From contig JBGPRA010000002.1 of assembly GCA_041489375.1 (NCBI GenBank), positions 1-39,144 of the forward strand: a stretch of DNA of 39,144 nt, given 5' to 3'. This stretch comes from Candidatus Bathyarchaeia archaeon. GTDB taxonomy: Archaea; Thermoproteota; Bathyarchaeia; TCS64. Positions 1 through 39,144 of this stretch are shown here, piece by piece. The notes under the pieces are model-generated. The model was not told the origin of the DNA and did no database searches. It worked only from the letters and a program-made list of their open reading frames with translations. Numbering within the stretch: the stretch's first letter is position 1; every line of letters begins with the position of its first letter. The position numbers and the translations under genes are program-made.

Positions 1-219
1 CGGGATGTCTGATCCGAGGCTGAAAGCTAGCTGCGCGAATGATGCAGCGAGTCCGCTGAGTAGGTAGAAGAATATGAAGTTGGTGTGTCCGAAGCGATCT
101 TCCACATTGTCTCCGAATATCCACAGGTAGAGCGGCGCGCGCGCGTTGATGGCAATTATGCCGTAGGATACGAGTGGAACGGTTTTACTGGAACTGTTAT
201 CGTCGCCTATTGGGATCAT
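1..219 (-). pseudogene. Rhomboid-family intramembrane protease; runs off the window edge and appears internally deleted
   Basis: Hand translation from ATG 219-217 gives MIPIGDDNSSSKTVPLVSYGIIAINARAPLYLWIFGDNVEDRFGHTNFIFFYLLSGLAASFAQLAF. LWIFGDNVEDRxGH and YLLSGLAA are rhomboid-type motifs. The ~50-60 aa normally between the N-terminal ..AIN segment and LWIFG are absent. The junction is the (GC)n run 135-145, coding ARAP. It is absent from the ORF track because there is no stop in the window. Confidence 0.5.
135..145. repeat. Pure CpG-alternating tract gcgcgcgcgcg at the rhomboid deletion junction
   Basis: Read directly: agcgGCGCGCGCGCGttg. Confidence 0.9.
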
Positions 220-365
220 GAGCTATTTCTATCTTCATGGTTGTGACGACAATATTTAAGTTTACAGGCTAATCTACGTGCATGATTGATCTATATCACC
301 GATTCATAATGTTATAATAATTTGACAGATTTTGGTAAGATGAAATTACGCTCTGAGGGTTATCT

Positions 366-1928
366 TTGTTATCGGTGCTCTACCAATTCCTTGAGAACTC
401 CCCTGAATCCGTTACAATGGTCCTAAACGGTAAGTATTACTATGTGAATCAGAGTGCATCAGAGCTCCTAGGTTATCATGCCCCTGATGAGGTGCTTGGG
501 AGGGAACCCTCCGATTTCATCGCCTCCTCGGATAAGACGTGGGTTATGGGTATACTAAATGGCCTGGCTAAGGGTGAGACTCATCCACTTCGCTATGAGT
601 TCAAAATGAGGAGGGTTGACGAAACTGAGGTAGAGGTTGAGACCTATCTTAAGATCATCTATGTGGGTGAGAATCTTGCAACCCTCGCGTTTACGAGAGA
701 TATTTCCCAAAGGAAGATGTATGAGAGGAGACTTGAAGCCCTACATAATATTTCCAGGGATCTCGGCAAGGCTAAGAGCCTTCAAGAAATTATGGAGATT
801 ACTCTAGTAACGATTTCAGGCCTGCTAGGTTTCCGTTGGTGTGGGATCGGCTTCGTTGAGGGTGATGGGCTACATTACAGCTTACATATAGGGGATAAGA
901 GCTTCGGAGGAGGCTTATTTCAACTCAATAGCCCAAGTGTAACCTTGCGAGCGATGAAGACGGGCCAGGCTCAGCTTGTGAAGGATACGAGACTCGATCC
1001 CGATTATCAACATACACCGAATAGCCCCTCTAAAGAGATGTTATCGGAATTAACGGTGCCAATCACAATAGATGGGGTTGTTGAAGGCATCATCAACCTT
1101 GAGAGTGAGGAGCTTAACGCCTTTAATGAGAATGATCAGAAGCTTATCCAGACCCTGGCTTACCACGTCGCTTCAGCAATTATCAATATTCGTTCACGCG
1201 AAAACATAAGGAGGAACCTTGAGGAGCTCGAGCGCTCTAACAGGGATCTAGATGAGTACACATATGTTGTGTCTCATGATCTCAAGGCCCCGCTAAGGAC
1301 GATCAAGTCTTTCAGCACTTTTCTCTCAGAGGACTATGGGCATCTGCTGGATGACTCTGGCAAGGATTACTTGCTCAGAATAGCCTCCGCGGCAACTAAC
1401 ATGGATCATCTTATCGAGGATCTTCTACTCCTTTCGAGGGTGGGAAGGAAGTTTACAGAGAATGAGGAGGTTAATCTTAACGAGGTTCTCGAGGAAATCA
1501 AGTCCGATCAGGCCGCCATGTTAGCTGAGAGGAATTGTAGGGTAATCGTAGGAGAGCTCCCCTCAATAAGGATCCAGAGGATATGGGCGAAACAGATCTT
1601 CGCCAACTTGATGAATAACGGGTTGAAGTTCAACGAGTCTCAGAGCCCAACGGTTGAGGTTTCCTGTATAAATGAAGCTGATAGATATGTCTTCGCTGTC
1701 AAAGATAATGGGATCGGGATTGACGAGAAGTATCACTCAAAGCTCTTCAAAATATTTGAGAGGCTCGACGCTGGGGGAAAGTTTGAGGGGACAGGAGCTG
1801 GGCTCGCAATTAGTAAGAAGATCGCTGAATACTTCGGCGGGGAGATCTGGGTGGAGAGTAAGCCGAGCGTTGGGAGCACATTCTTTTTTTCAGTCCCACA
1901 GAAGGCAGGTGAAACTAAGGAGGATTGA
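366..1928 (+). CDS. Sensor histidine kinase with PAS-like and GAF-like sensor domains
   Basis: 520-aa ORF. H-box SHDLKAPLRTI, N-box NLMNNGLKF, G1 DNGIGI, G2 GTGAGLAISKKI. N-terminal PAS-like segment (YVNQSASELLGY) followed by a GAF-like region. GAGGG lies ~8 nt upstream of TTG 366. Confidence 0.9.
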   Translation: MLSVLYQFLENSPESVTMVLNGKYYYVNQSASELLGYHAPDEVLGREPSDFIASSDKTWVMGILNGLAKGETHPLRYEFKMRRVDETEVEVETYLKIIYVGENLATLAFTRDISQRKMYERRLEALHNISRDLGKAKSLQEIMEITLVTISGLLGFRWCGIGFVEGDGLHYSLHIGDKSFGGGLFQLNSPSVTLRAMKTGQAQLVKDTRLDPDYQHTPNSPSKEMLSELTVPITIDGVVEGIINLESEELNAFNENDQKLIQTLAYHVASAIINIRSRENIRRNLEELERSNRDLDEYTYVVSHDLKAPLRTIKSFSTFLSEDYGHLLDDSGKDYLLRIASAATNMDHLIEDLLLLSRVGRKFTENEEVNLNEVLEEIKSDQAAMLAERNCRVIVGELPSIRIQRIWAKQIFANLMNNGLKFNESQSPTVEVSCINEADRYVFAVKDNGIGIDEKYHSKLFKIFERLDAGGKFEGTGAGLAISKKIAEYFGGEIWVESKPSVGSTFFFSVPQKAGETKED

Positions 1929-2383
1929 TTTTGTCTACAAGTAAAATTCAGCAGAACCAGGCAATATTATTAGTGGAAGACAACCCGGACGATGTCCTGA
2001 TAACCAAGAGGGCTCTTTCAAAGGGAAGGATAAGTAACGCCCTCTACGTGGTGAACAATGGCGAGGAAGCTATCAGGTTCCTAAGGAAGCAGGGTGATTA
2101 CAGGGGGGCATGTACCCCTGCTCTGGTCCTACTCGACCTAAACATGCCTAAGATGGATGGTTTCCAGGTACTCAAGGAGATTAAAAACGACGCGAAGCTG
2201 AAGAGCATCCCAATAATCGTCTTAACGACATCTGATAGGGACAGGGACATAGATGACGCCTATAAATATGGTTGCAATAGCTACATAGTAAAACCTGTCA
2301 GCTTTGAGAACTTCATTAAAACAGTTATTGAGATCAAGGATTACTGGCTGTGTCTATCGCGCGTCCCAGCTGATATAAGGTGA
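1925..2383 (+). CDS. Single-domain response regulator (CheY-like receiver)
   Basis: LLVEDNPDD, phospho-acceptor context LLDLNMPKMDG, conserved lysine context IVKP. The start overlaps the kinase stop by 4 nt. AAGGAGG SD at 1917-1923. Confidence 0.9.
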   Translation: MILSTSKIQQNQAILLVEDNPDDVLITKRALSKGRISNALYVVNNGEEAIRFLRKQGDYRGACTPALVLLDLNMPKMDGFQVLKEIKNDAKLKSIPIIVLTTSDRDRDIDDAYKYGCNSYIVKPVSFENFIKTVIEIKDYWLCLSRVPADIR

Positions 2384-2397
2384 AATGAGGTGCATGT

Positions 2398-3366
2398 ATG
2401 AATCTAAAAATATTGTACATCGAGGACAACGTTGATGATCAGGCCATTCTTCGCAGGTACTTCGAAAAAACTGGGCTTGACTTCGAGCTAGAGTACCAAA
2501 CGAATGGCCGTGAAGGTCTGAGAAGCTGCATCTCAGGAAAGCGTGACCTCATCTTCCTCGACTACAGACTCCCCGATATGACAGGTCTGCAGGTCCTCGA
2601 GGAGATTAAAAAAGAAAACGTCAAAACACCCGTTATCTTCGTCACAGGGCAGGGCAACGAGAAGACAGCTGTCGAAGCGTTAAAGCGAGGAGCCCTCGAC
2701 TACATAGTCAAGAGCGAGATAAACCCTGGAAAGATATTGGAGACCGTTAGAGAGCACGTATTCAAGATTCGCATGCCAGAAGATTTCCCTATCGAATTCA
2801 GCGCATACCTCTCCAACCTATTCAAGGATCATAGAGAGATTGTAGTTAAGCAGTCTAACGATTTACAATTATCACCCCCGTTCAAGTATCCCTTCGATTA
2901 CTCTGTAACTAATCTGAAGAAGCTATCCGATGCGAATGTGCTAACTAAAAAGATCGTACAAACCACGTTGGTGTGCCCCGCATGTCAATCTTATCAATAT
3001 GAAACCTTGATGAAGTGTTCTAAGTGTGGAGACATTCATCTTGTAAGGGGCGAGTCAGAGTTGGAGTTCGAACGTAACAAATCCTTGTACCAATGGTTTA
3101 GATGCAATAATGGTCACACCTCTAACTCTCCATCCTTAACTTACAAATGTATCAGATGCGGAAACGAATTCAACCTCTTGAACGCAAAAATCGATTATCT
3201 ATACAGTTACGCCCCCACAAGCGAGGGACTTGACTTACTTAACCTTAGCATACGCACAGCTACAAAGACGGATGCTAAGCCTATCGAGGAAGCACAGATT
3301 ACGGTTGAACCCCAGAAGACAGAGACTAAGCCTATCGAGGAAGCACAGAAGACAGCTGAGCCCTAG
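2398..3366 (+). CDS. Response regulator receiver fused to an uncharacterised Cys-rich (double zinc-ribbon-like) C-terminal domain with a repeat tail
   Basis: Receiver motifs YIEDNVDD, FLDYRLPDMTG and IVKS. C-terminal CPACQ..x..CSKCG and CNNGH..x..CIRCG. Tail DAKPIEEAQ.../TKPIEEAQ. GAGGTG SD upstream. Confidence 0.8.
   Translation: MNLKILYIEDNVDDQAILRRYFEKTGLDFELEYQTNGREGLRSCISGKRDLIFLDYRLPDMTGLQVLEEIKKENVKTPVIFVTGQGNEKTAVEALKRGALDYIVKSEINPGKILETVREHVFKIRMPEDFPIEFSAYLSNLFKDHREIVVKQSNDLQLSPPFKYPFDYSVTNLKKLSDANVLTKKIVQTTLVCPACQSYQYETLMKCSKCGDIHLVRGESELEFERNKSLYQWFRCNNGHTSNSPSLTYKCIRCGNEFNLLNAKIDYLYSYAPTSEGLDLLNLSIRTATKTDAKPIEEAQITVEPQKTETKPIEEAQKTAEP
3275..3349 (+). repeat. In-frame 51-bp-period direct repeat (24-nt identical core) in the receiver protein tail
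   Basis: ctaagcctatcgaggaagcacaga occurs at 3275-3298 and again at 3326-3349, coding (A/T)KPIEEAQ. Confidence 0.85.
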
Positions 3367-3395
3367 ATTCATCAAACCCATAAAGTTCGTTGAGC

Positions 3396-3406
3396 GTGCG
3401 ACGCAC
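3396..3406. repeat. GC palindrome GTGCGaCGCAC; a second one, CACGCctGCGTG, lies at 3484-3495
   Basis: Read directly in the 3367-3571 spacer. Member of the CG-palindrome class described in findings. Confidence 0.8.
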
Positions 3407-3530
3407 ACTAAGCTCAATAATGTAGGGAGAGGGTTTCAAACTACACAATAAAAGATGTTGAAAGCCGTAGCTGTCTTATTACACACGCCTGCGTGCATAT
3501 CTTCGTAACTTCTTATCTCGATATGGACCC

Positions 3531-3541
3531 TATTTTTAATA
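3531..3541 (+). promoter_or_regulatory. Candidate TATA box for the aminotransferase gene
   Basis: tatttttaata lies ~35 nt upstream of TTG 3572. Archaeal TATA-like composition only. Confidence 0.3.
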
Positions 3542-3571
3542 CCTTGAAGAGCATTGCCTCTGTGATACAGC

Positions 3572-4921
3572 TTGTCTAAGCAACCAGACGAGATCGTGGA
3601 TCAGGTTGTAAAGTACACTTATGGTACTTGGCGTTTCCAGAAGGGATGGAAGCCCCAGCACATAGTCGACGCAGAAGGTGTATACCTCACCGATGTTTCG
3701 GGGAAGAGGTACCTAGATTTCTCATCCCAGCTCATGTGCTCTAACCTGGGCCATAAGAACCAGGCGCTTATCAAAGCGATAGTTGAGCAGGCTAAGTTGA
3801 TGCCCTACATAAACCCCGCATACTCTACCGACATCCGGGCAAAGGCGAGTGAGGCTCTGGTTAAGGTTCTGCCTGCAGGGCTCGAGAAGATTTTCTACTC
3901 AACCTCAGGTACGGAGGCAAACGAGGCTGCCCTTAAGATCGCCAGGATGTACCAGAAGCCGAGGGGAGCTTACAAGGTGATTTCTCGCTACACCTCCTAC
4001 CATGGCTCAACCGCAGCAGCCATCGCATGCACAGGTGACCCCCGAAGGTGGTTCGCTGAGCCCAGCAGTAAGGTCGATGGCACAGTATTCGCCCCCGACT
4101 GCTATTGCTACAGATGCCCATTCAACCAAGAATACCCGGCCTGCGGTGTGACCTGCGCCGAGTACGTTGATTACATGCTCAGGAACGAGGGAAACGTTGC
4201 AGCAATCATTGTGGAGCCCGTCGTAGGCACAAACGGTGTACTCGTCCCGGTCAAGGAGTACCTACCCCGGCTCAAGCAGATCGCTGAGGAACACAACGTG
4301 ATCTTCATAGCCGATGAGGTGATGGCTGGCTGGGGAAGGACGGGCACTTGGTTCGCCGTTGATAATTGGGGAGTGAAGCCTGATATACTTGTCACAGCTA
4401 AGGGCGTCACCGGCGCCTATACGCCCCTCGGCATAACGGCTACCACCAAGAAGATCGCGGATTACTTCGAGGAGAACTACTTCGCCCATGGCCACACGTA
4501 TGAGGCGCATCCTCTCGCTATGGCGCCGGTTGTCCCCGCGATAAACGAGTACAAGCGTCTAAACGTCTTTGAGAACGCGAAGAAGCTTGGAGCCCACATG
4601 GGTAAGAGGCTAAACGAGCTTAAGCTTCGACACCCCTCAATCGGAGACGTGAGGGGCATAGGCCTGTTCTGGGCGGTCGAGATCGTGAAGAACAGGAAGA
4701 CGAAGAAGCCCTTCAACACGCGGATTGACAAGGTTCACGGCGTCCCACTGATAGTGGATAAGGTCGCCGCTGAGATGGGTAAGGGCGGTGTCATCTGTAA
4801 CACCTGGATAAGCCACTTTGTGATAGCTCCGCCGTTGATCGTGACTAAGGAGCAGGTTGACGTCGGCGTTGATGCGATGGATGAGGGGCTGAAGATTGCG
4901 GATAAGGAGGTTGAGGCGTAA
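3572..4921 (+). CDS. Class III (omega-type) pyridoxal-phosphate aminotransferase
   Basis: 449 aa. STSGTEANEAALKIAR, DEVMAGWGRTG and TAKG (PLP lysine context) are typical of the aspartate aminotransferase fold-type I class III family. Confidence 0.85.
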   Translation: MSKQPDEIVDQVVKYTYGTWRFQKGWKPQHIVDAEGVYLTDVSGKRYLDFSSQLMCSNLGHKNQALIKAIVEQAKLMPYINPAYSTDIRAKASEALVKVLPAGLEKIFYSTSGTEANEAALKIARMYQKPRGAYKVISRYTSYHGSTAAAIACTGDPRRWFAEPSSKVDGTVFAPDCYCYRCPFNQEYPACGVTCAEYVDYMLRNEGNVAAIIVEPVVGTNGVLVPVKEYLPRLKQIAEEHNVIFIADEVMAGWGRTGTWFAVDNWGVKPDILVTAKGVTGAYTPLGITATTKKIADYFEENYFAHGHTYEAHPLAMAPVVPAINEYKRLNVFENAKKLGAHMGKRLNELKLRHPSIGDVRGIGLFWAVEIVKNRKTKKPFNTRIDKVHGVPLIVDKVAAEMGKGGVICNTWISHFVIAPPLIVTKEQVDVGVDAMDEGLKIADKEVEA

Positions 4922-4949
4922 GCGCCTTACCCAATCCGAGCATGTAACC

Positions 4950-4967
4950 TTTTTTTTTAAAAAAAAA
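4950..4967. terminator. T9A9 perfect palindrome, possible bidirectional oligo-T terminator at the edge of the AT-rich islet
   Basis: cc-ttttttttt-aaaaaaaaa-tat lies 29 nt after the aminotransferase stop. Confidence 0.4.
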
Positions 4968-5084
4968 TATAGTTGGTAAGACATTAATTTTAAGCGCGCT
5001 TGGCGTGTTATTACGCGCGCAATAAAATATATGAAAATAAATTAGTAATGATATTAACTACATTGCTCCTCTTACAGGTATATT

Positions 5085-5882
5085 ATGTATAATATTGAAA
5101 ATTTTGTTAGATTAACAAGAATTAATGAGTATTTTAAAGTTTTACTATTACTTTTTCCTTTAATATTTATAATTTCTCCGCAAAATCTTTTATCATTCGT
5201 AACCATTGAAATCTTTTTATCCAATCTCCTCCTTACGGCATTTACATATACATTTAATGATGTAGAGGATGCGGAAGATGATTATTTTGATGCTAATAAG
5301 AGGAAAAGGAACCCAGTCACAAGCCAAGAATTAACAAAAAATCAAGGCTATTTTTTCAGCTTTATCCTTTTAGCCACTGGTTTACTTTTACTTTATTTAA
5401 TTAGTCCATTAATTTTTGTTGTTGGAATTATTTTTTCTTTTATAGGTTTCATTTATTCCTGGAAGCCAATAAGATTAAAATCTATTCCGATCATTGATCT
5501 TTTTTCACATGTACTTTTTTTGGGGGCTCTTCAATTCCTGACAACCTACATGACGTATAGAACAATTGAGTTACTTATTATTCCCTTTTTAATGATAATT
5601 ATTCCTTTTTCATTGATAAATCAACTCATGGGTGAATTAAATGATTTCAAGGTTGATAAAGAAACAAAAAACATCAACACCATTCAAAAATTTGAAAGGA
5701 TTAATATGAGAAAGATAATTATCTTTTGTGGTATGGTAATGTTCATTGGTTTTTCAACAATCTTTTTTACTGATCTATTAGAAAATAGACTAGTCAATCT
5801 TCCAATCACATTATTAATTGGCAGTATGGCGTTCTATAGACTGCGTTTTTTTTTGAATGACACCAAGAGATTTGACACTTAA
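5085..5882 (+). CDS. UbiA-family aromatic/isoprenoid prenyltransferase, polytopic membrane protein
   Basis: 265 aa and very hydrophobic. First Asp-rich motif NDVEDAEDD, second Asp-rich segment NDFKVDKE. Strongly AT-rich coding sequence. Confidence 0.7.
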   Translation: MYNIENFVRLTRINEYFKVLLLLFPLIFIISPQNLLSFVTIEIFLSNLLLTAFTYTFNDVEDAEDDYFDANKRKRNPVTSQELTKNQGYFFSFILLATGLLLLYLISPLIFVVGIIFSFIGFIYSWKPIRLKSIPIIDLFSHVLFLGALQFLTTYMTYRTIELLIIPFLMIIIPFSLINQLMGELNDFKVDKETKNINTIQKFERINMRKIIIFCGMVMFIGFSTIFFTDLLENRLVNLPITLLIGSMAFYRLRFFLNDTKRFDT

Positions 5883-5934
5883 TGTTTTTGTGTCCCTTTT
5901 CGCGCTAGCATAGCTTCTATTATATATTATACCG

Positions 5935-5945
5935 GCGCGCGTGTG
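5935..5945. repeat. CG/TG-alternating tract gcgcgcgtgtg followed by T8
   Basis: Read directly: accgGCGCGCGTGTGtttttttt, at the right edge of the AT-rich islet. Confidence 0.85.
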
Positions 5946-5988
5946 TTTTTTTTGAAGGATTAGGTTTCACAGTTTATGGTTCTTAAGT

Positions 5989-5999
5989 GTTATTTATGG
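5989..5999 (+). promoter_or_regulatory. Candidate TATA box for the 6028 gene
   Basis: gttatttatgg lies ~34 nt upstream of ATG 6028. Confidence 0.3.
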
Positions 6000-6027
6000 T
6001 AGCGGTGATCATCTAACCGGTTTTGTC

Positions 6028-7290
6028 ATGAGCAGGATCCTGCTAATCGGAGCGGGCGCGCAGGGTGGTCCCTGTGCCTCAATTCTCGCAAGAGATAAGG
6101 ATGTATCGGAGATAGTGCTGGGGGACATCAACCTTGAGTTGGCTAAAAAGGTCAGCAAGAAGATTGGGAGCGAAAAAATCACCGTCGAGAAGCTTGATGC
6201 ATCCAAGAATAAGGAAGTTGAAAGGTTAGCTAGAGGCGTGGACGCTGTGATTAACCTGACCCTCACGGCGTTCGACATGAACATCATGAAAGCTGCCTTG
6301 CAAAGCGGCGCACACTACATCGATACTTCATTCGGGGAACCTGACTTGATGGATATCCGCGCAAGAGACAACATTCTGAGCCAAATCATAGAGAAAAGGC
6401 CACTAGTTTACGACAGGGAGTATAAGGAGGCAGGTTTGACCGCGCTCCTGGGGTGTGGGGTCTCACCGGGAACAACCAACGTGATCACTAGGTACATCTG
6501 CGATAAGATGGATCGGGTGGAGGAGATTCGTATCCGTTATGGCGGGCGCGCCCTGGAGGAGTCAAGAGAAGTGGTGAAGGCGTGGACGCCCACCTGGTCG
6601 CCGTTCAGGGCTTTATGGGGATACTCGATCGAGCCCACGGTCTTTGAAGGTGGAGATTATAGGAAGTACCCGATCTTCTCAGGTCCCGAGGAGTACCCGT
6701 TCCCCGACCCCGTGGGGCCAGTGCTATTGAGTTACCACCAGCACCAGGAGCCAATATCTCTGCCGCACTTCATTGGGAAAGGTATCAGGTATTGCGACTT
6801 CAAGTACCCTGTTGATGCACTCGTGGGGGCCTTCGTAAAGATGGGGTTCGGAAGCCCCGAGCCGATTGACGTTAACGGGGTCAAGGTTGCGCCGAGGGAC
6901 GTGTTGTTGAAGCTTGTGCGCCCTCCTGTTAACTCATTCCTCGCCGAGGACGATGCGAGCATCAGAAAGCCGCTTGACAGATTGACCCTCATAGTTGTTG
7001 AGGTAAAAGGAACTATGTCAGGGAAACCCGCTACATATAGCGTGGTTTGTCCTAATTCATTCTATAGAACCACTGAGGAGAGGCTCTCCGTCTACGGCAG
7101 GCTTGGGACCGCTATAACCAGTGTTGCGTTGCCTGCGGTAATTGGGGCCAAGATGTGCATCAATGGAGGTGCTGATAAGGGCGTGATCTGTGCTGAGTGT
7201 CTTGACCCGGAAATGTTCTTTAAGATGGCGACGGAGATGGGCTCCCCTGTGAAAATCAATGAGGTGGTTACCAGAGAGGTCTCCTACTAA
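6028..7290 (+). CDS. Saccharopine dehydrogenase-like NAD(P)-binding oxidoreductase
   Basis: 420 aa. N-terminal Rossmann motif ILLIGAGAQGG. VINLTL...AALQSGAHYIDTS layout typical of the Sacchrp_dh N plus C domains. Confidence 0.75.
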   Translation: MSRILLIGAGAQGGPCASILARDKDVSEIVLGDINLELAKKVSKKIGSEKITVEKLDASKNKEVERLARGVDAVINLTLTAFDMNIMKAALQSGAHYIDTSFGEPDLMDIRARDNILSQIIEKRPLVYDREYKEAGLTALLGCGVSPGTTNVITRYICDKMDRVEEIRIRYGGRALEESREVVKAWTPTWSPFRALWGYSIEPTVFEGGDYRKYPIFSGPEEYPFPDPVGPVLLSYHQHQEPISLPHFIGKGIRYCDFKYPVDALVGAFVKMGFGSPEPIDVNGVKVAPRDVLLKLVRPPVNSFLAEDDASIRKPLDRLTLIVVEVKGTMSGKPATYSVVCPNSFYRTTEERLSVYGRLGTAITSVALPAVIGAKMCINGGADKGVICAECLDPEMFFKMATEMGSPVKINEVVTREVSY

Positions 7291-7339
7291 TCTATGAAAA
7301 ATATGATCAGAAAAAGGAATGGATAGCATGTACTCGTCG

Positions 7340-7349
7340 ACGCGCGCGT
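7340..7349. repeat. Perfect 10-bp CG palindrome ACGCGCGCGT between convergent genes
   Basis: Read directly: gtcgACGCGCGCGTatc. Confidence 0.9.
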
Positions 7350-7356
7350 ATCTTGT

Positions 7357-7779
7357 TTAAAATGGTATAAAGTTGGGGAAGGATACTCCGAAGATCTGGA
7401 TTAAAGACAGATCCAATAAGTAAAGCAAAAGCCACGATGCTATGACCATGCCCAGTGCTCCGAGCCGACCGCTGCTGAAGATTCTTCTGTAGACTATTAT
7501 CCACACTATGATTGCTAAGTCGAAGCCAAGGATAGTTGCTGCGATGCCTAGGAACGTATTTAATGATATTGCTATGATGTAGAAAGTCAAGAAGTAGACT
7601 ATTGTGCCTCCAAGTGTGGCGCCCATCGCGTCGCCGAAGCTCGCTAATGTACCCTTGATGAACTTTCCTGCGAAGTAGACTGGGGTTGAGATTGAGATCC
7701 AGAGAAATATCAACCCTGCGATGAAGATGATTATACCAGTCCACGTTGTCGGAAGCGTGGGGGAGATTGGCGGGGCCAA
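7357..7779 (-). CDS. Small integral membrane protein (about 4 TM helices), function unknown
   Basis: 140-aa ORF with four long hydrophobic stretches. Preferred over the overlapping 7307..7744 ORF, which is Arg/His-rich and not protein-like. TTG start. Confidence 0.5.
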   Translation of the reverse strand: MAPPISPTLPTTWTGIIIFIAGLIFLWISISTPVYFAGKFIKGTLASFGDAMGATLGGTIVYFLTFYIIAISLNTFLGIAATILGFDLAIIVWIIVYRRIFSSGRLGALGMVIASWLLLYLLDLSLIQIFGVSFPNFIPF

Positions 7780-7829
7780 TTTGGGTTCACGCTCACATGA
7801 TGTTCAATTTATGTGCATTCACATTTCTA

Positions 7830-7880
7830 TTTAGAATTGATAGTCGCTAAGTTCTAGAGTTTAGAACAGTGTTTAGAAAC
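7830..7880. promoter_or_regulatory. Cluster of TTTAGAA half-sites (three direct, one inverted)
   Basis: tTTTAGAAttg, GTTCTAGAG, GTTTAGAAC and GTTTAGAAAC all fall within 51 bp of the 290-bp spacer upstream of 8071. Confidence 0.3.
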
Positions 7881-8070
7881 TCGAGCACATATTCTCGAAT
7901 GCCGTGGCGGGTCGCGTGTATCCATAAGTTTTTAATAAATTCTCAGGTACGCGTTTTTCAGGTGAGCAAGTTTTATAGAATTACTTTAACGTTTTTTACC
8001 CATGTCCAGGAGCTTGACCGAGAGGAAAATCAAGTATCTAAACAAGCTAATTGTGAGAAACTAGGACAGC

Positions 8071-8304
8071 GTGAATTTTGAGCCGTTGGAAGTACCCACA
8101 TCTCCTAATGAGGAATTGATGCGGCTTAGACTGAGGAGAAAGGCCTACCGGATGTTACTTGATTTATTTAAGTTGGATAAAGCCGGTGTAATAAATTACG
8201 GGGACATTGAGGATTCGGTAGTCAATAATATTTTACTGTTGATGGGTGACGTGTATCTAAGCGAGGATCAGAGGCGGGAGAAACAGGTTTTACTGCTATC
8301 TTGA
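8071..8304 (+). CDS. Hypothetical small protein
   Basis: 77-aa ORF with a GTG start. No recognisable motif. Weak call. Confidence 0.3.
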   Translation: MNFEPLEVPTSPNEELMRLRLRRKAYRMLLDLFKLDKAGVINYGDIEDSVVNNILLLMGDVYLSEDQRREKQVLLLS

Positions 8305-8380
8305 ATTTTAGTCTGCTTGAATTGCCATTGTACGGATTACTAAGTCACGTGTTCTTTTTTATATAAAATCCGATCCCGTC

Positions 8381-9214
8381 TCACTTCCAGACGATATTCG
8401 GCTTCGTTCTGAGGGGGATTCGGTAAAACTTGTTCTTCGGGTAACCTAGCATCATCGCCCCGAACGGGTTATGCCCCTCTGGTAACCCAAGATTCTCTCT
8501 CATTGGCTTCCATAGATTTGCTGCTAAGTTGAACCAGCCTCCCCAGCAAGTCCCGATCCCCTCCGAGTAAGCTGCCAGGTCGAGGAACGTCAACGCGATC
8601 TTGCACTCCTCCTCCCACCTGGTCCCCTCAGCGTAGGCAACTACAACGTGTGGTGCGCCCCAGGTAATAGTGTCAAAGCCACGGTTCCAGTTTCCTACAC
8701 AAGTTGAGGCCTTAACCCTCTTCGCCACCTCAGGGTCATCTTTTATCGTTGACTTTAACCAGTCGATTGTCATGCCTGCCAACCTGCCCACCTTCCTTCT
8801 GTCATCTATGACCATCCACTTGACTGCCTGCGAGTTCTGGCCAGTCGGTGCGTAGCTCGCTGTTTCGATTATTCTCCGTATGATCTCCACTGGGATTGGC
8901 TTGGTCTGGAAGCTGCGGATGGATCTGCGAGTTTTAAGGAGGTGCTCGACCTGCGCTGCACTTGGGAGGAGCCCTGGTGAGACTGGCTGACACTTCTGAG
9001 GGTCCATCGATCTATGTGTTAGGGCCCCCTGGGGGCATACCGCGACGCAGTGCCCGCAGTTAATGCACAGCTTATCGGCGTTGCTGGCGGGTTTGGGGAT
9101 CTTGTCCGCTTTTACTTCTATGATTTTGACTCCGCACTCCTCGGTGCAGGCCCCGCATCCCACACATTTCTCATCGACAGTGAACAGGCTCAATGAGGCA
9201 CCACGATCAACCAC
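8381..9214 (-). CDS. Nitroreductase-family flavoprotein with N-terminal 2x[4Fe-4S] ferredoxin domain
   Basis: CVGCGACTEEC and CINCGHCVAVCP ferredoxin motifs, followed by a nitroreductase-like body (RRSIRSF, APTGQNSQ). Confidence 0.85.
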   Translation of the reverse strand: MVDRGASLSLFTVDEKCVGCGACTEECGVKIIEVKADKIPKPASNADKLCINCGHCVAVCPQGALTHRSMDPQKCQPVSPGLLPSAAQVEHLLKTRRSIRSFQTKPIPVEIIRRIIETASYAPTGQNSQAVKWMVIDDRRKVGRLAGMTIDWLKSTIKDDPEVAKRVKASTCVGNWNRGFDTITWGAPHVVVAYAEGTRWEEECKIALTFLDLAAYSEGIGTCWGGWFNLAANLWKPMRENLGLPEGHNPFGAMMLGYPKNKFYRIPLRTKPNIVWK

Positions 9215-9267
9215 CGCGTGGAACGGGGGATAAGACTTTCCAGAAACATTGCTCGCTCAAAATTCTG

Positions 9268-9277
9268 TTAATATATA
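9268..9277 (+). promoter_or_regulatory. Candidate TATA box for the creatininase-family gene
   Basis: ttaatatata lies ~30 nt upstream of in-frame TTG 9306/9309. It falls inside the long ORF-track version (9249 start), which argues for the shorter gene. Confidence 0.4.
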
Positions 9278-9305
9278 CGGAAACCCCTGTACTTTCGGGT
9301 GCGTA

Positions 9306-10151
9306 TTGTTGAGTGTTGATGGTGTTCTCAGTAGGTTCTGGTTGTGGGAGTTGACTCGTCCCGCGTTTGAGGATTGGCTGGATAAGGAGCCTGCTCCCGT
9401 TGTGGTGCTTGGCATTGGGTCAATTGAGCAGCATGGGCCTCAACTGCCCCTTGGTATGGATTCCCTCGGGTCCCAGTTCTTCGTCCATGAGGTGGCGAAG
9501 AGGACGAACAGCGTGGCTCTGTGCCCCGTGTTCCCCGGCTACTCGCCTCATCACATGGGGTTCAGGGGGACTGTGACTCTGAGTGATCAGACGCTGTTGA
9601 TGGTGCTGATGGATACGATTGGGAGCTTAGCCGATCATGGTGTGAAGAGGTTTGTTATCAGTAATCATCATGGTGGGAACACTCAGATCATGAATCTGGC
9701 GATCCAGCTTTCGAGGCGTGAGTACAGGGTCATGGTGCACGCGCCGACTGGGCCTTCCAATACGGAGCTGGCTAAGATGTTGGAGGACAGGCAGAAGCGG
9801 TTCTGGGATGTGCACTCGGGTCCGACGGAGACGTCCTCCGCGTTACTCAACTTCCCGGAGCTTGTGGAGATGTGGAGGCTGAAGGATTGGAAGCCTACCC
9901 TCAAAATTGATCCTAAACTAAAGGAGTTTATGAATCCTGATAGGCCTGACTTTGAGGTAGTTACCCAGGTTCGGGCTGCTTGCAGTGAGCCTGACACGGA
10001 CGACTTCACTAGCAGCGGCGTCTATGGGACGAATGACCCTCGCACGGCGAGTGTGGATGAGGCTAAGAAGAGGTTTGAGGAGCGGGTCGGTTTCTTCGTT
10101 GACTTCATAAAGCAGTGGAAAAAGATACCCGTACCCCCCGCGTTTCAGTGA
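9306..10151 (+). CDS. Creatininase / creatinine amidohydrolase family protein (MftE-like fold)
   Basis: LGIGSIEQHGPQLPLGMDS and SNHHGGN motifs. The ORF is open from 9249, but family N-termini usually start near WELT. Start uncertain (TTG 9306, 9309 or 9342). Confidence 0.75.
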   Translation: MLSVDGVLSRFWLWELTRPAFEDWLDKEPAPVVVLGIGSIEQHGPQLPLGMDSLGSQFFVHEVAKRTNSVALCPVFPGYSPHHMGFRGTVTLSDQTLLMVLMDTIGSLADHGVKRFVISNHHGGNTQIMNLAIQLSRREYRVMVHAPTGPSNTELAKMLEDRQKRFWDVHSGPTETSSALLNFPELVEMWRLKDWKPTLKIDPKLKEFMNPDRPDFEVVTQVRAACSEPDTDDFTSSGVYGTNDPRTASVDEAKKRFEERVGFFVDFIKQWKKIPVPPAFQ

Positions 10152-10228
10152 AGTATCCTCGGTTAAATCATGATTCTACAATTTTGGCTTATATCAAACC
10201 TTGTGCGTGTTGGTCTTCGGTTATTGCT

Positions 10229-10732
10229 TTAATGCGTGCACTCTAGGTTTTTAGTCATATGTACTAGCGTTGAGCCTAGGAATGGCTCTCGCCTCGTCTC
10301 CTCGTATCCAAGCCATTTGTATAGTGCGATGTTCTCCTCGAAGAGCGAGTTAGTGTAGAGTCGGATGCTTTTATGGCCATGCTCGCGTGCTTCCTGCTCG
10401 GCGAACTCAAGTAGGCGGAGGCCTAGTCCCTGTCTCTGATAGTCGGGGTGGACGGCGACGCTCCAGATGAGGGTCTGGTCCTCCTCGTGTTTTAGAACAA
10501 GCACTCCCCTAGGCTGGTTCCTGAACCTGAGAATGTGTACGTGGTGCTTAGAGATCATTTCTATGTAATCCACTGTCATGGGTTCAGGTTTCCGACCAAG
10601 TCTGTGTATGTATTTTGAGTACGCTGCGTCTGTGATGGCGGAGACTGTGGCTGCGTCTTCCTTTGATGCGTGCCTGATGGTTACTAGGGCATCATCATGA
10701 GCGCTGTGTCGAAGGGATCTGTCTGAGTTCAT
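10229..10732 (-). CDS. GNAT-family N-acetyltransferase
   Basis: 167 aa. Acetyl-CoA motif A VHPDYQRQGLGLRLLEFAEQEA. Confidence 0.85.
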   Translation of the reverse strand: MNSDRSLRHSAHDDALVTIRHASKEDAATVSAITDAAYSKYIHRLGRKPEPMTVDYIEMISKHHVHILRFRNQPRGVLVLKHEEDQTLIWSVAVHPDYQRQGLGLRLLEFAEQEAREHGHKSIRLYTNSLFEENIALYKWLGYEETRREPFLGSTLVHMTKNLECTH

Positions 10733-10850
10733 GCTGACTTCTATCTAGTGGGTTATGAATAATTTAACGTGATTTAGTCGCTCCAGGCATAATGAGGTTT
10801 GAATAGGGTAGTAATTCAGGCGTTCACTCGCGCACGTGTTGCTGGTTTTG

Positions 10851-10860
10851 TGCGCGCGCA
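10851..10860. repeat. Perfect 10-bp CG palindrome TGCGCGCGCA; a related tract cgcgcacgtg lies at 10829-10838
   Basis: Read directly: ttcactCGCGCACGTGttgctggttttgTGCGCGCGCAact. Confidence 0.9.
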
Positions 10861-11163
10861 ACTATACACGACAGCGAGTATGGCTACTAACTACTATGGT
10901 GCATCTATAAGGCACTACTCGATAAAAACTCAGCTTCTGCCACTACAGCTATAAACGCGTTGGCCAAATACACCAAAAAGAATGAGCAACTACACAAAGA
11001 CCTAATGGAACACTTCAAGACTGCTCCGAAGGAAAAACGTGACCTCATCAAGGTACACCGCACACACCAACTTCCCTCCTTCAAATAACATCGCCCTAAA
11101 CCCTCCCTATACCTAAACTCGTCATCGATGGCTCATCTCTTTTCGTCTCATTTTCGCTCCTCA

Positions 11164-11364
11164 GTCCAAGCAGAGTCCAGATAATTTCTCAAGTCGTAAC
11201 CATGTTCAGCCCGTCCACTTTCGCTCAACTGTCTGTCCAAGGTCAAGGGGGCTAAGGATCCACATGCTCCGTAGTCCATCCAGCTTTGCATATTCGTCCC
11301 AAGTTTCCATGGCCAACACAGCTTGTCCACAGTACACACTATAATCTCCGCATGTCCAGGTCCA
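11164..11364 (+). repeat. Array of 8 exact GTCCA pentamers plus one GTCCC variant
   Basis: GTCCA starts at 11164, 11175, 11213, 11235, 11274, 11325, 11354 and 11360. GTCCC at 11296. Overlaps the doubtful ORF 11148..11408. Confidence 0.6.
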
Positions 11365-11503
11365 GTGATGGATTCCTCCGTCTCTCCAATGTACGTCTTC
11401 TCCTCCACGTGCAGCTAACCGCCGCGTCGATGCACCACTAGTCTACACATGGTGCTCATAGAGTAACGCGTCTAGGAAATCAGGGATTGTGCGCACCGCA
11501 CAT

Positions 11504-11605
11504 AGGACCATGGACGAAACATGGATAAATGGACTGGAATTGGACGCAAGGAAAAACATTGGAATATTGGACGAATCGTTATTCGATACTGGACTTCTAC
11601 GGACC
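11504..11605 (+). repeat. Array of TGGAC pentamers (reverse complement of GTCCA) upstream of the ISF gene
   Basis: Exact TGGAC at 11511, 11530, 11541, 11568 and 11590. One-mismatch copies at 11504, 11522, 11535, 11560 and 11600. Several spacings are near 10-11 or 22 nt. Confidence 0.55.
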
Positions 11606-11649
11606 ATAACCTCGAACAAGCTTAATACGTCGTTACCCAAGAACCAGGC

Positions 11650-12225
11650 ATGGAAGCAAAGAGGCGAATCCTAATTCTAGCCGCAAGCCCGCGGAAGAAC
11701 GGCAACAGCACCACCCTCGCGCTCAGAGCCGCTGAGGGCGTCAGGGATGGCGGCGGCGAAGCAAGCGTACAGCTCATCGCCCACATGAATATCTCCCCCT
11801 GCAGCGCCTGCGATTACTGCCGCTCCAACCCGGAGGCCGGGTGCAGAAACATGGACGACATGCAGCCGCTCTACACGAAGATCAAGGAGGCGCAGGGCAT
11901 CCTATTCGCGACACCAATCTACTGGTTCAACATGTCGGCGCAGATGAAACTCCTCATCGACCGCACCTACGCCGTTCACATCGATGACTCCTACGCCCTA
12001 ACTGGGAAGGACGTCGGCGTGATCCTCACTTACGAGGATGAGGACGTTTATGTATCAGGCGGGGTCAACGCGCTGCGCACTTTCCAAGACATATTCCGGT
12101 ACGTCAGGGCTAATCCCGTCGGCGCGGTCTACGGAACAGCTGGGAAGCCTTGGGACGCCCAGGATAACCCTACACTCATGCAGAAGGCCTACGACCTAGG
12201 CAAGAAACTAGCAAATCCAAAGTAG
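11650..12225 (+). CDS. Iron-sulfur flavoprotein (ISF) / NADPH-dependent FMN reductase family
   Basis: ILILAASPRKNGNS flavodoxin-like start plus the compact ISF cysteine motif CSACDYCRSNPEAGC (C-x2-C-x2-C-x7-C). Confidence 0.8.
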   Translation: MEAKRRILILAASPRKNGNSTTLALRAAEGVRDGGGEASVQLIAHMNISPCSACDYCRSNPEAGCRNMDDMQPLYTKIKEAQGILFATPIYWFNMSAQMKLLIDRTYAVHIDDSYALTGKDVGVILTYEDEDVYVSGGVNALRTFQDIFRYVRANPVGAVYGTAGKPWDAQDNPTLMQKAYDLGKKLANPK

Positions 12226-12262
12226 CACTCGTTTTCGTATATAGTGGCACACGCCGCCACTA

Positions 12263-12673
12263 CTAATCTTCTACCTCGAATTTAGGCTCAGAGGAGAAGC
12301 CAAATGGGAAGGGCGTCGGCGTCGTCTTGTCGTAGAGCTCAAAGGCTAGCTTACGTAGGGCGAGGTCTTTGCTGGTGAAGGGCTTCGCCTCCTTCTGGTA
12401 GAGCACCGCCCTCACGGCGCCTGCGGCCACGCTCAACGTGTCCGCCTTGAATGTGACCTCGTCTCGCTGGTCTTTGTAGAGGGAAACTTCCTCATTGGTC
12501 CTCGGGCGGACCCTCTTCTCCATCTTGTAGAGTTCGCTGTAATCGGTGATGAGCTTGTCGAGGTTAACCGAAGTCCACCATCGGAACCTGACGTGGTGAT
12601 ACGGCTCTGGCATATCGATTCGCCGATTGATCCGTGGGGACCGCGGCGTATAGGGTTGACGCTCCACTTGCAT
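12263..12673 (-). CDS. Hypothetical protein
   Basis: 136-aa ORF. Preferred over the overlapping 12433..12870 ORF (Ser/Arg/Pro-rich). No motif recognised. Confidence 0.4.
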   Translation of the reverse strand: MQVERQPYTPRSPRINRRIDMPEPYHHVRFRWWTSVNLDKLITDYSELYKMEKRVRPRTNEEVSLYKDQRDEVTFKADTLSVAAGAVRAVLYQKEAKPFTSKDLALRKLAFELYDKTTPTPFPFGFSSEPKFEVED

Positions 12674-12740
12674 GTCAAAGACGTGTTTTTGGGGACTTTA
12701 GATTCTAATATTAGTGTGATTAAAAACTGGTTGGATAAAC

Positions 12741-13658
12741 TTGTCTGCAGCGTTCCATGGCGCGAAGTATTGCTGGATGGATGGGAAAGTTGTGGAGACT
12801 GAGCATGCGCTCGTCTCGGCGATGGAGCCCATATACCTCGGAATATTTGAGGGCATAAAGGCGTACACACAGGGCAACATAGGCGAGCTTTCCGTGTTCT
12901 CCTGGAACCAACATATGGACAGGTTGTGGAGGAGCGCGGCTATAGACGGGTTAAAGATGCCCTACAGCAAAGACGAGCTTCTAGAGGGGCTCAAAGCAGT
13001 TGTGAGCGCGAATAGCTTCAAGTCGAACATCTACATCCAGCCACGGATCTGGCCAAGGGCGGATGACCCTGAGGAGGTTCACGTAGTCATCCCTGTCTGG
13101 AAGTTCAGCACACTCCTGCCTTCTGGTAACCCTGAGTTCTCGAAGCAGAGGAGGTTCATGATCAGCAGTTGGAGGAGGATCTCGAGCGATGCTATGCCGC
13201 CTCAGGCTAAGAGTTGGGCGAACTACGCGAACAGCCAGCTAGCCGCCAGGGAAGCGCAGAGATGCGGCTACGACTCCGCGATATTCCTCGACAACAGAGG
13301 CTTCGTATCGGAAGGCACGGGGGCGTGCCTCATGGGCGTTCGTGATGGAAGACTGATTACCCCCCCTGTGACCGCCAGTATCCTCGAATCCGTTACTAGG
13401 AACTTCTTCCTAGAGTTCATCCCCAAAGAACTCGGGATACCGGCAGATGTGAGGGATATTACCCGGGCGGAGCTCTACGCGTGTGATGAGGTCTTCTTAT
13501 GTGGTACTGGGGGCGAGGTGACGCCTATTACCAGCATCGACGATATAGCCGTGGGGAAAGAATACCCTGGGTCCACTACCAAGAAAATTGCCAACTACTA
13601 CTCAGAGGTCCTCGCAGGGATAGTCGAGAAATACAATAGCAGATTAACCCCAGTGTAG
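12741..13658 (+). CDS. ilvE: Branched-chain amino acid aminotransferase (PLP fold type IV)
   Basis: 305 aa. Class IV pattern with a W(M)DGK N-terminus, EGTGACLM and GTGGEVTPITSID segments. Non-ATG start at 12741, or ATG 12777. Confidence 0.8.
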   Translation: MSAAFHGAKYCWMDGKVVETEHALVSAMEPIYLGIFEGIKAYTQGNIGELSVFSWNQHMDRLWRSAAIDGLKMPYSKDELLEGLKAVVSANSFKSNIYIQPRIWPRADDPEEVHVVIPVWKFSTLLPSGNPEFSKQRRFMISSWRRISSDAMPPQAKSWANYANSQLAAREAQRCGYDSAIFLDNRGFVSEGTGACLMGVRDGRLITPPVTASILESVTRNFFLEFIPKELGIPADVRDITRAELYACDEVFLCGTGGEVTPITSIDDIAVGKEYPGSTTKKIANYYSEVLAGIVEKYNSRLTPV

Positions 13659-13663
13659 TCCAT

Positions 13664-13681
13664 TACAAGAACGCTTGTTAC
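13664..13681 (+). terminator. Short hairpin after ilvE
   Basis: ttACAAGaacgCTTGTta begins 6 nt after the stop. Weak. Confidence 0.25.
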
Positions 13682-13745
13682 TTCGTTATCAAGCACGTGA
13701 CGGTCATTTCTTGAAAATCGGGGTGATTAGAAGCAGATCACTGAG

Positions 13746-14210
13746 TCACCGAGCATCTGGTCTGTTCTGCAATAGCTCATAGATTTTTGATATATGGTGA
13801 GAATTGATTGGGCTACACAGTATTGAGACCTCCTTGAGCTTGCCCTCCTCTCGATATTGAATCCAAACACCTTTCTGTAAACCAAAGCTGATCTGCTCCG
13901 TTGCCAGAATGGCTTCGTATGGAACCTGAAACTGTGCTTTGCTCTTGAACGGCAGTAGCTCTGTTGGGGCTAGGCTTCCTTTCGGGAACCCATAGATCCG
14001 CTCATCGGTTAACACAATCCTGGTCATGTTGCGGAATGTAAGAGCAAACATCGTGGGGCGGCTGAAACAGATTGTGACACCCAGGGGGCCAAAAGAGTAG
14101 AGCTCTCTTTCCTCCGTTTCACTACTAGCCATGTCACTCGCTCCTTTGCCGCATTCTGGGCAAAACCTATCTGTTTCACCTATTCTCGCTCCACATTTTG
14201 AGCAGTACAT
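13746..14210 (-). CDS. Zinc-ribbon protein with a C-terminal PH/GRAM-like beta domain
   Basis: N-terminus MYCSKCGARIGETDRFCPECG (CxxC...CxxC). The remainder looks like a bacterial PH-like fold by pattern only. Confidence 0.55.
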   Translation of the reverse strand: MYCSKCGARIGETDRFCPECGKGASDMASSETEERELYSFGPLGVTICFSRPTMFALTFRNMTRIVLTDERIYGFPKGSLAPTELLPFKSKAQFQVPYEAILATEQISFGLQKGVWIQYREEGKLKEVSILCSPINSHHISKIYELLQNRPDAR

Positions 14211-14288
14211 TCTGTTTAACTCTGTATTAATTTGCGGTGTTTACTGCGTTAACAGCTTTGTCATAACGCGTGCGCGTCGTGAGATATG

Positions 14289-15527
14289 TCAGGTGTTGGT
14301 TGGGGGGCTTTTACCCATCTTTTCCATGAGGTGGTCGCGCTGCGCCATTAGCTTCTCGAATTGTTCATCGGTTATCTTGTCCTCGATGAAGTACCTGAGG
14401 ATCGAGCTGGATAGAGTGTCGATCTCTTGATGCAGTTGATGCGGGTCCGAGGAGGAGCGATCGAATATGCTGACCATGCTCCTGTATAGGCGGTAGTATG
14501 TCTTCCGCCTCCTCCTCAGGTTGTTGCCCAGGTAAGCCGAGTAGAGGATTGCCGACACTGTTCCGAATGTGACCCAGTAAGCAGGTTCAGTTAACCATCG
14601 GTTGACGCTCTCGGAGAACCTCTCTCCGATGTTCTTGACCCTCGGTCCGCTGGCGACGGAATATGAGGCTGGATACAAGTCCCCCCTGTGTATTGTGAAT
14701 GTGGCGATGTTCCCACTCCAGGCTGCCTTGTTAGAGGGTGATGCTGTTATCACATCGGTTTCAGATGGCATTAGTATGCGGATCTCCTGCTCGACGTTAT
14801 AGGATTCATTTTGGTACAGTGGGGAGACGTCGAGGGTGAGGGAGTAGCCGTCCTTATTCTGGGTTATTATGTTGGCTTGCGTCTTGAAGTAGACGTAGTA
14901 GGATCTTGCGTTAGCCGTAGAGTCCTGGTACCATTGGAAGGCTTCTAGGCTGCCGATGGATATAGAGGTAAGGTCGAAGCCGGTTAGCAGTGTCTCCAGT
15001 TGCTTCTCCCCTAGTATGTATTCCGGTATGTTCGTTATGTGGCACCAGATGTAGATCTCGGCTCGGGATGATGTTTCGTTGTAAACTGTTCTTACGACGG
15101 TTTTGTTTATGGGGACACCGTATCCCTTCACGTCTATGCTCCACGAGTATTCGAGCCACCATGCTGGGTCACTGGTTATACTGTCTTTGAATTCATCGAA
15201 GGAGGAGTAAGGGCTGTTGAAGGAGTTGTTCACAGTGGTCCAGTTCATGGCTTCGCTGAAAGAGGCGAATATGTCATTGGGTTTTACTAGCACCTGTCTT
15301 CTATGAGCCTCGTACCATCTGCCATCTGATATCCAGGATGGGGGCTTGGTGTAGTTGGCTTCCTCGATCCATTCGACGCTCCCAATCGTCGGGGTGATTT
15401 GGTCTAGGACGTGCCAGGCGGAGCCTGACGCTGATGATGCTGTAGGGGTATCTATGCTGTGGATGACTGCGGATAATGCTAGGATTGTGAGTATGGAGAA
15501 AACCCGTATTGGTAGCGATCTTTTCAT
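14289..15527 (-). CDS. Secreted protein with a C-terminal membrane anchor and cytoplasmic helical tail, function unknown
   Basis: Signal-peptide-like MKRSLPIRVFSILTILALSAV from ATG 15527 (GAGG upstream). Late TM YWVTFGTVSAILYSAYLG followed by RRRRK. The ORF-track start 15560 adds 11 aa. Confidence 0.6.
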   Translation of the reverse strand: MKRSLPIRVFSILTILALSAVIHSIDTPTASSASGSAWHVLDQITPTIGSVEWIEEANYTKPPSWISDGRWYEAHRRQVLVKPNDIFASFSEAMNWTTVNNSFNSPYSSFDEFKDSITSDPAWWLEYSWSIDVKGYGVPINKTVVRTVYNETSSRAEIYIWCHITNIPEYILGEKQLETLLTGFDLTSISIGSLEAFQWYQDSTANARSYYVYFKTQANIITQNKDGYSLTLDVSPLYQNESYNVEQEIRILMPSETDVITASPSNKAAWSGNIATFTIHRGDLYPASYSVASGPRVKNIGERFSESVNRWLTEPAYWVTFGTVSAILYSAYLGNNLRRRRKTYYRLYRSMVSIFDRSSSDPHQLHQEIDTLSSSILRYFIEDKITDEQFEKLMAQRDHLMEKMGKSPPTNT

Positions 15528-16017
15528 CGACTCGCCTCGTCTGATTTTTAGAATATGCACATGCTATAAGAGTTATCTTGTTGAACTCGGTGAGCGCCTA
15601 GTTATTCTGCGGGCTTCTCGGTTTGGCTGTGCAATTAATATTTTAAGCATCCTTGGGAAGGCTTGTGATTATTTTCATTTGCCGGGTTCGCGATGTTGGA
15701 TTGGTGGAGGTCATTGCGAGACTCGAGGACGCTTCAATGGGTGTATTCGAGGGGTGCGAGCAGATGATAATATAAAGGGTCATTAAACGCGTTTCCGTTT
15801 CGAGTCATGAAAATGGGCGGAAAAAAAGATCGAGTTGTGAAGTTTTTAATTAATATGGTATATCACCTTTCATATTTAGATCTGTTTTTTCCGATATGAT
15901 GCATCAATGTTCCGTTTTATTCATCTGTTACGTTTTTAAGACGTAAAACTGGTACTAAACGGTTGAGAAGCTTCTAAATAATCTATTTTGGTCTATTACG
16001 CGGGGAGGAGGTTGTAT

Positions 16018-17502
16018 TTGGCGAAATGTCCGAAATGCGGGGTCGATGCAGCCAACTCTATAAAGTCGTGGTCGATGGTCGGTAAACCGAGTAAAATCGG
16101 CGAGATTTTCAAGCTGACGATGGGGCTATACGAGTGCGGTAACTGTGGCAAGAGTTTTCGAAGTGTTGAGGGCAAGGAGAAGACCACGATAAAAGAGGTT
16201 ATAGATAGAAACGAGACACTGGAGGAGAAACTGATGGAGGCATCTAAGAGGAAGCTCGAGCTCGAGGAGAGGGTTCAGGCCTTAGAGACGGAGAAGGCTT
16301 GTCTACTTGCTGAAGTCGAGGCACTTAGACTCATACCGATGTTGGAGCAGAAAGCGTCCTCGCTTGAAGACGACATTAAAGAACTTCACGAGGAGAAGGA
16401 AGCCTTGATTCAACGGGTGGAAGAGTTGACGTCTGGTGAAGGCGCAGAGGTGGCGCCGGCATTGTATGAGAAGACGCTTGAGTCGTATGTAGTTAAGCCT
16501 GCGTCCGCTATCCCAGATGTCTCAGTCGAAGGAACACCAACTGAGCTGCCAGTGATTGATGCTTCCCAGAGTGCAGTGCCACCGATCGAAACTAAATGCG
16601 AACCTATCATCAGCGAAGTTGCCACAGCCGAACCATCTGTCTCTAATGTACCAGCTGAGGTCGTATCACACGAGGCCATTACCGTAGAAATGCCGAAAAC
16701 TGAATCTGTCATCATCGAGACTCCAGTCGAAGTCCCCGCCAATGTGCCAACAATCGATGTGAGCAACGCTGAGGTCATTCCCGAAACTGATCTATCTACC
16801 CCGGTTGTTCAGGTCGAGGCACCGATGCCAGAGGTTGCGCCCCCTGAGGTTCACCTGGAGGAGAATTTAATGGTAGAGGAGAAACCGGTTGAGATACCTC
16901 AGGTTGTCGCACCGGAGGTTGGAGAATTAGCAACCGCAGCTGAGGTGGAGGTTGCTCCCGTGGTCAGTGCGGGGATCGTTGAGGGGAAGCCGGTCGACGT
17001 CACACCCACGCAGGACCAATTATCTGAAGCTATTTCGACAGTCTCCACGCCGCAGATTGAATCAGTTGCTTCAACCATAGTTGAGGAGATCAAGGCAGAG
17101 GCGAAACCCGTTGACGCTATATCCTCCGATGTTCTCACGGAAGAAAAACCAGTTGAAGCGGTTCAGGTTGAGACCACTTTAGTCGAAGAGACTCACGTTG
17201 AGGCTCCACCAGTTGAGGGAACTATGGAAGTGACAACCAGTACAGACTTCGTAGCTGAGACCCCCGTAGTCGAGGTCTCGCCACCAGCAACCATCGACGA
17301 GATGAAAACGGAGACGCCGCCAACAAACCAAACTCAAACCGATTCAATACCCTCTAATCCGAACATCATCGATGCCAGTACACTTCTAGATTCTATTACC
17401 GAAAAGATCCAGGTCGAGGATAACTTAACTGAAGAGATTAACAAGGTGCAGGCACCTGAGAAAAAACTAGATGAAACGCCACCTACCGGGGCTACCCTCT
17501 GA
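16018..17502 (+). CDS. Zinc-ribbon, coiled-coil and long acidic Pro/Glu/Val-rich low-complexity protein
   Basis: CPKCG...CGNCG near the N-terminus, a heptad-like segment (LELEERVQALETEKACLLAEVEALR), then ~330 aa of E/P/V/T-rich sequence with recurring EEKPVE/KPVD. GGAGGAGG at 16004-11 favours TTG 16018 over 15988. Confidence 0.6.
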   Translation: MAKCPKCGVDAANSIKSWSMVGKPSKIGEIFKLTMGLYECGNCGKSFRSVEGKEKTTIKEVIDRNETLEEKLMEASKRKLELEERVQALETEKACLLAEVEALRLIPMLEQKASSLEDDIKELHEEKEALIQRVEELTSGEGAEVAPALYEKTLESYVVKPASAIPDVSVEGTPTELPVIDASQSAVPPIETKCEPIISEVATAEPSVSNVPAEVVSHEAITVEMPKTESVIIETPVEVPANVPTIDVSNAEVIPETDLSTPVVQVEAPMPEVAPPEVHLEENLMVEEKPVEIPQVVAPEVGELATAAEVEVAPVVSAGIVEGKPVDVTPTQDQLSEAISTVSTPQIESVASTIVEEIKAEAKPVDAISSDVLTEEKPVEAVQVETTLVEETHVEAPPVEGTMEVTTSTDFVAETPVVEVSPPATIDEMKTETPPTNQTQTDSIPSNPNIIDASTLLDSITEKIQVEDNLTEEINKVQAPEKKLDETPPTGATL

Positions 17503-17636
17503 GTGATCCCCTCAGACGAATTTTTTTAAGGTAGCGCACGTGAAAAGAAAGTTTTTCGATGCGTGTACCATTTTTTTAATTGCGCACGCGACAGCCGATG
17601 TTCAATATCTGACTAAAACTGAATCCTAACTTGGTT

Positions 17637-18266
17637 TCATCTCACCCTTCCTTCCAGTCCTGCGATGATCTCCTCACTTTTAATTAGACTCACACAAAGG
17701 GAACGCCACTCAGACATACATGTCTTAATCTTGCTCGGGTCGATGCCTTTGATGGCGTCGGATACCACAATCACCTCATACCCAATCGCCTTGGCCAGAT
17801 ACCTCACGGCTAGGTCGACGCATATGTCACTCGCCACCCCATAGACCACGATCTGATCCGGGTTGACTGCATCTAGGAAGGGGCGCGTGTTTGGATTAGT
17901 CTCAACAGCGTTGTGTTGCTTCTCAAACAGGATTTGGCCACCAGACGCAATGGCTTCTCTCATCTGCTTCACCTTCAGCTTGGTTGAGGGAATGAACAGT
18001 GGTGTACCCCGCGTTGACTCTGGTATTTTCCTCTGTCCCGGTGTTCCGTAGACACAGTGCTCAGGCCACACCCTAAACTCAGGGTCCCGTGGGGTATGGG
18101 CGTCCACCGATCCGGACATGATACAAGTGCTAGGAAGAAGGTTCGTCAGGCGGGAGATGGATGGTCGAAGGGATTCAGCTCCAGGTACAGGCAGCTTGCC
18201 ATCTGGTTCCATGAAGTCGAGCTGGGTGTCAACATCCCATAGAAGCGTCCCCCCCATGTTAATCAC
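17637..18266 (-). CDS. pncA: Nicotinamidase / isochorismatase-family hydrolase
   Basis: DVDTQLDFMEPDGKLPV, HCVYGTPG and VYGVASDICV (catalytic Cys context). GTG 18266 overlaps the pncB stop by 4 nt. Alternative ATG at 18257. Confidence 0.8.
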   Translation of the reverse strand: MINMGGTLLWDVDTQLDFMEPDGKLPVPGAESLRPSISRLTNLLPSTCIMSGSVDAHTPRDPEFRVWPEHCVYGTPGQRKIPESTRGTPLFIPSTKLKVKQMREAIASGGQILFEKQHNAVETNPNTRPFLDAVNPDQIVVYGVASDICVDLAVRYLAKAIGYEVIVVSDAIKGIDPSKIKTCMSEWRSLCVSLIKSEEIIAGLEGRVR

Positions 18267-19618
18267 CCACCTGAGTGCTGCTTCACCAACTCATCTGTGA
18301 GGCTTTGAAGCCTTTCGCTTATCGTTAGGCGATAAGGTACGGTAGTCACTACTCTTCTGCACTCCTCGGGTAGCTTCGCTACGCAGCCAACTGAGTACTC
18401 CCTGACCTCCTGGAGTGTCTTCACTTTCCTGATCCTCTTGCCGGCAGCGACTGCGGGTTCGAGCAGGGGGATTCCAAAGCTTGGCTCGTTATCCAACTGT
18501 AGAACATCGTACAGGTACTTTCCGTCACCACCCGTGACTCTCGATAGCTGCTTCCTGCCCGGATGTGTCCTTTTACTATCCGAGAGCTTGATCCTGGGGC
18601 CGTAGTTGTCCTCAACCAGCTTGTAGACGCCGGGCAGGGCCGAGACAGGTTTGGCGGTTATCATTTCTGTACCGACCCCGTACATGTCCACTGGGGCCCC
18701 GCTCCTCGTGTAGGAGTCGATCTTGTACTCGTTCAGGTCGCTGCTCACAACGATCTTGACGTACTCCAGGCCTACGGAGTCAAGTAGGGCTCTTATCTGC
18801 CTCGAGAGGATCTCCATGTTCCCGGAGTCAAGTCTCACAGCCTTCAGCCTGTGGCCCTCCGCCTCCATCTCCTTAGCCACTCTTGCGGCGATTTTAGTTC
18901 CCTCCAGGGAGTCATAGGTGTCTATGAGGAATACGGAGTTGTCCGGGAAGGTATGCGCGTAGGCCTTGAAGGCCTCGTATTCATCTCGGAAGCCCATGAC
19001 GAAGCTGTGAGCCATGGTGCCTGAGGGGGGTATCCCGTATAGCTTCGCAGCCTCGACGTTGCTCGTGGCGTCGACACCGCCGATGTACTCCGCGCGGGCT
19101 CCGCGCACACCCGCGTCGAAGCCCTGTGCTCTTCTCAATCCGAAGTCGATTACCCTAGCTTTGCCTGCTGCGTTTACGACCCTGCTGGCCTTTGATGCTA
19201 TCAGTGTCTGGAAGTTGACTATGTTGAGCAGGGCGGTCTCTAGGAGTTGGGCTTGGGGTCGCTTAGCAGTGATACGCATCATCGGGGAGTCCGCTGTGAT
19301 CGGTGTCCCTTCGTTGAGCGCTGTTATGTCGCCCTCGAACCGGAAGTGGCGGAGGTAGTCCAGGTACTCATCAGTGAAGGTGCCAAGTCCCTGAAGGTAA
19401 GATACGTCGTCGTCCTTGAAGCGCGTCTTACAAGCGTAGTCGATTGCGTCGTCTATGCCCGCAGCGACGAAGTAGCCCCAGTCCTGGGGGAGAGTCCTTA
19501 TGAACATCTCGAAGGAGGCCACCTCATCCTGCTTGCCGTTGTCGATGTAGGCGGCGTTCATCGTCAGTTGGTATAGGTCGGTCAGGAGGGCGCTTCTGCT
19601 GTAGTCTGTCAAGGTCAT
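18263..19618 (-). CDS. pncB: Nicotinate phosphoribosyltransferase
   Basis: 451 aa. N-terminal LLTDLYQLTM, with FGLRRAQG and GTMAHSFV segments typical of NAPRTase. Confidence 0.9.
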   Translation of the reverse strand: MTLTDYSRSALLTDLYQLTMNAAYIDNGKQDEVASFEMFIRTLPQDWGYFVAAGIDDAIDYACKTRFKDDDVSYLQGLGTFTDEYLDYLRHFRFEGDITALNEGTPITADSPMMRITAKRPQAQLLETALLNIVNFQTLIASKASRVVNAAGKARVIDFGLRRAQGFDAGVRGARAEYIGGVDATSNVEAAKLYGIPPSGTMAHSFVMGFRDEYEAFKAYAHTFPDNSVFLIDTYDSLEGTKIAARVAKEMEAEGHRLKAVRLDSGNMEILSRQIRALLDSVGLEYVKIVVSSDLNEYKIDSYTRSGAPVDMYGVGTEMITAKPVSALPGVYKLVEDNYGPRIKLSDSKRTHPGRKQLSRVTGGDGKYLYDVLQLDNEPSFGIPLLEPAVAAGKRIRKVKTLQEVREYSVGCVAKLPEECRRVVTTVPYRLTISERLQSLTDELVKQHSGG

Positions 19619-19707
19619 CGGCCTCGTTAAGTGGGAGATGCTTAGGAGGATGTGTAATATACCGATATCGTACGCGCTTTAAACAAACAGATCGATGGCT
19701 GTCTTGC

Positions 19708-20856
19708 TCAACAACCGCAACCATCTTCTCGAATAAGGTAGCCGTCCTCGACCCGAAGCCCACCCCACGGCGCATCAAATAACGGGATGTCAACAGACAC
19801 CACCATGTTCTCCCTCAGAACTTCCTCGCTACTTGGGCCGAATATCGGGGGCTCGAACTCAATCACCCCAATACTATGAACGCCGGAGTACAGGAAATTC
19901 ACGCCCCAACCCGCCTCGCTCATAACCCTACGGCCAATAGCCTCCACGTCTCGACCCAGGACATTTCCCCGAATAGCTGTACAGCACTCTGATTGGGCAT
20001 GAATCGCCATCTTCGCGGCTCGCACAGCCTCATTCCCCGGGTTACCGACAATGATTGGTCTGGCGATCGCTCCATGATACCCCTCAACCCTGGGAGCAAG
20101 TGTGATGACGACTAGATCATCCCTCTTAATCCTCCTTAATGTGGTGCGGGCGAGTATCGGCCGAGTGTTGGGACCCGAGGCCACGATAGTGTCGATGCCC
20201 ATGCCCTCTGAGCCAGCTCTCCTCATGACGTACTCCGCCTCCGCAGCCACAAAACGCTCGGTCACACCAGGTTTGACGGCTGCGTATGCAGCCTCCATCC
20301 CCTTCTCAGCTACCGAGTAAGCGTACCTAATCACGGCTATCTCCTCAGATGACTTGATGGCTCTCACGCTACAGAGCTCCGCCTCCGCATCGATCAACTC
20401 AGCCTCGGGCAGAGCACGCTTGAAAGAGTCCAAGACGATCCCAGGCATCATTTCAAGCCCTCCAACCCCTATCCTCCTGATTCGGGTACTGCCCTTGAAC
20501 TCGCTTACCACCTGTCTAAAGCTCTGTATCCTCGCGTATGGATAGTCCTCATCGGGGTGTGTTAGCTCCCTGAGGACACGAGTTTCCTTCATCCGCCCGA
20601 CAAGTCTGGCGTATTCCTCGCTCTCAGGGCCGCAGAGGAGAACAGGTTCCCCCTCCAGTGGCAGCAGAATGCATACAGCCTCGAAGTGTGGTGGAAAACC
20701 GGTGAGGTACCTAGCATGGGCGGCTCCAGCCGTTGCCATGTCGTTGGAGTAGGCTAATATGAGGTCTATTTCCTTTTCAGCCATCAATTTTTGGACAGTA
20801 TTCCAACGCCTAATGTAATCTGATTGCGGTATGGTCGGAGGCGCAGTAATCGACAC
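19708..20856 (-). CDS. M24-family peptidase (Xaa-Pro peptidase / creatinase-like)
   Basis: 382 aa. Creatinase-type N-domain followed by a pita-bread C-domain (YHGAIARP, HSIGVIEFEPP, LRVEDGYLI). Confidence 0.8.
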   Translation of the reverse strand: MSITAPPTIPQSDYIRRWNTVQKLMAEKEIDLILAYSNDMATAGAAHARYLTGFPPHFEAVCILLPLEGEPVLLCGPESEEYARLVGRMKETRVLRELTHPDEDYPYARIQSFRQVVSEFKGSTRIRRIGVGGLEMMPGIVLDSFKRALPEAELIDAEAELCSVRAIKSSEEIAVIRYAYSVAEKGMEAAYAAVKPGVTERFVAAEAEYVMRRAGSEGMGIDTIVASGPNTRPILARTTLRRIKRDDLVVITLAPRVEGYHGAIARPIIVGNPGNEAVRAAKMAIHAQSECCTAIRGNVLGRDVEAIGRRVMSEAGWGVNFLYSGVHSIGVIEFEPPIFGPSSEEVLRENMVVSVDIPLFDAPWGGLRVEDGYLIREDGCGC

Positions 20857-20879
20857 TATCTTTCACCTCATAGTCAGTC

Positions 20880-20895
20880 CGCATGCGCGCGTGCG
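20880..20895. repeat. 16-nt CG-rich alternating tract cgcatgcgcgcgtgcg in a divergent promoter spacer
   Basis: Read directly between the M24 start (20856) and the aldolase start (21009). Confidence 0.85.
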
Positions 20896-21008
20896 AGATA
20901 AGGGCGCTATTGACTTTATTAGTGATATCAAAATCTTCAGTCGTGCGTGCTCAATTGTAACATCCTTTTTAGAGCGAGCAGCGACTACTCTAACCTAGGT
21001 TAATTATC

Positions 21009-21818
21009 ATGATGCCTAAAAACAAGCTTAGAAAGCTCCTCAGGGAAGGAAAAGCAACGGTCGGAACACACTACTCCTGCACTTGGGCAAACCTTGTGGA
21101 GATAATTGGTAACAGCCAACAATTTGACTACGCCGAGTTCACAGGTCAGTATGGCCCATACACACTCCACGATCTTGAGCACCTGGCACGAGCATGCGAA
21201 GTCACATGCATGGACTCCATGATCAAGATAGACCAGGAGCCAAGAACCTTCATCGCATCGCGGGCGATTCAGGCAGGCTTCAACGCCATGCTGTTCGCTG
21301 ACTGCCGAACCGTGGAGGATGTCAGGCAGTGTGTGCGCTCCGTGAAACTCATCCCGCAGGGCGGGGTGAACGGTGTCCAATATGGGAGGGTGATGGGCTA
21401 CGGGACAGTCATGGGCCACACTGTAACCCTAGATGAGTATGTTAGGTACATCGATGAGATAGTGATCGCCATCATGATAGAAACCAAGACCCTAGCGGAT
21501 GACATCGAGGAAGTGCTCTCAATCCAGGGAATCGACATGATCCAGTTCGGTCCAAGCGACTTCAGCATCTCAATTAACCACCCCGGAGAAGGCTATAAGA
21601 ACGCTCAAATCACGGAGGCGATGGAGAGATGCTACAAGGCAGCGAAGCGCAGGGGGATACGCATCAGAGCCGAGTGCGGCATAGATGAAATGCAGAAATG
21701 GATCGATCTAGGCTGTAAAGACTTCTGCATAGGAAGCGACACAGGAACGATCAATACCTGGGCCAATAACGCGGGAAAAACCATACGAAACAAACTAACT
21801 GAAGTAAAACTCATCTAA
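21009..21818 (+). CDS. HpcH/HpaI-family aldolase (2-keto-3-deoxy-acid aldolase-like)
   Basis: 269 aa. N-terminal KLREGKATVGT pattern. Internal IMIETK and QFGPSDFS segments typical of this TIM-barrel family. Confidence 0.7.
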   Translation: MMPKNKLRKLLREGKATVGTHYSCTWANLVEIIGNSQQFDYAEFTGQYGPYTLHDLEHLARACEVTCMDSMIKIDQEPRTFIASRAIQAGFNAMLFADCRTVEDVRQCVRSVKLIPQGGVNGVQYGRVMGYGTVMGHTVTLDEYVRYIDEIVIAIMIETKTLADDIEEVLSIQGIDMIQFGPSDFSISINHPGEGYKNAQITEAMERCYKAAKRRGIRIRAECGIDEMQKWIDLGCKDFCIGSDTGTINTWANNAGKTIRNKLTEVKLI

Positions 21819-21900
21819 TCCGCCTCACACGTCGCGCGTGCGACTATAGCCATGGACCGGAAAACACCTGCGATAATCTATCCCACGAAGGTACACATAG

Positions 21901-21910
21901 GCGCGCGCGC
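21901..21910. repeat. Pure (GC)5 tract
   Basis: Read directly: catagGCGCGCGCGCtttt. Left boundary of an orphan gene fragment. Confidence 0.9.
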
Positions 21911-22090
21911 TTTTAAGGGCTGTTGAGCAGAGTCAGCGCCTGGCCAATTCTTGTAGGTTTTCACCCAGATATCCATTTTCCAAGGACCAGCGTTAACGTC
22001 CCAGTCGTCGGCTTCTTTTTGGTGGATATTCTTTAGGAATTGAGAGGCCTTTTCGGCAGTCGCTATTCCTATGAATATATCTTTGTTAAC
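21911..22090 (-). pseudogene. Start-less orphan coding fragment (~60 aa) bracketed by two (CG)n tracts
   Basis: The minus-strand frame reads VNKDIFIGIATAEKASQFLKNIHQKEADDWDVNAGPWKMDIWVKTYKNWPGADSAQQPLK, then ARAP through the CG tract. A TAG lies immediately upstream and there is no start codon. Composition is protein-like; family not recognised. Confidence 0.4.
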
Positions 22091-22116
22091 CTATTTTTTA
22101 CCATCCAGCGTTCTGT

Positions 22117-22127
22117 CGCGCGCGCGC
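22117..22127. repeat. Pure (CG)n tract cgcgcgcgcgc
   Basis: Read directly: ctgtCGCGCGCGCGCctgaac. It lies just to the right of the orphan fragment. It is followed at 22138-22160 by a partial copy of the right half of the 31-38 kb repeat (cttgaaacacaaccgttcattaa). Confidence 0.9.
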
Positions 22128-22446
22128 CTGAACACGTCTTGAAACACAACCGTTCATTAACATCACCGAACCGAGAATGGAGATTATACCCCAACTCGAT
22201 TTAGGTAAAGAGAAGTAAATCAACTATTAACATTAACTAGAATCATCCCGATGCTAGATGTGATCAAACGCTAAATATTATTCGCGTGCGATCCTGCTAT
22301 GGTCGCGTTTGTGGGTGAACTAATATTCTAATGATGGTTATTTGGTGGGGCTTGTTAATCACAGTGGCCTCGAGGTGTGTACCTTAACGATTTGTTAAAG
22401 CCTCGTGGATAGCTTTATACTGTCTATTTCGTTAGTTTAATTCAAG

Positions 22447-22791
22447 TTGAAGCTTTTTACCCTGTGTATCATCGCTGCTGTCATTTCGGTCGGAGGCCCA
22501 GCTGCGATATTTATTTATGCAAATTCGAATACTTCGACCTATATAGTGACGACGCAGGTTCATGGTGGTAAGGGGATTATCATCGGTGCGCCATATGTTG
22601 ACTTTAACTACGATCAGGGCACCGGTCTAACTCTCAAGGTTAATGGGGGGGACAGCCTTAAGTTGATAGTTGTCGCGGATCCGGGGTATAGGTTTAGCTC
22701 CTGGGGAGGTGACCTGCAGGGCAGTGTTAACCCCATGACGGTCGTGGTTGATAAGGATCTATTTATTACAGCGATCCTTGTCCCGGGTTAG
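22447..22791 (+). CDS. Small N-terminally anchored protein with a beta-rich (InlB B-repeat-like) domain
   Basis: 114 aa with a TTG start. TM LFTLCIIAAVISVGGPAAIFIYA. GYRFSSWGGDLQGSVNPMTVVVDKD resembles the divergent InlB B-repeat pattern. Confidence 0.5.
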   Translation: MKLFTLCIIAAVISVGGPAAIFIYANSNTSTYIVTTQVHGGKGIIIGAPYVDFNYDQGTGLTLKVNGGDSLKLIVVADPGYRFSSWGGDLQGSVNPMTVVVDKDLFITAILVPG

Positions 22792-22843
22792 ATGCATAGT
22801 GGAGCACGCGTAAGGTCTATTATTAGGCAAGTCAAGTTCTCTC

Positions 22844-23173
22844 ATGGTGGTAAATTTGATTAAATGTCCGAAATGTAGCTCGGAGATTCTCGAGGACTCG
22901 ATTTACTGTAAGTTCTGCGGTACGCGGCAGGGCAGTTATGTAACCGAGGAAACCTCAGTAGCAGCTAACGACGTCCTCAAGAGAGTTCAAGAGCTGCTTC
23001 ACGAGGGTAATATCACGAGGATCGTGGTGAAGGATGACACGGGGAAGCAGTTATTGGAGATTCCCGCAACGGTGGGTGTCGTGGGTACGCTTCTCGCCCC
23101 CTGGATGGCTGCACTCGGGGTAATCGCCGCGATTGCGACAAAATGTACGATCGTTGTTGAGAGAAGAGCATAA
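22844..23173 (+). CDS. Zinc-ribbon plus DUF4342-like protein
   Basis: CPKCSSEI...CKFCG, then LHEGNITRIVVKDDTGKQLLEIPATVGVVGTLLAPWMAALGVIAAIATKCTIVVER, which matches the DUF4342 pattern as I remember it. Confidence 0.6.
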   Translation: MVVNLIKCPKCSSEILEDSIYCKFCGTRQGSYVTEETSVAANDVLKRVQELLHEGNITRIVVKDDTGKQLLEIPATVGVVGTLLAPWMAALGVIAAIATKCTIVVERRA

Positions 23174-23258
23174 CTGCGTGTATCGTAGTGCGCTGGTTTT
23201 TGCCAAGGCTTTATTTTGAATGGATTCTGGTGTTTAGTCGATGATAGAGGGGTTCTGA

Positions 23259-24197
23259 TTGAGGCGTGTGTCCAAACGTGGCGTTGGGGCTCTTTCACTT
23301 ATAATTGTGATTCTGTTTGCCATTCTTGGTGTGTACGCGGTTTACAGGTTCGGTTTACTTGATAAGTATCTAGTGTCACAAACCCCGCCCAAACAGATAC
23401 CTAGCCTCGGTGAGATGCGTGCATACGCGTTGAGCGAGATAAACGTGGAGCGGTCTAAAGCAGGGTTAAAGAATGTAACCTTGAGCCACATCGACTGCGC
23501 TCAGGGTCACGCCGACGAGATGCTGAAGAGTAGATACCTCAGCCACTGGGGCCTTGATGGTTCGAAGCCCTATATGCGATACACATCTGCGGGTGGGAGG
23601 GCCTCGGTCGCTGAGAACGCGGCGTACATCTCCTCCACTGGAACCCTCGACGCCTATACTTCTATTCATCAGTTAAACTGGGACATGGTCTATAACGACT
23701 CTGGGTCGAACTGGGGGCACAGGGATAACATGCTTAATCCGGATCATAATCGGGTCAGTATCGGTGTAGCGTTTGACGGTTCGACTCTTTCCCTCGTCCA
23801 GGACTTTGAGGACTACTACTTCACGGTGGCTGAGGTGAAGCAGAGTGGACCTGTTATCAGCCTCACATACACGTCCACAATTTCAGGGTGGAAGCCCGAG
23901 CAGGTTGGAGTCTATTATGACTCTCTTCCACAGCCTCTCACCAAGGAGCAGCTATCTAACTCTCCCTACAATGGTAGCTACGATGCAGGTGACCTCGTTG
24001 GCGGCGTTGTGCCAAAGGGTTTTCACCTAAATCAGGGGGTCACCGTGAATGCCTCGAGCTGGTCTACTTCCGGGTCCACGTTCAACACCTCATTTGATTT
24101 GGAAAAGATCTTCTCGAGCAGAGGAGTGGGCGTCTACACATTGTACATCGCGGACTCCTCAGGGACCTACACAAGTGTATCAGTATGGAACAAGTAG
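23259..24197 (+). CDS. Membrane-anchored CAP/SCP (PR-1-like) domain protein with an extra C-terminal beta domain
   Basis: N-terminal TM LSLIIVILFAILGVYAVY. The segment EINVERSKAGL...AQGHADEM...HWGLDG...ENAAY...GHRDNML fits the CAP superfamily pattern. Confidence 0.65.
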   Translation: MRRVSKRGVGALSLIIVILFAILGVYAVYRFGLLDKYLVSQTPPKQIPSLGEMRAYALSEINVERSKAGLKNVTLSHIDCAQGHADEMLKSRYLSHWGLDGSKPYMRYTSAGGRASVAENAAYISSTGTLDAYTSIHQLNWDMVYNDSGSNWGHRDNMLNPDHNRVSIGVAFDGSTLSLVQDFEDYYFTVAEVKQSGPVISLTYTSTISGWKPEQVGVYYDSLPQPLTKEQLSNSPYNGSYDAGDLVGGVVPKGFHLNQGVTVNASSWSTSGSTFNTSFDLEKIFSSRGVGVYTLYIADSSGTYTSVSVWNK

Positions 24198-24258
24198 GGA
24201 GCACGTCACGCGAGCTGGCTGTTACTTCGCTAAGTTGTAACTTGAGACGTCTAAATGT

Positions 24259-24282
24259 CGCGTGCATGATTACTTGCACGCG
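24259..24282. terminator. Perfect 8-bp GC hairpin CGCGTGCA-n8-TGCACGCG
   Basis: Read directly, 62 nt after the CAP gene stop. Member of the CG-palindrome class; a terminator role is only a guess. Confidence 0.3.
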
Positions 24283-24369
24283 GTAACTGGAGGGTGTTCT
24301 ACTTTTTAAAACTGGTGTTCTAAACACTGAGATTATACACGAGTGTTCAGCATTAATTATTGATTAAAG

Positions 24370-25989
24370 ATGAACCGTTTGGTAGCTTTGACGGCGTTGA
24401 TACTCGTAAGCTTGATAGTGCCTACAAGCATATACACTCTCCAGAGTCAACCCGTGATTGATCCCAAGGATATTGCGATAAACTTCATACGAGATGCCCC
24501 CACCTTCAGTTTTGATGGGATTGCTACCACCCTAAAGGTCGTTGGTCATGTACAATTGAAGAGCAACCCCATCCAACACCTAGTCACATTATCCTTCACA
24601 TGTCTGCATAGCGGGTACGGTGACAGGACGGGTAAGCCCACCCTTCAGGTTCTCACCCCCCACACTGCTATGGTAACGGTTGTTGAGGGTAAAGTCACCA
24701 GCGCTGTTCTTGATGACAGGTGGGACGAGTTGAGCCAGGAGCTTATCCCAATTACCAAGGAGGTCGTGACGAAGATTGCTCTCGATTGGCTACGGAGCTC
24801 ACCCACCTTCAGGTTCGACGGCTTAGAGGAGTCGTTGAAGGTTGTGGAGGTGTGGCAGGCTCAGACCTTCGCGTACCCGAGTTTCTGGCAGGTCACGATA
24901 GAGTTTGATTCACTGCACGAGGGCTACGGAGACAGGACGGGTCAGGTTCTCGCCAAGGACATCACCCACCACAGTATCAGGATCCATGTGACGGAGAGCG
25001 TGGTCACTATGGGGGTCATCGACGAGAAGTGGGATGAGCTAAAGCAGAGCATGTTGCCAAGCACACATACAAAGGAGGAGGCGGAGCAGATAGCCCTACA
25101 GTGGCTATATAGGTGCCCCACATTCATGTTCGATGGCGTCAAGGACACCGTCAAGGTTGTGAGAGTCGACACCCTCCGAATGCCCAATGCCTACGAGGTC
25201 TACATCGGGTTCGTCTGCGGCTACCCGGGGTACGGTGACCGAACTGGCCATGTGACCCTTGGGCACAGCCAGCAGCATACAATCAGGATCATGGTCCATG
25301 AGGGCCTTGTGACGCGTGCGATTATCGACGAGGTTTGGGATGAGGTCAACCAGAAGATGTTGAATGTCGATGAGGATCAAGTCACTTCACCCGAGTCCGC
25401 ACGGAATTATTTGGTGGTCTACCTCATCAAGACCTACAATCTTGGCTACACGGTCCCACTCGGCTGGGTTGAGGAGAACTTGACCCCACAACAGACCGTT
25501 GGCATCTCTGTTACAAGATACACATCGGGTCCATGGGTAATCACTGTAAAGTACCCAGTTGTTCTCGAGCCAACCTACTCGGTCTCGATTGCCTACAGTG
25601 GCTCGATGCCATTCACATGGGAGGGAACCGTGGGTGTGGACGGCGTGGTCACGGCTGAGAACACGAACCTGGATAAACCCACTGACGTGCAGATCATTGG
25701 TCCAGTTAAAGCCCGCGATATATGCATAGCGTACATCCTACAGAATCACCTCGACGTAAAGGCTGAGCCACCAGTGGAGTGGAGCGTCAAGAACCTTGTT
25801 CCCGACGACATCGTCGGCATCACCAAGATCGAGTACACAGGGGATGGCTGGGAGGTCGTCGTCTCGGGTCCTGTGGTCTGGAAGCCCACGTACAACGTAG
25901 AGGTGCGCTACACCGGTCCAGGAGCATTCAAGTGGAGTGGAACGCTTCCCCAGGGGGGGTCCGTTCAGGAACTCGCGTTCAACAAGTAG
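24370..25989 (+). CDS. Secreted protein built of 3 + 2 internal repeats, uncharacterised
   Basis: Signal/TM LVALTALILVSLIVPTSIY. Three ~100-aa repeats each carry PTF.FDG, LKVV, GYGDRTG and D..WDE (PTF at aa 44, 145, 250). Two ~100-aa repeats follow (aa ~341-430 and ~445-535) with W..NL.P...VGI....YTG..W and KPTY.V...Y.G...F.W.GT. Confidence 0.7.
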   Translation: MNRLVALTALILVSLIVPTSIYTLQSQPVIDPKDIAINFIRDAPTFSFDGIATTLKVVGHVQLKSNPIQHLVTLSFTCLHSGYGDRTGKPTLQVLTPHTAMVTVVEGKVTSAVLDDRWDELSQELIPITKEVVTKIALDWLRSSPTFRFDGLEESLKVVEVWQAQTFAYPSFWQVTIEFDSLHEGYGDRTGQVLAKDITHHSIRIHVTESVVTMGVIDEKWDELKQSMLPSTHTKEEAEQIALQWLYRCPTFMFDGVKDTVKVVRVDTLRMPNAYEVYIGFVCGYPGYGDRTGHVTLGHSQQHTIRIMVHEGLVTRAIIDEVWDEVNQKMLNVDEDQVTSPESARNYLVVYLIKTYNLGYTVPLGWVEENLTPQQTVGISVTRYTSGPWVITVKYPVVLEPTYSVSIAYSGSMPFTWEGTVGVDGVVTAENTNLDKPTDVQIIGPVKARDICIAYILQNHLDVKAEPPVEWSVKNLVPDDIVGITKIEYTGDGWEVVVSGPVVWKPTYNVEVRYTGPGAFKWSGTLPQGGSVQELAFNK

Positions 25990-26101
25990 TTGAACAGATA
26001 AAACTCAGTTCATATTTTCGAAAGATCTCTTATGCGAGGTATAGAGACCCACTCCCATGAGTTTAGACAACGCTAGGTAGCGAGAATCAAGCAGGTTTAG
26101 G

Positions 26102-26416
26102 CTAATCGACTATCTTCTTGGATATTTTATATTGATAATCCAAACTCCCATCGTTGAGCCAGAAAACATACTCCTCCTCAGACTCGTGGAAAAGTATTGG
26201 TTTAAGTAGGATCTCTAAAACCTTGGCTAGATCCTCGAAGCTCTCGAGAATGTTTGTCTTCCCTTTGCCACTTGGGCCGGTGCTGTTCCTGATAATTAGT
26301 TCCCTGTGTGAAGATAGTATCTTCTCTAACTTGTCGTCTCTTTGAGGAGCTGAGCTGATTATTAGCCAAATTGAGCTGGCTAAAACAATTAACGTAGGAG
26401 GGCTCCGATCGGCCAC
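26102..26416 (-). CDS. Hypothetical protein with a Walker-A-like GPSGKGKT; possibly a truncated P-loop NTPase
   Basis: 104 aa. ELIIRNSTGPSGKGKTNILE resembles strand plus P-loop, but only ~45 aa follow. Confidence 0.3.
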   Translation of the reverse strand: MADRSPPTLIVLASSIWLIISSAPQRDDKLEKILSSHRELIIRNSTGPSGKGKTNILESFEDLAKVLEILLKPILFHESEEEYVFWLNDGSLDYQYKISKKIVD

Positions 26417-26727
26417 ATGATCCGTTGGTTTGACACCGCTTCGTTGTGAGTGGTAAGTTGGTCGTTGATTATCTTCACTTCGCTCTGCGTCATGTTGTGC
26501 ATTGATATGTAAACCCCGTTTCGGTTCCCTACAATGAATTCCATCGTCAGCGCTGGGCTATAGATCGACCTTATTGGCCTGCCAGCGATGTTGAAGGACT
26601 CTGTGATTCTCGGTGTAATAGTCAAGTTAAATGAAGGGTAAGATCCCGTCTCCTCCTCAATTATGTTAACGTATCGCAAAACGTCTGTAACATTCACGGT
26701 TAGGGTGGAGGTGGTTACCTTTACCAT
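26389..26727 (-). CDS. Hypothetical protein
   Basis: 112-aa ORF with an ATG start. Its end overlaps the next ORF by 28 nt. No motif recognised. Confidence 0.4.
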   Translation of the reverse strand: MVKVTTSTLTVNVTDVLRYVNIIEEETGSYPSFNLTITPRITESFNIAGRPIRSIYSPALTMEFIVGNRNGVYISMHNMTQSEVKIINDQLTTHNEAVSNQRIMWPIGALLR

Positions 26728-26854
26728 TTTGAAGATCCTGGAGGCATCGGCATCAGAAAAGACTTTACTCCACTTAGATACCGCGGCGAATCTTGTCTTG
26801 ATTTAATACCTTCTCTTTAAAACACGGGTATAACACGCACGGTGGTTTAATTCT

Positions 26855-26995
26855 TTACCTTGTTTGCTCTGGTATTTTCTTCTCTGGGTGTTCGAATTTC
26901 CTGAGTCTTATTCTGTCTCTGTGTTTTTGGATTAGATGTATAAGGAGGCTTTCATCGGTATCAAATGTCTCTTGGCAGAACTCGCATCTCTTCAT
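26855..26995 (-). CDS. 46-aa classical C2H2 (TFIIIA-type) zinc-finger mini-protein, below the ORF-track length cut-off
   Basis: Hand translation gives MKRCEFCQETFDTDESLLIHLIQKHRDRIRLRKFEHPEKKIPEQTR. It fits C-x2-C-x3-F-x5-L-x2-H-x4-H exactly and has a basic tail. ATG 26995-26993, TAA 26857-26855. Confidence 0.6.
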   Translation of the reverse strand: MKRCEFCQETFDTDESLLIHLIQKHRDRIRLRKFEHPEKKIPEQTR

Positions 26996-27039
26996 ACGTG
27001 TTTCACTAAATCCTATGTCTAAGCGATGAATCGTTTATT

Positions 27040-27048
27040 CGCGCGCGC
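27040..27048. repeat. CG tract cgcgcgcgc at the 5' edge of the ADC-like reading frame
   Basis: Read directly: tattCGCGCGCGCtcgag. Confidence 0.9.
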
Positions 27049-27107
27049 TCGAGAAGGGTGTAAAGTTTGAGGATGTTGAATTCGGTGGCTGGAAGGTTAA
27101 GTTCCCC

Positions 27108-27770
27108 GTGGTGTACAGTGACCAGTCCAGGATAGTTACAAATTATACCGTCTCACTTTCAAAGGCTAAGACTATGCTTCCGAGTAAGAGACTGGAGCCC
27201 ATCGAGGTGAAGCCTGGGCTGGGGATGCTGAGCATCATCGCCTTCGAGTATAGGGCGATCGAAGGTCTGAAGCCCTACAATGAGTTCGGGACGTTCATAC
27301 CGGTCAATTACCGTAAGGAGGATGGTTCATTGGGCGACGCAGGGTCCTACTGCCTTCATCTCCGCGTGACAACTGAGAGAGCCCGATATGGGGGGGTCGC
27401 AATATATGGGTTCCCAAAGTTCGTCGCCGACATCGAGTTCGTCTATGGGAAGGATGCCACGACCTGCGTTGTGTGGCATGATGGAAAGACCATCGCGGAG
27501 CTGTCGGTGAAAAATGTGGAACCAAAGAGAGTTACGAGAAGGTCAATTTCTTATACCTATAAAGATGGCAGCGTACTGAAGACTTCAGTAGACGCTGAGG
27601 GGCTCGTTGGAACCAGTCAGGTTAAGGACGGGGCGAAGTTCAAGCTAGGGACACACAGGATAGCAGACGAGCTAAGGGGGCTAAACCTGGGACCAGAAGC
27701 GGTCGAGTATCAATACATACCCCAGATGTACAGCCTACTCCACAAACCGAGTGAGCGTCTCCCCGCTTAA
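27108..27770 (+). CDS. Acetoacetate-decarboxylase-like (ADC family) protein, probably 5'-truncated
   Basis: VVYSDQSRIVTNYTV..AKTMLP..LEPIEV.PG.GMLSIIAFEY....KPYNEFGTFIPV follows the ADC-family beta-cone N-terminal pattern. The frame is open and protein-like back to 27049 (LEKGVKFEDVEFGGWKVKFP), with no canonical start before GTG 27108. Confidence 0.5.
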   Translation: MVYSDQSRIVTNYTVSLSKAKTMLPSKRLEPIEVKPGLGMLSIIAFEYRAIEGLKPYNEFGTFIPVNYRKEDGSLGDAGSYCLHLRVTTERARYGGVAIYGFPKFVADIEFVYGKDATTCVVWHDGKTIAELSVKNVEPKRVTRRSISYTYKDGSVLKTSVDAEGLVGTSQVKDGAKFKLGTHRIADELRGLNLGPEAVEYQYIPQMYSLLHKPSERLPA

Positions 27771-27780
27771 GGTGAGATGA

Positions 27781-30132
27781 ATGGCTGAGAAAGGCTTCCC
27801 CAAGGTCAAACCGGACAAGAAGGGTTCACCCGTGTCGGTCGTGAGGATGGACCCCAACCATTCCTACGTCGGTATCCCCGAGCTACTCCGATTGGTTATA
27901 GATAAAAACGATGAGCAAGCCTGGGCGGAGATAAGGCGCAAGATCGATTACACCTACACAAACATCGACAAGATGCTCCGAGCATTGAGCAAGGAATCCG
28001 ATTTCCTCATGAAGATACGTGAAGAGCTCGGTAAGGGTAAAATACTATTATTCAAGCCAAACCTCGTCAACCCAACTAACATAGATCCGAACACGCACGG
28101 ACCCGCCCTAGGTCACACAGCCTGCACCGAGTGGCCCTTCATCGCTGCCTTGATGAGGTGGTTCCACGAGAACCTCCCAATTAGCTACTCGAGGATGGTT
28201 CTCGGCGAAGCGGCGACCGCCTCCACGATGACCGCAGCCATGTATAACCAGACGCAGCGTCCGAAGAGAAAGATTACAACGGAAGCTGTATTCGAGGGAC
28301 GATCTGGAGATTTTCACGGAGGCTGGGGCTTCTACTACGTGAGAAAGTACCTGCGAGATGCATCAAGCGACACCGAAGACGATCCTATGCTCGGATACGA
28401 GGAGAGTGTATCCGGGAAATACCTGCCGCCGGGGAAGACGAGGGGTAGGATGATGGTCTACGACCTCAACAAACTCAACGATATCAAGGGCAAGGCCCGG
28501 ACAGTGCCGGTGAAGGACGGGGTAAACTATCGAGAGATAACCTTGCCTAAGGTACTGGTAGGCGGCGACCCGAAGGACCAGAAGGATCTACAAGACTACC
28601 CTGGTGCAGTTCTAGTGAATGTGCCGCGGCTTAAACTCCATGGAATAGACCTCCTTACTAACGCAATCAAGAACCTTGGGATCGGGCTATATCCGATGGA
28701 GATCGGGGAGACGGATGAGCCCCGCGACACCCATTGGAAGTATGCCTACCCGTTTAACGAGATCCCCGGCATGAAGACCGAGATCCCACACTCGGTGTGG
28801 GTGCCAGAGTTCGTAGAAGAGACGGGCCTCCCGATCAAGGGGAAGGATGGCCGTTACAAGTTAAGGAAGACGGGGGGGATATCGGCTACTCAGGCAGACG
28901 TCATCGAGGCCACATTAGACCAAGGCGTCTACATGCTTCATCTCGTCGACGGTATCCAGACAGTGAACATCAACCACTCAGGAGGCTCAAATGCCAAAGA
29001 GATCCCGGAGGGTCTAGCCTTCGCGTCTGAGAACCCAGTAGCGTTGGACCTCCTCTGCGCGAGGTACATCTTCAAAAACGTACCCCGCCTGGAAGCCAAG
29101 AAGTCGGGGCTCGGATCAGAGTTCCTTCAAATGGTCCCCTCACCGAAGATTGAAGGAGGGCAAATAGTGAGTGGAGAAGCGTACGACTCCCCTCTGTTGA
29201 GATACAGCTGGTATGGAAACGCTGAGAAGCGTGGCCTAGGGTCACAACTATACCACGTGGTGGGGTGGGACGATGTTGAGAAACTCCCCTTATCGTCGGT
29301 TGATGGGCACCTGGGTTCTTGTGTGGGTGATGGTTTCAAGGAATCGATCACGACGGAGTTCTATTATGATCCGTCTAATCTCCTCTGGGGGCTGCAGAGA
29401 ACCGCTTTTGACTACTTCCGATCAAACGATGAGTTGACCAAATCTAGTTATTTGAGAAAAGTTCTGAATGCATACGATGAGAATGGTGATGGGCAGCTTG
29501 ACTACGATGAGATGGGGAGGGATGCCTTCTGGCATAGCTATCTGAGACTAGCGGCCTATTGTTATCACTTCAGAGGGGTGAGCCCGTTGGGGGGCATCAA
29601 GTCTGGTTTCCTGATGAGTGCCTTCTATCGTTATGCAGATCCCTCGTGGAACCCGTCGGGGCACGATTTCATAAAGAACTACAAGATAGTATCTGACTTT
29701 TCACTCGCTTATGAGCTCTCAAAGTCTTCCAAGAGTAACGTTGACCCTCTCCACCCTGGAATGAGTTGGGGAAATGGGGCTTGGCCGAGTATGGACTTCG
29801 CGGGGATGCTCTCCACGATGATGAGGATATATGGTCAAAGCTACCCGACTCGAGTCAGCCTCTCCTCCCTATATGGTTACGCGTTCCAGTACGCTGACAA
29901 GGTGCAGGCGAATGGATACTATACGGGGGGCACGGGGCTGAATTCCGACCGCGAATCCCTGAACAAGTACCTCAAGGACTCCGAGAGCGGTTTACAGAAA
30001 CTGAAGCTCAAGGTCTATGTACCTAAGGGATTCGGCAAAATGGGCAAAATAACATATCCAAACCTAGAGGAGACGAGTGACCCTGCGAAGATATTCACAG
30101 CCGTATTCCCAGATGAAAAATGGGAGATATGA
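27781..30132 (+). CDS. Large DUF362-domain protein with a C-terminal extension containing a canonical EF-hand loop
   Basis: ILLFKPNLVNPTN, VLVNVPRLKLHGIDLLTNAIKNLGIG and ASENPVALDLLCARY match the DUF362 pattern. DENGDGQLDYDE (29476-29511) fits the 12-residue EF-hand loop. Starts 10 nt after the ADC-like stop. Confidence 0.7.
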   Translation: MAEKGFPKVKPDKKGSPVSVVRMDPNHSYVGIPELLRLVIDKNDEQAWAEIRRKIDYTYTNIDKMLRALSKESDFLMKIREELGKGKILLFKPNLVNPTNIDPNTHGPALGHTACTEWPFIAALMRWFHENLPISYSRMVLGEAATASTMTAAMYNQTQRPKRKITTEAVFEGRSGDFHGGWGFYYVRKYLRDASSDTEDDPMLGYEESVSGKYLPPGKTRGRMMVYDLNKLNDIKGKARTVPVKDGVNYREITLPKVLVGGDPKDQKDLQDYPGAVLVNVPRLKLHGIDLLTNAIKNLGIGLYPMEIGETDEPRDTHWKYAYPFNEIPGMKTEIPHSVWVPEFVEETGLPIKGKDGRYKLRKTGGISATQADVIEATLDQGVYMLHLVDGIQTVNINHSGGSNAKEIPEGLAFASENPVALDLLCARYIFKNVPRLEAKKSGLGSEFLQMVPSPKIEGGQIVSGEAYDSPLLRYSWYGNAEKRGLGSQLYHVVGWDDVEKLPLSSVDGHLGSCVGDGFKESITTEFYYDPSNLLWGLQRTAFDYFRSNDELTKSSYLRKVLNAYDENGDGQLDYDEMGRDAFWHSYLRLAAYCYHFRGVSPLGGIKSGFLMSAFYRYADPSWNPSGHDFIKNYKIVSDFSLAYELSKSSKSNVDPLHPGMSWGNGAWPSMDFAGMLSTMMRIYGQSYPTRVSLSSLYGYAFQYADKVQANGYYTGGTGLNSDRESLNKYLKDSESGLQKLKLKVYVPKGFGKMGKITYPNLEETSDPAKIFTAVFPDEKWEI

Positions 30133-30165
30133 TCTGCACGCGAATTACTGCGCACTAAATGTACT

Positions 30166-30179
30166 CATAATAAATATTG
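30166..30179 (+). promoter_or_regulatory. Candidate TATA box for the MBL gene (near-leaderless)
   Basis: cataataaatattg is centred ~26 nt upstream of ATG 30199. Confidence 0.35.
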
Positions 30180-30198
30180 ACCCTTACAACTATCACTC

Positions 30199-31380
30199 AT
30201 GAGGTTCATCGTCTTACTTGATGTCCCCAGCGAGGGTATCCAAGGCTTCGTCGATGATTGGAGGAATCGGAAACCAAAGGACGTTAAGATCCTGCTACGT
30301 CCCCATATCTCAGCGGAGGCCCTCAGAGGCGCCCAGCTCCTCACGGTAGTCGAGGCGAAGAAACTGAGCCCGATAACCGACTACTGCAGGTCACTAGAGG
30401 GGCAGGGAGCAAAGGTACAGCTGGTCCCCATACAAGATGACCAATCTGCGTCTCGAGAGCTGAATAAGTTTTACAACGCTAAGAGAAGAGCTGAGAGACA
30501 CAACAGAAACGTGAAGACCAGGAAGCTCAAAGGCGTCGGCTCCACCAAAAATTTGACTGTGCTACCCCTAATCGATTGGCGCACCAACGATAAGGAATTG
30601 ATGGTGGAGACCGGAGTCTCCTACTTGGTGAGGACCGAAGGTAACACCATCTTATTCGACACCGGATTGAATAGCGCTGAGGAGGATCCTTCCCCCCTTC
30701 TGCGCAACATGAGGAAGCTAGGTGTCACATTGAACGAGATTGACATCATTTTCATCTCCCATAATCATGGGGACCACGTGGGTGGAGACAAGTGGGCTAA
30801 GGATAAGACCTTCAGCGTCACGGGGAGCCAGGAGCCACTAGGTGACATCAAGGTCTATGTGCCGACGGAGATGACCTACCCCGGCCTGAACCCCGTTTAT
30901 GCCCGTGACCCCCTGGTCATTGGTGAGGGCATCGCATCCACGGGCACCATCGCCAACAGCTTGTACCTCTGGGGATTCACCGAGGAGCACAGCCTTGCTG
31001 TGAACGTTGATGGGAGAGGTATAGTGCTAATCGTCGGCTGTGGCCATCACACGGTTCCCAGGCTCCTTGAGAGGGTCAGAGCCCTGTTCGACGTGCCCAT
31101 CTACGGTATTATTGGGGGCCTCCACTACCCCGTCATGGGCGGCCCTAGAGAGGTGTATGGGTACGCGATGCACAAGTACGCGGGCACTGGGAAGCCTCCG
31201 TGGGAGCATATCACGGTGGAGGAGCTCAATGCTAACATCGAGCTGCTGAAGAGTCTGAACTTGGGTTTGGTTGCTCTGTCGTCTCATGATAGCAGCGCCG
31301 TTAGCATGGAGGCTTTCAGTGATGCGTTCCCTGATGCGTATCGGAGCCTGAGGGTGGGTGAGCCTATAATCGTCAAGTGA
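30199..31380 (+). CDS. Metallo-beta-lactamase-fold hydrolase with an unknown ~130-aa N-terminal domain
   Basis: ISHNHGDHVGG (HxHxDH) with downstream GCGHH. The N-terminal domain is not recognised. Confidence 0.8.
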   Translation: MRFIVLLDVPSEGIQGFVDDWRNRKPKDVKILLRPHISAEALRGAQLLTVVEAKKLSPITDYCRSLEGQGAKVQLVPIQDDQSASRELNKFYNAKRRAERHNRNVKTRKLKGVGSTKNLTVLPLIDWRTNDKELMVETGVSYLVRTEGNTILFDTGLNSAEEDPSPLLRNMRKLGVTLNEIDIIFISHNHGDHVGGDKWAKDKTFSVTGSQEPLGDIKVYVPTEMTYPGLNPVYARDPLVIGEGIASTGTIANSLYLWGFTEEHSLAVNVDGRGIVLIVGCGHHTVPRLLERVRALFDVPIYGIIGGLHYPVMGGPREVYGYAMHKYAGTGKPPWEHITVEELNANIELLKSLNLGLVALSSHDSSAVSMEAFSDAFPDAYRSLRVGEPIIVK

Positions 31381-31383
31381 CTA

Positions 31384-31402
31384 GCGTACGCGACGTGTGC
31401 GC
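31384..31402. repeat. 19-nt unbroken purine-pyrimidine alternation gcgtacgcgacgtgtgcgc
   Basis: Read directly, 4 nt after the MBL stop. Confidence 0.85.
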
Positions 31403-31487
31403 CTGCCCATATGATTGTGCACGAGTTAATGGTTAAATCTGGATTAAACTAGACACATTCATGGGCTCCAGACTTGAGTCCGTCCGA

Positions 31488-31530
31488 TGGGGTAAGTCAG
31501 CCTTACTACTTCTATCCTAGTGCAATGAAC
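31488..31530 (+). repeat. Intergenic repeat, degenerate copy Z
   Basis: tggggtaagtcagccttactacttctatcctagtgcaatgaac shares TGGGGTA, AGCCTTA and ATCCTAGT with copies D and E. Confidence 0.4.
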
Positions 31531-31550
31531 TGGATCCACGGCGCCTAGCA

Positions 31551-32114
31551 GTGATGCATGTGAGGCACACTGAGCGCGTCGATTCATTCAAGGGCTCCGA
31601 CGGGCGCATGGCATCGACTTCCGTTGGTAGGGAAGCCGCAGCGGAGTTTGGTGAAAAGCTCCCCCTGAATAGACGCTATCGACTCTTCCACACCTACCTA
31701 GAACGAACCCGCGAGACGGCGGAGGAGATGCAGAGAGGTATAGTCAAGGGAGGTGGATGTGCTAAGCTTTGGGGAGAGATCAGACCACTTAAGACTTTAG
31801 ATTTGGAGGCGTTTCAGAGGTGGATACAGGACTGTAGATGGTTCCCCGAGGACGGTGGCTATCACGCCACGTGCAATTGGATCGCGGGTCTAATCCCCGA
31901 AACGATCCGTGACCCTTCGATTAGCTTCGCACGGGGGATGGCGGAGATTACTATGAATAATTTACTTGGGGCACAGTCGAATGCCTTTCATATCTACGTC
32001 AGCCACGATACGTGGGTTCAGGCCCTAGTATTCCACTGGTTCGGTGTTCCTCCTCATCAAGGTGGGTTGCGGTTCCTTGATGGGTTCCTTATGCAGCCCT
32101 TTGATGGGGTATAA
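31551..32114 (+). CDS. Histidine phosphatase superfamily (phosphoglycerate-mutase-like) protein
   Basis: VRHTER near the N-terminus (RHG-type motif) and a late YVSHDTW (second catalytic His context). GTG start. Confidence 0.6.
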   Translation: MMHVRHTERVDSFKGSDGRMASTSVGREAAAEFGEKLPLNRRYRLFHTYLERTRETAEEMQRGIVKGGGCAKLWGEIRPLKTLDLEAFQRWIQDCRWFPEDGGYHATCNWIAGLIPETIRDPSISFARGMAEITMNNLLGAQSNAFHIYVSHDTWVQALVFHWFGVPPHQGGLRFLDGFLMQPFDGV

Positions 32115-32185
32115 GGGCTTGGTTTGGAGGCGGTTGCGAAGTTTTTGATTACTCTTATTGGTGGCCTAGGACAGTATAATGTCTC

Positions 32186-32210
32186 TAGATAATCTTATCC
32201 TCAGTTTCAC
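32186..32210 (+). repeat. Intergenic repeat, copy A
   Basis: tagataatCTTATCCTcAGTTtCAC lies between two convergent genes. Confidence 0.6.
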
Positions 32211-32245
32211 TTAACGATTTACTGTTCGCGTATGCGATTCGGTGT

Positions 32246-33968
32246 TTATTGCCTACGATAGTGTGCATGGACAGCTAGGAGTAGGGCTGATAACATCACT
32301 CCGAGGAGCGTTGCCTCTAATGGGAACCCTGGTATCCCTCCGCCACTGGTCCCGTCGCCTCCCGTAGTCTGGGTTTGAAGAGTGATGCTGACGGTTGACA
32401 CGCTACCCACCGTCACCGCACCCTGAGTAGAAGCCGACACATACCCGCTCTTAGACGCCTGCATCGTGTAGCTGCCAGGCGCAACACCTGAGAGGGTCAC
32501 GACGCCGTCGCTACCCGTCGCCCCACTAAGGGCCTGCTGCCCGCTTGGCTGAGTCGTCGAGGAGACGCTCGCGCCAGCAATCGGCTTACCGTCCTTGTCT
32601 TTGACTGTGACCTTGAGGTCGCCCTTCGTAGAGGCTACCTTAAGCGTCAGTGTGACCTCAGCGGTGCTCGCGGAGGTGACGCTCACGGTTGTGGTCGCTG
32701 CCTGGTACCCGTCCTTGTCCGCTTTGATCGTGTAGCTGCCTGGCTTCACGTCGCTGAACAATACTACACCGTCGCTGTTCGAGTTATCCTTGAGGCTCGC
32801 CTGACCGCTTAGCTGAGCAGTCGTCCCCCCGCTTGCCCCGGAGACTGGGTTTCCCGCCTCGTCCTTGACAGTGATCTTCAGACTGGTTTGTGCAGTTGTC
32901 TCCCCAGTTATTATCGCGCACTTTAAAACATTTTTCGAGTCATCATAGTAACTGATCCAAGGGTGGCTCTTTGAATCCAATGTTATTGAGGTGTAGAGTC
33001 CAACCCACCCCTCTGAGTCAACCGTCTGAACACTCCAGGTGAAGCCGGTCCATACGGCGTACTTCAAATCTAGATTTGTGTAGTCGTGGTAGCTAATTGA
33101 TGGATTATCGTTGGAGTCAAGGGCTAGAGAGGAATAGTCTCCGACGTTTCCGGTCGTGTCTATTGTCTGTTTAGACCATGATGTGCCCGTCCACTTGGCG
33201 TACTTAAGATCAAGTTTTCCACCGTCGTAGTAGCTTATGCAGGGATAGCCGCTGGAATCCAGTTCAAGAGATGGAGACTCGCCAACATACCCCTCAGAGT
33301 CTATGATTTGGATGGCCCACGTTCCACCAGTCAGCTTGGCGTATTTTAGGTCATTGACCGTGTCATCGTAGTAGGCGATGAATGGGTTACCGATTTTATC
33401 GAGGGCGAGAGACGTGCCCTTGCCAACCGCGTTAGCTGTGTCAACTGTCTGAATAGCCAGGCAGACCCGGTCCCCTGGCATATTTTAGATCTTCATTCGC
33501 GTAGTCCTGGTAGCTTATGCTCGGGCTGTCATTTGAATCTAGGGCAAGGGATGTATATTTTCCTACGCTACCAGGTGAGTCCGTAACTTGTATTGTCCAG
33601 GCTGAGCCGGTCCATTTAGCGTATTTTAGGTCGCCGTTCCTTTTATCGAAGTAGCTTATGCATGGGTTGTCCTTAGAGTCTAAGGCGAGTGATGAATACT
33701 CCCCCAGGTTTCCTGTTTCCACCGTCTGAACACTCCAGGCGGAGCTTGTCCACTTGGCGTACTTTAGAGCACCCAGCATAGAGTCAAAGTAGCTTATGCA
33801 GGGATTATCGCTCGAATCCAAAGCGATGGAACTAGTCCTGCCAACCATTGTGCTATTATCCACAACCTGAATACTCCAAATCGGAGTCGTAGCAGTCAGA
33901 GAATTCAGACTGAAAGACAGTAGGATTACAGATAAGAGGATCAGATTGAACGCTTTTTTAGTTTTCAT
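32246..33968 (-). pseudogene. Cell-surface protein disrupted by two 1-nt deletions: signal peptide, ~9 propeller-like repeats, 2 PEGA/CarboxypepD_reg-like Ig domains, PGF-CTERM-like anchor
   Basis: The ORFs 33441..34025 and 32246..33481 carry one continuous repeat series (D..P.ISYYD....LKYAKWTG..W..Q.VD). The frame changes twice within ~25 nt near 33450-33480. C-terminus GGIPGFPLEATLLGVMLSALLLAVHAHYRRQ. Likely start ATG 33968 (MKTKKAFNLILLSVILL, GGAG upstream). Confidence 0.7.
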
Positions 33969-34127
33969 TACCCGTCTCCTTTTCAGGGTTCTATAATCTA
34001 GATTTGGGAGTTTACTATTTATCAACTTCTACTGGTTAGAGTGGCGTAAAACTATGCGGTTCAGCAGTTCTGTTCACTAACGTATTCATTGAAGAGAGCT
34101 TTCACTCGCACACGCGTCGCTTGTTAC

Positions 34128-34158
34128 ACATCCTTATTCTGAGTTCCACCTGAGAACC
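34128..34158 (+). repeat. Intergenic repeat, copy B
   Basis: acatCCTTATtCTGAGTTCCACCTGAgaacc lies in a divergent spacer. Confidence 0.75.
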
Positions 34159-34169
34159 TCATTATTAAT

Positions 34170-34179
34170 CGCGCGCGCG
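34170..34179. repeat. Pure (CG)5 tract
   Basis: Read directly: taatCGCGCGCGCGaac, 12 nt after repeat copy B. A related tract cgcacacgcgt lies at 34107-34117. Confidence 0.9.
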
Positions 34180-34203
34180 AACTAAAGTCTGCGTAATACT
34201 TAC

Positions 34204-34214
34204 ACATATTAACC
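34204..34214 (+). promoter_or_regulatory. Candidate TATA box for the SDR gene
   Basis: acatattaacc is centred ~30 nt upstream of ATG 34239. Confidence 0.3.
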
Positions 34215-34238
34215 GATACTGCGAAAGAAGAAAGTTGT

Positions 34239-35021
34239 ATGAACAGACTACGGGGGAAGACCGCATTGATCACGGGGGCGGGTTCGGGTATTGGCAGGGC
34301 AACGGCCATCCTATTCGCAGCTGAAGGCGCTCAAGTCGCAGTTAACGACATTAGCGGAGAGGCGGGGCACGAAACTGTAAGACTAATTCAAGAAGCCAAG
34401 GGAGAAGCCACATTCTACAAGGCGAATGTTACAAAGTGGCCGGAGGTGAAAGCCATGGTCAGTCAAGTACGTGATCGCTACAATGGAATCGATATACTAC
34501 ACAACAATGTGGGAGGATGGCAGAGAGAAAACAATGATACCGTCATCAACGATTCCGAGGAGGAGTGGGACAGGCTCATCAACCTGAACCTTCGCGGGGT
34601 GTTTCTCGTATCGAAAGAGGTGATTCCAATTATGATTGAAAAGGGCGGTGGATCGATAATAAACACCATCACTACGAACGCCTACATGAACTATGTTGGG
34701 AGTCAAGCGTACGGCGCAGCGAAAGGGGCCGTGCGAGAATTAACGAGGTCGATGTGTCTTGAATATGCCAAACACAACATCAGGGTCAACGGACTGGTCC
34801 CAGGTGAGACGATAACACCTCAGTGGACGACATCAATCGAGAGTTCTTCAAACCCAGAAGAATCGAAGAACTTCCTTCTCAAGAAGATACCGATGGGGAG
34901 ATTTGCTAAACCAGAAGACATAGCCTTGGGAGCGCTCTTCCTCGCCTCTAACGACTCAAGCTATGTCAATGGTCACATTCTCTTCGTCGATGGTGGGCTG
35001 ACTGCTGGGTTCTACGGATAA
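34239..35021 (+). CDS. Classical short-chain dehydrogenase/reductase (FabG-like)
   Basis: TGAGSGIGRA cofactor motif, NNVG, catalytic YGAAKGAV (YxxxK), and PG after the active site. Confidence 0.9.
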   Translation: MNRLRGKTALITGAGSGIGRATAILFAAEGAQVAVNDISGEAGHETVRLIQEAKGEATFYKANVTKWPEVKAMVSQVRDRYNGIDILHNNVGGWQRENNDTVINDSEEEWDRLINLNLRGVFLVSKEVIPIMIEKGGGSIINTITTNAYMNYVGSQAYGAAKGAVRELTRSMCLEYAKHNIRVNGLVPGETITPQWTTSIESSSNPEESKNFLLKKIPMGRFAKPEDIALGALFLASNDSSYVNGHILFVDGGLTAGFYG

Positions 35022-35061
35022 GTGAGGAAAGAACTGGAGCAGGTAGGGGAATGCGCGTGCG

Positions 35062-35091
35062 AATAGTCTTATCCTGAGTTCCACTCGATAC
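35062..35091 (+). repeat. Intergenic repeat, copy C
   Basis: aatagtCTTATCCTGAGTTCCACtcGATAC lies between convergent genes. It is directly preceded by the CG tract atgcgcgtgcg (35051-35061). Confidence 0.8.
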
Positions 35092-35184
35092 CCTACTCTA
35101 TCAACAAGGCTGAGTGTAAATAAGGCAAGAAGTCCCGCAAACATTAGCCCACACAAAATAGAGGTTAGTTCTCCAGCATCTGTT

Positions 35185-35982
35185 TTAGGATCTCGTTGAT
35201 GTGGTCTGCTTCTTTCTTACCCAATCGGCTAATTCCTTGCCTGTAGGAAACCAGACCCCACCAGCACACTTCGCTTCCGAGATGAACTTCTCTAGCATCT
35301 TGAGCCGACTCACTCTCCCTATACACTCCGGATGGCATGTCAGGCCGAAGTATCTACCAAGCTCATGAAGCCCCTCCCACTCGGGTTTCCACAGCCTATA
35401 GACCTCATCAGGGCTCATCCTATCCATCTCGAAGTGAGGCCAATCGTCGAGGAGCCACTCGACTGGAAGCTCAACGAGCCCTGTGTCCACATTGTTATGC
35501 TTCAGCATATAGGGCATATCTTCGTCCATCATATTGCTACTATACTGGAACCCCAGGCGCTTCATGTGGTTGAGGCTACGCTCATTAAACATCCAATATG
35601 GGGCTCTGTATCCATGGGGCTTGACGCCGACGCGCTCCAACGCGGCGAGGCTCCTTTCCCAGACCTCAACTTCTTTCTCGGCTGTCAACTCAGTCATTCT
35701 TTCGTGGCTATAGCTATGAGCGGCTACCTCATGACCGCGACTAATGATCTCAGTAACTGAATCTTGGTGGTTGTCGCAGGTCCATCCTGGGGTGAAGAAG
35801 GTTGACTTGATCTCGAGTCTGTCGAGGAGGTCCATGATCCTTGGGACCGCGACTTGGGGAGCGTAGCGCCCTTTGCTGAGTGATGAAAGGTCGTCGGGGG
35901 TCTTCCAAGTTTCGGCGCTTGAGGCATCGTAGTCGAAGCTGAGGAAGAAACAGCTTTTGTAACTTTTTGGCCAGAATCCCAT
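35185..35982 (-). CDS. Polysaccharide deacetylase (NodB homology domain, CE4)
   Basis: SFDYD (motif 1 variant), HSYSH (motif 2) and YRAPYW (motif 3 context). Confidence 0.85.
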   Translation of the reverse strand: MGFWPKSYKSCFFLSFDYDASSAETWKTPDDLSSLSKGRYAPQVAVPRIMDLLDRLEIKSTFFTPGWTCDNHQDSVTEIISRGHEVAAHSYSHERMTELTAEKEVEVWERSLAALERVGVKPHGYRAPYWMFNERSLNHMKRLGFQYSSNMMDEDMPYMLKHNNVDTGLVELPVEWLLDDWPHFEMDRMSPDEVYRLWKPEWEGLHELGRYFGLTCHPECIGRVSRLKMLEKFISEAKCAGGVWFPTGKELADWVRKKQTTSTRS

Positions 35983-36028
35983 TAATTCACCGGGAATTAT
36001 AAGCGTTAGGCTCTAGATTATAATTCTT

Positions 36029-36101
36029 TTGGGGTATGTGACGAACATAGCCTTATCCTGAGTTCCATCTGATACTCAACCGTGATTGTATGGTTGATCT
36101 A
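36029..36101 (+). repeat. Intergenic repeat, copy D (full length, runs into the first four codons of the 36090 gene)
   Basis: TTGGGGtatgtgacgaacATAGCCTTATCCTGAGTTCCAtCTGATACtCAACCGTGAttgtATGGTTGATCTA. Confidence 0.85.
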
Positions 36102-36638
36102 GCATTGCTCCAATCCATCTCATACATGGCTGGGGCGTTGGGAGTATGCATAGCGGCGCTGAGCTTCGTCTTGAACATGAGGGCGACCACGAAGAACAGG
36201 AAAGTCACCTTCACCACCAACCTGCTGAGCACCACTGCCTCGAAGGAGGGAATTCTGGACTTCTACGAGTTGATGTCCATACGGTGGACGGACTTCGACG
36301 ACTTCAAGAGGAAGTACGATTCGAGGGTGAACCCGGAGAACTTCATCAAACGAGTACATAAATGGAACATATTTAGAAACGTCGGTTGGCAGCTCAGGGC
36401 TGGCGTAGTTGACTGGGATACGGTCCGTAAAATTACTGGAAGAGATATGATGAATATGTGGCTTAAGTTCGAGCCCATAATAAAGGAGTACAGAAAACAG
36501 GAATATCGCTCAGATCAATATGCAGACTGGGAGTACATAGCTCAGCGAATGGAGGAGGATCTCAGTCTCGAAGAGAAGAAAAAGTCTCAATACGTCATTA
36601 ATGATGCTTTCAAGAATGAGAACACCCGAGCCACCTAA
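36090..36638 (+). CDS. Hypothetical protein with one N-terminal TM helix
   Basis: 182 aa. TM SISYMAGALGVCIAALSFVL, then a soluble Trp/Lys/Asp-rich domain. Family not recognised. Confidence 0.55.
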   Translation: MVDLALLQSISYMAGALGVCIAALSFVLNMRATTKNRKVTFTTNLLSTTASKEGILDFYELMSIRWTDFDDFKRKYDSRVNPENFIKRVHKWNIFRNVGWQLRAGVVDWDTVRKITGRDMMNMWLKFEPIIKEYRKQEYRSDQYADWEYIAQRMEEDLSLEEKKKSQYVINDAFKNENTRAT

Positions 36639-36642
36639 TGTG

Positions 36643-36673
36643 TGGGGCCATAGCATATCCTAGTTCCACCTTA
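36643..36673 (+). repeat. Intergenic repeat, copy E
   Basis: TGGGGCcATAGCatATCCTaGTTCCACCTta begins 5 nt after the stop of the 36090 gene. Confidence 0.75.
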
Positions 36674-36679
36674 CATTAG

Positions 36680-36808
36680 AAATATCTTAACCCAAAGTTA
36701 CTTTTGGCATAATCCTCATCTAATATGCAATAATCTTATCCTCGCTTCTATCTAGTATTTGACCGTAAATTGTGAATGATTGACCTCATAATAATTCAGT
36801 CGCGTGTG
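36680..36808 (+). repeat. Composite repeat unit F (palindrome CCAAAGTtACTTTTGG, spacer, core copy, decayed MIDL mini-ORF, CG tract)
   Basis: 36680-36741 aligns almost base for base with 37248-37310. The core aatCTTATCCTcgcttctatc starts at 36732. ATGATTGACCTC at 36776 parallels ATGGTTGATCTA of copies D and G. Ends in cgcgtgtg (36801-36808). Confidence 0.7.
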
Positions 36809-36873
36809 AGATTCCACTAAGCTTCTTCATATGCGTGAGGATTTTTTATTAGAAGCCAACATCCAATAGTATT

Positions 36874-37215
36874 ATGGTGAACCTCAACCAGGCGATAATC
36901 GTTATACTCGCTGGCATCGCAGTGGCCATCGCGGACGGCATGATTAAAAAATCTGCTATCGGCGTTTCCTTTACCGATGCGTTGAAGAATCCTCTCATGA
37001 TAGGCGTGGTGTTCCTGTATCTCGTGCAGATTGCGTTCTTCACCTACGTTTTCGTGAATGGTTGGCAGCTGGGAGTTGTCGGGGTTTTACAGATGGTTGC
37101 TTACTCCGCATTTGTGATATTGACGGGTGTCTTCGTCTTCAAGGAAAGCTTTACCGTGACTCAGTACTTTGGTTTGGTTTTGGCTGTCAGTGGCATTGTT
37201 TTGATCAATCTATAA
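36874..37215 (+). CDS. Small 4-TM DMT/EamA-half protein (ArnE/ArnF- or SMR-like)
   Basis: 113 aa with four hydrophobic helices. The KKSA loop after TM1 and the C-terminal LVLAVSGIVLINL are typical of single-EamA small transporters. Confidence 0.6.
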   Translation: MVNLNQAIIVILAGIAVAIADGMIKKSAIGVSFTDALKNPLMIGVVFLYLVQIAFFTYVFVNGWQLGVVGVLQMVAYSAFVILTGVFVFKESFTVTQYFGLVLAVSGIVLINL

Positions 37216-37247
37216 ACTTTATTTCATGTGTGCGACTTGGAACTCGG

Positions 37248-37385
37248 AAAAACCTTACCACAAAGTTACTTTGGCATAAGCCTCATCTAACGTATAATAA
37301 TCTTATCCTGAGTACCACCTTATATTTCTCAGTGAATTATAGATGGTTGATCTACAGACCATCGATGTTATAATACGCATACAGT
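37248..37385 (+). repeat. Composite repeat unit G (same architecture as F)
   Basis: aaaaaccttaCCACAAAGTTACTTTGGcataagcctcatctaacgtataataatCTTATCCTGAGTaCCACCTtatatttctcaGTGAattatagATGGTTGATCTA. An inverted partial core (cttGGAACTCgG, 37237-37247) and the CG tract catgtgtgcg (37225-37234) lie just upstream. Confidence 0.75.
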
Positions 37386-37433
37386 TCAGTGAATAGGAGC
37401 TGCAGCAGTCAGCCACTCCATGAGGAGAAACGA

Positions 37434-38417
37434 ATGAAGATCATCGACGTCCACAACCACGTGAACCCGCGTCCATTCCTGGAGGCAGTGCGAGCCGGTC
37501 ATAGTTGGTATGGATTCACCGCCGAACACGGCGAGCTTGAGAACCCACGGAACCACTGGACCCTAGAAGAGCGGATTGCCGAAATGGACCGACTCGGAGT
37601 GGATATACAGGCACTCACCGTCTACGGCGACTTCAACAAATACGACCGAGCCCCGGAGAATACTAAAGCAGCGGTCAGGGCTTGCAACGACGAGGTGGCA
37701 GCCATGGTCGATGAGTACCCCGATCGATTCGTTGGCCTGGGCATTCTACCCTTGCAGGACGTAGCAGCATCGGTAGTTGAACTCGAGCGGGCAATCACCG
37801 ACCTAGGGCTGAAGGGCGTCACAATCAAGGACCACATCAATGGGAAAACCCTAGACGAGCCACAGTTCCTCCCCTTCTGGGAGGCTGCTGAGCGGCTGGG
37901 AGCCGTCGTTGAGTTCCACCAGGGCAGCACGATTGTGGCGCAGCGGATCCCACGCTACTTCCTCGAGAACACAGTCGGCAATCTGGTGGAGCGTGTGCTC
38001 ACCTTTGGGGCTCTGGTGCATGGCGGGATCATCGATCGCTTTCCTAAGCTGAAGGTTTGTCTGCTGCATGGGGGCGGCTATGTGGCTTTCGGGGTTGCCC
38101 GTATGGACAAGGGTTGGGAGGCGGCGAAGCTGGACTATATGGTCAAGTACTCGAGTGAGGATGCCCGCCAGTCGATATCTAAGCCTCCGAGCCAGTACGT
38201 GGGGAGCTTTTATTACGACTGTTGCACCTTCAGCGAGTCGACTCTGCGTTTCCTGATTGACACTGTGGGGATCGAGAGGGTAGTATTCGGGACCGATTAC
38301 CCTTGTCCTATGGAGATGGTGAATTCGGTTAATTGGATCAATAGCCTGGGGAGCCTTAGCTGTTCGGAGAAGCAGGCGATTTTGTCGGTGAACCCGGCCC
38401 GGATCCTCACCATCTGA
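37434..38417 (+). CDS. Amidohydrolase-2 family metal-dependent hydrolase/decarboxylase (ACMSD-like)
   Basis: MKIIDVHNHV (HxH), HGGG and FGTDYP motifs. GAGGAG lies upstream of ATG 37434. The ORF-track start 37389 falls inside repeat G. Confidence 0.85.
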   Translation: MKIIDVHNHVNPRPFLEAVRAGHSWYGFTAEHGELENPRNHWTLEERIAEMDRLGVDIQALTVYGDFNKYDRAPENTKAAVRACNDEVAAMVDEYPDRFVGLGILPLQDVAASVVELERAITDLGLKGVTIKDHINGKTLDEPQFLPFWEAAERLGAVVEFHQGSTIVAQRIPRYFLENTVGNLVERVLTFGALVHGGIIDRFPKLKVCLLHGGGYVAFGVARMDKGWEAAKLDYMVKYSSEDARQSISKPPSQYVGSFYYDCCTFSESTLRFLIDTVGIERVVFGTDYPCPMEMVNSVNWINSLGSLSCSEKQAILSVNPARILTI

Positions 38418-38434
38418 CTAGTTGGCTAGCTAAT

Positions 38435-38488
38435 TTGGGGCTATAACCCTATCCTGAGTTCCACCTGATACACAACCGTGAACATTTA
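38435..38488 (+). repeat. Intergenic repeat, copy H (full length)
   Basis: TTGGGGCtATAaCCcTATCCTGAGTTCCACCTGATACaCAACCGTGAacattta. Confidence 0.85.
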
Positions 38489-38557
38489 TCTCAAACGAGT
38501 TCGCAGTAATCAGAGATCGTAATTTGATAATTTTTTATCTTTACAGAACAAGTCACA

Positions 38558-39067
38558 TTGAGCTGCGTCGAATTGATAGTCGAGAAGACATTCGAATCAC
38601 CTGAGTGTAGGCTGAACTATGCGGAGGGCCCAGATAACGGCCCACCATTGTTACTATTACATGGAGGACAGGACCGTTGGCAGGACTACCTACCACTAAT
38701 GTCGGTGCTAATCACTCGATGGCACCTATACGCCCTGGACTTCAGGGGACACGGGGGATCCGAGCACACACCTGGAAGATACAAGCTAAGAAGCTTCACC
38801 TCAGATGTGGCCACTTTCGCAGAGCAGAAAATAGGGAAGCCTATGATGTTGGTAGCACATAGCATGGGTGGCATAATCGGCTTAATGGTTGCAGCTAACC
38901 ACCCAAATCTAGTGAAGGCACTTGTTGTAGGTGACGCTCCCCCCAAGGAAAGCCTTAGAGCATCTGCAATGCACCCTCTCTTCACCCTGACCCATCGCGC
39001 GCGCATAGAAACCTGCGATTCCAGCGTTCATCGCGGTCTCCCCCACCTCGATGCCGTTGATGTGTAG
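38558..39067 (+). pseudogene. Alpha/beta-hydrolase, 3'-truncated after about 146 aa at a CG tract
   Basis: LLLLHGG (oxyanion region) and the nucleophile elbow AHSMGG are present. The Asp/His half of the fold is missing. From 38996 the frame runs through cgcgcgcgc into the antisense of another gene fragment and stops at 39067. Confidence 0.6.
38996..39004. repeat. CG tract cgcgcgcgc at a head-on junction of two gene fragments
   Basis: Read directly: cccatCGCGCGCGCatag. Confidence 0.9.
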
Positions 39068-39127
39068 ACTCGCGATGCTTGTACCATTGTAAGTGTGACT
39101 CAAAGTGCCATTCAACGTGCCTTTCAT
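39005..39127 (-). pseudogene. N-terminal 41 codons of an unidentified minus-strand gene, ending at the CG tract
   Basis: MKGTLNGTLSHTYNGTSIASLHINGIEVGETAMNAGIAGFY, then ARA through the tract, then the antisense of the hydrolase. May instead be an internal Met of a gene starting beyond the window. Confidence 0.3.
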
Positions 39128-39144
39128 GCTCTGGTACCCTACAA

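What the first reader, a model, noticed from the sequence alone, without database searches (positions are those of the whole stretch)
135..39004. CpG-alternating tracts fill intergenic spacers and coincide with breakpoints of truncated genes
By hand count at least 11 loci carry 7 nt or more of pure (CG)n: 135, 5014, 5935, 7341, 10852, 20885, 21901, 22117, 27040, 34170 and 38996. Four of them are 10 nt or longer. About 20 further spacers carry close variants: CGCGTGCG, GCGCACG, GTGCGaCGCAC, CACGCctGCGTG, CGCGTGCA-n8-TGCACGCG, and a 19-nt alternation at 31384. For a random 39-kb sequence at 50% G+C, a pure CG alternation of 10 nt or more is expected well under once. I noticed no run of 8 nt or more inside an intact CDS, where only ordinary 6-mers occur. 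Many tracts are perfect palindromes (ACGCGCGCGT, TGCGCGCGCA). They occur upstream of, downstream of and between genes in every relative orientation. The tract sits exactly at the discontinuity in four gene-decay sites: the rhomboid in-frame deletion at 135-145, the orphan fragment bracketed at 21901-21910 and 22117-22127, the start-less ADC-like gene at 27040-27048, and the head-on fusion of two gene fragments at 38996-39004. This suggests either a recombination- or deletion-prone structure (Z-DNA or cruciform-forming CG repeats) or the footprint or terminus of an unrecognised mobile or editing process. I do not know of a described archaeal element with these properties.
Basis: partly seen in the sequence, partly recalled or inferred. 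Interest (0 to 1): 0.7.

Follow-up and report, generated by a model that had tools for sequence, protein, structure and literature searches.

The report
CG-repeat filler at archaeal deletion scars
In this soil or sediment archaeon (Bathyarchaeia) and some of its relatives, places where DNA was lost are sealed by a short inserted run of alternating C and G, which points to an undescribed way of rejoining broken DNA in archaea.

Summary
Pure CG alternations of 7 nt or more occur 11 times against 2.0 expected, and those of 10 nt or more occur 4 times against 0.02. No other dinucleotide repeat is enriched. G+C-rich purine/pyrimidine alternations of 8 nt or more occur 36 times in 6.5 kb of non-coding DNA against 6.7 expected, with no excess in coding DNA. 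Three other assemblies of the same species reproduce every tract they cover.

Alignment to intact homologues confirms three of the four claimed gene breakpoints: the rhomboid, the ADC-like gene and the hydrolase/M55 fusion. The 'orphan fragment' is not confirmed.

The key evidence comes from two allele pairs in other Bathyarchaeia lineages. A 467-nt and a 2,023-nt stretch of intact genes are replaced by A(GC)5 and (GC)5. The intact alleles carry no CG tract in or next to the lost stretch. The tract is therefore filler added when a deletion is sealed, not an older fragile site.

The many CGCGTG- or CACGCG-type variants in spacers fit transition decay of older scars. The enzyme responsible is unknown. 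I found no published description. The trait is patchy among relatives.

The parts
135..145 (.). (GC)5G tract at an internal deletion of a rhomboid protease gene
   Evidence: Homologues (P0164 and others, up to 75% identical) have about 50 residues (L1 loop and TM2 with the HxxxN motif) between ...IALN and LYLWIFG. The window has only ARAP there, encoded by the tract. The Pfam Rhomboid match starts at profile position 25, right after the tract. The GlpG alignment agrees.
1..219 (-). Rhomboid pseudogene, which runs off the window start. The N-terminal 25 codons lie at 145-219 and the TM2-onward part at 1-132.
   Evidence: Translation. In NCBI contig L152 the gene is also interrupted by a stop and is called as two ORFs of 93 and 58 aa.
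5014..5020 (.). CGCGCGC tract (TACGCGCGCA) in a tandem spacer, 63 nt upstream of the UbiA-family gene
5935..5946 (.). GCGCGCGTGTGT tract, 52 nt after the stop of gene 5085-5882, followed by T8
7340..7351 (.). ACGCGCGCGTAT tract between convergent gene ends
   Evidence: gene calls of L151
10849..10860 (.). TGTGCGCGCGCA tract in a 917-nt spacer that holds several other alternating tracts
20880..20895 (.). CGCATGCGCGCGTGCG tract at a 52-nt indel relative to the closest relative, L083
   Evidence: In a 3.7-kb alignment at 87.6% identity, the only indel of 10 nt or more lies here. A same-species T/C transition at 20884 keeps the alternation.
21833..21842 (.). CGCGCGTGCG tract 14 nt after the HpcH-family stop. 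Homology with L083 ends inside it, at 21835.
21901..21910 (.). (GC)5 tract, left bracket of a 206-nt segment
   Evidence: AGGCGCGCGCGC / GCGCGCGCGCCT form a 12-nt perfect inverted repeat.
21911..22116 (.). 206-nt segment between two (CG)5 tracts. Its origin is unknown and it is not shown to be a gene fragment.
   Evidence: No Pfam hit in six frames; no homologue; no match in the fetched loci.
22117..22127 (.). (CG)5C tract, right bracket of the 206-nt segment
27040..27048 (.). (CG)4C tract at the 5' breakpoint of the ADC-like gene
   Evidence: Nucleotide homology to L147 and L148 (84-86%) starts at 27046, and the upstream DNA cannot be aligned.
27049..27770 (+). ADC-like (acetoacetate decarboxylase family) gene that has lost its start codon and promoter
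   Evidence: Intact homologues are 245 aa and start MVTYSLEKG. The window reads IVYSRALEKG after an in-frame stop, and the first usable start is a GTG 25 codons in.
30135..30142 (.). TGCACGCG tract 2 nt after the DUF362 gene stop. Homology with L147 ends at 30132.
   Evidence: L147 has its own tracts 16 and 67 nt after the same stop.
31384..31402 (.). GCGTACGCG + ACGTGTGCGC, two adjacent decayed tracts just after a stop codon
34170..34179 (.). (CG)5 tract in a divergent spacer, 59 nt upstream of the short-chain dehydrogenase gene
   Evidence: Identical in L081 and L150.
38558..38995 (+). Alpha/beta hydrolase gene truncated after about codon 146 of 275-285
   Evidence: Pfam profile positions 1-107 of 245 only. 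Intact homologues are 275-285 aa. blastn homology to L149 ends exactly at 38996.
38996..39004 (.). (CG)4C tract that joins two convergent, 3'-truncated genes
   Evidence: The same junction is present in NCBI MAG contig L150.
39005..39144 (-). M55 (D-aminopeptidase family) gene fragment. Only the N-terminal part of about 146 residues survives, and it ends at the tract.
   Evidence: Pfam profile positions 101-146 of 264 end at the tract. The full N-terminal part is seen in L150.
14266..14277 (.). ACGCGTGCGCGT, an example of a decayed tract: 11 nt after a stop and 55 nt upstream of the next start
17534..17590 (.). GCGCACGTG and TGCGCACGCG in a convergent spacer
19669..19677 (.). CGTACGCGC in a spacer that is 97% conserved with L083, just upstream of a TATA-like box. 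This one may be functional.
35051..35061 (.). ATGCGCGTGCG in a convergent spacer

Best explanation
The (CG)n tracts are filler DNA left where a deletion or rearrangement was sealed.

Inferred steps: a break occurs and the ends lose from about 50 nt to 2 kb. A short run of alternating C and G (typically 8-11 nt, most often (GC)4 or (GC)5) is then synthesised at the ends. Because (CG)n is self-complementary, two such tails can pair with each other and be ligated.

Shown: the junction carries 8-12 nt of CG alternation that is absent from the intact allele, with 0-2 nt of microhomology to either flank.

Shown in part: after insertion the tract decays. Substitutions in this population are about three-quarters transitions, which keep the purine/pyrimidine alternation. 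Old scars therefore become CGCGTG-, CACGCG- or GCGCAC-type tracts.

Inferred: scars accumulate where deletions are tolerated, that is between a stop codon and the next core promoter and inside dying genes. This would explain why nearly every spacer of this genome carries one.

The enzyme is not identified. The most plausible candidates are an archaeal primase or PrimPol-type microhomology end-joining activity that reiterates on a CG seed, or a dedicated polymerase that makes an alternating copolymer.
For: 1. Two clean allele pairs in other Bathyarchaeia lineages. L134 has an intact 548-aa Amidohydro_3 gene. In L101 (95-98% identical) 467 nt of that gene are replaced by A(GC)5. L094 has DUF6144 and ATPase_2 genes. 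In L102 (86-90% identical) 2,023 nt are replaced by (GC)5. The lost segments and their edges hold no CG alternation of 6 nt or more.
2. In the window, the rhomboid has lost about 50 codons, which are replaced by the 12 nt that encode ARAP. ADC-like homology starts at 27046. Hydrolase homology ends at 38996 and the M55 match ends at the other edge of the tract. The orthologues L147, L148 and L149 have no tract at those points.
3. All four internal ends of nucleotide homology that fall in a tract or at a gene end lie in or within 3 nt of a tract (27046, 30132, 21835, 38996). A fifth end, the L149 homology start at 38523, has no tract in the window; L149 has one 16 nt away. The only indel of 10 nt or more against L083 is at tract 20880.
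4. Across all close pairs of loci, 9 of 128 homology ends have a pure (CG) run of 8 nt or more within 6 nt. Random positions give 0.31 on average, with a maximum of 4 in 2,000 trials.
5. Only (CG)n is enriched among dinucleotide repeats. The length spectrum over 513 kb of Bathyarchaeia loci has a bump at 8 (counts 92, 15, 24, 8, 5, 2, 1 for lengths 6-12). It falls steadily in non-Bathyarchaeia loci.
6. 39 of 53 same-species SNPs are transitions. One lies in tract 20884 and keeps the alternation.
7. Tracts avoid the 50 nt upstream of start codons and are commonest 10-39 nt after stops and about 60-69 nt upstream of starts.
8. Enzymatic precedents. Saccharolobus primase PriSL does terminal transfer and anneals ends on as few as two GC pairs in end joining (PMC12019639). 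DRT3 polymerases make strictly alternating dinucleotide DNA (PMC13174585).
Against: - No enzyme or gene is linked to the trait, and nothing repair-related is encoded in the window.
- That the tract was added at the moment of joining, rather than growing there later, is inferred from parsimony.
- That most spacer tracts are decayed scars is an inference. At least one (19669) sits in a 97%-conserved promoter-proximal spacer and could be functional.
- Many rearrangement ends in other relatives have no tract (for example L112/L124 and L125/L130). The process is therefore lineage-limited or only one of several.
- Contig L151 joins the same right flank and tract at 135 to a different left flank. This hints that tracts can be re-used, which simple one-off filler does not predict. 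The 49-nt tail could also be a contig-end artefact.
- Some GCGCGCGC 8-mers in relatives lie inside the HpcH coding sequence at one conserved position. The length bump is also inflated by orthologous copies.
Confidence: 0.62

Rival explanations
1. Fragile-site model. (CG)n tracts exist first, as Z-DNA- or cruciform-prone elements in spacers. They provoke breaks and deletions of neighbouring DNA, and they survive at the junction because one end keeps the tract.
For: - (CG)n is the classic Z-DNA former and is known as a deletion hot spot (Freund 1989 and Wang 2006, as cited in PMC13174585).
- The tract at 38996 has truncated genes on both sides, which repeated one-sided events could produce.
- Contig L151 shows the same tract and right flank joined to a different left flank.
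- Tract positions are shared with L083 in three spacers.
Against: - The intact alleles L134 and L094 have no CG alternation of 6 nt or more in or beside the lost DNA.
- The orthologues L147, L148 and L149 and the rhomboid homologues have no tract at the breakpoints, which lie inside coding sequence.
- Tracts of 8-11 bp are short for a B-to-Z transition or cruciform extrusion (own knowledge).
- The model does not explain where the tracts come from. Such motifs are generally suppressed in prokaryotes (PMC4060949).
Confidence: 0.15
2. Functional spacer element. The tracts are selected DNA or RNA signals, such as a boundary or terminator element after genes, a site for a dimeric DNA-binding protein or a methyltransferase, or a supercoiling-sensitive element upstream of promoters. 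Their presence at gene breakpoints is then secondary.
For: - Tracts occur in about two-thirds of spacers, are commonest 10-39 nt after stops and about 60 nt upstream of starts, and are absent from core promoter regions.
- Tract 19669 lies in a 97%-conserved spacer next to a TATA-like box.
- Some form hairpins, for example CGCGTGCA-n8-TGCACGCG at 24259-24282.
Against: - The same positional pattern is expected for scars that are tolerated only outside promoters and genes.
- Half of the divergent spacers, including one of 427 nt, have no tract.
- The purest and longest tracts sit inside dead genes, where no such signal is needed.
- There is no fixed spacing and no extended consensus, and no positional signal in relatives.
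- The trait is patchy among close relatives that share the same genes.
Confidence: 0.12
3. Mobile micro-element or excision footprint. The tracts are the ends, target sites or footprints of a transposable or integrating element, analogous to the GC clusters of yeast mitochondria or to REP or MITE elements.
For: - They are G+C-rich palindromes in A+T-rich spacers, sporadic among relatives, like mitochondrial GC clusters (PMC4478555).
- The 206-nt segment at 21911-22116 is bracketed by 12-nt perfect inverted repeats.
- The L151 variant could be an element still in place.
Against: - No sequence is conserved beyond the CG run itself.
- There is no target-site duplication.
- In every resolved case the tract comes with loss of ordinary host genes, not of an element.
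- The bracketed segment has no copy elsewhere and no homologue.
- The L151 left flank was found in no other locus and in no viral contig.
Confidence: 0.07
4. Artefact. The tracts or the junctions are assembly, polishing or chimeric-read errors.
For: - One contig end (L151 nt 1-49) diverges from the window exactly at a tract.
- The window differs from L081 by a homopolymer indel.
Against: - Contigs from three sources (JGI, an NCBI MAG and Logan) agree with the window over about 31.8 of 39.1 kb, with no indel in any tract.
- The same signature appears in unrelated samples and lineages (L101, L102, L137, L113, L001).
- A repeat of 8-11 nt is far shorter than assembly k-mers (own knowledge).
Confidence: 0.03

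Closest known systems
Filler or N-nucleotide addition at end-joining junctions (eukaryotic TdT, Pol mu and Pol lambda; bacterial and archaeal LigD-type polymerase; archaeal primase PriSL microhomology-mediated end joining, PMC12019639)
   Same: Extra nucleotides that are absent from both parental flanks sit exactly at deletion junctions. Microhomology is 0-2 nt. G/C is preferred. PriSL pairs ends on as few as two GC pairs and has terminal-transfer activity.
   Different: Here the filler is a strictly alternating, self-complementary (CG)4-6 of nearly fixed length (8-11 nt). It is not a few random or locally templated bases. The reported PriSL products are mostly 1-2 bp indels. No such signature is described in the papers I could search.
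Z-DNA-forming (CG)n as deletion hot spots (Freund et al. 1989; Wang et al. 2006; cited in PMC13174585)
   Same: The sequence is the same, and it is associated with deletions.
   Different: In those systems the tract comes first and the deletions remove repeat units or nearby DNA. Here the undeleted alleles have no tract, so the tract is a product of the event.
Palindromic GC clusters of yeast and other fungal mitochondrial genomes (PMC4478555)
   Same: Short G+C-rich palindromes scattered in A+T-rich spacers, sporadic between close relatives, and linked to genome rearrangement.
   Different: GC clusters are defined elements of about 30-50 nt with family consensus sequences and putative target-site duplications, and they spread as insertions. 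The tracts here are 7-12 nt of pure CG with no consensus beyond the repeat, and in the resolved cases they replace lost DNA.
DRT3 reverse transcriptases that synthesise alternating poly(dTdG) and poly(dCdA) (PMC13174585)
   Same: They show that a prokaryotic polymerase can enforce strict dinucleotide alternation, whether RNA-templated or protein-templated.
   Different: The dinucleotide differs, the products are long and serve anti-phage defence, and no link to chromosomal junctions is known. This is a mechanistic precedent only. No such gene was seen here.
RY box of the Halobacterium bop promoter (recalled from memory, not checked here)
   Same: An alternating purine/pyrimidine tract just upstream of an archaeal promoter.
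   Different: It is a single regulatory site, not a genome-wide feature, and it has no link to deletions.

Membership tests
End-joining junctional filler (N-addition type) | The junction holds nucleotides absent from both parental flanks. | tested here: met
   L101 against L134: 11 nt, A(GC)5. L102 against L094: 10 nt, (GC)5, of which at most 2 nt at each side could be templated. The rhomboid has 12 nt encoding ARAP in place of about 50 codons.
End-joining junctional filler (N-addition type) | The junction is accompanied by loss of flanking DNA, and the undeleted allele is ancestral. | tested here: met
   Intact Amidohydro_3 (profile 2-472 of 472) in L134 against fragments in L101. DUF6144 and ATPase_2 are present in L094 and absent in L102. 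Intact homologues exist for the ADC-like, hydrolase and rhomboid genes.
End-joining junctional filler (N-addition type) | It depends on an end-joining enzyme set (Ku/LigD, PolX, or primase/PrimPol). | not testable with these tools
   Only 39 kb plus flanks of the genome are available, and no such gene lies in them.
Z-DNA or cruciform (CG)n fragile site | The tract is present at the site before the rearrangement. | tested here: not met
   There is no CG alternation of 6 nt or more in or at the edges of the lost segments of L134 and L094, and none at the orthologous breakpoints in L147, L148 and L149.
Z-DNA or cruciform (CG)n fragile site | The tract is long enough to adopt the alternative structure in vivo. 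| not testable with these tools
   Tracts are 7-12 nt. Whether that suffices in this organism cannot be computed here.
Mobile palindromic GC cluster, REP or MITE | A family consensus extends beyond a simple repeat. | tested here: not met
   The flanks of 40 tracts of 8 nt or more are unrelated.
Mobile palindromic GC cluster, REP or MITE | Simple insertion polymorphism with target-site duplication. | tested here: not met
   The resolved polymorphisms are replacements of 52, 467 and 2,023 nt, with no duplication.
Microsatellite slippage | General excess of dinucleotide repeats, and length variation between strains. | tested here: not met
   Only (CG)n is enriched. There is no length change in any tract among assemblies that are 99.8-99.95% identical. 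The one exception is 9 against 11 nt at the divergent end of L151.
Regulatory or terminator motif | Fixed position relative to gene ends, and conservation in orthologous spacers. | tested here: inconclusive
   There is a positional bias but no fixed spacing. One tract is conserved in a 97%-identical spacer, while others lie at indels.

The most novel reading that the evidence does not exclude
A subset of Bathyarchaeia has a dedicated DNA-end-joining (or DNA-capture) system. Its polymerase tails broken ends with a short, self-complementary alternating CG copolymer, which makes any two ends cohesive. This would be a natural counterpart of linker-tailing in cloning. It would drive gene loss and gene-order shuffling in these genomes, and each event would leave a datable scar.
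Probability: 0.3. Interest if true: 0.9.

Novelty: new variant of a known kind. Interest (0 to 1): 0.78.

Why it matters
How most archaea repair double-strand breaks without Ku is an open question.

A sequence signature that marks each repair event would make the pathway traceable in metagenomes. Comparing the presence or absence of the signature with gene content across lineages could point to the enzyme.

The scars would also record gene loss and rearrangement in an abundant uncultured archaeal group. Their decay by transitions would give a rough date for each event.

The signature would also explain an unusual genome feature: an excess of Z-DNA-type motifs in spacers, where prokaryotes normally suppress them.

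Tried and rejected
- General microsatellite slippage: rejected, since only (CG)n is enriched.
- Assembly artefact: rejected on agreement between several assemblies.
- Gene remnants in the long spacers (7291-8380, 10733-11649, 15561-15987, 21819-22446, 26728-27110, 33969-34238). A six-frame Pfam scan found only a small C2H2 zinc-finger ORF near 26995. tblastx against all loci found nothing.
- The 'orphan fragment': no homologue.
- Synteny with the nearest GTDB relative, L001: none beyond the query gene, so orthologous spacers could not be compared there.
- A test of tract enrichment at homology ends using all pairs, including those at 70-80% identity. It was uninformative (116 against 160 in the control), because those ends only reflect the fading of similarity at gene borders. 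It was repeated on close pairs only.
- Search for the left flank of L151 in the loci and in viral contigs: nothing.
- Search of the window's unknown proteins for repair functions: nothing.
- Literature searches for CG filler or Z-DNA motifs in archaeal spacers: no description found.
- Protelomerase target sites (central CGCGCG) and restriction-site palindromes were considered from memory. I dropped them because there are far too many sites, because no extended consensus of the kind a telomere-resolution site has was seen around the tracts, and because restriction pressure would deplete such sites rather than enrich them.

Full report
**What the window is.** The window has 49.9% G+C and a dense set of metabolic and signalling genes. 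Its M24 peptidase is 79% identical to that of a Candidatus Bathyarchaeota MAG (L001). An NCBI MAG of the same species exists (GCA_041478955.1). Its contigs L150 and L152 match the window at 99.8% identity. JGI metagenome contigs L081 and L151 (sample 3300052989) and Logan contigs L082 and L154 (SRR29605724) match at 99.9%. Together these contigs cover about 31.8 of the 39.1 kb, and no tract they cover shows an indel. These assemblies may share reads, but they come from different assemblers.

- All 11 listed pure CG alternations are at the stated coordinates.
- Against dinucleotide-preserving shuffles, runs of 7 nt or more number 11 against 2.0 expected. Runs of 8 or more number 8 against 0.43. 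Runs of 10 or more number 4 against 0.017.
- The other five dinucleotide repeat types are at or below expectation, so this is not general slippage.
- Non-coding DNA is A+T-rich (42% G+C, against 51% in coding DNA). Even so, GCGCGC, CGCGCG and CACGCG are the three 6-mers most enriched in it, and CGCACG and GCACGC are also among the top dozen.
- G+C-rich purine/pyrimidine alternations of 8 nt or more number 36 in 6.5 kb of non-coding DNA against 6.7 expected. They still number 27 against 6.4 after removing those with a pure CG core. In coding DNA the count is 21 against 28.
- About 22 of 31 spacers of 20 nt or more carry at least one tract, in tandem, convergent and divergent arrangements.
- Tracts are almost absent from the 50 nt upstream of start codons. 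They are commonest 10-39 nt after stop codons and about 60-69 nt upstream of starts.

**Are the gene breakpoints real?** Three of the four are.
- *Rhomboid (135-145).* Homologues up to 75% identical have about 50 residues between ...IALN and LYLWIFG. These residues form the L1 loop and TM2 with its HxxxN motif. The window has only ARAP there, encoded by the tract. The Pfam and GlpG alignments both start right after the tract. In L152 the gene is also cut by a stop codon.
- *ADC-like gene (27040-27048).* Intact homologues are 245 aa and start MVTYSLEKG. The window reads IVYSRALEKG after an in-frame stop. Nucleotide homology to L147 and L148 starts at 27046, and the upstream DNA is unrelated.
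- *Hydrolase/M55 fusion (38996-39004).* The alpha/beta hydrolase matches intact 275-285 aa homologues only as far as residue 146 or so. blastn homology to L149 ends exactly at 38996. On the other strand an M55 peptidase keeps only its first 146 residues or so and ends at the other edge of the tract.
- *Not confirmed.* The 206-nt 'orphan fragment' between the tracts at 21901 and 22117 has no Pfam hit and no homologue. It is, however, bracketed by a perfect 12-nt inverted repeat.

**Tracts mark where relatedness breaks.** Four of the five internal ends of nucleotide homology between the window and its nearest relatives fall in or within 3 nt of a tract: 27046, 30132, 21835 and 38996. The fifth, the start of L149 homology at 38523, lies in a spacer with no tract in the window; L149 has one 16 nt away. 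The only indel of 10 nt or more in the 3.7-kb alignment with L083 (87.6% identity) is a 52-nt gap exactly at tract 20880-20895.

**Which came first, the tract or the deletion?** I compared all close pairs (83% identity or more) among the 64 related metagenome loci. This produced two allele pairs in other lineages in which both states are visible.
- *L134 and L101.* L134 carries an intact 548-aa Amidohydro_3 gene (Pfam profile 2-472 of 472). In L101, which is 95-98% identical, 467 nt of that gene are replaced by AGCGCGCGCGC. Only fragments of the gene remain.
- *L094 and L102.* L094 carries a DUF6144 gene and an ATPase_2 gene. In L102, 2,023 nt running from inside the first gene to the end of the second are replaced by GCGCGCGCGC.
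- In both pairs the allele with the tract is clearly the derived, deleted one.
- In both pairs the lost segment and its edges hold no CG alternation of 6 nt or more. At most 2 nt at each side of the tract could have been templated by the flanks.
- Two further homology starts, in L137 ((GC)4) and L113 (ACGCGCGC), look the same.

Over all close pairs, 9 of 128 internal homology ends have a pure CG run of 8 nt or more within 6 nt. Random positions give 0.31 on average, with a maximum of 4 in 2,000 trials. These 9 ends correspond to five independent events.

**Conclusion on mechanism.** The tract is made when the junction is made. It is filler at a sealed deletion, not an older fragile site. The window's orthologues agree, since they have ordinary coding sequence where the window has a tract.

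**Other properties.**
- *Length.* Over 513 kb of Bathyarchaeia loci, pure CG runs of length 6-12 number 92, 15, 24, 8, 5, 2 and 1. There is a bump at 8 and nothing beyond 12. In 1.27 Mb of non-Bathyarchaeia loci the counts fall steadily. Some of the 8-mers are orthologous copies, and three lie at one conserved coding position in HpcH, so the bump is somewhat overstated.
- *Distribution.* The trait is patchy. The window has 5.8 tracts per kb of non-coding DNA against 0.66 per kb of coding DNA. The other loci average 1.4 against 0.7, and a minority (L083, L102, L104/L105, L136, L139 and L001) resemble the window. Several lineages show rearrangement ends with no tract at all.
- *Decay.* Among assemblies of the same species, 39 of 53 SNPs are transitions. 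One of them, at 20884, lies inside a tract and keeps the alternation. A pure (CG)n scar should therefore decay first into CGCGTG-, CACGCG- or GCGCAC-type tracts. These are exactly the variants enriched in the spacers. That most spacer tracts are such decayed scars is inference, not demonstration.

**How it most likely works.**
- *Shown:* a deletion, with 8-12 nt of new CG alternation at the junction and almost no microhomology.
- *Inferred:* broken ends are resected, and a polymerase builds short alternating CG tails. Because the tails are self-complementary they pair with each other, and the joint is filled and ligated.
- *Candidate activities:* Saccharolobus primase PriSL carries out terminal transfer, anneals ends on as few as two GC pairs and extends across the discontinuity in microhomology-mediated end joining (PMC12019639). 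Repeated pairing and extension on a CG seed would give (CG)n. DRT3 enzymes show that strict dinucleotide alternation can be enforced by an RNA template or by the protein itself (PMC13174585).
- *Not found:* nothing in the window encodes such an enzyme.

**Rivals.**
- The fragile-site model fails the test of the undeleted alleles. It still fits one odd observation. JGI contig L151 shares the right flank and the tract at 135 with the window but continues into 49 nt of unrelated sequence on the left. That sequence was found nowhere else. It may be a real structural variant that re-used the tract. It may also be a contig-tip artefact shorter than one read.
- A functional role cannot be excluded for some tracts. 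The tract at 19669 lies in a spacer that is 97% conserved with L083, next to a TATA-like box.
- A mobile-element origin lacks any consensus sequence, any target duplication and any simple insertion polymorphism.
- An artefact is very unlikely.

**Comparison with what is known.**
[quoted passage not shown] The excess in these spacers is therefore unusual.
- Junctional filler is known from end joining, but I know of no case where it is a strictly alternating, near fixed-length CG run. My searches found none.
- Mitochondrial GC clusters (PMC4478555) look similar at the genome level, but they are defined elements of 30-50 nt that spread as insertions.
- I therefore rate this a new variant of a known kind (junctional filler). 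A categorically new reading remains open: a dedicated CG-tailing end-joining system.

**Verdict.** The finding is interesting because it gives a readable signature of an unknown archaeal break-repair route and of ongoing gene loss.

Noticed in passing
window 32194-32211, 34133-34150, 35068-35085, 36052-36069, 37302-37319, 38448-38465 (and a weaker copy near 36734): A second spacer motif, ATAATCTTATCCTGAGTTCCACCTGATAC, occurs 6-7 times (0.05 expected), always on the + strand and only between 32 and 38.5 kb. Most copies lie 20-120 nt upstream of + strand genes. It could be a shared promoter or regulator site, or a small repeat element. Three copies lie within 20 nt of a CG-type tract.
   Followed up: partly
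window 135-145 against L151 nt 1-58: JGI contig Ga0534152_0000718 shares the tract (9 nt instead of 11) and everything to its right with the window, but has 49 nt of unrelated sequence to its left. This is either a real structural variant joined at the tract or a contig-tip artefact. The left flank was not found in any fetched locus or in the viral collection.
   Followed up: partly
window 32105: There is a one-base difference in a G run (G4 in the window, G5 in JGI contig L081). It shifts the frame of gene 31551-32114, which is 208 aa in L081. It is either a homopolymer error in one assembly or a real frameshift.
   Followed up: no
window 19619-19707: The spacer between the M24 peptidase stop and the NAPRTase start is about 97% identical to L083, while the flanking genes are about 88% identical. 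This suggests a strongly constrained promoter or regulatory region. It contains the tract CGTACGCGC.
   Followed up: partly
window about 26855-26995 (- strand): A small ORF not in the 100-aa ORF map used here encodes a C2H2 zinc-finger-like peptide (MKRCEFCQETFDTDESLLIHLIQKH...). It lies about 45 nt from the tract at 27040.
   Followed up: no
window 27781-30132 against L147 880-3230: The 783-aa DUF362 protein of the window is encoded as two adjacent genes (123 and 659 aa) in the relative L147. This is either a gene fusion or split, or a frameshift in one of the two.
   Followed up: no
L094 5398, L104 10178, L108 434: GCGCGCGC also occurs inside the HpcH-family coding sequence, at the same position in several relatives (an Ala-Arg-Ala stretch). 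Not every 8-nt CG run in this clade is therefore a junction scar.
   Followed up: no
L150 10748-12193 (beyond the window end): A 1.4-kb stretch of the same species' MAG has no called genes. It holds several tracts, including CGCGCGCGC at 11349, and an uncalled glyoxalase-like ORF. It may be another decaying region.
   Followed up: no

Follow-up and report, generated by a model that had tools for sequence, protein, structure and literature searches.

A 33-nt core repeat, CCATAGCCTTATCCTGAGTTCCACCTGATAC, found in a Candidatus Bathyarchaeia genome is the conserved 5′ flank of DUF4760 membrane-protein genes, an expanded family in Bathyarchaeia. The cores lie upstream of these genes in the same orientation, many of them retain gene stubs, and the genes between them vary among relatives. 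We consider it fairly probable that the core belongs to a promoter/leader module specific to the DUF4760 family and that the tandem arrays carrying it have decayed and act as gene-turnover hotspots.

The window, i.e., the whole stretch of DNA analyzed (39,144 nt), contains eight copies of the core between positions 32186 and 38472, five of them strong and three degenerate. The pattern CTTATCCTGAGTTCCACCTGATA, with ≤3 mismatches, had five + strand matches at 34133, 35068, 36052, 37302, and 38448 (0.00 expected in shuffled sequence). The 16-nt core had 7 matches versus 0.28 expected; six of these were inside the block, including that at 32194, and the seventh was outside it, on the minus strand at 9219, with 3 mismatches. 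A profile built from related copies assigned strong scores to five window copies (26 to 47 bits) and weak scores to those at 32194, 36654, and 36735, and it detected no core copy in the remaining 32 kb of the window. An earlier sequence-only reading had described nine copies of the repeat, and that observation was confirmed in part. Eight copies are real, all on the + strand as had been reported, but the ninth, a "degenerate copy" at 31488, was not found by the profile and falls within the part of a histidine-phosphatase gene that encodes the N terminus. The ortholog of this gene in RBG_13_52_12 encodes 239 aa and begins MGSRLESAQWGKP; the window gene shares this ATG (position 31461) but contains an in-frame TAG at 31518-31520. 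Two sites proposed as doubtful matches (22138 and 10153) proved not to be core copies in the profile search. The gene content of the window agreed with the description of one gene per interval, on either strand. The 60-nt interval at 36643-36732, described as holding no gene, does not represent an empty cassette. It is a composite in which a degenerate core, "module H" (~57 nt), and another core follow one another, and this conserved arrangement recurs at 56 distinct places in related loci. An assembly artifact was ruled out, since gene order was identical in two independent assemblies (L001, 99.84%; L002, 99.95%). No additional core copy was present in L001 in the 3.4 kb past the window end.

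Copies of the core number in the hundreds across the genomes and metagenomes of Bathyarchaeia and are nearly always in intergenic DNA; in related loci totaling 0.73 Mb, the profile had 321 matches. Strict co-orientation applies generally, as all copies were on one strand in 84 of 86 multi-copy loci, the two exceptions involving weaker matches (E values of 0.004 and 8e-5). Exactly one ORF was present in 117 of 181 core-to-core intervals (median, 662 nt). The cassette-array-like appearance noted in the window thus holds for the related loci, in which most intervals are single-gene and the copies co-oriented. Core variants grouped by array (GAGT in 5/5 window copies, CACT in 10/11 copies of L084, and CAGC in 5/5 copies of L112), which fits an in situ tandem origin.

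Among 141 related loci and the window, all 113 DUF4760-like ORFs were co-oriented with the core, and the ATG of DUF4760 genes was located 39 to 41 nt after CTTATCC. The core stands at a fixed distance from, and in the orientation of, a DUF4760 (PF15956) ORF or its remnant. Loci retrieved through their proteins instead of the motif, including L142, L143, and L148, displayed the same core pattern in a distant tandem array (L143), at a singleton gene (L142), and in L148, which is another contig of the window's own genome; CATARYCTTATCCTC was the best-preserved part of the core in these loci. Positions -8 to +25 of the core are near-invariant and the 5′ boundary is sharp, even though the median amino acid identity of DUF4760 paralogs is just 30%. 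The window DUF4760 protein, which begins MVDLALLQS and has an N-terminal transmembrane helix, has 111 homologs, the named ones being hypothetical proteins from Bathyarchaeia/Bathyarchaeota. Its AlphaFold2 model (pLDDT 90) is all-alpha and had no fold match in the PDB.

The features of the window block are listed in Table 1. The sole intact unit (36044-36638) has 38 nt between CTTATCC and the ATG, and a degenerate core follows immediately 3′ of the DUF4760 stop codon. The module H located between the two degenerate cores itself contains a core-like CATAAGCCTCATCT. The stub ATGGTTGATCTA encodes MVDL (37343-37354) and is followed by unrelated sequence and then by an amidohydrolase gene (ATG at 37434); RBG_13_52_12 (L017, 569-1692) keeps both the MVDL stub and the amidohydrolase gene (93%). 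Besides this stub and the intact unit, no DUF4760 coding remnant was detected in the window. The copy past the SDR stop codon points toward the 3′ end of a CE4 deacetylase gene carried by the minus strand, and the last copy lies 110 nt 5′ of a truncated alpha/beta-hydrolase ORF.

Table 1. Core copies, module H copies, and the DUF4760 gene in the window block
Feature	Position	Strand	Evidence or remark
Degenerate core ATAATCTTATCCTCAGTTTCACTTAACGA, between histidine-phosphatase gene (+) and 3′ end of split surface-protein gene (-)	32186..32218	+	2 mismatches to 16-nt core; 10 bits
Core, "solo," 106 nt 5′ of SDR gene	34125..34157	+	Pattern and profile match
Core, "solo," past SDR stop	35060..35092	+	37.9 bits; classed convergent
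Core and short leader (..CAACCGTGATTGT) up to DUF4760 ATG	36044..36089	+	46.5 bits
DUF4760-family gene, 182 aa	36090..36638	+	Pfam PF15956
Degenerate core CCATAGCATATCCTAGTTCCACCTTACA, two deletions	36648..36675	+	7.5 bits; first part of composite
Module H TTAGAAATATCTTAACCCAAAGTTACTTTTGGCATAATCCTCATCTAATAT, conserved spacer	36676..36726	+	56 distinct instances in related loci
Degenerate core, 139 nt 5′ of small EamA-like gene (36874-37215)	36727..36759	+	8.4 bits
Module H, copy 2, 3′ of EamA-like gene	37244..37293	+	E 6e-17; repeat families D3, D6
Core, leader, and DUF4760 start stub	37294..37354	+	Pattern and profile match
Core and leader remnant (..ACACAACCGTGAAC), last copy of array	38440..38485	+	42.8 bits

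About two-thirds of the copies are "solos" located beside unrelated genes in either orientation. Many solos retain DUF4760 start stubs of widely varying lengths, and tblastn revealed 32 N-terminal-only DUF4760 segments, some of which are short artifacts, and 9 C-terminal-only fragments. The cores in convergent and divergent spacers are better explained as "solo" remnants of DUF4760 units, with their variously long 5′ stubs and occasional C-terminal fragments. Non-DUF genes adjoining cores displayed weak co-orientation (109 versus 67). Some foreign genes are fused exactly at the family start codon, as observed for an amidohydrolase gene starting with "MVE" and for a Fer4 gene (+39). The genes for SDR and MBL retain their own AT-rich TATA-like boxes. 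Several observations run against our preferred explanation, among them the lack of further DUF4760 coding remnants in the window and, as described below, the low AT richness of CTTATCC and the near-invariance of the core. Solos directed toward convergent genes, with no co-oriented gene ahead, account for 27% of the copies, and among copies not used for ascertainment they were as conserved as gene-linked copies (median, 16 versus 17 bits), unlike what would be expected for decaying relics.

Gene content between cores differed among relatives, in agreement with the variability that the sequence-only reading had predicted from cassette gain and loss, and the arrays thus appear to be turnover hotspots. 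The differences involved whole genes rather than the element alone and included replacement between conserved flanks and an inverted SDR unit, which lies between co-oriented cores in a relative (L019 comparison). Loci L026, L093, and L133 have the same flanking genes and different core-delimited units between them. Orthologs of the window units are found on different scaffolds in RBG_13_52_12, homology stopping at core edges. Homology ended near cores in 30% of the cases versus 14% at random intergenic positions.

In archaeal core promoters, a TATA-type box is located ~26 nt before the transcription start and the gene is co-oriented. In genes of these genomes lacking the motif, AT content and TATA-like k-mers peaked at -40 to -30 from the start codon and GGTGA peaked at -15 to -10, indicating that the core occupies the promoter position, with CTTATCC located, at 38 to 42 nt before the ATG, where TATA-like boxes lie in other genes. 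The core length also matches the span from BRE to start of an archaeal promoter. CTTATCC is far less AT-rich than the TATA-like boxes of neighboring genes and contains GC. From the presence of the repeat in all types of spacers, it had been argued that it is not a simple promoter; this exclusion is undermined because the core invariably flanks every DUF4760 gene on the 5′ side, with CTTATCC at the TATA-box position. We infer from these sequence features that the core has promoter activity. The near-invariance of all 33 positions across paralogs with 30% identity exceeds what a core promoter needs and implies an additional constraint, e.g., a bound factor, homogenization, or recombination.

According to the explanation that we favor, the module comprises the 33-nt core, with CTTATCC at the usual TATA-box position, and a leader of 10 to 15 nt including a GTGA/GGTGA Shine-Dalgarno-like box, followed by the start ATGGTTGA (MVD..). 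DUF4760 genes are arranged as head-to-tail tandem arrays, thereby accounting for the co-orientation of the modules. In many units, the DUF4760 ORF would have been shortened or would have given way to unrelated genes, inserted either way round, leaving "solo" modules comparable to solo LTRs. The block at 32186-38472 would be a decayed array of this type, with one intact unit and seven solo or degenerate modules. Certain solos now precede other genes and probably drive them, whereas others face convergent 3′ ends without an obvious target. ORF exchange may proceed by homologous recombination, the cores providing portable homology, or through illegitimate junctions marked by CG-rich tracts.

The core might alternatively be the recombination site of a new, non-attC archaeal cassette system, in which some recombinase, its gene lying elsewhere in the genome, would add and remove single-gene units at core sites and build co-oriented arrays in the manner of integrons. 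We regard this as unlikely, although it would account for the strict co-orientation, the short units with mostly one ORF, the differing units between the same flanking genes, the scattered units of RBG_13_52_12 with homology ending at core edges, the 2-fold excess of homology ends near cores, and the conservation of solos. The sequence-only reading of a cassette-array-like locus is supported in part by the co-orientation, the single-gene units, and the variable content, but the integron analogy failed the hairpin, core-site, and recombinase tests. No recombinase was found among window ORFs of at least 100 aa, nearly all of which were scanned against Pfam, the gene tables for L001 and for L142-L149 listed no recombinase domain, and a regex screen for the box-II motif was negative for 945 neighboring ORFs. 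The long imperfect hairpin adopted by attC as single-stranded DNA had no counterpart here: when three cores and two composites were folded as single-stranded DNA, using either strand, small local stems alone were obtained (z scores of -1.9 to +2.2 versus shuffles). The core is asymmetric, without inverted binding arms, and inspection of its consensus revealed no R″ (RYYYAAC)/R′ (GTTRRRY) pair, the nearest R′-like site being GTTGAYC in the family start ATGGTTGAY, which breaks the purine rule and is missing from most solos. In addition, integration at one site would not yield the inverted SDR unit, the ends of DUF4760 stubs are scattered rather than located at a single crossover point, neither circular single-unit contigs nor viral copies were found, and the core is bound to one gene family even when this is single-copy (L142). 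The spread of a non-autonomous mobile repeat (MITE, REP/REPIN, or IS200/605-derived) alone into intergenic DNA is highly improbable and largely refuted. Copy number and intergenic location would fit such a repeat, as would a TnpB-like C-terminal fragment 6 kb from array L147, a single instance in ~100 kb of annotated neighborhoods. Against it stand the lack of a palindrome or hairpin, the lack of terminal inverted repeats in the block (just four weak, distant inverted pairs), the fixed register relative to the DUF4760 start codon, the strict co-orientation within arrays, and the confinement of the core to one block of the window, the remaining 32 kb having no copy. The analogy with REP/IS200-605 elements drawn previously fails for want of a hairpin and of RAYT/TnpA in annotated loci. 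Integron, REP, and MITE identities were rejected on the hairpin, core-site, and inverted-repeat tests and on the lack of a recombinase in the loci and ORFs screened.

It is also conceivable, if rather improbable, that the core acts at the RNA level as an unstructured C/U-rich intercistronic or 5′-untranslated element of read-through transcripts, where it might be bound by a regulator or small RNA, be a site of processing, or be an anti-Shine-Dalgarno mimic (CACCU) that would control translation of the next ORF. In tight arrays, the core and ~12 nt make up the whole spacer and may be read through; read-through is also likely from the sequence, since the spacer consensus contains no T-run terminator. 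The upstream DUF4760 stop codon is the TAG of CCATAG at 14 of the 65 cores that have a co-oriented DUF4760 gene as the upstream neighbor, some of the copies could form CACCTGA..TCAGGTG pairs, and for 140 of 188 copies the gene upstream is co-oriented and could transcribe them. However, the other 48 copies have no such gene, and the core of the singleton DUF4760 gene in L142 follows a ~190-nt spacer. With RNAalifold, not a single conserved pair was predicted for the cores, as examined in 62 leaders, or for module H, and folds were no better than those of shuffles. Rfam 15 had no match at the gathering score in the whole window, nor even at E values of up to 1 in 31400-38600. Conservation across lineages was best in the 5′ half of the core (ATARYCTTATCCTC) rather than in the part resembling an anti-Shine-Dalgarno sequence.

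REP/BIME/REPIN elements and RAYT transposases (PMC8049555) provide one comparison, the core being, like REPs, a short, abundant, intergenic, and lineage-specific repeat. Unlike REPs, which are palindromic hairpins mobilized by RAYTs, the core is asymmetric and unstructured, and RAYT/TnpA(Y1) was not seen. Archaeal integrons with attC cassette arrays have been described (Ghaly et al. 2022, PMC9668308). The Bathyarchaeia arrays resemble them by their co-oriented repeats, mostly single-gene units of ~0.6 kb, unrelated gene functions, content varying among relatives, and minority of reversed genes, and most of them resemble CALINs in having no adjacent integrase. They differ in that the imperfect-palindrome hairpin, R″/R′ core sites, and IntI were not found, in that the core flanks the genes of one particular family on their 5′ side and keeps register with the start codon, in that units can be inverted between co-oriented repeats, and in that junctions with the DUF4760 gene occur at many positions. 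Putative mobile promoters, reported as promoter reuse in prokaryotes (Nijveen, Matus-Garcia and van Passel 2012, "Promoter reuse in prokaryotes," PMC3575422), share with the core a very similar sequence upstream of non-homologous genes, within and between genomes, and foreign genes sometimes fused exactly at the start of the donor gene. In contrast to these promoters, core copies occur in clusters and in large numbers with strict co-orientation, about one-quarter of them face no gene, and the core has remained near-invariant in spite of the divergence of its native family. Solo LTRs and silent or orphan cassette arrays, such as those of surface-variation and polymorphic-toxin loci, are remnants with conserved 5′ ends. 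Although the expression-site/silent-copy layout, inverted sites, and dedicated recombinase of silent-cassette systems are not evident here, and the replacing genes are unrelated metabolic genes rather than family variants, the DUF4760 arrays resemble solo LTRs and orphan arrays in that the conserved end of a unit outlives its deleted or replaced body and in that conserved segments provide homology for exchange.

The repeat that defines the array is genuine. A repeat finder returned a seven-copy family between positions 30000 and 39144, and a 23-nt core (CTTATCCTGAGTTCCACCTGATA, up to three mismatches) gave five matches, all on the plus strand, compared to 0.00 expected from shuffles. A 16-nt core gave seven matches (0.28 expected), six of them inside the block and the seventh, on the minus strand with three mismatches, outside it at 9219. 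A profile built from related copies detected strong and weak copies of the 33-nt core in the block (see the table) and none elsewhere in the 39-kb window. The right-hand limit of the array is 38472, the next 3.4 kb in the near-identical assembly L001 (GCA_041478955.1) containing no copy. The sequence-only reading had counted nine copies; that at 31488 was dropped since it is coding sequence, aligning at 84% to the histidine-phosphatase ortholog of a relative and encoding its N terminus there (MGSRLESAQWGKP...). The same reading had named an assembly artefact as a way in which the block might be explained away. Because two independent assemblies, GCA_041478955.1 contig 17 (99.84%) and a JGI contig (99.95%), have the same gene order, the block is not such an artefact, and the array is unchanged across the three assemblies at the 99.8% level.

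The 945 ORFs of related loci, called by a simple longest-ORF procedure, fell into 607 clusters with one large family, composed of 113 DUF4760-like proteins of ~181 aa that have an N-terminal transmembrane helix and start with MVDLALLQS. All family ORFs (113/113) are co-oriented with the repeat, and the DUF4760 ATG lies 39 to 41 nt downstream of CTTATCC. The same arrangement of core and gene was found in loci fetched by DUF4760 and not by the motif, including a tandem array of a distant lineage, in which the 5′ half of the core (CATARYCTTATCCTC) is the best-kept part. The paralogs are old (median of 30% amino acid identity), and despite their divergence positions −8 to +25 of the core hardly vary, and its 5′ edge is sharp. 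For 14 of the 65 cores whose upstream neighbor is a co-oriented DUF4760 gene, the stop codon of that gene is the TAG inside CCATAG, such arrays being compact and head-to-tail. Our firmest conclusion, which we hold as nearly certain, is that DUF4760 genes have this element as their 5′ module. The block in the window is what is left of a DUF4760 array after decay, a single unit (core plus gene) being intact. The DUF4760 model is confident and all-alpha (pLDDT 90), and neither a fold search of the PDB with this model nor a profile search of PDB sequences gave a match. A link to defense or viruses was rejected, there being no PADLOC or PHROG match for DUF4760 and its neighbors and no core copy in the scanned viral contigs (IMG/VR). 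The tandem array of locus L143 has a PadR-family regulator gene directly upstream and a MazE/PIN toxin-antitoxin pair directly downstream; this PadR protein is a candidate for binding the core.

When one genome per species was scanned with an exact pattern, 19 loci were returned, 18 of which are in Bathyarchaeia metagenome-assembled genomes (MAGs), the nineteenth, in a bacterial MAG, being a probable chance match. The related genome RBG_13_52_12 supplies 15 of the 19 loci, on 13 scaffolds. A metagenome scan gave at least 120 loci; contigs with the element come from, among others, Rifle aquifer, SPRUCE peat, and freshwater-sediment samples. DUF4760 homologs with a source name are labeled Bathyarchaeia or Bathyarchaeota, and the response-regulator and DUF matches of the window are also consistent with a TACK archaeon. 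The profile detected 321 core copies in 141 related loci, which were mostly ascertained by exact core matches and in which overlapping contigs were de-duplicated in part only; the main points were rechecked on non-ascertainment copies and on protein-ascertained loci. The strict co-orientation noticed in the window extends to the related loci, since a single strand was used in 84 of 86 multi-copy loci and both exceptions involve weaker matches (E 0.004 and 8e-5). The rule of one gene per interval held in most cases, with exactly one ORF in 117 of the 181 copy-to-copy intervals (median length, 662 nt); 169 interval ORFs are co-oriented with the repeat and 50 are opposite. Literature searches found no description of the element.

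Many copies are solos, i.e., cores without a DUF4760 gene. Among 276 copies, 29% lie before a DUF4760 gene, 44% before another co-oriented gene at a variable distance (median, 123 nt), and 27% point toward the 3′ end of a convergent gene; all four neighbor patterns are seen (105, 35, 35, and 13 copies). Several observations taken together make solos look like leftovers of DUF4760 units. Many solos extend into the family leader and start codon, with highly varied break-off points. One such stub in the window lies upstream of the amidohydrolase gene, stub and gene being 93% conserved in RBG_13_52_12; tblastn found no other DUF4760 pseudogene piece in the window. In the related loci, tblastn revealed 32 N-terminal-only fragments, part of which are short artefacts, and 9 C-terminal-only fragments. 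Non-family genes are weakly co-oriented with the core (109 versus 67), and the SDR and MBL genes retain their own AT-rich boxes ~35 nt upstream of their starts. A few foreign genes occupy the exact DUF4760 start position (39 to 40 nt past CTTATCC), among them an Amidohydro_2 gene beginning with MVE and a Fer4 protein gene at +39, which appear to be fused to the DUF4760 leader and first codons. Finally, core sequence variants group by array. Solos would thus derive from units whose ORF was truncated or replaced, and their co-orientation would be inherited from the tandem array. Genome-wide homogenization of the core variant was rejected (sharing probability of 0.31 within groups versus 0.30 between groups, in a test biased by ascertainment).

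The 60-nt interval described as empty in the sequence-only reading is a piece of a composite consisting of a degenerate core, module H, and a core, which was found in 56 distinct places in the related loci. Module H is a conserved element of 57 to 75 nt (GAAAAATCTTAACCCAAAnTnACTTTGGCATAAGCCTCATCTTACGT..) with short and long variants, contains a core-like CATAAGCCTCATCT, and is nearly always flanked by a core on both sides. Provided that the core upstream of it is a promoter, module H would represent a small non-coding transcript.

Positions of the core copies, DUF4760 loci, and other features
Feature	Sequence	Position (strand)	Remark
Core, strong copies	Window	34133, 35068, 36052, 37302, 38448 (+)	C of CTTATCC; 26-47 bits
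Core, weak copies	Window	32194, 36654, 36735 (+)	C of CTTATCC; 7-10 bits
Intact DUF4760 gene	Window	36090-36638	Only intact unit; Pfam PF15956
MVDL stub	Window	37343-37354	ATGGTTGATCTA
Module H	Window	36676-36726, 37244-37293	
Module H	L015	5892-5959	Example
Module H	L018	399-466	Example
Six or seven tandem DUF4760 genes	L143/L144		Distant lineage; protein-ascertained
PadR-family gene	L143	9174-9629	
Single-copy DUF4760 gene	L142		490-kb contig; protein-ascertained
DUF4760 arrays	L146, L147		Protein-ascertained
DUF4760 locus	L148		Another contig of the window's own genome; protein-ascertained
Foreign genes at family start	L146	3565-3610, 1445-1490	
Foreign gene at family start	L003	62-110	
TnpB-like fragment	L147	12808-13248 (-)	146 aa
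UbiA gene	Window	5085-5882	
Histidine-phosphatase gene	Window	31461-32114	Same ATG (31461) as ortholog; in-frame TAG at 31518-31520
Surface-protein gene	Window	32246-34025 (-)	Overlapping ORFs 32246-33481 and 33441-34025
Tandem units in surface-protein gene	Window	33034-33826 (-)	Six, ~141 nt each
Alpha/beta-hydrolase ORF	Window	38558-39067 (+)	Truncated
Peptidase_M55 ORF	Window	~38909-39127 (-)	Truncated
CG tracts	Window	128-151, 4994-5025, 5929-5947, 7335-7354, 10847-10864, 14264-14279, 17579-17593, 20878-20898, 21827-21845, 21896-21915, 22111-22132, 34164-34185, 35050-35064	
CG tract	Window	27034-27054	Point of divergence from L001
CG tract	Window	38990-39009	TCGCGCGCGC
AT-rich DNA unrelated to the window	L001	1-516	516 nt, upstream of the divergence

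The variation in gene content predicted for cassettes is present between species-level relatives. The RBG_13_52_12 orthologs of the MBL and histidine-phosphatase pair, the SDR, and the amidohydrolase of the window are 84 to 93% identical and lie on three different scaffolds with other neighbors, homology stopping at the edges of cores or close to them. In RBG_13_52_12, the SDR unit has the opposite orientation, the two cores around it being co-oriented. In three related contigs, the same two flanking genes enclose a reversed 159-aa gene, a DUF4760 gene, or two other genes, each of the two cores (left and right) staying with the flank on its own side. Of the homology ends, 30% are no more than 40 nt from a core, versus 14% for random intergenic positions, an enrichment that is real but two-fold only. 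Core arrays are gene-turnover hotspots. The left edge of the array shows gene decay, affecting the histidine-phosphatase gene, which has an in-frame stop codon relative to a 239-aa ortholog, and the surface-protein gene (CarboxypepD_reg/PEGA), which is split. The near-identical assembly L002 differs from the window by 1 nt in length within 27201-37321, and its histidine phosphatase is called longer (208 aa). The tandem units of the surface-protein gene (60 to 71% identical) encode a 47-residue repeat that has a weak BNR-like Pfam match and are unrelated to the intergenic repeat. Elsewhere, a 1-kb stretch of 29% GC (~50% in the rest of the window), bordered by CG tracts, contains the UbiA prenyltransferase gene. 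After the orthologous aminotransferase gene, relatives L004 and L113 have a core array where the window has the low-GC UbiA gene; this region is likely a recent foreign insertion.

Short CG-alternating, partly palindromic tracts (TTCGCGCGCGCGAA, ATGCGCGTGCGA, TGCGCACGCGA) occur in many intergenic regions and are 5 times denser there than in coding sequence (2.07 versus 0.43 per kb, all loci). They are found directly at rearrangement junctions, namely past truncated DUF4760 stubs, against core 5′ edges, and around the SDR unit, and 24% of the homology ends away from cores are within 15 nt of a tract, versus 11% of controls. The tracts could be the actual insertion or junction signature of the lineage. 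A specific association with cores was rejected, the CGCG enrichment immediately beside them being 1.4- to 1.8-fold only; the tracts are a general intergenic and junction feature. In the L001 gene calls, two truncated ORFs abut, one for an alpha/beta-hydrolase and one, on the opposite strand, for a Peptidase_M55. A tract lies in their overlap, at the end of the hydrolase Pfam match, which marks the right end of the array as a rearrangement scar. L001 parts from the window exactly at another tract, the shared CGAG being preceded by ..TTCGCGCGCGCT in the window and by ..ACTTACTCGCT in L001. This divergence is either a strain-level insertion or replacement or an assembly join.

We regard the module as probably a promoter with its leader, solos being remnants that sometimes drive captured genes. 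Relative to the start of motif-free genes, maxima were found at −40 to −30 for AT content and TATA-like words and at −15 to −10 for GGTGA; CTTATCC is assigned to the TATA position because the AT and TATA-like peaks fall there. The length of the 33-nt core fits the usual archaeal BRE-to-start span. Against a plain promoter, the box includes G and C, conservation covers every core position, and solos facing convergent genes are kept as well as gene-linked copies. An RNA-level role of the core is unlikely. Structured RNA was rejected, RNAalifold having found no conserved pair in 62 leaders or in 47 copies of module H and Rfam having given no match at the gathering score or at E up to 1. No tRNA or tmRNA was found.

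A dedicated recombination system acting on the core is unlikely. The sequence-only reading had proposed searching for recombinase, RAYT, TnpA, or TnpB genes in the flanks and for circular excision products. No recombinase was detected in the Pfam-scanned ORFs of the window or in the annotated related loci, except for one TnpB-like fragment; the tyrosine-recombinase motif was absent from the 945 ORFs; and no contig of <6 kb had the matching ends of an excised circle. The fragment, a Cas12f1-like/TnpB C terminus at a distance of ~6 kb from the final DUF4760 gene in the L147 array, is the sole transposon-related domain in the annotated neighborhoods. We give similarly little weight to a new kind of integron-like gene-capture platform in Bathyarchaeia, in which a 33-nt asymmetric, promoter-bearing site would bound single-gene units. 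In such a platform, this site would replace the folded attC, units would be exchanged by an unrecognized recombinase or repair pathway, perhaps via the CG-alternating palindromic junction tracts, and the role of resident "default" cassette would fall to DUF4760 genes.

Very little is known about gene regulation and genome dynamics in Bathyarchaeia, which are abundant uncultured sediment archaea. The present analysis defines a cis-element that is lineage-wide and has hundreds of copies. It tags an expanded family of membrane proteins whose function is unknown, and it flags chromosomal islands that show turnover of unrelated metabolic genes between close relatives. Should the core be a promoter, a group without a genetic system would gain a class of promoters that is ready to test, and acquired genes would be seen to receive a donated promoter; if it is a recombination site, it would provide a second, non-attC route to archaeal cassette arrays. 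In practice, MAG assemblies probably break at core repeats, and the arrays would escape tools based on attC. By the features tested, the element does not belong to the integrons, REPs, or MITEs. Single-stranded DNA folding of either strand of cores and composites gave no better results than shuffles did (z between −1.9 and +2.2), in disagreement with the integron analogy first drawn, and neither integron core sites nor an integrase was found; palindromes and inverted arms, as in REP elements and MITEs, were likewise absent. The nearest published concept is promoter reuse (PMC3575422).
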